DNA of 43,763 nt from an uncultured Phycisphaeraceae bacterium (GTDB lineage Bacteria > Planctomycetota > Phycisphaerae > Phycisphaerales > UBA1924). The notes beneath the pieces are model-generated. The model saw only the letters and a list, made by a program, of their open reading frames with translations. It made no database searches and was not told the origin of the DNA. Both the position numbers and the translations under genes were made by a program. Where the stretch lies: the NCBI GenBank assembly GCA_964533405.1, contig CAZHKB010000001.1:1-43763 (forward strand). The letters are read 5' to 3'. Shown piece by piece: positions 1 to 43,763 of the stretch. Positions within the stretch are counted from its first letter, which is position 1; the number at the start of each line of letters is the position of its first letter.

Positions 1-55
1 GTTTGGGGGACGAGAGCGCGAGCACGCGACCCGGGGTCCGGGCCTGCGGGCGGGC

Positions 56-490
56 TCATGGGCCCTCCGGGGTGGTGGTCGGGTGGCTGGCCAGCGATGC
101 CGAAGGTGGGGCCGACGCGCCGGGGATCGACCGGACGTCTGGCGATGCTCCGGCGGGCTGGCCGCGGGCGTGGTACCAGTCCACCCAGTTGCGGGCGGCG
201 GCATTCCGCTGGTAGGGGGGAGCGTCGTGCTGGTAGTCGAGGGTCTGGCCGGTGCGTTTTTCGAGGGCGCGTATGGCGAGCAAGCGTGCGGCGGGGTCGT
301 CGGAGTCGAGCTGGGAGATCAGGCCTCGGAGGGAGTCGTCGTCTGTCTGGTCGGCGGCGAGAACGATGGCGTCGAGGCGGTGGGAGGGGCCGACGGCGTC
401 GAAGCCGGTCTGGTCGCGATAGACGCACGAGCCCGCGAGCAGCGGGAGAGCCAGCAGGAGGGCGCGGGCGTAGTGGCGAAACGGTCGCAC
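56..490 (-). CDS. small lipoprotein with HEAT-like helical repeat (hypothetical)
   Basis: ORF 56..649. An in-frame GTG at 490 sits just before a signal peptide with the lipobox LLAGSC. The 53 codons upstream are Arg/Pro-rich and not protein-like. The helix DDPAARLLAIRALEK is HEAT-like. Confidence 0.5.
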   Translation of the reverse strand: MRPFRHYARALLLALPLLAGSCVYRDQTGFDAVGPSHRLDAIVLAADQTDDDSLRGLISQLDSDDPAARLLAIRALEKRTGQTLDYQHDAPPYQRNAAARNWVDWYHARGQPAGASPDVRSIPGASAPPSASLASHPTTTPEGP

Positions 491-754
491 GGCCAGATGG
501 TATCGGATCGGCGGGGGCGGGGGGTGGAGGCGCAGCGAGCCCGATCGCCGTTCCGCGAGCGAGTCCGGCGGCGCAAGCCCGGCGTTATCGTGCCCGATCG
601 GCGAGGCAGCCCCGACGCGAGTTCGCCGGGCGCGATGGGCATCTTTCACGGCGAGACGCGCGGCGACGGACGCGTTCGGATAGGCCCATCGCCCACACCG
701 CGGGCTTGCGCGGTGCGGGTGGCTTTCCTACCCCGTTGCTCGACGACTCCGGGC

Positions 755-2494
755 TCAACAACCAGTCGAGAACAATGTCAGGTAGTAGAAGAAGTCGTCG
801 TTGTTGAGCACACCGTTGGGGATGCCGTAGCCGGGCTGGCCGGGGACCGCGCCGGTGGTCAGGTCGGCCACCGCGAGGTTGCCAGCGGCGAACTGGGAGA
901 GGTAGTAGAAGAAGTCGTCGTTGTTCAGCGTGCCGTCTGGCACGCCGTAGCCCGGCTGGCCCGGGATCGCGCCCGTGGTCAGGTCGGGTCGGCATGGGGT
1001 GCCGATCTGGAAGCTGCTGACGCTCTGGTCCTGGCCCGTGTTGTTCTGGGCGTCGCGTGCGACGACGCGGAGGCGGGCCTGCGAGGTTGAGGGCTGGGCC
1101 AGGGGCAGCACCCAGTCGAACGAGCCGTCGTCGGCGGTGTTGCTGGCGATTGTGTTGGGCCAGGTGGCGCCCGCATCGGTGGAGAGCAGAATGTCCACGC
1201 CGGTGGTCCCGTTGTCGTCGTCCGTGGACCATGTGATGGCGACGCTCGAGCCCTGGTTCACCTGGCCGCCGTCGCGCAGCGTGCGGAGGAACGCGGTGGG
1301 GTTGGCCCCGCCCGCGGGCGACGGCACGTGCATGGCGATGCAGTGGAACACGCCGGCGGACTGGGCGATCAACTGCCCGTTGAGCTGGCGGGTCGTGTAT
1401 CCCGGGAGCGCGGCCTGCCAGACCGCCAGCGCCTGCGCGTTGTAGGCCGCGGCGGTGGCGTTTGTGTAGGTCGGGACGACGTTCAAGTTGTTGCACATGA
1501 GCACGTTGGTGAAGGTGTAGTGGACGCCGCCGACGGCGACGGCCGGGATGCGGTGGACCGTCCACCCTAGCGAGGCCAGCAGCGTGGCGGCCCCGTCGCA
1601 GATCACGTCCTGCGTCGAGCCCGCGTTCTGCGGCCAGTCGGAGATGACCACGCCCTTGTCGGCGTAGACCTGCATCCACATGTCGATGTGCTGGGTGAGG
1701 TCGACGCTGGTCGGGAACGGGGTGAAGAGGGTGGTGTCGACGTTCTGGTAGTCGTTCCAGTGCTGGACGATGGTCGCCTCGGGCACGCCGGGGTTCTCGT
1801 TGTTGATCAGGCGGGTGGCGAAGGACTCGCCGTTGCCCGAGAGGTGGTAGTTGCCCCCGCCGTGGATGAGGGGGATGTCGTAGCGGGCGTGGTTTTTGAG
1901 GACGGCGAAGTCGGTGGGCATGACGTTGTCGAGGGGGCGTGGGCGGTTGTAGACGTGGTCGATGATGGCGCGGACCTGGTTGCCGGCGGGGCCCTCGTAG
2001 ACGTAGCGCGGGCCGTAATCGCGGATCCAGACGGAGTTGAGGGTGAACTGGCGGAAGACGACGCGGGACATGTTGGCGCCGGCGTTGGTGAGGGTGGTGG
2101 TGGCGCTGGTCTGGACGGCCGGGCTGCTGACGTAGACGTAGGCGCGGGCGTTGCCGTCGGTGGTGACCCAGGTGATGAGGCTGGTGAGGCTGGCGGTGAA
2201 GGACATCCAGGAGAAGCAGATGCCGTCGGTGGGCTCATACTCGCCGGGGCAGCGGACGGGTCCGGCGGGGATGCCGGGAATGTCGGTGGGCGTGACGGCG
2301 AGCGGATGCGTGCGGAGGTACTCGCGCTCGGCGTCTGTGAGATTGCGGGGCAGGTCGGGCTGCTCCCACGGGCGATCGGCGAAGGGGATCGGGGCGTCGG
2401 GCATGAGGCGCGCGGTTTGGCCAGCGGCGGAACCCGCGAGCAACGCAAAGACGATCAGGGCGGGCGCGGCGTGGGAGACGTGGATTGCGGTCAT
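755..2494 (-). CDS. agmatine deiminase / Porphyromonas-type peptidyl-arginine deiminase family protein with C-terminal GC-ended dockerin-like module
   Basis: ORF 755..2560. ATG 2494 follows GGGAG and gives the signal peptide ALIVFALLAGSAAG. Family motifs WIRDYGPRY, HGGGNYHLSGNG and GVFHCIAM are present. The C-terminal module is at 755..994. Confidence 0.8.
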   Translation of the reverse strand: MTAIHVSHAAPALIVFALLAGSAAGQTARLMPDAPIPFADRPWEQPDLPRNLTDAEREYLRTHPLAVTPTDIPGIPAGPVRCPGEYEPTDGICFSWMSFTASLTSLITWVTTDGNARAYVYVSSPAVQTSATTTLTNAGANMSRVVFRQFTLNSVWIRDYGPRYVYEGPAGNQVRAIIDHVYNRPRPLDNVMPTDFAVLKNHARYDIPLIHGGGNYHLSGNGESFATRLINNENPGVPEATIVQHWNDYQNVDTTLFTPFPTSVDLTQHIDMWMQVYADKGVVISDWPQNAGSTQDVICDGAATLLASLGWTVHRIPAVAVGGVHYTFTNVLMCNNLNVVPTYTNATAAAYNAQALAVWQAALPGYTTRQLNGQLIAQSAGVFHCIAMHVPSPAGGANPTAFLRTLRDGGQVNQGSSVAITWSTDDDNGTTGVDILLSTDAGATWPNTIASNTADDGSFDWVLPLAQPSTSQARLRVVARDAQNNTGQDQSVSSFQIGTPCRPDLTTGAIPGQPGYGVPDGTLNNDDFFYYLSQFAAGNLAVADLTTGAVPGQPGYGIPNGVLNNDDFFYYLTLFSTGC

Positions 2495-2618
2495 TGAGAC
2501 TCCCTGGAAATGCTGGACTGGAGTTTGAGGAGCATGTTCGGGACGATGTTCCGCCGACACGAGGCGGTGTGGGCGGACTTCGAGGCGACCATTCGATTAT
2601 GCAATCGGCTCGGTTGGT

Positions 2619-4079
2619 TCAGCACGCGGCCGCGAAGCTCGCCAGATAGTAGAAGAAATCATCATTGTTGAGAACTCCGTTTGGCACGCCGTAGCCAACG
2701 GTGCCCGGGATGGCGGTGGTGGTCAGGTCGGCCACCGTGAGGTTCCCGGCCGCGAACTGGGCAAGGTAGTAGAAAAAATCGTCGTTGTTCAGGAGGCCGT
2801 TGGGCACGCCGTAGCCGGCGGTGCCGGGGATGGCGGTGGTGGTCAGGTCCGGACGGCAGGGGGATGGAGCAAAGGTGACGAGTTGAATGCTGACGTCGCG
2901 TGTTTGGCCATCCGACTCCGCCTGAGTGGAGACGATCGCCTGGAGCACGGCACCGGGCGAGGCCGCGGGCGCGGCGACGAAGATGTCGACGCCGCCGGTC
3001 TGACCCGGCGCGAGCGGGCCGACGGAGAACAACGCGCCGACGATCGGCCACGCCTGGCGATCAACGCCCTCGACCTGGGCGATGTAGGTTTCGGTGCGCG
3101 GGCCGCGATTGTGGACGGTCAGGGCGAGGCCCACCACGCCGGTGGTTGGTGGCGGCGGTGCCACACTCAGGTCGAAGCGCGGGTCGATGGTGTTGACGAC
3201 TCCGGCGATGGCCGAGGCCTCGGGCCCCCAGACCTCGCGCCAGACGGACTGATCGTGGCGGAGGTGCAGGAGGAAGATCTGGACGAGAAGGCGGCGGGTG
3301 ACCTCGAGCTGTTGGGTCCGCGTGATGGAGCCGGAGTCGCAGAAGAGGAACCCGCCGTCGGTGAACCCGCAGTGGAACCCGCCGGTGATGACGGGCAACT
3401 GGCGCGGCCCGGCTAATGCGTTGTAGATGAGCTGCCCGTTGCCGCCGACCGGCACGATCGTGTCTTGGCTGCCAGCGATGAGAAAGACGGGCGCCTGGAT
3501 CGATGCTCCCGCGGCGATCGCGCTGGGATTGGTCTCAGCGGCGGCCAAGTTGGCGACGGCGTCAACGCGGGGATCGATCGCGGCGCAGAGCACGCTGGCA
3601 CCGCCGCCCATGGAATGGCCAGAAACACCGAGAGAGTTTACATCGACCACGCCCAGGAATCGCGAACCGGGTCGCGTCTGCTCGGAAATCATGAAGGTGA
3701 GGCTGTCGGACAGGTCCCGCCCATATTCGGCGTGGTTGGGTGAGAATCCGCTCTGCGAGTCGGTGGCAACAACAAGGAAACCCCACGTGGCCAGGTGGTC
3801 CAGCGTGCTGTAATACTGTGAGACTGCCTGAAGAAAACCGTGCCCAAAGGCGATCACTGAATACGGCCCGCCGGACGGATCCAGCGGAGTGCCGGAGCCC
3901 GGCGAGGTCGCGGGGTAGAACACTTGGGCGGTAAACGTCCCGCCGGTCTGGCGGTTGACGGTCACGGTGGTGCGACCGGGCTGGTGGGGGCCGGGCTGCG
4001 CGAAATCAGCCCGACACGCTTGGGAGATCAGCAGCACCCAGAGGGCCACAACAACGGGGACAACGGGGCGGTGGAACAC
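2619..4079 (-). CDS. alpha/beta hydrolase, cutinase/polyesterase-like (dienelactone-hydrolase fold), with GC-ended dockerin-like module
   Basis: ORF 2619..4133. The probable start is GTG 4079, with GGAG 8 nt upstream. A signal peptide is present. The Ser-Asp-His motifs [14 protein letters not shown] and GGFHCGF are present. The module is at 2619..2858. Confidence 0.75.
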
Positions 4080-4126
4080 GGTGCGATCTCCAGTTAGCGA
4101 TACGTCCCACCTCCCGCGACAGATGA

Positions 4127-5110
4127 TCAGCACCCTGCCGCGAAGATGGAAAGGTAGTAAAAGAAATCGTCGTTGTTGAGCACGCCGTTCGGGACGCCGT
4201 AGCCCGCGCTGCCGGGGATGGCGAATGTGGTGACGTCGGCCACCGCAAGGTTGCCGGCGGCGAACTGGGAGAGGAAGTAGAAGAAGTCATCGTTGTTCAG
4301 GATGCAGTCGGGCAGGCCGTAACCCGGCGAGCCGGGGACCGCGCCGTGGGTGATGTCGGGCAGACAGCGAGCGGGGACGGTGGAGCCGGGGTTGGTGAAC
4401 AAGAACTCGATATCGGTGTCGGTGAGAACGCGATTGTAAATCTGGATGTCGTCGAGCATGCCGTCCATGTACCCGACCTGGTTGCCGCCGACGACGAGCC
4501 CACCGATGATCAGCGGGGCGGCGGTGGTGGCGATGCTCACTGGGGTCTTGGTGCTTTCCGCGGGCGCGCCATCGACGTAGATGCGGATGAGCGAGGGGTT
4601 GCGTGTGACGACGATGTGGTGCCAGGTGTTGTCGTTGACACTGGTGGTGGAGATGGGTTCGGGCCCCGGGCCGTGGGAGGCGTAAAACCACGCCTTGCCG
4701 GGCGCGCCGTACGTGCCGCCGCTGCTGCTGGCTGCGACAAAGTACCCGGCGACAATGCCCGAGACGTGGCGGCCGATGAGGATGTGCTCCGGGCTTGTGA
4801 AGGTCGGGAGCTTCACCCAGAGCCCGATCGAGAACTTGGCGGACCCGACGAGTGGGAGCACGTTGCCGATTTGGATGCGCCCGTTGTTGGCGCGCGTGAG
4901 TTGGATCGCTCCGCCCGCGATTCCCGCGGCTGGCATGAACGTCGCGCTGCCGGTCGGTGTGCCGGGAAAGTTGCCCGCGCTGTCGGCAGCGATGGTGCCG
5001 GGCAGGGCAGGCTCATCAAACTTCCAGTGCGCGATTGGGCCGGTTGCGGCCTGGGCGGTGCCTGCGCCGGCCATCAGCAGTGCGGTCAAGACTCGCGTTC
5101 GGGCGGACAT
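4127..5110 (-). CDS. LamG/concanavalin-A-like lectin domain protein with GC-ended dockerin-like module
   Basis: ATG 5110 has a purine-rich RBS. The signal peptide ends AGTAQA. LamG-type strands [16 protein letters not shown] and IRIYVDG are present. The module is at 4127..4366. Confidence 0.75.
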
Positions 5111-5197
5111 AATGCGATTCCTTTCTCTCTCGATCTCTCTATCTCTTCGTCGCTTCGTCGCTGGCCGAAGCCCTCTCTCACGGTCGGGCTACCCATT

Positions 5198-5217
5198 CCC
5201 TGAGCTTGCGCTCAGGG
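5198..5217 (-). terminator. stem-loop just downstream of the stop at 5222 (no U-tract)
   Basis: CCCTGAGC-ttgc-GCTCAGGG. A homologous sequence lies at about 10384..10401. Confidence 0.3.
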
Positions 5218-5221
5218 CTCT

Positions 5222-6112
5222 TTAGCACCCTGCCGCGAAGATGGAAAGGTAGTAGAAGAAATCGTCGTTGTTGAGCACGCCGTTCGGGACGCCGTAGCCC
5301 GCGCTGCCGGGCACGGCGAATGTCGTGAGATCAGCCACGGCCAGATTCGCCGCGGCGAACTGGGAGAGGTAATAGAAAAAATCGTCGTTGTTGAGCACGC
5401 CGTTGGGCACGCCATAGCCCGCGCTGCCGGGCACCGCGAACGTGGTCAGGTCAGGGCGGCATGTGGGCTCGGGCGGGATCGTGCCGGCGGACCGGATGGT
5501 GGCGGTGATGGTCACGGTCACGTTGACGCCGCTGAGGGTCTGGGTCTGCGAGCCGCCCAGGGTGAAGGCGAGTGTGAGTGTGTTGCCCGCGACGGTCGCG
5601 GTGCCGCTGGCGTCGCCAGCGATCACGCCAGCGGTTGAGAGGTCGATGGGAACGGTCCCGACGGCGCTGAAGAGCAGACCGCTGCCGACGGCCTGGCCCG
5701 TGCCGGTGGCGATGGTTGGCAGGCCCGTGAGCGCGAACGCCCCGCCGGCCCCGAGTGGACCGGCGGGTGACACCGTGCCCGGGGTTGCGTACGACACCAC
5801 CACGTTGTTCAGCGTGATGTTCAGGCTCCCTAGGAACCCCCCGTTGAGCACGATCTGGAGATTGTCGTTCAAGATCACGTCGTAGTCGGCCATGGCGATG
5901 GTGGTCGGGGCGGCCCCGTTGTTGAGCACGGGATCGACGTGCCCGGAAAGCGGTGAGGTGTCTGTGCCGTTCAGCCCCAGGGCTGAAATCTGGACCGACA
6001 CGGTGGACGTGGCGGGGTTGATGTTGGTGACCACGGTCACGGCGGCCAAGGTGGGAAGGGCGCAGGAGCCCAGGGCCAGTGCCAACGCGAGTGGTGAGTG
6101 TGCGCGCATCAT
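5222..6112 (-). CDS. secreted hypothetical protein (Thr/Gly/Val-rich beta domain) with GC-ended dockerin-like module
   Basis: ORF 5222..6184. ATG 6112/6109 follows GGAGAGAGAG. The signal peptide is [17 protein letters not shown]. The module is at 5222..5461. Confidence 0.7.
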
Positions 6113-6256
6113 CTCTCTCTCCGGATCCAAGCCGCGGGTGGCCGGGGGGCCATCCATTGTCCCAGATTCCGCCCGCCGCACCAAGGCTAACCGAGCGCGG
6201 CGTCGTCCGTCAATCGATTCGGGGGCAATCGGCGGATGATCGGCCCGACCGAGAAC

Positions 6257-8563
6257 TCAGCAGCCCGCAATGAAGACGGTGAGGAAGTAGAAGAAATCGT
6301 CGTTGGTGAGCGTTCCGTTCGGAACTCCGTACCCGGGCGATCCCGCGATCGCGGTGGCGGTCATGTCTGCAATGGCAAGGTTGCCCGCGGTGAACTGGGC
6401 AAGGTAGTAGAAGAAGTCGTCGGTGTTCACGACGCCGTTGGGAACACCGTAGCCCGGCTGACCGGCGATCGCCGCGGTGGTCAGGTCGGGTCGGCAGGTA
6501 TTGTCGCGCCGGAGCATGGAAGCGGGGACGACCTGCTTGGCCAGGCCCGGCCCCTGGATGCGGAAGATCAGGCCAGCGCCGCCCTGGTTCTCGAAGAACT
6601 CGACGCGGAGAGGGTGGAGGCCGGCGGCGAGCGCGGCGGTGCCGGCGCGTTCGAGCATGCCGTGGAGCCCGTCGTTGGAGACGATCACGTCCGCGCCGAG
6701 GAGGGCGCGGGAGCCGTCGTCGGAATCGGTGTAGAGGGTGTAGAGGCCGCTGGAGGGGATGCTGAGGTAGCCCTGGTAGACCGCGCCGATTTCCTCGGCC
6801 CTGCCGCTGCCGCCGAAGTTCCCGCCGGTGCTGGGGATGTCAATGAGCGAGACCGTTCCGGTGAGATAGGGATTGATTAGCTCGAAGTCGGGCAGGACGC
6901 TCGCGCCGCCGACGAGTTCGTAGTACGACGCCTCCAGCCCTCCCACCACCGAGCCGGGATTGATGGGCTGGCGAAACTGGAGCAGCGAGACGGCGACGCC
7001 GGTGGCGGCGGGCGGTCGGCCCACGGCCTGCACGCTATAGGGGATGGTGTCCTGGCCCGAGACCCCGCCCAGCGGGGCGGTGTATCGCAGCAGGTCGCGC
7101 CCGCCTGGCCCGGCCCCGGTCAGCCGCTGGACGCTGCCGCCCAGCGCGGTCAGCGCACCAAACTGCGAGATGGTGACCGCGTCGCAGTTGACGGGGATGT
7201 CGTTGGCCAGCACATCCAGGTCGACGACCTGGCCCGAGGCGGTGCTGACCGCCTCGCCGACGGCGACCGTGCCCCCCGGCGCGTTGACGCAGGTGCCGGT
7301 CCCGGCGAGGAACGCGTCCATCTGGTTCTGGGTCTGGGGATGGAACGAGAGCAGGACATTGGCCATGCCGCCAGAACAGTTGTGGCAGTACGACATGATC
7401 GTGCCCAGATTCGCCCCGGCGCAGTTGCCCGCTCCGCACAGGTCGGGCGGGGGGACCAGGTCGTGCGTGTGCTGGGCGCCGAAGTTGTGACCCCACTCGT
7501 GGGCGACGACCATGACATCCCAGTTCGACCCGTGGTTGTTCTGGAGCGGATACGGGAACGAGCCGCCCAGGTTGCCCGAGACAGCGTACGCGAACGACCC
7601 GCACATGGCGCCGAGCCATGCGACCCCTCCGCCAAGCCCTCGCCCTGAGAGGAAGTGGGCCGCATCCCGCTGCACCGCGCCCATGTTGGAGTTCCAGTAT
7701 GCCCGGAACTGATCGAGCTGAGCGCCCGAACCGCTCGCGGTCCACGGGTCCGACGGATCTTCCCACAGACGCAGGTACTTGATCTGGATCCCCATGTTCA
7801 GGTCGCGCCGATAGATCTCGGAGACCGCCCCGACGAGGATGGCGGCGTAGTTGCCCGAGGCCTGGGTGTCGCCGCCGAACAGGGTGCCCGTGAACTCCCA
7901 GTCGGTCTCGATAGCGACCTCGGCCAGGCGGCAGTTGAAGTCCATGGGGGAAAAGCCGGTTGCGGCGGCCCGCTCGCCCGCGCCGGGCGGGATGAGCACG
8001 GTGCAGCCGATCTCGGCGGCGTTGAGCCACGCGGCCAGGTCGCCCTCCAGCGCCGCGATCACGAGCGGACCCGGCACGCCATCGGGCATCGGCCCGGTCG
8101 AGATGACCCACGTTCGCACGCCGTGGTCGGCGTTGGGCGCAGTCTGGATGTAGCCGTGGATGCCCGTGGGGCTCGAACCAAGGAACGCGATGGAGCCGGG
8201 ATCGCCGGCGATGTGCCCGCGGAGCAGTTGGATGTCGAGTCGGCCCACGTCGCGCTCGCCATTGAACCCGTCCACCACGACCCGGCCATCGGGCGACATG
8301 ATCTCGAACGTTTGCAGTGCAAGGGTCAACGTCTGCTCGCCGTCTGGCAGCGGGAGCGACAGAAAATCGGTCTGGCCGTGGCCGAAGCGGGCGGTGAGGG
8401 CGCCGTGGTCGAGGTCCAGGCCAACCCACGGTGTGGAAGTTGGTCGCGCGCCGATGACCAGACGGGCGGGTGTGTCACCGCCCAGTGCCGGCAGCGCCGT
8501 CAGACCAACGACCGCGACCAAGGCGCCCAGCACCGCCGGCGCACGGCGAACACCAATCCCCAT
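6257..8563 (-). CDS. reprolysin/metzincin-like zinc metalloprotease with PA14-like domain and GC-ended dockerin-like module
   Basis: [14 protein letters not shown] matches the HExxHxxGxxH zinc site. A PA14-like stretch is present ([18 protein letters not shown]...[13 protein letters not shown]). A signal peptide is present. The module is at 6257..6496. Confidence 0.8.
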
Positions 8564-8751
8564 GCCTCAACCCCTTCCGCCGGGCCCACCGCGAGACGGG
8601 CGCCAGCCTCACCCCATGAGACCCCGGGCTCCCGCCCTTGGTCGTCGAAATCAACGGCCCGGCCTGACCGACCGGGCCGCTCACATACGCATCGGCACCC
8701 TTCCAGGTGGCAGGCTTCCCGAGTTTGGGGAGCCTGAATCTGGATCGACGC

Positions 8752-10185
8752 TCAGGCCGGGCAGCCCTGGGCGAAGATGGAGAGATAGAAGAAGAAGTCG
8801 TCGTTGTTGATGATTCCGTTCGGAACGCCGTATCCGGGCTGGCCCGGAACCGCGCCGGTGGTCAGGTCGGCGACCGCGAGGTTCCCGGCGGCGAACTGGG
8901 ACAGATAGTAGAAGAAGTCGTCGTTGTTGAGCACGCCGTTGGGCTGGCCATACCCGGGGACGCCCGGAACCGCGCCGCTGGTCAGGTCGGCGACGGAGCA
9001 GCGGACTGCGATGATCTTCCAGAGCTGGCCTGAGTTCTGGTCGGTGTAGTACATCTCGCCCGCGGCGTCCTCGCCGAACGACGTCAGGTTGTCGCCCATG
9101 TCAAACAGCGGGGTGCTGGGGATCGGAGCGGCCTGGGGGCCGGCGGGCAGGGTCCAGATCTGGCCCGAGCAGTAGTCGCCGAAGACGTACTTGCCGGCCA
9201 GGCGCGGGATGAGGTTGCCCCGGTAGACATAGCCGCCGGTGATCGCGCAACCGAGGCTGGTCGCATACTCGTGGATCGGGATGGTGAGGCCCGGAGAGAA
9301 GGGCGTGCAGCCGGACAGGCCTGTGGAGTGGTTGCCCTCCATGCAACGCCAGCCGAAGTTGAGGCCGCTCGCGCCCGCAGGTGCGAAGTCGATCTCCTCC
9401 CACGAGCCCTGCCCGACATCGCCGATGTACATGTCGCCGGTGGCGCGATCGAAGGAGTTGCGCCAGGGATTGCGCAGGCCGGTGTGCCAGATCTCGTCGG
9501 CGCCCGCGTTGCCGAGGGCGGCGTAGGGATTCCCGGCCGGGATCGCGTACTGCCGGCCCGGGTCCATGGCGTTGACGTTGATGCGGAGGATCTTGCCGAG
9601 CAGGAGCGTGTTGTTCTGAGCGCGGTTGCCCGGGTCGAAGCCGTCGCCCCCGTCGCCGGAGGAGATGTAGAGCATGCCGTCGGGTCCGAAGGCGATCCAC
9701 CCGCCGTTGTGGTTGGCGAAGGGCTGCGTCACGCTCAGGACGACTCGGCGTGTTGCGGTGTCCACGGAGTTGGACGTGGCCGGGTCGCCCAGCACGCGAT
9801 ACTCGGCCAGGGTGGTCGCACCGTTGCCCGCGCCGGTGACGTGGTAGATGTAGAGCAGTCCGTTGGTCTGGTAGTTGGGGTGGAAGGCAAGTCCGAGCAG
9901 ACCCTGCTCGCTGCCGGTGGTCGTGCCGCCGGTGGTGAGCGCGTCCACGTCGAGGAAGGGGGTGGCGACGACCGCGTTGTTCAGGACGATGCGGATGAAG
10001 CCCTGCTTCTCGATCACGAAGAGCCGCCCGGTGGTGTCGCCGGGGGCAAAGGTGACCCAGATTGGCCGTGCAAGGCCTGCGGTGACGAGCTGGCCTTGGG
10101 CGATCTGGGCGTCCACCCGGGTTGCGGCGCCGGCCGCGACGATGAGCCCCCCCGCCAGGGCGAGGCTGGTGATTCCGATCTTCAT
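8752..10185 (-). CDS. PQQ-dependent sugar (glucose/sorbosone) dehydrogenase family beta-propeller with GC-ended dockerin-like module
   Basis: ATG 10185 follows GGAGGGA. A signal peptide is present. Motifs [31 protein letters not shown] and GLRNPWR are present. The module is at 8752..9000 and ends GCPA. Confidence 0.8.
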
Positions 10186-10255
10186 TTCGATCCCTCCGTG
10201 TCACTCCCCCCACAGACGCCTGGTCCGAGAACCCCGGCGTGGGTTGCTGTGGCGT

Positions 10256-10284
10256 AGTGTCTGGCCCGGAGGGGTGCAATGCAA
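10256..10284 (-). promoter_or_regulatory. candidate sigma70-type promoter for the PQQ dehydrogenase gene
   Basis: The minus strand reads TTGCAT-N17-GACACT, about 70 nt upstream of ATG 10185. Confidence 0.3.
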
Positions 10285-10401
10285 GAGAACCGTGTGTGGA
10301 CCGGGTGAAAATCCGAAAAACGGGCCTGATCGGACGGACCGGCGGCGGGGAGGGCCGGCGGAAGGGGCCGAGGCGGGTCTTGAGCCTGCGCTCCGGGCTC
10401 C

Positions 10402-10550
10402 CTAGCAGGCCGCTAAAAAACTCCTTGACGATCTCACTCGGACCCTGCTTCGCGTCCCAAGACCCCTCCGGATTCGCTGGAATCGAGGGTCGAGGTGCCC
10501 CAACGGACGTGATTGGAGGGGTGCGGAAGAGTTCTTTAGCGGCCTGCTAG
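10402..10550. mobile_element. 141-bp MITE-like insertion (10406..10546) with 12-bp perfect TIRs flanked by CTAG direct repeats
   Basis: The TIRs are CAGGCCGCTAAA (10406..10417) and TTTAGCGGCCTG (10535..10546). CTAG occurs at 10402..10405 and 10547..10550, and the right CTAG contains the TAG stop of the peroxidase gene. No transposase is encoded. Confidence 0.45.
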
Positions 10551-12472
10551 CACCCCGCGCTGAAGAGTGAGAGGTAGTAGAAGAAGTCGTCGTTGGTGGT
10601 TACGCCGTTGGCTTGGCCATAGCCCGGGCTGCCCGGGATTGCGTTCGTGGTGAGGTCGGAGCGTGCGTCGGAGACGGCGAAGAGAGTGAGGTAGAAGAAG
10701 AAGTCGTCGTTGTTGAGCACGCCGTTCGGATAGCCGTGCCCCGGCTGGCCTGGGACCGCGCCGGTGGTGAGGTCGGCGGGGCAGGTGGAGGGGCAACCGC
10801 CGCGGGGACAGAAGAAGGTCAGGCGCATGACGGGGGAGAGGGCTTGGCCGCCGGCGGCCGCGGCATCGGTCACCCACCACTGGACATACACAACCTGCCC
10901 CGCGTGGTGGCTGCTCGCGTCGAGGGGCCAGTGGTGCGTCGCCACCCCCGCGCCCGCGCCCAGGCCCGCGAGCGTGACGGGTCCGATCAGCGACTCGGGC
11001 ACCACGCGCCCGGCGACCGGCGGCTGGCTGGAGATCGCCAGGCTCGCGCTCGCCCCGCCCAGGGCATCGCCGAGACCGATCTTGAAGTCGGCGTTGCCGA
11101 TCATGGCGGGGGCGCGGGTGATGATGGTGGGCACGAGGCCGCCCGTGCCGGGCGTGCCAACGGTAACCTCGAGAGGCAACAGCTCGCCGCGATCCCGGTA
11201 CAGGTCGGCGCGATCGAACGGGAACGTCTCCGCCTGCACGCGGGCGTCGGTCAGCCCGTTCTGGATGAAGTCAACCACCGCCACGATCTGGTTTGGTGGG
11301 ATCTGGACCTGCGGCATCAGGGGGTCCTGATTGGCCGGGAACTGGGGAGCGGCCCCCGGAACCCGAGCGTAGAACCGCACGACGTCGGTCAGGTTGGTGA
11401 ACTGCCCGTTGTGCATGAACTGCGTCCGCAGCCCGACGTTTCGCAGGGAGGGGACGCGGAAACGCCCTGCATCCTGGGGCAGGCCCGTCACGTTCTGGCG
11501 CCCGCGATCCTCGTTGAGCGGGCGCAGCCCGATGTTGCGGAACGTGTTGTTGGTGAACTGCTGGGGCGTGTGGCACAGGTTGCAGCGCCCGGGGCCGTTG
11601 AACGTGTTCATGCCCAGAGTCTGCTGGGCGGTGAGCGAGGCGGGGATGCCGGCTTGGAACCTGTCCCAGGGCGTCTGATCGGGGATGAGCGTGCGCTCAA
11701 AGGTCGCGATCGCGAATGCGATGCGCTCGGCGGTGATCTCGGGCGTGCCGAATGCCCGTCGGAACAGCTCCGGATACGAGGGATTGCCCGACAACCCTTG
11801 CTCGACATCCACCTGCAGACCGGTGGCGAGCGCGAGCGGGCGGGCCGAGGCGAGTTTCGCGGCGACCTGGTTCCAGTCGCGCCCGAGGTGCGCCATCTCC
11901 ACGTCGTTGAGCACCGGCGCGATGGCCTGGCTCTCCAGCCCACCGCCGAGCGGGATCGAGACGGCGCCGGTCTGGGGATTGATGAACTGCGAGCGGGCCC
12001 GCCCGTCCCAGAACAGGTCGTCGCCATACGCGGCCATGATGTGCGAGTTGGTGCTGCGGGCGGTCACCTGGGTCTGCACCCCGAAGGATGCGCTGCGGAG
12101 GTAGTCGCCCATGGTCGTGGTGAGCGTCACGCCCGGCGAGCCGAAACCGTCGTCGGGCGTGTTGAAGACCAGGTCGGCGCCCGGGTGGCGCGCCCGGCGC
12201 GAGTCGCCGCCGCCCACGGCCGGCACATGGCAGGTGGCGCAGGCCGTGGTGTTGTCCATCGACAACTGCTCGTCGAAGAACAAGACCTTGCCCAGCAGGC
12301 GTTTGGACTCACTGAACAAGTTCTGGGGGGGAGTCGGCGGCGGCGGCAGCGCCGCCGGCGCGAGCGACAGCCACGCCACCGCCGCCGCCCCCGTGAACGC
12401 CAGCGGCAGGCCCGCCGCGGTCAGAAACCGCGCGGCACCCACCCGTCCACGACCGTTTGCCGACTTTCCCAT
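10547..12472 (-). CDS. di-heme cytochrome c peroxidase / MauG family protein with GC-ended dockerin-like module
   Basis: ORF 10547..12568. ATG 12472 follows GAGGG and gives a signal peptide. Two heme-c sites, CATCH and CNLCH, are present. The module is at 10547..10783. Confidence 0.8.
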
Positions 12473-12683
12473 TCCCGGACCCTCAGTGCGCCTGTCCAAC
12501 GTAGCAGATGGCACGCGATTGCACGAGCCAATCGCGGCCCGGGAGGTGAGCGTTTGCGAACCGCCCACCCGGCCGACCTGGCGAATGAAAACCGGCCACC
12601 CGCCAGTTCGGGCGGGTGGGCGGTCGCTTGGGAGCGACGGGGGTTCTCCGCATCCCCGCGCGTCATCGCCCGACGTGCCGGGT

Positions 12684-13187
12684 TCAGCAGCCGGCCGCGA
12701 AGATCAAGATGTAGAAGAAGAAATCGTCGTTGTTCAGCACGCCGTTGCCCGTCCCATATCCCGGGGCGCCGGGGCGGATCGCGGTGTCCACGTCCAGCAC
12801 CGTGCCGGTGCAGCCGTCGGCGGCCATCTGCAGCGACCACTGATAGGGCCCGAGGTCGGTGTAGACGTTGAGCAGCAGGAAGCACGAGGTGCCAGCAAAG
12901 TCGCTGGGCACCCACCAGGACGCGGTGTAGCGCCACTGGCCTGAGTTCACGCCGGTGCGGGTGCGGACGGCGTCGGCGCCCAGTCCAATCTCCATCGAGT
13001 TCGGCGCGCTGCGGGCGTGCGCGGTCGAGATGATGCCGAAGGCGGCCAGGGAGTTGTCCCAGCCCTTCCAACCGCCGGTCCCGTTGGGCCCGCCGGGCGA
13101 GTAGGAGTCGAAGTTGTCCAACCACTCGGCGCAGGCCACGGTGGGCACCAGCGTGAGCAGCGCGAGAGCGGCGCAAGAGCGCTTCAT
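12684..13187 (-). CDS. small secreted hypothetical protein with a single (half) GC-ended dockerin-like repeat
   Basis: ORF 12684..13385. ATG 13187 gives the signal peptide [20 protein letters not shown]. The C-terminus is [29 protein letters not shown] (12684..12812). Confidence 0.7.
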
Positions 13188-13433
13188 GACAGAATCCCCA
13201 GGCAGACGCGCCACGCAAAGCCCAACCCGGCCCCTCGGAAAGCACGCCACGAGGCCGCCCTCCGCGCGATGCGCGCGAACCCCGGTAACCATGCTGCGGA
13301 ACCTGGGCGCGATGTCAACGCTAGATTCAGGAACTTGCGACGCGATACGGACGATCTTCGAACATCTCCGCAACTCGTTGCACAAAGGCGAGATGTGGAC
13401 CGATTAGGCCCACACCCCGAGGTGATGCTGGGG

Positions 13434-14153
13434 TCAGTCAGGGGCATGTCCGCGGGGGCGTCGGCGCGCACGCGTCGCACCCCAGAGCAGCACGAGGCAA
13501 GCGGAGGTCGGTGTCGGGACCAGGTTGGCCTCCGTCCATTCAATCGCCTGTTCGTGCTCAAGCTCCGAGGAGTCCCAGTTGAACACGAGCCAGATCGGGT
13601 CGGAAGCCGCGATCGAAGTGTCCGATGCCCAGATCTCCAGTTCGAGCAGGTAGATGCCGGGGGAGTTGGTGGTCAGCTCATAGAAGGGGTGCTCGTCGAA
13701 CCCGCCCTGCTGATGCACGCCCGCGTCGGAGACGACCGCGAAGCCCGGCACGATCACGTCGATCAGCGGCGTCAGCACCTGATTCGTGCCGGGGCCAGAG
13801 TCGTAAAGACGCATGCGCTGGCTGGCAGGCCCGCTCAGAAAGTCGTCGCCGTTCCACGCCCGCAGCGCGCTGCGGATGTTGAACCCCAGCGAGGTGCCGG
13901 GAGCGAAGCCTTGCCCGACGTTGTCGAACGGCCCGAGCCAGCCCGGCTCGTCGGTGAACACGAGCCCGCCCTGCTCGGCGAGCTCGCCCGCGAAGACCCG
14001 TTCGGGGAACTCGAACGAGTTCGGATACAGCGAGTGATCGCCCAACCCGGTCACGACCTTGTTGTTGATGTTGGTGATGGCGATGTCGCCCTCGTGGGCC
14101 AGGGCGAGGGGCGCGAGCGACGCGACGATCAAGATGAACGGACGACTATGCAT
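13434..14153 (-). CDS. secreted hypothetical protein with PEP-CTERM-like C-terminal anchor (paralog of 14338..15222)
   Basis: ORF 13434..14417, but its first 88 codons overlap the neighbour's 3' end in another frame. ATG 14153 gives the signal peptide MHSRPFILIVASLAPLALA. The tail is VPTP-TSACLVLLWGA-TRARRRPR. Confidence 0.7.
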   Translation of the reverse strand: MHSRPFILIVASLAPLALAHEGDIAITNINNKVVTGLGDHSLYPNSFEFPERVFAGELAEQGGLVFTDEPGWLGPFDNVGQGFAPGTSLGFNIRSALRAWNGDDFLSGPASQRMRLYDSGPGTNQVLTPLIDVIVPGFAVVSDAGVHQQGGFDEHPFYELTTNSPGIYLLELEIWASDTSIAASDPIWLVFNWDSSELEHEQAIEWTEANLVPTPTSACLVLLWGATRARRRPRGHAPD

Positions 14154-14337
14154 GGTGATCTCTCTCATTAAAATGGGATGGATGGTGATTCGGCAAACCA
14201 GATACCTGGGTGGGACGCCCGTGGCTCTGAGCGGCCATGCTCGAACCGACACTGCAATCGACGACCCTCCTTTCTCCCGGTCTTTAGCGTGGTCGCGCAG
14301 CGCCTCGACCACGCCACGCCCAAGCACCAACAGCGCT

Positions 14338-15222
14338 TCAGCACCCCGCCGCGAACAGGGCGAGGTAGTAGAAGAAGTCGTCGTTGTTGAGGACCCCGTT
14401 GGGTACGCCGTAACCAACCGAGCCGGGGATGGCCGTCGTGGTCGTGTCGGCCACCGCGAGATTGCCGGCCGCGAACTGCGAGAGGTAGTAGAAGAAGTCG
14501 TCGTTGTTGAGCACGCCGTTGGGCGTGCCGTACCCCGGCTGGCCCGGCACGGCCACGGTGGTCAGATCGGGCGGGCACGGGTTGGCGCTGATCGGCAGAT
14601 TCGCCGTTGCCCAGGCCAGCGCGACATTGAACGCGCCCACATCGCCGCCCTGCCTGAACACGATCCAGAACGGATCGGACGGGCCGATCGCTGCGCTGTT
14701 GCTCCAGAGCCGCAGGTTGAGCAGGTACGCGCCGTCCGAAGCCGGGGCGGTAAGCGTGAAGCCGAAGTGCTTGTGGTACTCGCCGCTGGCCGAGACGCTG
14801 GCCGACAAGCCCGGCACGACCGCTGCGGCGGGCGGGGTTGAGATCGGGCCGAGCACGCCGAAGCGGATGTCGATCCGCTCGGCGGGAATGGTGCCGAAGT
14901 TCGCACCGTTCCACTTGCGCAGCGCGTCGAGGATGTCAAAGCCGATCTGCGAGCTCGGTGGGAACACGCCCGGGCCCGAGTCAAAGCCCGGATCGTTGGT
15001 GAAGTTGGGCTGCTCGCCGAACACCCCGGCGTGGACGAGCACGGGGAAGTCGGGGAGTGATCCGCCAACCGGGAACGCGCCGGTCTGGATGCGGGCGGAC
15101 GTGCCCGACGGCCGGATGATGACGTCGCCGACGTGCTGCGCCAGCGTCGGCGGCGCGATCAGGAGTACGAACGCAGAAGAGACCAGAGCAGAGCGCGAGA
15201 GGTCGAGAACTGGTGTGGACAT
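14338..15222 (-). CDS. secreted hypothetical protein with GC-ended dockerin-like module (paralog of 13434..14153)
   Basis: ORF 14338..15324. ATG 15222 gives a signal peptide ending PPTLAQ. The N-terminal domain aligns by eye with the preceding gene (H-x-GD-[IV], ...LR-x-WNG-x-[DN]F, DP-[FI]W-[IL]VF). The module is at 14338..14577. Confidence 0.75.
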
Positions 15223-15339
15223 TGGATGCTCCTCACTCGGCCAGAATGGGGCCGATTGGGATCGTGGTGAAAGACTGAGTGAACTCGTGTGGACGCCCGA
15301 ACCGTCCGGCTCAAACAGCCGCACGCGTCGGTGGCCTTT

Positions 15340-16197
15340 CTAATGCGCCAAATCGGGATCAAAGTTGTTGTCATCAAACGAGCGATACACCTGCCTGAAC
15401 CGCTGCACCCCGGCGTGCCCATCCAGAAAGCCATACGTCGCCATCGCCTCGAACGAGCGCGGTTTGCCGCCCCAGGCCGCCACATCCATCTCATCGCTCG
15501 CCACGCCCGGTTCATTGCCCGGCCCGGCCGAGGGCCAGTCCTCAACATGAACATGGTCGGCCTTGGCGAACGCGCTGATGGTGTTGCCCGGTGGCCGAGG
15601 CTGGCCCTGGGTCATCATGAGAAAGTGGACGGTGGCCGCGGGCGAGGGGATATGCTCGATCGCGTCGTATCGGGCACGCCGCATGAACGCCGGGTCGGGC
15701 TGCTTCGACCGCGTCGTGTAGTTGTTCAGTCCGTACGACGTCCACCGCGCCAGCGCGCTCTCGGGCGGGTTGTTCGAGGGATCGCCGTCGGTCAGCAGGT
15801 CGAGAGCCTGAGCGAGCGTCAGGCCGGGGTCGTTCCCGCCCTGAGAGATCGGCCACGCGGGGCTGGCATCGCCCGGCGAGCGAAGCGCGATGCTTGCCCC
15901 GTAACTCGCCGCCAGCACCACCGGCCACGCCCGCGAGGCATCGCCCACGCCGCCATGATCCAGACCGGCGTCGACGAAATATCCTCGGTTGTCGTCGTAG
16001 TACATGGTGTGCGCCAGCTCAAGCTGTCGCACGTTGGACAGGCACACCGCCGAGCGCGCCGCTTGCCTGGCGTGCGACAGCGAAGGGAGCGCAATCGCCA
16101 GCACCACCCCCACCACCGCGATCACCACGAGCAGCTCGACAAGCGTGAAGCCACGACGCCGCGGGCGCACTGCCCGCGCGAAGCCGGAACGGGCCAT
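15340..16197 (-). CDS. DUF1559 / H-X9-DG protein with prepilin-type N-terminal cleavage/methylation domain (type II pseudopilin-like)
   Basis: ATG 16197. The N-terminus GFTLVELLVVIAVVGVVLAIALPSL is a prepilin signature. FLDGHAGV lies near the C-terminus. Confidence 0.8.
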   Translation of the reverse strand: MARSGFARAVRPRRRGFTLVELLVVIAVVGVVLAIALPSLSHARQAARSAVCLSNVRQLELAHTMYYDDNRGYFVDAGLDHGGVGDASRAWPVVLAASYGASIALRSPGDASPAWPISQGGNDPGLTLAQALDLLTDGDPSNNPPESALARWTSYGLNNYTTRSKQPDPAFMRRARYDAIEHIPSPAATVHFLMMTQGQPRPPGNTISAFAKADHVHVEDWPSAGPGNEPGVASDEMDVAAWGGKPRSFEAMATYGFLDGHAGVQRFRQVYRSFDDNNFDPDLAH

Positions 16198-16413
16198 GGC
16201 AGGTTCCTCATCGGCGCGCCATCGCGCCAGGTGCGGTCTGAAAGTCACGATGGAGAGCGGATACGACGCGCGGGGCGTCCCACGTCACCAACGCCCACAC
16301 GCGGGGGCGTGATGCCAAGAACCCAGGCCCGCGCCGGCAACCAACCTCATCACGCGTCCGCACCGCCCCGCACCCAGGCCACCCGGCCCGCGCGGAACAA
16401 CGATCGGCGGGGC

Positions 16414-16896
16414 TCACGACCCGAGAGGGGGTCCGCGTGATCTGGACTCCAGTGGCCCGTCCATGCACACCGCCCGATCGGCGCGACACACCGATCGCCA
16501 CACCCCGAACCCGATTGCCGGCCCCTCGGGAACCGCCGGCGGCGCCGACGCAACCCTCGCGCGCGCGATCAGCTCGCACAGCCCGCACCCGTCGTGGTCG
16601 CCCGGGTCGTGCGCGGGGAGCGCGGGCCCGCCCCCCTCATCCTGCACGTCGAGGGCCGCGCTGGAATCGCCCGCCTGCCAGGCGTGGGCGCGCCCGCCCT
16701 GGAGGGCGTGCTCGGCGGCATGCGACTGACCCGCCCGGCACGCCCGCGGCAGATCCCCGCGGTACACATGCCCGCTCGCCTGATGATGCACGCGCTCGTG
16801 CCACGCGGACGCGAAGACCGGCAGCAGCAACGAGAGCGACACCACCACCGCCGTCCACGCGGCGTAGGTCGATCGAACTGGACCGCTCCGGGTCAT
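16414..16896 (-). CDS. small membrane-anchored His/Cys-rich hypothetical protein
   Basis: ATG 16896. There is one N-terminal TM segment (AWTAVVVSLSLLLPVFASAW), a His-rich stretch and a CGLC motif. The opposing ORF 16437..17096 is Arg-rich junk. No family was recognised with confidence. Confidence 0.4.
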   Translation of the reverse strand: MTRSGPVRSTYAAWTAVVVSLSLLLPVFASAWHERVHHQASGHVYRGDLPRACRAGQSHAAEHALQGGRAHAWQAGDSSAALDVQDEGGGPALPAHDPGDHDGCGLCELIARARVASAPPAVPEGPAIGFGVWRSVCRADRAVCMDGPLESRSRGPPLGS

Positions 16897-17065
16897 CGCT
16901 GGGACCAGTATACCGCCACGCCGGGCGTTGTCAAGAATCGAATCTCAATAAGAGAACGGGCGATCGCTCCGCCGCGGGCACGCCCGTCCCTGGGCGTGCT
17001 GTGGGCGCACCCGCGCCCGACGATGGGCGTGCCACGCGCTGCTCGCCAACCGCGTGCGCTTCCTC

Positions 17066-18505
17066 TCAGCACCCGGCGGCGAAGATCGACAGATAGAAGA
17101 AGAAATCGTCGTTGTTCATCGTGCCGTTCGGGGCGCCATAGCCCGGCGAGCCGGGGATGGCGGAGTTGGTCATGTCGCAGACGGCGAGGTTGCCGGCGGC
17201 GAACTGCGAGAGGTAGTAGAAGAAGTCGTCGTTGTTGAGGATGGAGTTGGGCGTGCCGTAGCCAGGGGAGGCGGGGATGGCCGAGGTGGTGAGGTCCGGT
17301 CGGCAGGTTGGCGCGTTGCACGCGCCGGGCTGGCCGCAGACGGTGCCCGCGCCGCCCCAGACGCCCTGCAGCTGCTGGCAGGTGCTCTGGTTCAGGTTCG
17401 CGCAGGAGCCGAGCGACGGGATGCAGCAGGAGCCGGTGGGAGCGGTGCAGGTGACGAACTGGCAAAGGCTGCCTTCGCCCTGGTAGGTGCCGCCAGCGCT
17501 GATGCAGTTGCCCTGAGACATCTCCTGGCATCCGCCGCTGCTGAGGCAACACGCCCCAAAGCCCGGCAGGCAGTTGACGCGGGTCCATGTGGTGCGCATG
17601 ACCCAGTCGCCGGTGGGACGGCAGAAGAAACTGAGGTTGGAGAACCGGGACCAACCGCCGTTGGGCGGGCAGCCGAACGGGCCACAGTTCAGGCCGTTGA
17701 GCCAGTTGTTTCCGGACTGCTGGAGCCCGCTGCCGGCGGGCGGCGCGGGATCGGTGGTCGGGAAAATGTTGAGGTTCGAGGGCGAACCCGAGACGCACGG
17801 GTTGGCCGAGGGGGCGTTGAACTTGTCGATGCGGAACGCGATGCTGAACTGGCCCGTTCCGCTCGGGTTCTGCACGATGATCTGCTCGGGATCGCTGGGA
17901 TCAATCTGGAAAACCAGGTGCAGGCCCTGCGTCCCGGGCCCGAGGCGTGCGTGCGGAAGCAGCTCATCATCGCTCGACCACTCGGCGATCAGCGTGCCGG
18001 TCTGCGGCGTGCCCTCGTAGACCAGCACGCTCCACTCGGCGACGCACTGGACCGTCGCGTTGGTCGTCGCCCAGAACGTCTCGATGGTGTCGAGGCGCAG
18101 CGGGAAGTGGTCCGCGGGCAGGGTGTACGTCGCGGCCTGGCTCTCACCCTGCGAGAAACCCATCTGCAGCGTGTACGACCCGGGCTGGAAGTTCTTGTCG
18201 GTGTGGGCCGACAAGCCGGTACAGGCCTCGGGCACCGGATTGCCGGGCGCGCCCGGCGCGTGGTTCAGCGCCCATTCGACCTGGTTGTAGTTGGTGCCCA
18301 GTGATGAGACGTACATGTGCTTGATCGAGTCGATCCGGACCGTCTGCTCGAGCGTGGCCCGCTGCAGCGCGGACTCGACCGGCGGGGCGACCGGGGCGGG
18401 CCCGGCCGTCGGGCCGGGCTGCGCCAGAGCGACCTGCGTGAGCAGACCGATGCCAAGGGCCACGCTCGCGCGGGCCACGACGTCCATGCCTCGCCCCATC
18501 TTCAT
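17066..18505 (-). CDS. secreted hypothetical protein with tandem Cys-rich modules and GC-ended dockerin-like module
   Basis: ORF 17066..18655. ATG 18505 follows AAAGGGA and gives a signal peptide ending VALAQP. Two ~37-aa Cys-rich repeats lie upstream of the module at 17066..17305. Confidence 0.7.
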
Positions 18506-18677
18506 GTCGCGATCCCTTTCGGCTCCCTGGATCGACGACGGCCCGGCCCCAACAGCCCTGCCGCCGTCCCAGAGTGCTTCCCCCATTGTCCAGATACGCG
18601 GCCCGGATGCAAGCGGGTCCGGCCCATCCACGCCCGATAGCGTGGCGGGCCTCACCCTTCAAGGGCGGCTTGCCGGC

Positions 18678-19418
18678 TCATTCCTCCACGCCAAACTCCT
18701 CGTGCGAGTGTTCCTCGTGCTCGTGCAGGCGTTCCAGCACGTCCTTGGCGGTCGCCGAGTCGCCTTCCATCACCGCCTCCTCCAGCTCGAGGGCCATGCC
18801 CAGGGCTTCCATCAGGTGCTCGCGGAACTCGCCCCGGGCCGCCGCCGCGTCACCGCCAAAGTGCGCCAGGCCCTCGGGCGGGAACTCGTGCGTCGGGACA
18901 TGGAACTTGGCCGCCAGGAACCCCTCCTGCAGCGCCTGCACCTGCCTGAGGTCCTCGGCCTGCGACGCCGCGTTGAGCGCCGAATCTTCCAGCGCGTGGA
19001 ACGCCGTCTCGACGTTGTTCATCGCACGCCCCAGCGGCAACCGCCCACCGCCGCCGCCACCCCCGGGCCCGCGAAGATTCGCCGATCCGGCCTCCAGTTC
19101 CGCGCGATCGATGAACCCGTCCGTATTGGCGTCGAACCGATCGAAGTTCCGCTCCGCGAACTGCGGCGGAACTTCCGAACGCGCCAGCTTCCCGTCGCCG
19201 TTGGCGTCACCGCTCATCAGGCGATCGATGAACTGCTGCGGGTCGAAGTTCCCCCCCGGCCCGCCGGGCTGCCCGCCTCCGCCGCCGGGCTGGCCAGGGA
19301 TCCGCGGAATGTTGGGCACGCTCGGCATCCCGCCCCCGGGCTGGGCGATCGCAAAGCCGCACGCGGCGACCACGAGGGCGATCGGAAGAGCAACGACAGG
19401 CGCAACGGGACGCGGCAT
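18678..19418 (-). CDS. secreted EF-hand calcium-binding protein with C-terminal four-helix (cytochrome b562-like) domain
   Basis: ORF 18678..19598. ATG 19418 gives a signal peptide. There are two canonical EF loops, DANGDGKLARSE and DANTDGFIDRAE. The C-terminal ~110 aa is helical and parallels cytochrome b562 by eye. Confidence 0.65.
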   Translation of the reverse strand: MPRPVAPVVALPIALVVAACGFAIAQPGGGMPSVPNIPRIPGQPGGGGGQPGGPGGNFDPQQFIDRLMSGDANGDGKLARSEVPPQFAERNFDRFDANTDGFIDRAELEAGSANLRGPGGGGGGGRLPLGRAMNNVETAFHALEDSALNAASQAEDLRQVQALQEGFLAAKFHVPTHEFPPEGLAHFGGDAAAARGEFREHLMEALGMALELEEAVMEGDSATAKDVLERLHEHEEHSHEEFGVEE

Positions 19419-19761
19419 GGGTGGTCTCTGTGCAGGCGGACACGGGATCGCCGCACGCCCGACAACGGGGCGCGGCGAGAGCAGGGTAACGCCTTGCTCG
19501 CCTCGACGATTGCCCGTCGCCGCACGCCGCTTCCCGTGAGCGACTAAAGTTCCGTGAAGCCGCCAAGCCCGCCGATCTGGATGCCCAGCCGGAACCAACC
19601 CGGCCCCGGAGCGTCACACACCGGGCGCTCGGCGGCCCTCGTGCGGTGCTCTTGGGGGGTTTGTCGGATTTTGGGGGCAGGATCGGGCCAGCCGCGCGCC
19701 GGGAAGGGCCGCACGCCGCGGCAGGCCGCACTCGCCCCGAAGCCCGTACACTGGACCAACG

Positions 19762-20580
19762 ATGCACACACTGTTCTCCGGCGTGATCTCCACACCTCTG
19801 TGGCTGCTGGCGCAGATCGAGGAAGCCACGGGCGCCGACGCGGGTGATGCCGCCGCTCGCCCCCGCACACTCTGGACCTACGTCCAGGAGGGCGGGGCGA
19901 TCTCGTACATCATGATCCTGCTGTCCGTCGTGGCGCTGGGTGTGGTCATCCGCAACCTCATCATGCTGCGATTGTCTCGTCTGGCCCCGCGCGGCATCGT
20001 GTCGCGGCTAGAGGAGCTGCTGGCCGCCCGCAATCTGGGCGGCGCGATCGCGTTCTGCCGCGAGCCGGAGTACGCCTGCTTCATCACGAGCGTCATGGAC
20101 TCGGCCATCACGCGGGCCGCCCGGTCGGACTTTGGCATGATGGAGTTCCGGGCGGGCGTCGAGGAGGCGGCCCAGGGCGAGGCCGACGAACTCCACCGCA
20201 TGAACGACATGATCGGCGTCATCGCCGCGGTTGGCCCCATGCTCGGGCTGCTGGGCACCACGTTGGGCATGATCGGCGCGTTCCGCACCATCGGCTCGCT
20301 CGAGGGCGCCGCACGCTCGAACGAACTGGCCACCTTCATGTCGATGGCCCTGGTGAACACGGCCCAGGGGCTCATCGTCGCCATCCCCTGCACGGTCGCG
20401 TTCAGCCTCTTCCGCCGCCATGTTGACGCGATGCTCAAGCGAATCACCAACGACCTCGAGCAGTTGATCGCGGCCGCCTCCGGGCCCGAGCAGCGCGCCG
20501 GCGGGGCGCGCCCGGTGGCGCAGGGCGGCGGCGCGGGCCTTGGAGCGACCGGCGCCGTGCGGGCGGTGCGCCCGACGTGA
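19762..20580 (+). CDS. exbB: MotA/TolQ/ExbB proton-channel family protein
   Basis: Motifs GPMLGLLGTTLGMIGAF and ALVNTAQGLIVAIPCTVAF are present. The start is ATG 19762. Confidence 0.85.
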   Translation: MHTLFSGVISTPLWLLAQIEEATGADAGDAAARPRTLWTYVQEGGAISYIMILLSVVALGVVIRNLIMLRLSRLAPRGIVSRLEELLAARNLGGAIAFCREPEYACFITSVMDSAITRAARSDFGMMEFRAGVEEAAQGEADELHRMNDMIGVIAAVGPMLGLLGTTLGMIGAFRTIGSLEGAARSNELATFMSMALVNTAQGLIVAIPCTVAFSLFRRHVDAMLKRITNDLEQLIAAASGPEQRAGGARPVAQGGGAGLGATGAVRAVRPT

Positions 20581-21059
20581 ACCTCAACCGCCACCACCGC
20601 CAGAAGGAAGCATCTTTCGACCTCACGCCGATGGTCGACGTGATCTTTCTGCTCATCATCTTCTTCACGCTCACCTCGCAGTTCTCCAGCACGCAGCGCA
20701 CGCCCATGGACCTGCCGCGCGAGGAGGGCGAGCCCGACGCGCCCAGGCAGACCACGCAGCTGGTCATTGACCTCGATCAGCACGGCGGGGTCTCGTTGCT
20801 GGGCCAGTCTTACGACCTGGCGACGCTGGGCACCGTGCTGGCCGGTCGGCAGTTCGCGGTCGAGGGCCAGACCGCCCCCGCCGGCAACAGCTCGGGTGGC
20901 GGCTCGGGCGATCCGTCAGTCGAGCAGCCCGTCGACGTGGTCATCCGGGCCGACCGCCGCTGCTCGACGGCCAACCTCAACGCGCTCGCGCAGGTGCTCC
21001 TGCGCGTGGGTGTGAGGCGATGGAGTCTGGCGACCAGTAGCGATGGGGGTGGCGCATGA
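20577..21059 (+). CDS. exbD: biopolymer transport protein ExbD/TolR
   Basis: The GTG start overlaps the exbB stop (GTGA). The motif is SFDLTPMVDVIFLLIIFF. Confidence 0.8.
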   Translation: MNLNRHHRQKEASFDLTPMVDVIFLLIIFFTLTSQFSSTQRTPMDLPREEGEPDAPRQTTQLVIDLDQHGGVSLLGQSYDLATLGTVLAGRQFAVEGQTAPAGNSSGGGSGDPSVEQPVDVVIRADRRCSTANLNALAQVLLRVGVRRWSLATSSDGGGA

Positions 21060-21084
21060 CCGCTTGCCGCGCGCGCTGCGGGAC

Positions 21085-21170
21085 GTGCCCGCGATCGTGG
21101 CTTTGCACGCTCGGTGCTCCCCCGGTCAATCCGCAGCGCGCCGATCGCTCAGGGCAGCGATCGGGGGCAC
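21085..21170 (+). repeat. 86-bp double-hairpin palindromic element, copy A (degenerate)
   Basis: GTGCCCGCGATCGTGGCTTTGCACGCTCGGTGC...CGATCGCTCAGGGCAGCGATCGGGGGCAC. It lies between exbD1 and exbD2. Confidence 0.7.
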
Positions 21171-21183
21171 GGGGAGGGTTCCC

Positions 21184-21603
21184 ATGCGCCTGACCCGCCG
21201 CGAATCCGCACGCTTCGAGCTCGAGAAGGCCCGCCTGCCGCTGGTGGCCTTCATCGACGTGATCCTGTTCCTGCTGTTCTACTTCATCATCGCGGGCAAT
21301 ATCGCGGCCGAGGAGGCCACGCTCTCGACCACGCTGGGCACAGCCCAGGGGCGATCGACCTCGCTGCTGCAATCGCAGACTCTCACGATCCAGATCGAGG
21401 GCGGGCTCGCGGTCTATCGCATGGGCGACCGCGAGATGCGGGACCGGGCGGGTCTGGCCTCGGTGCTGGACCGCCTGCCGCGCGAGGCGGGGATCATTGT
21501 CAAGCCCGAGCCAGACGTGCCGGTCGAGGCGATCGCGATGGCGGTGCAGGTCGCCAAAGACGCGGGATTCACGCGGATCAGTTACGTCGTGGGCGGCAGT
21601 TGA
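21184..21603 (+). CDS. exbD: biopolymer transport protein ExbD/TolR (second copy)
   Basis: ORF 21043..21603, but its 5' part reads through the palindromic repeat. ATG 21184 gives MRLTRRESARFELEKARLPLVAFIDVILFLLFYF. Confidence 0.75.
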   Translation: MRLTRRESARFELEKARLPLVAFIDVILFLLFYFIIAGNIAAEEATLSTTLGTAQGRSTSLLQSQTLTIQIEGGLAVYRMGDREMRDRAGLASVLDRLPREAGIIVKPEPDVPVEAIAMAVQVAKDAGFTRISYVVGGS

Positions 21604-21625
21604 ACCAAGCCGCCTGAGAAGGGTG

Positions 21626-21653
21626 GCATGGTTCCGGCTCGGCGGAGCCATGC
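21626..21653. terminator. stem-loop between convergent exbD2 and the TolC-like gene
   Basis: GCATGGTTCCG-gctcgg-CGGAGCCATGC forms an 11-bp stem with one G-U-type mismatch. Confidence 0.3.
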
Positions 21654-21742
21654 ACGACCAACCCCACGCAAAGATCATCTGCGGACCCACCCGCGCATCG
21701 GTCCACTCACATGCCTGCTCGCAGCAGCACGCAGGCAGCCCG

Positions 21743-23764
21743 TCAGCCACCGCCGGGCGCGGGCTGGATCGGCAGCATCGCCGGCGCGGGCTGCGGGACG
21801 GCTGGCTCGGTCGCCACGGGCTCACTCACCGCGGGCTGGGTCGGCGCGGGCGCGTCAGGCGACGCTGCCCCCGCTTGGTCGCTGCCCGATTCGCTCCAAC
21901 TCTGCGAGTGCCGTGCCCACCAGTCCTTGGCGTAGTCCGAGGTCTCGCCCGGCAGATAAGGCCAGTGCGGCGACTCATCCACGCCCGGGACCACGAACTT
22001 GATGCGGTTGCGCTCCAGGGCCGTCCCCTGGGCCGCGTACCACTCGGCGATCGAGATGTTGTACGACACCAGCGTGGCGATCTCGTCGCGCTCGGAGTTG
22101 GCCAGCGCCTCCTGCCGCCCGAGTTCCAGGTCGAGCCGCTCGGGTGAGACGTCTGTGATGAGTTCGCTCTGAAGCCTCAGCGAGCGGAGCACCTCGCTGG
22201 CCGCGATCCGCGCCAGGCGGGTGCGGATGATGAGCTGGTAGTTGGTGCCGACGTTGTCGAGCGCGGTCTTCACCTCGCTGGTGACCGCCTGGATCGTGTT
22301 CTGGTACGAGATGACCGCCTGGCTGCGCTCGAGCCGCCGGCGCCGCAGCACGGCCTCCGCGTCGCGATTGCCCAGCGGCTGCTCGTAGAAGAACCCGATC
22401 ACCCACGACCCGAAGTCGCCCTCGGCCACCCGCTCGTAGGCCTGGCGGGTCGTGTCTTCCAGCCCATTGAGCCTCGCCTGCAGGCGCAGGTCCAGCTGCG
22501 GACGCCGCTGGTTGTTGGCCACCAGCTGCCTGACGCCGGTATCGTCGATCGAGAGGACCGACTGCGCGACCTCGGGCCGGCGCTCGATGGCGGTGAACAA
22601 AGCCTCGCCCAGGTTGTAGGTGATCGCCTCATCGACCGGCCTGTCCACCGGCAGGATCAGGATCTCGGACCCGGTCGGGATCGCCGGGTCGTTCATCAGC
22701 GTCTTGAGGCGGTCGCTGGTCCGCCGCAGCGTGTTCTGGGCGCGGATCACGTTGGCCTGACGCTCAATGACGCGGGCCCGAGCGTTGGCGATGTTCGCCG
22801 GATTCACCCCGAAGTCCCGCGCCTCCATCTTCCGCGAGATCTCCTCGCCGCGATCGACCAGCCGCTGCAGGATCATCACGTCGTGGTACGCCTGCCACAG
22901 CTGCCAGTATGTCGCCTCCACGTCCCGGGTCAGCTGCAGGAGTTGCCGCTCGAGCAGCGCGATCTGGTTGCGCTCGGCGTTCCGCGCCAGCCGCAGCGGC
23001 GCGAGCGCCACATCGGACCCGAAGTCACGCATCAGCGGCTGGTCATACTGGAACGACCAGTTCAGGCTCGTGTTCTGAGAGCCGCGAGCGATCGTGCCGT
23101 TCTGCCGCACCCGCGTGTACGAGATGTCCTGCTGGATGCTGAACGCCGCGCCATTGCCCAACTGCCGCCGAAGCCCCGCCCGCGAGTTGACGATCTCCCG
23201 CGCGCTACGGCTGATCGTCGCCGTGCCGCTCAGGTTCTGGTCGTCCAGCCACGACCGCTCGATGTTCGCAAACAGCACCCAGTCGAACGCGGCCTCGGCC
23301 TGTGTGATCTGGGCCTGCGCCACCGCCGGTCCCAGTGCCGCGAACTGCAGCTCCAGGTTGTTCGCCACCGCCGACCGCATCGCCCGCTCCAGCGACACCC
23401 GGGCCGTCCTGGGATCCTGCCCCAGCAAGTTCAGGCCAAGCGGCAGAACTCCCGCCTGGCTCGGGTCATAGGAGTCAGGCCCGCCCATCCGGGCCAGTTC
23501 TTCCGGGAAGTACTTGTCGGGCGGAATCCGCAGGTCCGCGATCGAACCGGCCCGCTGGGTCACCAGCGGGTCGGGCTGCGTCTGGGCGTCGGCCAGTTCG
23601 CGCCGAACGGCATCCACGACCGCACGCCGGAGCGCGTTCTCGGGTTCCTGGTTGATGGGCGTCGTGCAGCCGCCCGCCGCCAGAACCAGGGCCAGCGCCC
23701 CCGCGCCTGACCACCGGCTCCGCCACTCCCGCCGGGCAGCCCGGGGTTGGCTGGCGAACTTCAT
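21743..23764 (-). CDS. TolC-family outer membrane channel lipoprotein with Pro/Ala-rich C-terminal extension
   Basis: ORF 21743..23911. ATG 23764 gives a signal peptide with the lipobox LAAGGC. Coiled-coil/beta repeats typical of outer-membrane efflux proteins are present. The last ~70 aa are a Pro/Ala-rich tail. Confidence 0.7.
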   Translation of the reverse strand: MKFASQPRAARREWRSRWSGAGALALVLAAGGCTTPINQEPENALRRAVVDAVRRELADAQTQPDPLVTQRAGSIADLRIPPDKYFPEELARMGGPDSYDPSQAGVLPLGLNLLGQDPRTARVSLERAMRSAVANNLELQFAALGPAVAQAQITQAEAAFDWVLFANIERSWLDDQNLSGTATISRSAREIVNSRAGLRRQLGNGAAFSIQQDISYTRVRQNGTIARGSQNTSLNWSFQYDQPLMRDFGSDVALAPLRLARNAERNQIALLERQLLQLTRDVEATYWQLWQAYHDVMILQRLVDRGEEISRKMEARDFGVNPANIANARARVIERQANVIRAQNTLRRTSDRLKTLMNDPAIPTGSEILILPVDRPVDEAITYNLGEALFTAIERRPEVAQSVLSIDDTGVRQLVANNQRRPQLDLRLQARLNGLEDTTRQAYERVAEGDFGSWVIGFFYEQPLGNRDAEAVLRRRRLERSQAVISYQNTIQAVTSEVKTALDNVGTNYQLIIRTRLARIAASEVLRSLRLQSELITDVSPERLDLELGRQEALANSERDEIATLVSYNISIAEWYAAQGTALERNRIKFVVPGVDESPHWPYLPGETSDYAKDWWARHSQSWSESGSDQAGAASPDAPAPTQPAVSEPVATEPAVPQPAPAMLPIQPAPGGG

Positions 23765-24207
23765 GCCCCCAGGACGATTGGCCCGAATCACTGGCCGCAT
23801 CGAGAAACTCCTGCGGTCGGGCTCGGCGTGGTCAAGGTGACGCGCCGGCCTTGTCGGTTGCGGGGAAGAACTGTGGGATTCGTGTGCATTTGAGCGTCGG
23901 AGGCTTGGCAAGGGCTAAACTCCGCCGCTTCGACGCTCCGTGTCGGCCCTTGCGGGCGCGGCTGGAGGTCCACCGGGGTTCCGGCGGACCAAGGCGACTC
24001 CGGATGAGACGCCCCAGTTCACGCGCTCCATCGTGTGCCCGCCTCGCCTGGGTTCAGCCTGTCATCAGGTCTGTGCTCAGAAAGTCGGGACGCATCATAC
24101 CCGCCGAGTTGCACGCCGGTCACATAGACCCCCATGCAAACCGGCGACGGACTTGATGACGATGGCAAGGGCGGTGGACGGCACGGGCGACAAGAAGGAG
24201 CATGCTC

Positions 24208-25695
24208 ATGAAGGACCGTGCCATGAACCTTCGCACCAACCTGCGTCGCTCCATCACCGCTCTGGCCGCCACTGCCGGCCTCGCAGGTGGCGGAGCACCC
24301 TGGCTCGCGCCGGCGGCCCTTATCGCCGTCCTCGCCAGCCCTTCACTCGCTCAGGAGCGGATCCAGGCCGTCGAGCCCTTCTTCATCGTCGTGACCCAGG
24401 ATCAGGCTCCGCTGCTCGCGGGCCAGGTTGAGACCCACTACCGCGTCGCCCTGCTGCCCGTCGGACAGATCGTCCGCGTCGACCACACCGTCGACGGCTG
24501 GGTCCTGTGCAACTACCCCGCCAACGCCACCGCCTTTGTCCGCGCCACCGAGGTCACTCCCTCGCCTGATGGCCGCACCGTCCGCACCAACGTCCCCACC
24601 CGCCTCCGGGCCGCCAATCTCGAGTCCAACAGCGCGGCCTCCTGGGCCACGCTGCTGGCCGACCCCATGTCTCCCTTGCCCGCGGGCACCGAACTCCGCG
24701 TGGTCAATGTCGAGAACCGCCCCGACGGCACCCCCGGCTTCTTTCGCGTCGCCGCCCCGTCCCAGGCCCGTGGGTTCCTGAAGGCGGGCCTGTTCCGCAA
24801 TGCCACCCCGCAGGAAACCCAGGACTACCTGAACCGCGTCGCGATGGGCACCCAGGGCTCGGAAGCCCCGGGGTCGGACCCCGCGGCGCCGACGACCACC
24901 CCCAGGCCGGCGACCAACACCCCCACCACGCCCCCAGCACCCGCGTCCAACACCAACACGCCGGCGACCGCGCCCACCAACTCGAGCGCGACACCCTCGG
25001 ACCCTGGCGTCAACTCCTCGCTGCTCTCCGAACCTGTCGTCCCCGCGCCGGGCGATCGCATTGCCGATCCCGCGCCGTTGGTCATCGACCAGAGCGGCAC
25101 CATCACCGGCGGCGCCTCGCCCGATGCCGTGCCGCCCTCCACCGACCCCGTCGTGCTGACGGTGGACGGGCTGGAGGCCGCGTTCCGCGAGGTGCTAAAG
25201 CAGCCGATCCGCGAGTCGGAGGTCGAGGAGCTCATCGCCCGCTTCGAGCAGGTCATGAACTCCCTTGGCGAGTCGCCCGAGGACCAGCGCCTCAAGGGCG
25301 CGCTCCGCCAGCGGGCCGAAGTCCTCCGCCTGCGCCGCGACTACCGCGACAGCCTGGTCGCCCTCGACACGGGCCAGAGCGAGGCCAAGGCCATCGCGCT
25401 GCGCGCCTCCGAACGCATCGACTGGCTCCGCACCCAGGGCGGCTACGCCGTCATCGGACGCCTCGTCCCCTCCACCATCTACGACGGCTCATCAGGCCCG
25501 CTGATGTACCGCGTGGTCGCGGTCAACACCGACGTGCCGCGCACGCTCGCGTACGTCCGCATGGACGACGAGTTCACGCTGCCGCAACTCATCGGCAAGG
25601 TGATCGGCGTCCGCGGCCAGGTGACCATCGAGCCCTCGATCGGCACCCGAATCGTCCAGGCCGAGTCCGTCGACGCGATCGACGTGGGCAACTGA
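24208..25695 (+). CDS. secreted or anchored hypothetical protein (SH3-like N-terminal repeats, Pro/Thr-rich linker, coiled coil, C-terminal beta domain)
   Basis: ORF starts at 24202. ATG 24208 lies 7 nt after GGAG. An N-terminal hydrophobic segment and the low-complexity linker PTTTPRPATNTPTTPPAPASNTNTP are present. Confidence 0.6.
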   Translation: MKDRAMNLRTNLRRSITALAATAGLAGGGAPWLAPAALIAVLASPSLAQERIQAVEPFFIVVTQDQAPLLAGQVETHYRVALLPVGQIVRVDHTVDGWVLCNYPANATAFVRATEVTPSPDGRTVRTNVPTRLRAANLESNSAASWATLLADPMSPLPAGTELRVVNVENRPDGTPGFFRVAAPSQARGFLKAGLFRNATPQETQDYLNRVAMGTQGSEAPGSDPAAPTTTPRPATNTPTTPPAPASNTNTPATAPTNSSATPSDPGVNSSLLSEPVVPAPGDRIADPAPLVIDQSGTITGGASPDAVPPSTDPVVLTVDGLEAAFREVLKQPIRESEVEELIARFEQVMNSLGESPEDQRLKGALRQRAEVLRLRRDYRDSLVALDTGQSEAKAIALRASERIDWLRTQGGYAVIGRLVPSTIYDGSSGPLMYRVVAVNTDVPRTLAYVRMDDEFTLPQLIGKVIGVRGQVTIEPSIGTRIVQAESVDAIDVGN

Positions 25696-25898
25696 ACACA
25701 GCCGCGTGCTTGAGCACGCGAGGTATTCGGTGGCCACAGTTCTCCCGCGATCCCTTCGGACGCGGAGCGTGGTCGTTTCATGCGCCAGCCGCCTTGGCGA
25801 GCCCGCACCCGCGGCTCTGGTCTCAAAGGCTTCCCCCCTCAACTCCGTGAAACTCCTGTGGGCTCGCACGCCGCGAGACCGACCAGAAGCAGGACGCC

Positions 25899-26545
25899 AT
25901 GGAACCGGACCAGATCGAACCCAAACTGAAGCGAGCCACGCGACGTCTCGCGCTGCGACGCTTCGTCCTCGGACGCACCCACCGCGCCACCGCAGACGCC
26001 TACTACAAGGCCGGAATCCTCTACGACCAGCACGGGGACAACGACAAGGCCGCCCGCTGCCTTCACGCCGCCGAACGCATCCACCGCAAACGCCCGGGCC
26101 ACCCCGCGGTCGCCCTTGATCTCTACGCAATCGGCCTGTACCAGGCCCAGTCGGGCGAGCGACGCCGGGCCGTCCAGTCGCTCGAACGAGCCCAGAAGAT
26201 CCTCGCGGCCCGCCTGACCGCCGACCCCGCCGCCCGCTCCCCCGAGCCCGAGGGCCCCTCGCTCCGCCTGCGGCTGGGGAATGTGCTCTCCGCCATGGCC
26301 GACGTGCTTCGCGAACTCGACATCCGCGGGCGGGCCCGCACCTGCGGCGAACAGGCCTTGGCCATCATCATGCAGGAACTAGCCGCAGATTCCCCCAGTC
26401 CTGCGACGCTGCCCGCGACCTCTCCCGCATCGGCGTCGATCCGCTCGCCCTGGGGTCCGAGAACTGGGCGGAGAACCCGCAGCGACCGCGCTGGCCCACG
26501 CCTATCGCCACGCCCACGGCAGCGAGCCCGTCCCCGAGCCGATGA
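25899..26545 (+). CDS. TPR-like protein, 3' third apparently frameshifted (possible pseudogene or sequencing indel)
   Basis: The N-terminal ~165 aa are TPR-like (YYKAGILYDQHGDNDKAARCL...). After about 26390 the in-frame ORF (which runs to 26828) turns Arg/Pro-rich, and third-position GC favours other frames that end at 26545 or 26550. Confidence 0.4.
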
Positions 26546-26586
26546 CCTGACCGATCGCGCGCTCAGACCGAGCGCCGGTCGGGCCA

Positions 26587-26640
26587 GTGTGGTGGCCGGT
26601 GTGGTGGCCGCAGTGGTGGTCGGTGTGGTGGGAGGTGGCC
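26587..26640 (+). repeat. 12-bp tandem repeat (about 4.5 units)
   Basis: The units are GTGTGGTGGCCG, GTGTGGTGGCCG, CAGTGGTGGTCG, GTGTGGTGGGAG and GTGGCC. The array abuts ATG 26641. Confidence 0.7.
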
Positions 26641-27246
26641 ATGCGACGATCCCGCGCTCTCGGACCTCGCCTCGTGAGCCAGATCCGCCCCTTGGGTGCC
26701 ACGCTCCCGGCGCTGCTCCTGCTCGCCTCCTGCGGCCCATCACCAACTCCCCCCACTCCCGACCCGTTCCAGCCGACCCGCCCGACCAACAAGGGTTCCA
26801 TGGCCGATGCCGTGCGCCAGGCCCATGAACGATCTGCCAATGGCCCGCCCAAACCAGTCCGGCAGATCGTCGCGGTGACCGGGCCGCCCGAAGCGCCGAT
26901 CCAGATGTTCGAGCCCGAGCCGCCGCCCGACGCCGCCACCAGCCGCCAACTCGTCCTCGACTACCTGGCCGCGATGGGCTCACTCCTGAGCGAACTCGAC
27001 GGCATCTCCAGCGGCAGACGCGGAGACTCGCTCGCCTCCGTGGCGGCCAGATCCGACCAGGTCCGCGCCAGCCTCGACCAGCTTGTGAGCATGCCGCCCG
27101 AGTCCCGCCGCGCGATCGACGCCGAACTTGGCGACCAGATCACCCGGGTTCGAGAACGCATGACCGGCCTCGTCGAGTCTCTTGGCCGAGACGACGCCCG
27201 CCGCCCGATCGTCAATCTCGTCGCCGACCTGCGGCTGCTGGATTGA
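26641..27246 (+). CDS. lipoprotein, hypothetical (helical)
   Basis: ORF 26587..27246. ATG 26641 gives MRRSRALG...LLLLASC (lipobox). The upstream Trp-rich codons are a 12-bp tandem repeat, not protein. Confidence 0.6.
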   Translation: MRRSRALGPRLVSQIRPLGATLPALLLLASCGPSPTPPTPDPFQPTRPTNKGSMADAVRQAHERSANGPPKPVRQIVAVTGPPEAPIQMFEPEPPPDAATSRQLVLDYLAAMGSLLSELDGISSGRRGDSLASVAARSDQVRASLDQLVSMPPESRRAIDAELGDQITRVRERMTGLVESLGRDDARRPIVNLVADLRLLD

Positions 27247-27443
27247 GTCGGGATCGCGGGTAGCCAGCGGCCCGCTTGGGCGACGCACACCGCGTTCGCT
27301 GGAAGCACAACGCGCGGCGAGCCTCGCCAGCCTCTCGGCTTCGCGTTCTTCGCGTCGTGCGCGTCGTGCGCATTGAACTCCAACCCGCAGCCACCACCGT
27401 CCCCCACTCGCCGTCCGCGGCACGCCACACGGTCGCGCCCCGC

Positions 27444-29036
27444 TTACGGCGTGCAGCCCGCCGCGTACCGATCCGTGTACTTCAGGAAGTCATCCCCGTT
27501 CCACACCCCCAAAGGCCACACCAGGTCCGCCCGCGGATCCTTCGCCACGTAGAACTCGAGGAACAGGAAGAAATCCTCCGACGTCAGCCGCCCGTCGCGG
27601 TTGAAATCGGCCGGGCAGCCCGTCACCGGATTGCCCGACGGGTTGTTGAACGCCGCCGCCATCGCCACCGCCCGCCCGGCGTCGAGCCGCCCGTGCCCAT
27701 ACTGCGGGTCCCAGCCATCGGGCCCAAGGTCGTCGGTGGTGGCCAGCAGGATCATCCGCGTCTGGGCCGCGCTCAGCCACGGGTTCACGCTCATCACCAT
27801 CGCCGCCACCGCCGCCACATGCGGCACCGCCTGCGATGTGCCCGACTTATACTGATAGGTATTGGGCGCGAACCATTGATGCCAGGTCGAGATGATCTCG
27901 TACCCGGGTGCCACCACGTCAAGTTCCGGCCCGGTCGCGCTGAAGTTCACCAGCACATCCCGGTTGTCCGTCGCCCCCACGCACAGAACCTCGGGGAAAC
28001 GCCCCGGAGCCACGATCGGCGACGAGGGCACATTGCCCGACGACGCCACGATCAGGCACCCCTGGGCCGAGGCGTACTGGATCGCCGAGGTGAGCGCCGC
28101 ATTGGGTGAGTTGAACCCGATCGAGATGCTCAGGATGTCCGCGTCGTGGTCCGCCGCCCACACGATGCCGCTGGCCACCCAGTCCATCCAGATCGAGCCC
28201 GCGGCGTTGCTCACCTTGACCGGCATGATCCGCGCCGTGGGCCACACCCCGGCAACTCCCACCCCGTTGTTCGAAACCGCCCCGATGATCCCCGCCAGAT
28301 GCGTCCCGTGCGATGAGTTCTCGTCGCCCGTAAAACTGGTGTTCAACGCCGTGTTCCAGCCCGGCACAAGCCGCCCGGTCAGGTCCGGGTGGTTCGCCAC
28401 ACCCGAATCCAGCAGCGCCACCACCACGGGCCGACGATTCACGAACCGCGACCACGCTTCCGGCGCATCGATGTCCGCGCCCGCGACGCCGATCTGCCCC
28501 TGCACCGACTGACCCGTGTTCCTCAGCGCGAACTGCGAGCCGAACAGCGGATCGCTGGGGATCGAGAACTCCACCGCATGGTCCGTGAAGAAGCCCGCGG
28601 AGAGCGGCTCGACCACTTCAACCACAGAGACACAGGCCGCCAGCACCGCCAGCATGTCCCCCGCCGCCGAAGGATCCGCGAGAGTCAGCACAAAGTCGCG
28701 GTCCATGCCTAAGGAGGAGGCCAGGTCGGGCAGGGCGGGAGTGACGGTCAGGAACGGTGCGAGATCAGCCGGGCCGCCCGCGTTGAGCGCGCCCTGCACC
28801 GCCATCACATGCGCCGCCGCCGCCGCCGGTGCCTCGACCAGCCACGACCCCGCCACAACTTCGTGCAGCCTGACGCCGGGGCGCACGCGCACCACCAGCC
28901 GCGGGGGCGCGCCCGCCGTCCCGCCCGCCAAGGCCACCAACGCCGCGTGCGGGTTGCCCGCGACATCCGCCCAAACCGGCGCGGCGAGCAGCGCGACCAC
29001 GACCGCGCCCAACGTGAAACTGTGCCGATAGCCCAC
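27444..29036 (-). CDS. subtilisin-like S8 serine protease with divergent GC-ended dockerin/EF-hand module
   Basis: The catalytic triad motifs are DSGVANHPDL, HGTHLAGIIGA and SGTSQAVPHVAA. The probable start is GTG 29036, 6 nt after GGGAGAG; the codons up to 29117 are AT-richer and look non-coding. The C-terminal module is at 27444..27617. Confidence 0.8.
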   Translation of the reverse strand: MGYRHSFTLGAVVVALLAAPVWADVAGNPHAALVALAGGTAGAPPRLVVRVRPGVRLHEVVAGSWLVEAPAAAAAHVMAVQGALNAGGPADLAPFLTVTPALPDLASSLGMDRDFVLTLADPSAAGDMLAVLAACVSVVEVVEPLSAGFFTDHAVEFSIPSDPLFGSQFALRNTGQSVQGQIGVAGADIDAPEAWSRFVNRRPVVVALLDSGVANHPDLTGRLVPGWNTALNTSFTGDENSSHGTHLAGIIGAVSNNGVGVAGVWPTARIMPVKVSNAAGSIWMDWVASGIVWAADHDADILSISIGFNSPNAALTSAIQYASAQGCLIVASSGNVPSSPIVAPGRFPEVLCVGATDNRDVLVNFSATGPELDVVAPGYEIISTWHQWFAPNTYQYKSGTSQAVPHVAAVAAMVMSVNPWLSAAQTRMILLATTDDLGPDGWDPQYGHGRLDAGRAVAMAAAFNNPSGNPVTGCPADFNRDGRLTSEDFFLFLEFYVAKDPRADLVWPLGVWNGDDFLKYTDRYAAGCTP

Positions 29037-29333
29037 GTGCGTCTCTCCCGCCAAGGAGCGTGTCCGCTCCAAAGATGAAAGTACTGTAACACAATCGTTC
29101 TGGGACGCAATGCCCAACCCTCATGGTGGACCAGACTTCACGCGACGGTCGGGTATGAGTTGCCTGGCGATTCCGACCGACTCACCCGGCCAAGGCCGTA
29201 CCTGACATCAACAGGACGCGCGAGATGCACTGTTATCGGACTTTTGGTACACCAACTTTTTTCCAATCCATCCTCGTCCGAGAGCAGGACTGGGCACTCT
29301 GCAAACTGTTTTCCGGAATTACCGGTCCATGCC

Positions 29334-29362
29334 TTGACAACCGTCCGGGAACTTGCGACACT
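29334..29362 (+). promoter_or_regulatory. candidate sigma70-type promoter for the PEP-CTERM gene pair
   Basis: TTGACA-N17-GACACT lies in the AT-richer divergent intergenic region. An 8-bp hairpin, TCCCGCGA-caaga-TCGCGGGA, sits at 29416..29436 in the leader. Confidence 0.3.
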
Positions 29363-29518
29363 TGTGGTCGTGTGTCCGTGGAAGCGGACTTGTTCGGAGG
29401 AGACCGCCGGCTTCGTCCCGCGACAAGATCGCGGGAAGCGTTGAACAACGGGCTCGGGAGGCTCGAAGTCAGCGTTCAGACCGGCCTATCGGCGTCGTGA
29501 GCCGAGGAGAAGAGAGAC

Positions 29519-30268
29519 ATGAAGATCACTATGGGTTGGGGCGTGCGTACGGGGATCGCGGCGGGCGCGGTCGCTCTCATCGCGGGTGCGGCCAGCGCGG
29601 GGCTGTCCCACATCATCCTCCAGATTCAGGCCGACGTGAACGGGCAGGTCGGCACCTTCTCCGTTCCCCAGAGCGCCGGTACCTGGACTGGCACGTCCTT
29701 CTCGTGGACGCTGGCGGCCCCCACGCCCATCATGTCCCGCACCGGTTTGCAGCTGGGCATCGTGACCGATGCCTCCGTCTTCGTCATCGAAGACCCGGTC
29801 GTCGCCGTGAACTTCAATATCGTCTCGACCGCGGCCAACACGAACTTCACGATCGCCTCCCCGCTGCTCTCGTTCCCGACCATGACCGGTGCGGTGGGCG
29901 CGGCCTCGGCGGCCGTCTCCGTCACCGACCTGTTTGGCGATGGCGCGACCCTGACCCCCTCGGGCGGCGGCGCGTACTCGGCCGAGTACAACGGCCTGGT
30001 CCCCACGGGCACCAACTTCGCCACCCTGCTCGACAGCGCCGTCACCGCTGGCGCCTTCAGCACCGCGACCGCGAGCGATGAGTTCCCCGGCGGCGGGCTC
30101 TTCGCCCCCATCGCCGGCAACATCAGCGACATCAGCGCCCGCTGGCAGTTCACACTGTCCCCCGATGACCTGGCCTCCGGCACCGGCGTGTTCACCGTCG
30201 TTCCCGCCCCCTCCGCTCTGGCGGTGGTCGCGGTCGGCGGGCTGCTCGCGGGTCGTCGTCGCCGCTGA
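29519..30268 (+). CDS. PEP-CTERM-like sorting-domain protein (hypothetical)
   Basis: A signal peptide is present. The C-terminus is VVPAP-SALAVVAVGGLLAG-RRRR. Confidence 0.75.
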   Translation: MKITMGWGVRTGIAAGAVALIAGAASAGLSHIILQIQADVNGQVGTFSVPQSAGTWTGTSFSWTLAAPTPIMSRTGLQLGIVTDASVFVIEDPVVAVNFNIVSTAANTNFTIASPLLSFPTMTGAVGAASAAVSVTDLFGDGATLTPSGGGAYSAEYNGLVPTGTNFATLLDSAVTAGAFSTATASDEFPGGGLFAPIAGNISDISARWQFTLSPDDLASGTGVFTVVPAPSALAVVAVGGLLAGRRRR

Positions 30269-30450
30269 GTCCTTTGCGTCCGGGTTGGCCCGGGCCGCTC
30301 GAAAGAGCCCCGCACAATCCGTCCGACTGTCGGGTCCGAGGTATCGAGACATCGCCGTGCGGCGGGGAAGAGAGAGCCCCTCGTACGGAGACCAGAAGAG
30401 AGACCACGCTTCCCGATTCCCTCGGGGAGCGATGAATGGAGAGCAGAGGA

Positions 30451-31224
30451 ATGTCTCAGCGTAATCGGCTCGGCGGTTTGGCTGGCGCGGCTTGTGTCGC
30501 GCTGCTGGCCGGGATGCCCGGCGTCGCCCACGCGGGCTTCAGCGATCCCGCCCTCGTCTTCACCGCCACCAACCTGACGGGCACGGGCTCGATCAGCATC
30601 ACGCTTGCCCAGGGTTCGGCCCTGCCGGGCGGCGGATGGCAGTGGTCGCTGGCCGGCCCTCCGGTCCCGATCCTCACCGGCGGCGGCGCCCTCATCGGCA
30701 CCATCACGTCCGGCAGCATCACGATGAAGGACTCTGGCGGCCTGGTCGCGACGAGCTTCGCCGTCACCGCTGGCAACTCGGCGACAAACTTCCAGATCTC
30801 CAGCGGAGAGGTCTTCTTCCCCGCCCAGCTCAATCCCTTGGGGCGCGCCTCCGCGGGCATCACCGTGACCGACAACACGGGCAACGGCGCCTCCGTCACG
30901 GGCAACCGCCCAGGCGGAACCGTGTTCGGCGCGCACTACAACGGACCCGCCCCGGCCGGGCTTCTGTTCTCGAACCTGATCGCCGGCCCACTCAACGAGC
31001 CGAATGGCTTCGGCTCGGAGTCCACCAGCCAGTCCTTCCCCGCCGCCCCCGGCGCGTTCACCCCGATCGCGGGCAACGTCACCAGCATCTCCTCGCTCTG
31101 GGACTTCACCGTCACCAACAACGACCAGGCCTCCGGCACCAGCGTCTTCGTGCTGATCCCGGCTCCCGCCAGCCTCGCGCTGCTGGGAATGGGCGGCCTG
31201 ATCGCCGGTCGCCGTCGCCGCTGA
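30451..31224 (+). CDS. PEP-CTERM-like sorting-domain protein (paralog of 29519..30268)
   Basis: ATG 30451 gives a signal peptide. The C-terminus is LIPAP-ASLALLGMGGLIAG-RRRR. The last ~60 aa align with the preceding gene. Confidence 0.75.
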   Translation: MSQRNRLGGLAGAACVALLAGMPGVAHAGFSDPALVFTATNLTGTGSISITLAQGSALPGGGWQWSLAGPPVPILTGGGALIGTITSGSITMKDSGGLVATSFAVTAGNSATNFQISSGEVFFPAQLNPLGRASAGITVTDNTGNGASVTGNRPGGTVFGAHYNGPAPAGLLFSNLIAGPLNEPNGFGSESTSQSFPAAPGAFTPIAGNVTSISSLWDFTVTNNDQASGTSVFVLIPAPASLALLGMGGLIAGRRRR

Positions 31225-31247
31225 TCACGTCCTCACCTCGAACACTC

Positions 31248-31281
31248 AACCGGGCCGATTCATCGGCCCGGTTGTTTTTTT
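31248..31281 (+). terminator. Rho-independent terminator
   Basis: AACCGGGCCGA-ttca-TCGGCCCGGTT forms an 11-bp stem followed by GTTTTTTT. It lies 24 nt after the stop at 31224. Confidence 0.8.
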
Positions 31282-31428
31282 GGACCCCATCGATCTCGTC
31301 ACCACCCGCGCCCGAGGCGGGTGGCGTCCCGGGAATCGCCCGCTCCACCCGAGCAGCAACCCGCGCGGGACAGGCCTCCGGTTGCTTCTCAAACCCAGAG
31401 TGATACGGATCGTCGTTGCGACTCGGGC

Positions 31429-31516
31429 GTGCCACCGATCGTGGCTCTGCACGATCGGTGCGGATTGGCCGGTGGTGACCGAGGCACCCATCGCTCAACG
31501 CAGCGATCGGTGGCAC
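31429..31516 (+). repeat. 88-bp double-hairpin palindromic element, copy B
   Basis: It has 13-bp terminal inverted repeats GTGCCACCGATCG/CGATCGGTGGCAC. An internal 11-bp hairpin is CACCGATCGTG-GCTCTG-CACGATCGGTG. It lies between the terminator and tRNA-Ile. Confidence 0.75.
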
Positions 31517-31705
31517 GACGACGCCCGAGTTCCATCACGAGTTCGTATGACTCGTACCCGGACCTTCGTCGCAGCGCACGTCAGTTTCCTGCGTCCGGCG
31601 CCGCATGACCCGTGCGTTTGCGCTGCGGGTTCGCGACTTCGGTCTACCCTCGCCGCTTGTGGGCGATATACTGTGTCCCCCTGCGGGAAGCCGTGGGTCA
31701 AAGTC

Positions 31706-31779
31706 GGGCCTGTAGCTCAGTTGGCTAGAGCGTGCCCCTGATAAGGGCAAGGTCAGCAGTTCGACCCTGCTCAGGCCCA
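31706..31779 (+). tRNA. tRNA-Ile (anticodon GAT)
   Basis: Hand-folded cloverleaf: acceptor GGGCCTG/CAGGCCC, D arm GCTC-AGTTGGCTA-GAGC, anticodon arm TGCCC-CTGATAA-GGGCA, T arm AGCAG-TTCGACC-CTGCT, discriminator A. It is 74 nt long and CCA is not encoded. Confidence 0.9.
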
Positions 31780-31903
31780 TTCGTGTTCCGCACGTCGCCC
31801 GGCGAGCCCGGGCGCGTGGCGTTTTGGGCGGTTGCGTCGGGCCTGACGCCGCACGCCCACCACCCGGCGCCTCACGCCGCCAGCCGGCCTTTCGAGGTGC
31901 CCC

Positions 31904-32851
31904 GTGCCCAAAACCCCGCGTCCCGGATTCTGGAGCGACTTCCGAAAGTTCTTCGGGCGTGGCTTGGCGATCCTGCTCCCCACCGTGCTGACGCTCTGGC
32001 TGCTCTGGCAGGCCGCCATGTTCGTGTTCGCCGCCGTGGCCGAGCCGATCAACCGCGGCATTCGCCTGGGCACGATGCGGGTGATGCCCGACCTCTTCGC
32101 GCCCGAAGCCGGCCCGCGCCGCTGGTACAACATCGAGCAGCCACAGTGGTGGCACGTCAGCCCCACGGCCATCGATCGCTATCAGGGAGCGCGTCAGGCC
32201 CGCGGCCTCGAGCCGCTGGGCGAGCCGATCGCGGCGCGCGACATCCGGCGCGAGCGGTTCCGCGAGCTGTGGGGCCAGCACTGGTACCTCGAGGGCACCG
32301 GACTGGTCGTGGCCATCGTTCTCATCTACTTTGCGGGGCTGCTGGTCACCAACTTCTTGGGCCGTAAGTTCTACTCCTACTTCGAGCGGTCGATCTCCAA
32401 GGTGCCCGTGTTCAAGCAGGTGTATCCGCACGTCAAGCAGGTCGTGGACATGGTGATGGGCGACAAGCCCATGGCGTTCAAGCGTGTGGTGATGGTGCAG
32501 TATCCGCGCGCGGGGATCTGGACGCTCGGATTCGTCACCAGCGGCGGGTTCCGCGAGGCCCGGCGCACCTCGACCAACGAGGACGTGATCACCGTGTTCA
32601 TCCCCTCGACCCCCACGCCATTCACCGGCTGGGTGATCAACCTGTCCGCCAGGGACGTGATCGACATGGACATCACGATCGACCAGGCGCTACGGTTCGT
32701 CATCACCGGGGGCATGTTGACCCCCGACGACGTGCAGGCCAACGCGAAGCACACGCGCACCCCCGAGGCGGGCACGCCCAGGCCCCCGGCCGTCGGCGGC
32801 GCGGCTTCGGACGCTTCCGCGGGAGCGTCGTCAGAGTCGCGTTCGGCATAA
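31904..32851 (+). CDS. DUF502 domain membrane protein
   Basis: The start is GTG. Two N-terminal TM segments are present. VFIPSTPTPFTGWVINL...ALRFVITGG is typical of DUF502. Confidence 0.7.
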   Translation: MPKTPRPGFWSDFRKFFGRGLAILLPTVLTLWLLWQAAMFVFAAVAEPINRGIRLGTMRVMPDLFAPEAGPRRWYNIEQPQWWHVSPTAIDRYQGARQARGLEPLGEPIAARDIRRERFRELWGQHWYLEGTGLVVAIVLIYFAGLLVTNFLGRKFYSYFERSISKVPVFKQVYPHVKQVVDMVMGDKPMAFKRVVMVQYPRAGIWTLGFVTSGGFREARRTSTNEDVITVFIPSTPTPFTGWVINLSARDVIDMDITIDQALRFVITGGMLTPDDVQANAKHTRTPEAGTPRPPAVGGAASDASAGASSESRSA

Positions 32852-33026
32852 CGGTGAAGCGGGCTCGGCCATCGGATGGATTTGCCCGGGCGGGTGCCTC
32901 ATGGCTCGTTCCGGGCCCGCCCCGCGACCGCGGTTGACCGCGTGTATCATGGCCCTTCGCCGGAGTCGGCGAACGCGAGGCACGGACCGGTTCGCGCGTC
33001 GGGGTGAACAGGGAAGGGGACTCTTC

Positions 33027-33338
33027 ATGCGGATCGAAGTGACGGGCCAGCACCTGGCGATCAGCCCGGGGATCAAGGCCCACGCCGAGCAGAAGGCCGA
33101 CAAGCTCACGAAGTTCTACGACCAGGTGCAGCTGATCAAGGTCCGGGTGGACCATGAGCCCAAGCACGCGGACACGCCGTTCGAGGTCGAGGTCATCGTG
33201 GACGTGGAGCACCACGAGGACTTCGTGGCCAAGGCCAGCGGGACCGACGTGTATGTGACGATCGACCACGCGGTGGACAAGGCGGCCCGCCAGCTCAAGG
33301 ACTTCAAGGAGAAGCTCAAGCTGGGCAAGAGAGGGTGA
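33027..33338 (+). CDS. hpf: ribosome hibernation-promoting factor (short HPF/RaiA family)
   Basis: ATG 33027 follows GGGAAGGGGA. The sequence is MRIEVTGQHLAISPGIKAHAEQKADKLTKFYD...DVYVTIDHAVDKAARQLKDFKEK. Confidence 0.85.
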   Translation: MRIEVTGQHLAISPGIKAHAEQKADKLTKFYDQVQLIKVRVDHEPKHADTPFEVEVIVDVEHHEDFVAKASGTDVYVTIDHAVDKAARQLKDFKEKLKLGKRG

Positions 33339-33513
33339 GGGGAGCTCCGAGGGCAAGCTCGGCGATCGCCCCGCCCGGTTCCTGCCGGTCTGGTCCAGGA
33401 GAGCGAGTCGCGCGCCCGATTGGAGAGCAGGGGGCGGCGGTGTGTCTGGGGCTTGTGTGATTCCCATGGTTTGAGTTCGCGTGCCGGTGCTGGGCGCGTG
33501 TGAGGGCCGCGAG

Positions 33514-33984
33514 ATGAAGCTGGGCGACATCGTGGTGCAGGAGGCGGTGGTCACGGAGCTTCGCGCGATGGAGCGTGACGACGTGATCGCGGAGATCATC
33601 GACGCGCTGATCGCCTCGGGGGCCGCCCCTCCCGAGGTGCGGGGCGAGCTCATCGCTTCGGTGCTGGAGCGTGAGTCCAAGGGGACCACCGGGTTCGGCA
33701 AGGGCGTGGCGGTGCCGCATGTGAAGCACAAGGCGGTGCGCCGCATGGCCGCCGGCGTCGCGCTCTCACCCCGGGGGATCGACTTTTCGTCGATGGACAA
33801 GCAGCCGGTGTACTCGGTGTTCCTGCTGCTCAGCCCCGACAACAAGCCCGAGGAGCACCTGCAGGCGATGGAGGTGATCTTCCGCAACCTGAGCAAGGAG
33901 ACGTTCCGGCGTTTCCTTCGCCAGGCGAGCACCCCCGCGGACGTGAAGCAGCTGATCGAGGACGCGGACAACCAGGCGATCTGA
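33514..33984 (+). CDS. ptsN: PTS EIIA-type-2 domain protein (nitrogen-regulatory PtsN-like)
   Basis: ATG 33514. GFGKGVAVPHVKH contains the phospho-His motif. Position after hpf is the classic hpf-ptsN order. Confidence 0.75.
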   Translation: MKLGDIVVQEAVVTELRAMERDDVIAEIIDALIASGAAPPEVRGELIASVLERESKGTTGFGKGVAVPHVKHKAVRRMAAGVALSPRGIDFSSMDKQPVYSVFLLLSPDNKPEEHLQAMEVIFRNLSKETFRRFLRQASTPADVKQLIEDADNQAI

Positions 33985-33994
33985 CGCCGGGCGT

Positions 33995-35911
33995 TCAACC
34001 CGAGGCGCCCGCTTCCGCCAGCGTCCGATCGATCCACCGCTGCACTCGCTGGTCCAGCACCGCCAGCGGGATCGCCCCGGCCCCCAGCACCACATCGTGG
34101 AAGTCCCGCAGGTTGAACCGCGCCCCGAGCTCGCGCTCGCCGCGGGCCCGCAGTTCCCTGATCTTCAACTCGCCCAGTTTGTACCCCAGCGCCTGGCCCG
34201 GCCAGCCGATGTAGCGGTCCACCTCGGTGGTCGTGTCATGCACGGCATTGGCCGAGTGCGCCAGCATGTAGTCGATCGCCTGCTGGCGTGTCCAGCCCTT
34301 GGCGTGCAGCCCCGTGTCGACGACCAGGCGCAGGGCCCGCCACATCTCGAAGTTCAGGCGGCCGAAGTTGTCGTACGGGTCCTCGTACAACCCTCGCCCC
34401 GACGGCCACGGCAGGTCCCCCATCTCGAGCCCCAGCCGCTCGGCGTACAGCGCCCAGCCCTCGACATACGCCGTGAATCCGAGCAGCGTGCGATACTCGT
34501 GCAGACCTTCGAGTTCCTGGGCCAGGGCGATCTGGAGGTGGTGCCCCGGCACGGCCTCGTGCAGCGTCAGCGCGATCATGTCGTACTTCGGGCGCTGGTC
34601 CAGCGCGTAGGTGTTGGCCATGAAGTACCCGGCCACGCCCGTCTTGAGCGACCCGTTGTAGTAGTACGCCGCAGGGCTGGCGGGCGCGAAGATCTCGGGA
34701 ATCGCCCGCACCCCATACGGCAATCGCGGCAAGCGCCCGAACAATCGCGGCAGTTCCGGGTCGATCGTCTTGCAGATGAGGCGGAACCGCTCCAGAAGTT
34801 CGTCGGGGTCCGTGTAATAGAACCGCGGATCGGTGCGCAGGTCGTCGCAGAACCCCTTGAGCAGCTCCGCGCCCGCAAGTTCGCTCTTTCGCGGGTAGTC
34901 GCTGGCGGCGATCACGCCCATCATCTCGGCCTGAATCCGCTCGACCTCGCGCCGCCCGATCTCGTGGATCTGGTCCGCGGTCAGCGTCAGCGTGGTGTGC
35001 TGGCGGATCGCGAACTCATAGAGGTCGCGCCCATACTCGGGATCGGCCTCCGGGGCCAGGTCCGTGATCCCCAGCGTCTCGCGGCACGCCGGAACGTACT
35101 CGTCCCGAAGGAACGCGCCCAGCCGCTCGAACGCCGGGACGATCCCCGCCTCGATGGCGCGGCGTGCCCGCTTGCCCGAGGGGTCTTCGCCATCCAGCGC
35201 GCGAAACGGGGTATAGAAAGGGCTCTGCGTCGGATCGCCGCGGTGCGCATCGCTGGCCAGCAGCCCACACTGGGCATCGGCCCCCACCACCGTCACCCGG
35301 GGCGGCATGATGCCAAGGCGCATCCCCTCGCGCATGTTGTCGATGTGGTCGTCGATGTGGCGGGGCAGAGCCTCCAGGCGGGCCGCGTAATCCGCGTAGT
35401 GCCGTGGCGTCAGGAACGACAACTGGGCCGACATCTGCGCCAGCCACACCTGCGGCCCGTTCATCGCCGAAACCGGCATCAGCTGCTGACGGAACCGCGC
35501 GCCATCCCGGCGCGACTCCAGGTCCCACTTCAGCAGGTCGTAATCGGTCCGATCCTCCTCCGACAGCCGGCTGGTGTCGATGCGGTTCAGGCGGGCGAGG
35601 CGCTCGATGACCTCCTCGTCGGCCTGCGCGATCGCGTCGGGCGAAACGTCGGGCAGGCGGTCGTTGAACCGCTCGTCGCCGCGCTGGCTGGCCGAGACCG
35701 GATCAGTCCGCGCCAGCCACTCGACGTGCTCGTCGAGAAGGGCCAGCAGCTCCCGATGCCGCGCAGGCTGCGCGGAGTGGGAGCGGCTCTGAGCGGCCAC
35801 GCCCGATGGAGCGGCACGGCCCAGGCTCTGCGTGGCCACGCCCTTGGGCGGCATCGCCAACGCACCAGCAACAAGCACGAGTGTGACAGGGGTCAGGCCG
35901 CGTGTGGTCAT
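33995..35911 (-). CDS. DUF885 family protein (putative metallopeptidase-like)
   Basis: A signal peptide is present. The HEAVPGHHLQ motif and overall length are typical of DUF885. Confidence 0.75.
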   Translation of the reverse strand: MTTRGLTPVTLVLVAGALAMPPKGVATQSLGRAAPSGVAAQSRSHSAQPARHRELLALLDEHVEWLARTDPVSASQRGDERFNDRLPDVSPDAIAQADEEVIERLARLNRIDTSRLSEEDRTDYDLLKWDLESRRDGARFRQQLMPVSAMNGPQVWLAQMSAQLSFLTPRHYADYAARLEALPRHIDDHIDNMREGMRLGIMPPRVTVVGADAQCGLLASDAHRGDPTQSPFYTPFRALDGEDPSGKRARRAIEAGIVPAFERLGAFLRDEYVPACRETLGITDLAPEADPEYGRDLYEFAIRQHTTLTLTADQIHEIGRREVERIQAEMMGVIAASDYPRKSELAGAELLKGFCDDLRTDPRFYYTDPDELLERFRLICKTIDPELPRLFGRLPRLPYGVRAIPEIFAPASPAAYYYNGSLKTGVAGYFMANTYALDQRPKYDMIALTLHEAVPGHHLQIALAQELEGLHEYRTLLGFTAYVEGWALYAERLGLEMGDLPWPSGRGLYEDPYDNFGRLNFEMWRALRLVVDTGLHAKGWTRQQAIDYMLAHSANAVHDTTTEVDRYIGWPGQALGYKLGELKIRELRARGERELGARFNLRDFHDVVLGAGAIPLAVLDQRVQRWIDRTLAEAGASG

Positions 35912-36051
35912 GCAGGAGTGTACCGATCACCACGCGCGGCGCATCCCCCGGGGGCGGATGGAGGGTGATGGGCTTTCCACCCCGTCCGGAGTCGGGTGGC
36001 TCGGCCGATCAACCCGCGACTGCCCCGCCCCCCCTCGCCGCGGGTGGCCGT

Positions 36052-37536
36052 CTACTCGCCCTTGCCGCCGCGCACGCGCCGGGCGACCCAGTGGAACACA
36101 TCCGCAACCGCCCACAGCCTCAGCCGCATCGAAAGCCGCCGCAGCGACGCATCATCCGGGTCCAGCGCCCTGGCCTTCTCGACCCAGAACCGAGCCCGCG
36201 TCCACTGGCCCTGCTGGAGATACCCCATCGCCAGATTGTGCATCGCCCGCACGTTCCCGCCGTCGAGTTCAATGGCCCGGCGTGCGTGCTCCATCCCGCC
36301 CTCGCGGTCGCCCATGCGGAACCGGGCCGCCCCGAGCAGGTGGACGCCCGCGGCGTGCTCAGGTGCCATTTCCAGCAGCCAACGCAAGACGCCAGAGGCC
36401 TCGGCCGGCAGCGAGACATCCAGGAACAACCGCCCCATCTCCTCAAGCGCCTCAGGGTCGGGGTCCGAGCCTTTGGGCGAGTCCGCATCCTTCCGCAGGT
36501 CGCGGAGTTCGTGGCGGAGCAGACGCCTCGCCTCGGCCAGATCGCGGTCCTTGGCCCGGGCCACCAGCAACTCGGCCAAGCGCGGGCGGACGCCCCGGTG
36601 CCGCGCGTCCAGCCGCAGCACGACGTTGAATGCGGAGATCGCCGCTTCCAGGTGCCCCTGACGGTGGGCCACCTCGCCCAGGCCGAAGTGGGCGTCGGGG
36701 TCCTCGGGCTCGATCTCGAGCACGCGCCGGAACTTCTCGGCCGCCTCGGGCAGGCGCTCCATGCGGATCAGCAGGTCGCCCAGGTCCAGCAGCGAGTCGA
36801 TGTCGCCGGGATCGCGCCGCAGTTCCTGGAAGTACAGCGTCCGCGCCCGCTCCAGACGCCCCGTCGAGGCATACGCCTCGGCCAGCCTCGCGTGGATTCG
36901 CGGCAGTTCGGGATCGAGCCGACCGGCCTCCCGCAGACACCAGATCGCCTTCTCATCCAGCCCGCGATCCAGCAGCGAGTCGGCCATGGCCGCGTACAGC
37001 GGGGCCGACTGCGTCTCGATCTGCTGGGCCATGTAGAACGCGGTCTCGGCCTCTTCGTGGCGCCCGAGCGTGGCCAGGGCCTCGATCCGATGCACCGCGA
37101 TGGACGTGGCGATCTCAGAGGTCGACCGCGGGGGCATCGCCCCGCCCGTCTCGCCCTGCTCGCCGGACCGGTGCTCGACCCGGCGCTCCGCGTGGCTCAG
37201 CCAGACCAGAGACTCCTGGGCGTGCCCGGCCTTGAGCGACGCCACCCCGAGCATCACGCAGATCTGGGCGTCATCGGGCTCCAGCGCGTGGGCTTGCTTG
37301 AACGCCTCGACCGCGTCTTCAAACCGACCGGCCGCGTCCAGCGTCAACCCCAGGTTGAAGTGCCATTCGATCTGGTACGGATTGCTCGACAGAGCCTTGC
37401 GGAGTTCGGACTCCGCCTCGTCCCAGCGACCCGCCTCATAATGCTGGTGGGCCCGCTCAACGTGCTCTTCCGCGTCATGCCATTCGTTCATGGCGGGCAG
37501 TCCCGGGGGTTTGCGGCGAAAGTTTGTGGAAATCAA
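36052..37536 (-). CDS. tetratricopeptide repeat protein
   Basis: Repeated TPR helices run throughout (e.g. AVEAFKQAHALEPDDAQ, AIELDGGNVRAMHNLAMGYLQQGQW). The ORF starts with TTG at 37536, and ATG 37491 is an alternative start. Confidence 0.75.
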   Translation of the reverse strand: MISTNFRRKPPGLPAMNEWHDAEEHVERAHQHYEAGRWDEAESELRKALSSNPYQIEWHFNLGLTLDAAGRFEDAVEAFKQAHALEPDDAQICVMLGVASLKAGHAQESLVWLSHAERRVEHRSGEQGETGGAMPPRSTSEIATSIAVHRIEALATLGRHEEAETAFYMAQQIETQSAPLYAAMADSLLDRGLDEKAIWCLREAGRLDPELPRIHARLAEAYASTGRLERARTLYFQELRRDPGDIDSLLDLGDLLIRMERLPEAAEKFRRVLEIEPEDPDAHFGLGEVAHRQGHLEAAISAFNVVLRLDARHRGVRPRLAELLVARAKDRDLAEARRLLRHELRDLRKDADSPKGSDPDPEALEEMGRLFLDVSLPAEASGVLRWLLEMAPEHAAGVHLLGAARFRMGDREGGMEHARRAIELDGGNVRAMHNLAMGYLQQGQWTRARFWVEKARALDPDDASLRRLSMRLRLWAVADVFHWVARRVRGGKGE

Positions 37537-37660
37537 CGCTTGCGGGAGCCGATCCTACGCGACGCCTCTGTGCGCATCAATGGTCATGGCGTAGGATCGA
37601 AATGATAGCGGCCCCGGTCCGAGAAAAGATCGGGCCACGCGGCTTCCCGGGAACACAACG

Positions 37661-39763
37661 GTGGCGCGATCGCGACAGGCCATGGTGATCGGGCTTGCCC
37701 TCGCAATGGGGGTGGGGTCGGCCCGCGCTCAGGTCTGGCCGCCCGACCTCCGCGCCCGTGCCGCAGGCGACCAGACGACCGATCCCGCTGCGAGCGTCCA
37801 GCCGTCGCCCCAGCCCGGAGGCGACGTCCAGACCCCGGGCGCCGCCACACTGCCCATCCCCAGTCCGGCCGCCCCCGCCCAGCCCGCCGCGACCCAGGAC
37901 TCGCCGGTGAGCCGCGCGCTCTCCACGCTGCTGGATGCAGGCGCGAGCGAGACGGATCGCCTCGAAGCCGGTCGCGCGGTGGCCGGTCTTGCCTGGACCG
38001 AAGAGGGCCGCCTGGCGATCGTCGCGTTGCTCAATCTCACCGCCGAGGACCAATCCCCCAAAACCCTCCTGATCCGTGGCCTGGCCCGCGAGCCCTGGCT
38101 CCCCGAAACCCTCCTGCCTGCCCTCACTGACGTCCTCAGGACCGCCGAGGGCGATCGGATCGGGCGGGTGCTGGCGGCCATCGGCTCCATGCGCACCCCC
38201 GCCGCGCTCCGCCTGGTTGCGGAGCACCTCGACCCGACTCGCCCCGAAGGCACCCGTACGGCGGCCCTGTCGGCGCTGGTCCGCGCGACCGGACGCGAGG
38301 ACTTGGGCACATCCCTGGCCGCCTGGCTGGAGTGGATTGACCGCACTTCCGGCGACCCGAGGATCGACGCGGGCTCGCCCGGCTCCTCGGGCCTGATGAC
38401 CGCGATTGTCCGCGGACTGGCCGAGCGTGCCGAGCGGCAATCGACCCGCTCCCGCGACCTGGCGACGCGCCTGACCGACGCGCAGCGCCGGCTGTATGTG
38501 GCGACGCTTGCCGCCCAGCGTCCCGCGCTGCTGGCCGCCATGCTCAGGGATGACGTGGGCGAGGTTCGGGCCCTGGGCTTCGAACTGGTCGAACGCGAGC
38601 TGGTGTCGGCCGCCACGCCCGGCGATGAGGTCATCACCGCGATCGTCGACCTGCTCCGCCACCCGACCGCGCCGGTGCGGGCCGAAGCTGCCGGTCTGCT
38701 GGGCCGGATCGCCCCCGAGGGCGCGGGCACCGCGGTCGCCGCCGCCTTGACGGTTGAACAGGATCCCGCCGCGGCCGCTGCTCTGCTCACCGCCGCGTCT
38801 CGCTGGCCCAGCACCGACCTGCGAGCGCCTGTGCTGCGCTGGCTCGAGAACGGCCCGGGCACCCGCCCAGTCGCCGCCGAGGCCGCCCTGGCCATGCAGC
38901 GGGCCTCAATCTGGACCGACGACGACCTGGTCCGCATCCTCGGGGCCATGCGGCGCGTGGCCACGACGGACCTGACACCGGCGGGCTGCCGCCTCAGCGC
39001 CTCCATCGGCACCGACGACGACCGCCAGAGCCTGGCCGAACTCCTGCTCATGGGCACCTCTGCCCAGCGGGCCGCCGTCGCCGACGCCCTGACGGGTCGG
39101 CGTGAGCATGTGGACGCGGTTCTGGCCGCCGCTGACCGCGACCCGGCCCTGATCCCCACCGCCGCCCGCACGGTGGCGGCGTGCCGAGCCAACCTCGACG
39201 GGTTCCGCGCCATCGCCCGCCTGCCCGCGCCCGACGAGGCCTCACGCCGGGCCGCCCTGCAAACCGTCGGTGAGGCCCTTGGCACCGGTGCCCTGCTTTC
39301 CGCGGCCGACCACATCGGCGGAGACACGCCAACCGTCATCTGGCTTCTCGAGCGGGCCTTGGCCCGCTCGCAGGAGGCGGTCGCCGCCAGCGAGCCTGGG
39401 GCGATCGACCTGCTCCGCGAGTCTGCCGAGCGCCTGGCCCGCCAGCGGCTCGAACTCGGGCGCCCCGCCGAGGCCATTGCCGCCCTCGACGCCGCCGGCG
39501 AGGCCACGCCCACCTCCCGCCTGACCGCTCTCCGCGTTGTCGCCCTCATCGTGCTGGGACGAGTCGAGGATGCCCGAAGGCTCGGGGCTGGCCCGGAGGC
39601 GTGGCTCGAAGGCCTGGAGCGCGTGGTGGGGCTCGAGCAGGCGGCCGAGGTCGTCCGCGCCATTCGCGCCGACATGAACGACCGGCTCGACGAGGCCCAG
39701 ACCGCCCGGTTCGAGAGCCTGGCCTCCCGGGTGCAGGCGTCGGCCCGGGCCGAGCCGGGATGA
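37661..39763 (+). CDS. secreted Ala/Leu/Arg-rich alpha-helical repeat (HEAT/ARM-like) protein, hypothetical
   Basis: GTG 37661 (or ATG 37682) gives a signal peptide ending GSARAQV. The sequence is helical-repeat-like. The opposing 734-aa ORF is Ser/Arg-rich junk. Confidence 0.6.
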   Translation: MARSRQAMVIGLALAMGVGSARAQVWPPDLRARAAGDQTTDPAASVQPSPQPGGDVQTPGAATLPIPSPAAPAQPAATQDSPVSRALSTLLDAGASETDRLEAGRAVAGLAWTEEGRLAIVALLNLTAEDQSPKTLLIRGLAREPWLPETLLPALTDVLRTAEGDRIGRVLAAIGSMRTPAALRLVAEHLDPTRPEGTRTAALSALVRATGREDLGTSLAAWLEWIDRTSGDPRIDAGSPGSSGLMTAIVRGLAERAERQSTRSRDLATRLTDAQRRLYVATLAAQRPALLAAMLRDDVGEVRALGFELVERELVSAATPGDEVITAIVDLLRHPTAPVRAEAAGLLGRIAPEGAGTAVAAALTVEQDPAAAAALLTAASRWPSTDLRAPVLRWLENGPGTRPVAAEAALAMQRASIWTDDDLVRILGAMRRVATTDLTPAGCRLSASIGTDDDRQSLAELLLMGTSAQRAAVADALTGRREHVDAVLAAADRDPALIPTAARTVAACRANLDGFRAIARLPAPDEASRRAALQTVGEALGTGALLSAADHIGGDTPTVIWLLERALARSQEAVAASEPGAIDLLRESAERLARQRLELGRPAEAIAALDAAGEATPTSRLTALRVVALIVLGRVEDARRLGAGPEAWLEGLERVVGLEQAAEVVRAIRADMNDRLDEAQTARFESLASRVQASARAEPG

Positions 39764-39882
39764 GGTCCGAGGCACCGGGCACTGAAGTCCAACTTTGGGC
39801 ACAATGATCGGACGAGTGCCTCGTGCCGGATGCCTCTCCCCGAACCGCCACTCGCCCCGGGGCGTACCGCGTGATACGCTTT

Positions 39883-39900
39883 CTGAGAACTGATTCTCAG
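39883..39900. promoter_or_regulatory. 7-4-7 inverted repeat, candidate Zur/Fur-family operator upstream of znuA
   Basis: CTGAGAA-ctga-TTCTCAG lies in a locally AT-richer stretch. Confidence 0.25.
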
Positions 39901-39976
39901 TTCTCGCCGATGCTGGAGCGTCGGGAGCGTCACGGAGCCAGGGCATGCACACCGGGGGGGTCATCTCGCGTCCGCC

Positions 39977-40064
39977 GTGCCACCGATCGCCGCTTTGGGC
40001 GATCGGTGCCGCGAGCGTCGTCGGGCCAAAGGCCCCGATCGTGCGAAGCCACGATGGGTGGCAC
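39977..40064 (+). repeat. 88-bp double-hairpin palindromic element, copy C
   Basis: GTGCCACCGATCGCCGCTTTGGGCGATCGGTGC...CACGATGGGTGGCAC. The first hairpin keeps pairing through compensatory changes. It lies just upstream of znuA. Confidence 0.75.
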
Positions 40065-40091
40065 GTTCGGGCATTGGCGCTACTCGCCACG

Positions 40092-41156
40092 ATGCTGGCG
40101 TTGCTCGCCGGCGTGGGCGCGCTCGGCTGCGGGCGTTCCGACCCTTCTCGCCCCGATGGCCCAATGCGAATCGTCGTCTCCATCGCGCCGCTGGCCGGAC
40201 TGGTGCGCGAGATCGCACCCGATGCCGAGGTCACCATCCTCGTGCCCGCGGGTGTGTCTGAGCACGGGTATGAACTCACCCCGAGCGACGTGGACCGACT
40301 TCGCCATGCGGACCTGATCGTGGGCGTGGGCCTTGGTCTGGAACCGCGGCTTGAGGAGATGGTCCGCCGTTTGGGCGATGGGGCGGACGTCCTGTGGTTT
40401 GCCGAGTGCCTGACGCCCGAGGAGTTGGCGACCGGCGGCGCGGCCGAGCCGGGCCACGAGGGCCACGACCACGTCGCGAACGAACACGACCATCACGACG
40501 CCCACGACCACTCCGCCGGCGACCCGCACCTGTGGCTCGACCCGGTGCTTGTCGAGAAGTTTGTCTGGGCTTTGGGAACGCGTGTGGGCGAGGTGGGTGG
40601 CCGCATCGTGCCCCAAGGCCGAGTCGCCGGCCCGGGGGCGGGCGAACTGGTCGAGGCTCGCCGAACCGAAGCGCGGCTCGCGGCCGAAGCACTGGCGGCA
40701 CGCGTCCGCGCCGTCGATTCCCATGCCCGCGACGCCATGGCCCCGCTCCAGGGCCGCGCCATCGTCACCCACCACGCCTCGCACGGCCGCTTCGCCGCGC
40801 GCTATGGCCTGCGCATCGCCGCCACCATCCGGCTCTCCGAAACCAGCGAGCCAACGCCCGGCCAAGTCGACGCGTCCATCCGCGCCATTCGCGAGCGGAA
40901 CGTCCCCGCCGTCTTCGTCGAACCTCAGTTCGACTCCAGCACCGCCGCCCGCATCGCCCAAGAGGCCGGCGTTCGCGTCGTGACCCTCGACCCGATGGGC
41001 GATGGCGACTGGTTCGCCCTCATGGACCACACGATCACGATCATCGCCGATGCGTTGGGCGATGACACGACGCCCACGACCACTCCCGCACTCCCCGCCC
41101 AGTCGCCCGCGCCGTCGGCGACTCCGCCGTCAGCACCATCAGGCGGTGCGCCATGA
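40092..41156 (+). CDS. znuA: zinc/metal ABC transporter substrate-binding lipoprotein (ZnuA/TroA family)
   Basis: A lipobox GALGCG, the His-rich loop HEGHDHVANEHDHHDAHDH, and DPHLWLDP are present. The start is uncertain (ATG 40092 or TTG 40074); ATG 39945 would read through the repeat element. Confidence 0.75.
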   Translation: MLALLAGVGALGCGRSDPSRPDGPMRIVVSIAPLAGLVREIAPDAEVTILVPAGVSEHGYELTPSDVDRLRHADLIVGVGLGLEPRLEEMVRRLGDGADVLWFAECLTPEELATGGAAEPGHEGHDHVANEHDHHDAHDHSAGDPHLWLDPVLVEKFVWALGTRVGEVGGRIVPQGRVAGPGAGELVEARRTEARLAAEALAARVRAVDSHARDAMAPLQGRAIVTHHASHGRFAARYGLRIAATIRLSETSEPTPGQVDASIRAIRERNVPAVFVEPQFDSSTAARIAQEAGVRVVTLDPMGDGDWFALMDHTITIIADALGDDTTPTTTPALPAQSPAPSATPPSAPSGGAP

Positions 41157-42085
41157 CGCGAACCATCGCCCAGACGACCGGAGCGCCGGACCAGAGGAGC
41201 GTCGCCGCGGCGACTGGCGACGTTCCTGGCGCGCCCGCTCTTGAGTTCAATCAGGTCTCGTACTCCTACCCCGGCACCACCCGCCGAGCGCTCGATGGCG
41301 TGAGCCTCCGCGTCGAGCCCGGCTCGCGCCTGGGGATTCTGGGCCCCAACGGCGGCGGCAAAACCACGCTCCTGCGCCTCGCGCTGGGCCTGCTCAAGGG
41401 CCAGTCCGGCCAGGTCAGCGTCCTTGGGCGCACGCCCGACGCCGCGCGGCGTGAGGGCCTGATCGGCTACGTTCCACAGCGGGCCGAGATTGAGACCGGC
41501 TTCCCGCTCAGCGTCCGCCAGGTCGTCGAACTTGGTGCTTCGCACGCCACGCCGCCTTGGAGGCGCCTCTCAAAGTCCCAGCGCCAGAGCGTCGCTTCCG
41601 CGATCGACGTGGTAGGGGCCACCGATTTCGCCGATCGCCCCATTGGCAAACTGTCTGGCGGGCAGACGCAGCGCGTGATGATCGCCCGCGCCCTGGCCGC
41701 CCGCCCTCGCCTGCTGCTGCTCGACGAACCCACCGTCGGCATCGACATCTCGGGCCAGCAGCGCTTCGCCGAACTGCTCGAACGCATCCACACGCAAATG
41801 GGGCTCACGCTGGTCATTGTCAGCCACAGCGTCCGCACCATCGCCACGGGGTGCGACCGCGTGGCCTGCCTGCGGGGGCGCTTGCACAGCCACACCGCTC
41901 CCGCCGGCCTGACACCCCAGCTGCTGGCCGAACTCTTCAGCCACGACGCCGAGGGCCTGTTCGGAGGCGTCGACGTCACCATCGCCACCCCCGGCGGCGC
42001 GGGGCACGCCCACGTCCACGGCGAAGCCTGCGGGCATGAGCATGTGCCGCTGAGCCTGAGCGTCAAGAAGGAGGGTGGCGGATAA
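41153..42085 (+). CDS. znuC: metal ABC transporter ATP-binding protein
   Basis: Walker A GPNGGGKTT, signature LSGGQTQRV and Walker B LLLLDEP are present. The ATGA start overlaps the znuA stop. Confidence 0.85.
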   Translation: MTRTIAQTTGAPDQRSVAAATGDVPGAPALEFNQVSYSYPGTTRRALDGVSLRVEPGSRLGILGPNGGGKTTLLRLALGLLKGQSGQVSVLGRTPDAARREGLIGYVPQRAEIETGFPLSVRQVVELGASHATPPWRRLSKSQRQSVASAIDVVGATDFADRPIGKLSGGQTQRVMIARALAARPRLLLLDEPTVGIDISGQQRFAELLERIHTQMGLTLVIVSHSVRTIATGCDRVACLRGRLHSHTAPAGLTPQLLAELFSHDAEGLFGGVDVTIATPGGAGHAHVHGEACGHEHVPLSLSVKKEGGG

Positions 42086-42304
42086 CCGGGCGGGCGGGGC
42101 TCGACCAGCAGGGGTGCGGGACCTCTGGCCCCGCCAATGTGGGCAGCAAGCAGGCAATCGCCGCACGTTCGACCGCGCACCCTTCAACGGCTGGCCGATG
42201 GTTGATGAGGATCCGTACCCGATTCCGGTCGGGCCGTAGGCCCGCCCCCCTTTGATGCGAGCCAACCCCCCTTCACGCCACCCGGTCTCCAATGATCCCT
42301 CCCC

Positions 42305-43192
42305 ATGCCCGAATCCACATCCAACACGACCGCCGGCTCGCCCGCCCCGGCCCAGTTCCCCGTCTCCGTCGTCATCCTGACCAAGAACGAAGAGATCAAC
42401 ATCGCCAAGTGCCTGGCGGCCCTCACCTTCTCCGACGACATCGTCCTCTACGACAGCCTCAGCACCGACCGCACCGTCGAGATCGCCAAGGCCCACCCCA
42501 ACGTCACCGTCGTCCAGCGCAAGTTCGACAACTGGGGCGCCCACCAGAACTGGGGCGTGCAGAACATCCCGTTCAAGCACCCGTGGGTGCTGTACGTCGA
42601 TGCGGACGAGGTGATCGAGCCCGCGCTGGCCGATGATGTCCGCCGGGCCGCCGACCCGGCCTCCACCTTCTCGGCCTTCAAGATGCGCCGCAAGGACATG
42701 TTCATGGGGCGCTGGCTCAAGCGGGCCCAGATGTACCCCGTCTGGATCGTCCGCCTCTTCCGCCCCGCCAAGATCCGCTACGAGCGACTGGTCAACCCCA
42801 TCGCCATCGTCGACGGGCCCCTCGGAACTCTGAACGGCCACATCATCCACTACCCGTTCAGCAAGGGCGTCGAGCAGTGGTTCGAGCGCCACAACTCCTA
42901 CTCGTCGTTTGAGGCCCAGGAACTCCTGAAGGTCCGCGCCGGCAAGCGCCAGCCCACCGGTAAGCTCTTCAGTCGCGACGCCAACGACCGGCGGGCCGCC
43001 ATGAAGGACCTCTACTACCGCCTGCCGTTGCGCCCCCAGATCAAGTGGTTCTACTACATGCTCATCCGCTGGGCGTGGCTCGATGGCAAGCCCGGCATCG
43101 CCTATGCCCGCATGGTGTACCTCTACGAGTACATGGCGACCATCAAGGTCATGGAGGCACGCGCGAAGGCCAGGGGCCAACCACCCGCGTAA
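42305..43192 (+). CDS. glycosyltransferase family 2 protein
   Basis: The N-terminus VSVVILTKNEEINIAKCL...YDSLSTDRTVEIAK and an LYVDADE (DxD-like) motif are present. Confidence 0.75.
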   Translation: MPESTSNTTAGSPAPAQFPVSVVILTKNEEINIAKCLAALTFSDDIVLYDSLSTDRTVEIAKAHPNVTVVQRKFDNWGAHQNWGVQNIPFKHPWVLYVDADEVIEPALADDVRRAADPASTFSAFKMRRKDMFMGRWLKRAQMYPVWIVRLFRPAKIRYERLVNPIAIVDGPLGTLNGHIIHYPFSKGVEQWFERHNSYSSFEAQELLKVRAGKRQPTGKLFSRDANDRRAAMKDLYYRLPLRPQIKWFYYMLIRWAWLDGKPGIAYARMVYLYEYMATIKVMEARAKARGQPPA

Positions 43193-43197
43193 CCCGC

Positions 43198-43279
43198 GCC
43201 ACCACCCGCGGCTCTGAGCGGGTGGTGGGCCACTGCCCAACGGGCCGTATCGCATCAGGCGTGCAGCGCCACGCCTGAT
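43198..43279 (+). other. two perfect 11-bp stem-loops between the GT2 gene and znuB
   Basis: The first is CCACCACCCGC-ggctctga-GCGGGTGGTGG (43198..43227). The second is CATCAGGCGTG-cagcgc-CACGCCTGATG (43252..43279). Confidence 0.5.
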
Positions 43280-43322
43280 GGCACGTCAGAAAGTCGCCAA
43301 CGCTCGACACACTCCGCTCCCC

Positions 43323-43763
43323 ATGAGAACCCTCGAACTCCTCACCGATGCCTTCCACCGCCCGATGCTGGTGTCGGCCCTGGCCGTCGCCGTCATGTCG
43401 GCCCCGCTGGCCGTGCTCGTCGTGCTCAAACGTCTCTCCTTCATCGGCCAGGGCGTGTCGCACGCGGCATTCGGCGGCGCGGGCATCGCCTACCTCCTCG
43501 GCTTCACCGGGGTCGCCGCCCTCGGCGCCACGGCCTCCGAATCCGCCGCCGCCCGCCTGGCCTTCACCGCCATCGTGCTGGTCTTCTGCATCCTGGCCGC
43601 CATCGGCATCGGACGCATGACCCCCGCCGCGGGCGGCGCGTCACGCGCCTCGGGCTCGGCCGCCCGCGCCGACACCGCTATCGCCGTCGTCCTGGTGGGC
43701 TCCATGGCCCTCGGGTTCCTGCTCATCAGCCTGGTTGCACGCAGGCCGCGCGCCCCCGGCCAG
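43323..43763 (+). CDS. znuB: metal ABC transporter permease (ABC-3/ZnuB family), 3'-truncated by window end
   Basis: This open frame was read by hand and is not in the ORF track because it has no stop: MRTLELLTDAFHRPMLVSALAVAVMSAPLAVLVVLKRLSFIGQGVSHAAFGGAGIAYLLG... Confidence 0.7.
   Translation, partial: MRTLELLTDAFHRPMLVSALAVAVMSAPLAVLVVLKRLSFIGQGVSHAAFGGAGIAYLLGFTGVAALGATASESAAARLAFTAIVLVFCILAAIGIGRMTPAAGGASRASGSAARADTAIAVVLVGSMALGFLLISLVARRPRAPGQ

Follow-up and report, generated by a model that had tools for sequence, protein, structure and literature searches.

The window (the whole 43,763-nucleotide stretch of DNA analysed, from an uncultured Phycisphaerales bacterium) contains a run of 13 consecutive minus-strand genes, ten of which encode proteins ending in the same C-terminal module. 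All ten ORFs of a preliminary description of this array are present, with tails as described there and at the coordinates given, and its N-terminal domain assignments agree throughout with Pfam. The genes are listed below, together with an eleventh tail carrier lying outside the array (tail coordinates include the stop codon; bit scores given for tails are against NCBIfam model NF041540, dockerin_GC, which has a curated cut-off of 29 bits).

755..2494 (minus strand): gene 1; signal peptide, PAD_porph-type deiminase domain (PF04371, 85.2 bits), Ig-like domain, GC-type dockerin tail at 755-994 (87.7 bits); start at the ATG at ORF residue 23, in agreement with the 579-aa JGI gene call
2619..4079 (minus strand): gene 2; signal peptide, PETase/dienelactone-hydrolase-like alpha/beta esterase (PF12740, 58.9 bits), tail at 2619-2858 ending AAC (79.3 bits); 486 aa in the JGI gene call
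4127..5110 (minus strand): gene 3; signal peptide, Laminin_G_3 (LamG) domain (PF13385, 86.3 bits), tail at 4127-4366 (80.7 bits)
5222..6112 (minus strand): gene 4; signal peptide, N-terminal domain without a Pfam family, tail at 5222-5461 (83.2 bits); orthologues in related loci L052 and L009 ~70% identical
6257..8563 (minus strand): gene 5; signal peptide, M12B reprolysin-like metalloprotease (PF13688, 78.5 bits), Big_9, PA14 (PF07691, 41.9 bits), tail at 6257-6496 (82.4 bits)
8752..10185 (minus strand): gene 6; signal peptide, glucose/sorbosone dehydrogenase (GSDH; PQQ-type beta-propeller; PF07995, 125.3 bits), tail at 8752-9000 ending GCPA (85.2 bits)
10547..12472 (minus strand): gene 7; signal peptide, di-haem cytochrome c peroxidase/MauG-like enzyme (CCP_MauG; PF03150, 131.6 bits), tail at 10547-10783 (75.9 bits); 641 aa in the JGI gene call
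12684..13187 (minus strand): gene 8; small secreted protein without a domain family, single-repeat tail at 12684-12812 (27.5 bits, under the cut-off)
13434..14153 (minus strand): gene 9; no GC tail, paralogue of the gene 10 N-terminal domain
14338..15222 (minus strand): gene 10; signal peptide, N-terminal domain of no known family, tail at 14338-14577 (85.5 bits); orthologue at L046 7811-8710, 63% identical and with the same tail
15340..16248 (minus strand): gene 11; no tail, prepilin-type N-terminal cleavage/methylation motif (TIGR02532, 33 bits; PF07963, 37.8 bits); syntenic copy in L046
16414..16896 (minus strand): gene 12; no tail, small protein rich in His and Cys with a hydrophobic segment at its N-terminus
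17066..18505 (minus strand): gene 13; signal peptide, Cys-rich N-terminal domain without a family, tail at 17066-17305 (77.7 bits); orthologues in L052 and L009 ~70% identical; start uncertain (ATG at 18505, 18499 or 18487)
27444..29117 (minus strand): eleventh carrier; S8 subtilase (mycosin-like S8 domain, E = 1.4e-56), 55-aa GC-type dockerin tail at 27444-27617 ending AAGCTP (49.2 bits); coordinates are those of the ORF, start codon uncertain

Every tagged protein of the window has a Sec-signal-peptide-like N-terminus, at a start codon also picked by independent JGI gene calls, which suggests that these proteins are exported.

Anatomy of the tails

Judged by sequence, the tails are GC-type dockerin domains, a lineage-specific C-terminal tag. 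The nine double tails of the array match NF041540 at 75.9-87.7 bits (E = 5e-25 to 2e-21), and ten of the eleven tails in the window exceed the cut-off. This is the model behind the label 'GC-type dockerin domain-anchored protein', which the preliminary description had rightly named and which NCBI also gives to relatives in Phycisphaerales MAGs. The module opens with a Cys and two or three further residues; two repeats of 35 aa each, joined by a 5-aa linker, come next, and a Cys before the stop closes it. Nine of the array tails carry the 35-residue repeat twice and one carries it once; a DNA repeat finder independently reports 19 copies (9 x 2 + 1) of a 120-nt unit (its family D1). Both boundary cysteines are invariant in an alignment of the 11 tails and in 82 relatives. 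The likeness of the tails is no product of chance. The tails had been said to stop at Gly-Cys; they are Cys-bounded, but that of gene 6 runs on to GCPA. Likewise, the ten carriers originally counted are all real, but the S8 subtilase was missed.

Each repeat pairs a Ca2+ loop of the dockerin/EF-hand type with a subsequent aromatic helix (DDFFYYLxxFAAG), in which the FFYY cluster is invariant. The candidate ligand positions of the loop are 1 (D), 3 (T), 5 (N/D), 6 (G), 9 (N) and 12 (D). A conserved 12-residue segment, GAIPGxPGYGxP, splits the loop of this lineage between positions 4 and 5. The shorter S8 tail, both repeats of which lack the segment (alignment A1), identifies it as an insertion within the calcium loop: the window tails are 79 residues long, the NF041540 profile has 67 positions and the S8 tail has 55 residues, so that the window form carries one 12-residue insertion per loop relative to the shortest form. 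One relative (P0039) combines a canonical loop (DLDGDRDVDSDD) with a loop bearing the insertion. Within one protein, residues of the two insertions co-vary. With Thr at loop position 3 and an interruption in the loop, Ca2+ binding cannot be taken for granted.

Repeat number also varies, from one (window gene 8) to three (P0040) and four (P0184). BLASTP comparison of gene 8 with its counterpart in a related MAG (L008:10431-11423), which has the full double tail, shows the distal N-terminal domain and repeat 1 to be absent from gene 8, which is an internally deleted copy.

The kinship of these modules with classical dockerins is weak: only their loop motif speaks for it, along with a fold match of the short form that is not significant. 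A MAFFT alignment sets the 12-residue insertion between loop positions 4 and 5, and everything outside it aligns with the CelS and CelD dockerin repeats. AF2 predicts confident two-helix modules, with pLDDT of 93.3 for the long form and 86.3 for the short form (the S8 tail). When the short-form model is compared by Foldseek with 350,542 chains, dockerins take four of the top five places (4uyp_B, 2vn5_B, 2vn5_D and 2ozn_B; TM 0.52-0.64, with E-values of 2-10 that are not significant); the long-form model matches none. The Pfam dockerin profile PF00404, proposed earlier as a check, does not match the tails even at a max_evalue of 10, nor do the tails match PDB sequences, and an hhalign alignment of tail and dockerin covers only the 14-column Ca loop.

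Distribution and cargo

Relatives come from Phycisphaerales MAGs, and the long-form tail was found in only two reference genomes. These two MAGs hold at least 105 and at least 44 distinct tagged ORFs in the sampled loci, often in same-strand runs of five to seven; in one clade of Phycisphaerales (Planctomycetota), much of what Sec exports probably bears the tag. A library search yields 1428 clusters (50% identity) at E <= 1e-3. The tail lies at the extreme C-terminus: its match ends at most two residues from the end of the protein in ~145 of the 150 best library representatives, and 153 of 161 collected tail ORFs have the exact GC ending.

The cargo is varied. The window's eleven members include a deiminase, an esterase, a LamG protein, an M12B protease, a PQQ-type dehydrogenase, a di-haem peroxidase and an S8 protease. 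The relatives carry proteases, propellers, Ig and LamG domains and esterases (annotated domains include S8, M14, M10, trypsin-like, FG-GAP, Kelch, BNR, Ig and LamG), and many have no annotated domain. Neither a glycoside hydrolase nor a carbohydrate-binding module was found by Pfam on the window's tagged proteins or among the 25 families listed for relatives, so the view that the cargo is not carbohydrate-active holds over that range. Across unrelated cargo the tails are 65-85% identical in protein sequence, only 52-73% of their same-residue codons are identical, and orthologues in another genome retain their tails, all of which argues for selection at the protein level rather than recent copying.

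Two of the tail-less genes within the array bear on what the tail may do. Gene 9 is a paralogue of the N-terminal domain of gene 10, with 36-40% identity between the paralogues by tblastn; at its C-terminus a hydrophobic stretch runs into an Arg cluster (VPTPTSACLVLLWGATRARRR), an ending that resembles a PEP-CTERM signal. The window copy matches no model; its orthologue in L046, which ends VPAPGALALLAGAGLLSGRRRR, scores 13.7 bits with TIGR02595, under the cut-off of 16. A PEP-CTERM-like end on gene 9 and a GC tail on its sibling gene 10 look like a natural swap, which would fit a role for the tail in surface localisation. The second is the prepilin-type gene 11, taken up below. Gene 12, for which no NCBIfam family was found, has a His-Asp-rich counterpart at the syntenic position in L046 (6205-6735), the two having a CGLC[ED]LIA motif in common (by eye, unscored).

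What the tails might do

We infer a cellulosome-like docking logic in which the tail is a disulfide-clamped, Ca-loop docking tag that would hold the exported proteome on a shared receptor of the cell envelope, a reading on which our judgement is evenly balanced. After Sec export, the two invariant cysteines would form a disulfide clamping the ends of the module, both loops would bind Ca2+, and the near-symmetric two-helix module would dock, without a covalent bond, onto a single shared receptor. The cell surface would thereby retain proteases, esterases, oxidoreductases and binding proteins, much as a cellulosome does but with non-carbohydrate cargo. In agreement with the preliminary description, Pfam scans of the window's main ORFs find neither a cohesin (PF00963) nor a sorting enzyme. 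In related loci totalling 1.3 Mb, a narrow CipA-cohesin HMM, a test of low power, matches none of 7008 ORFs, and no scaffoldin-like, tail-less protein with repeated cohesins was seen.

That a cohesin-like partner was found neither in the window nor in the related loci suits a rather unlikely alternative, in which the tail binds a non-protein component of the envelope or substrate (polysaccharide, LPS, peptidoglycan or particle surfaces, via its aromatic-rich helices) or is a folding or solubility module, stabilised by Ca2+ and a disulfide, with no specific partner. The invariant FFYY cluster of each repeat would also suit it. Dockerin folds are not known to bind carbohydrate, and the near-total conservation of residues, likely surface positions included, exceeds what a simple stabiliser needs; it holds from one genome to another as well as among the paralogues of a genome, of which there are more than 100. 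Orphan dockerin-like modules do exist outside cellulosomes, many of them without a known cohesin (Peer et al. 2009, as cited in PMC6461901, reference 52), which is in keeping with the same alternative.

Quite unlikely, in our estimate, is that the tail is instead a secretion or sorting signal for a dedicated export or processing machine (as in T9SS or PEP-CTERM/exosortase systems), possibly removed, and not a permanent docking module. Its strict confinement to the extreme C-terminus, numbers of tagged proteins in the two sampled MAGs comparable to those of known sorting signals, and the PEP-CTERM-like end of gene 9 are all to be expected of such a signal. The prepilin-type gene within the array, syntenic in L046, might be added to these; however, prepilin-like genes are very numerous in Planctomycetota, so that this linkage may mean nothing. 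What speaks against a sorting signal is that the protein stops at GC, with no transmembrane helix or basic cluster after the module, that the tagged proteins have no T9SS, PEP-CTERM or LPXTG match in NCBIfam, that no candidate sorting enzyme lies within the window, and that the module is a confidently predicted helical domain of 55-79 residues with Ca-loop motifs, unlike the beta-sandwich T9SS domain. Homotypic pairing of loop-helix units, which would cross-link the carriers of the tail as a multi-enzyme coat or aggregate without a separate scaffold, strikes us as improbable. EF-hand-type units normally work in pairs, which would leave a single repeat in need of a partner in trans, and the one-, three- and four-repeat variants and the co-variation of the insertions could be read in this way; but the double repeat is predicted with high confidence as a closed intramolecular pair, and the single-repeat gene 8, as a deleted copy, may simply be decaying.

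Comparison with known systems

The family of the GC tails is already in NCBI's catalogue, and a non-cellulosomal, proteolytic cohesin/dockerin complex of Phycisphaerae was proposed in 2019. NF041540 specifies the same C-terminal location and Gly-Cys ending as the window tails. It is an annotation rule; neither a paper or experiment behind the word 'anchored' nor a paper naming the GC-type dockerin module was found in the literature. The 2019 proposal is the 'planctosome' of Andrei et al. (ISME J; PMC6461901), a purely computational model for Nemodlikiaceae, with recognisable cohesin and dockerin domains, peptidases, and an anchor protein that combines a lamin-tail domain with P-domains. Its peptidases include M12B reprolysin-like and M14 enzymes, classes that also bear GC tails (gene 5 of the window; M14 in relatives). 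In contrast, no cohesin or anchor protein is seen with the GC tails, the Pfam dockerin model misses the tag, and the tagged cargo extends well past peptidases.

PEP-CTERM/exosortase, LPXTG/sortase and the T9SS C-terminal domain are, like the GC tail, proteome-scale C-terminal tags on unrelated secreted proteins. The GC tail differs in having no transmembrane segment, basic tail, matching model or nearby sorting enzyme, and in its predicted fold, a helical domain, where the others have a signal peptide-like anchor or a beta-sandwich.

Set beside the type I dockerin of cellulosomes (PF00404; for example CelS 1DAQ/2MTE and Xyn10B 1OHZ_B), the GC tail has a loop interrupted by 12 residues, an invariant Cys at both ends and aromatic helices (FFYYL) in place of the L/K/R/Y pattern of clostridial dockerins; unlike the cellulosome dockerin, it belongs to a Gram-negative-type host, has cargo that is not carbohydrate-active and comes with no cohesin found. 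Both, on the other hand, duplicate a loop-helix unit into near-symmetric halves, show the loop motif aDxN/TxD/NGxhNxxD and occupy the C-terminus of diverse secreted enzymes.

The array and its cargo

Thirteen consecutive minus-strand genes lie at 755-18655 of the window, whose G+C content is 66-73%, and ten of them end in the Cys-bounded C-terminal module that is called the tail here. ORF translation and alignment place these ten tails exactly where the preliminary description had put them: nine consist of two 35-residue repeats and one (12684-12812) of a single repeat. A DNA repeat finder independently recovered 19 copies of a 120-nt unit, and neither the first nor the last Cys varies in alignments of the 11 window tails (the eleventh is described below) and of 82 relatives, so that the pattern cannot be put down to chance. 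Eight of the 11 end in GC; the others end in AC, GCPA and GCTP.

The cargo is as varied as had been claimed. Pfam confirms each of the N-terminal domains that had been named (a PAD_porph deiminase, a PETase-like esterase, LamG, an M12B reprolysin with PA14, GSDH and a CCP_MauG di-haem peroxidase) and matches no family to the four proteins that had been left as unknowns. Every tagged protein of the window begins with a Sec signal peptide-like N-terminus, and the start codons agree with those called independently by JGI on metagenome contigs of identical sequence, on which the window's own proteins are also present. From these N-terminal sequences we infer that the tagged proteins are exported by Sec.

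The array is partly syntenic with a locus (L046) of the related Phycisphaerales MAG AC1.149. Two genes inside it encode proteins of other kinds:

15340-16248, minus strand: protein with a prepilin-type N-terminal methylation motif, with a tblastn match in L046
16414-16896, minus strand: small His/Cys-rich protein with a CGLCELIA motif

At 6205-7720 of L046 the prepilin-type gene is accompanied by a His-Asp-rich ORF with CGLCDLIA, whose likeness to the CGLCELIA protein was judged by eye only. The cumulative GC skew of the window rises across the minus-strand array to a maximum near 16-18 kb and then falls, turning where the co-oriented gene block ends.

Tails of the GC-type dockerin family

The preliminary description had suggested the label 'GC-type dockerin domain-anchored protein'. 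The label is correct: it is the name of NCBIfam model NF041540 (dockerin_GC), with a curated cut-off of 29 bits, and NCBI gives the same name to relatives in Phycisphaerales MAGs (MEZ6233772.1, for example). The nine double tails match this model at 75.9-87.7 bits and the single-repeat tail, at 27.5 bits, falls just under the cut-off. An eleventh tagged gene lies outside the range that had been described:

27444-29117, minus strand: S8 subtilase with a short, insertion-free tail ending in GCTP (NF041540 score 49.2 bits, above the cut-off)

The tails are thus further members of a catalogued family with uncharacterised function rather than a novel type of system. The term "GC-type dockerin" is absent from the full-text literature searched. 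What is added here is the eleventh member, the anatomy of the insertions, evidence on the fold, the scale of the family, evidence against recent copying and negative searches for a partner.

Anatomy of the interrupted loop

The S8 subtilase, whose C-terminus reads CPADFNRDGRLTSEDFFLFLEFYVAKDPRADLVWPLGVWNGDDFLKYTDRYAAGCTP, is what allows the array tails to be read as Ca loops with an interruption. Its tail aligns with the others at a cost of 12 residues fewer in repeat 1 and 11 fewer in repeat 2, and its repeat 1 holds an intact canonical loop (DFNRDGRLTSED) of the textbook EF-hand/dockerin pattern D-x-N-x-D-G-x-L-x-x-x-D. The ten array tails have the same loop interrupted by a 12-residue insertion, and Thr at position 3. 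When single repeats were aligned in MAFFT together with those of two dockerins, CelS and CelD (the CelS sequence checked against PDB 2MTE and 1DAQ, that of CelD taken from the same search output), the inserted stretch GAIPGxPGYGxP fell between positions 4 and 5 of the loop. P0039, a protein of the representative library, combines both forms in one chain, with an uninterrupted loop in repeat 1 (DLDGDRDVDSDD) and an insertion-bearing one besides. The array tails therefore read as paired loop-helix units of the dockerin/EF-hand type, both loops of which carry an insertion specific to the lineage. The putative Ca-ligand positions are conserved: 1 (D), 3 (T), 5 (N/D), 6 (G), 9 (N) and 12 (D).

Likeness to classical dockerin

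A classical dockerin has two tandem 12-residue Ca2+-binding loops (D-x-N/D-x-D-G-x-h-x-x-x-D), each followed by a helix. Duplication is present in the window tails, and helices are present in their predicted structures. They are not matched by PF00404 (Dockerin_1), in the long form or in the short, at a maximum E-value of 10; since the filters of HMMER discard most matches above E ~0.1, this means no match better than E ~0.1. An hhalign comparison with dockerin is limited to 14 loop columns (pairwise P = 6e-4). Against PDB sequences the tail profile and P0039 give insignificant matches only, to an S-layer protein (E = 0.36) and to caltractin (E = 1).

AlphaFold2 models the 79-residue tail with a pLDDT of 93.3 and a pTM of 0.82, predicting helices at 25-36, 40-43 and 65-77 and isolated beta-bridges within both insertions. 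The S8 tail (a construct of 59 residues, the 57-residue tail and the two residues preceding it) is modelled with two helices at a pLDDT of 86.3. A Foldseek search of the PDB with the long-form model finds no dockerin and nothing significant. With the short-form model, dockerins take four of the five best places (4uyp_B, 2vn5_D, 2vn5_B and 2ozn_B) among 350,542 chains, superposing with TM 0.52-0.64 and rmsd 2.1-3.8 A at E-values of 2.4-7.5; calpain EF-hand domains occupy the remaining places, and all of the E-values lie between 2 and 10. The dockerin-like reading of the preliminary description thus survives in part: loop motif, duplication and short-form fold matches (their E-values not significant) speak for it, and the PF00404 and PDB sequence comparisons do not. 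Its loop motif, and probably its fold, make the GC module dockerin-like, though the PF00404 comparison gives no support for placing it in that family.

Distribution, scale and cargo of relatives

A profile of the 11 window tails, run against 1.84 billion representatives, collects 1428 clusters (50% identity) at E <= 1e-3, 600 of them at E <= 1e-10. The match ends within two residues of the protein's C-terminus in ~145 of the 150 best representatives. The module is non-terminal among these 150 only in two apparent frameshift/read-through sequences and in three cupredoxin-like proteins (P0055, P0109 and P0091), where it is followed by a conserved extension of ~55-75 residues with a CC motif. Repeat number also varies, with three in P0040 and four in P0184, the latter with an insertion that is acidic (GSSDPNxPxYGxP) and not Pro/Gly-rich. 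(A homologue search with the tail alone returned 39 short fragments, which served for names and not for the census.)

A scan of 185,579 species genomes gave 117 confirmed matches, and the 80 loci that were kept all come from two MAGs, Phycisphaeraceae HK-STAS-PLAN-5 (JACKHA01) and AC1.149 (JAWKTE01). The 68 loci sampled hold at least 44 distinct tail-bearing ORFs of the former and at least 105 of the latter, and 153 of 161 collected tails have the exact GC end. In both MAGs tagged ORFs often stand in same-strand runs of 5-7; arrays like that of the window are therefore normal for the clade. The cargo of 82 tagged relatives includes S8, M14, M10 and trypsin-like peptidases, FG-GAP, Kelch and BNR propellers, Ig, LamG and esterase. 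It falls into just 36 Pfam families with at most three members each, so that many tagged relatives have no recognised domain; the 25 of these 36 families that were listed include no glycoside hydrolase.

Evolution of the tails

Tails of different proteins are 65-85% identical as protein and 71-82% as DNA, and where they share a residue they use an identical codon at just 52-73% of positions. Such low codon identity implies that the likeness of the tails is kept by selection on the protein and not by recent copying. Gene conversion or cassette copying of recent date was considered as the source of this likeness and rejected on those nucleotide and codon identities, and because orthologues in a different genome have retained tails of their own.

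In 116 tails of the window and of related loci (L006-L073), mean repeat identity is 0.812 within one protein as against 0.776 between proteins, and none of 5000 shuffles reached the observed value. The excess sits at insertion positions 8, 10, 11 and 13 (0.88 against 0.64 expected, for example), and may stem from contact between the insertions, from selection for symmetry or from within-gene conversion. Position 34 consistently tells the repeats apart: it is Q/E in the first and I/L in the second.

The single-repeat tail belongs to the following gene:

12684-13187, minus strand: internally deleted copy, with a single-repeat tail

Its AC1.149 homologue (L008, 10431-11423) is longer by ~120 residues, repeat 1 included, and bears a full double tail. 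The deleted form is found, identical, on at least four metagenome contigs.

Partner search and neighbouring genes

The preliminary description had reported that the window lacks a cohesin, a scaffoldin and a sorting enzyme, and Pfam finds none of these in its main ORFs. The surrounding genes are ordinary: ExbB, a TolC-like protein, DUF885, ZnuA with an ABC ATPase, and a GT2 glycosyltransferase. Across 1.3 Mb of related loci (7008 ORFs), a narrow HMM of low power, for which a PDB search had supplied three CipA cohesins, detected no cohesin. An internal-repeat screen of long ORFs in the sampled loci, its best ten examined by Pfam, yielded no repeat-bearing, tail-less protein resembling a scaffoldin; these ten are ribosomal protein S1, UvrA, DUF4350 proteins and CARDB/Ig-like proteins, with no cohesin.

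Two orthologous tail-less proteins, one from each MAG (L018, 5707-8118, and L026, 5511-8117), have three CARDB domains and one Ig-like (DUF1573/ASH) domain, and in both MAGs the gene lies immediately upstream of a GC-tagged gene. They are candidate beta-sandwich partners.

Another tail-less gene may bear on localisation:

13434-14153, minus strand: gene 9 of the array, a paralogue of the N-terminal domain of gene 10 (14338-15222, minus strand), with a hydrophobic stretch and an Arg cluster at its end
8766-9593 of L046, plus strand: orthologue of gene 9, ending in the PEP-CTERM-like VPAPGALALLAGAGLLSGRRRR

The L046 orthologue scores 13.7 bits with TIGR02595, whose cut-off is 16, and the window copy matches no model; this amounts to a hint of PEP-CTERM. 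Genes 9 and 10 may represent a natural swap of C-terminal localisation modules.

Elsewhere in the window, the protein adjoining the array (18678-19598, minus strand) has Gly-rich stretches and two EF-hand-like loops (DANGDGKL... and DANTDGFIDRAE), with Pfam EF-hand scores under the gathering thresholds. A 168-nt direct repeat (30101-30268 and 31057-31224, 70% identity) lies upstream of a tRNA-Ile(GAT) gene at 31706-31779 on the plus strand.

What the tail may do

Family membership, terminal position, range of cargo, copy number, conservation at the protein level and a loop with an insertion are established directly. As to function, we see about an even chance that the GC tail is a disulfide-clamped, Ca-binding module that docks exported proteins on one shared envelope receptor; disulfide, Ca2+ binding and receptor are all putative. 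Tagged proteins would leave the cytoplasm via Sec; a disulfide between the two Cys of the tail would clamp the module; both loops would bind Ca2+; and the near-symmetric module would then dock on a single shared receptor in the envelope, so that exported proteins of many kinds would stay at the cell surface. Of the cellulosome-like logic proposed in the preliminary description, the joining of variable cargo to a constant tail stands; docking and its receptor are presumptive, and no cohesin was found in the window's main ORFs or, with the narrow HMM, in the related loci.

A module that so regularly closes its protein could instead be a secretion or sorting signal, which we consider quite unlikely. 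It is unlikely, too, that it binds a non-protein ligand or plays a stabilising role only, and very improbable that tails pair homotypically.

A single tag shared by over 100 exported proteins of each genome, with nearly every residue conserved, argues for one common partner; so one 79-residue recombinant module could address the question of binding. A more far-reaching version of docking on a shared receptor, which we regard as doubtful, is a cohesin-independent surface display on the scale of the proteome: upwards of 100 exported proteins in each genome (among them redox enzymes, a deiminase and proteases) would use the disulfide-clamped module, with its insertion-bearing Ca loops, to dock on a new kind of receptor, protein or glycan, with the lineage-specific 12-residue hairpin insertion as part of a new recognition surface.

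Dockerin-like modules of no known partner are widespread outside cellulosomes. If the GC tail does serve for docking, it would account for the retention of proteases, esterases and oxidoreductases at the surface of particle-attached Phycisphaerales, and it would provide a new, small, disulfide-stabilised affinity pair.

Comparison with known systems

Cellulosomes combine dockerin-tagged cargo that is mostly carbohydrate-active with a multi-cohesin scaffoldin. Pfam and NCBIfam find no glycoside hydrolase or carbohydrate-binding module among the cargo proteins of the window, so the term cellulosome, as usually understood, does not apply. The GC module may work as a type I dockerin does, but it fails PF00404.

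Several C-terminal signals were considered and set aside. Models of PEP-CTERM, LPXTG and T9SS signals give no match on the ten tagged proteins at E <= 0.01, and nothing follows the GC. PEP-CTERM and LPXTG proteins continue from the motif into a transmembrane helix and a basic cluster, whereas the array tails end at GC without these; the C-terminal domain of T9SS substrates is a beta-sandwich, whereas the GC module is predicted to be helical. The TolC-like gene at 21743-23911 brought a T1SS/RTX signal into consideration. Substrates of that pathway lack an N-terminal signal peptide and carry GGxGxD nonapeptide repeats; the tagged proteins are the opposite on both counts, all cargo having Sec-type N-termini and no RTX repeats being seen in the tails.

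The closest published idea to docking by GC tails is the "planctosome" (Andrei et al. 2019, PMC6461901), a computational proposal of a cohesin/dockerin assembly of M12B and M14 peptidases in freshwater Phycisphaerae. With this related idea in print and the GC-type dockerin family already catalogued by NCBI, what the present analysis contributes is the anatomy of the tails, their copy number and their context.
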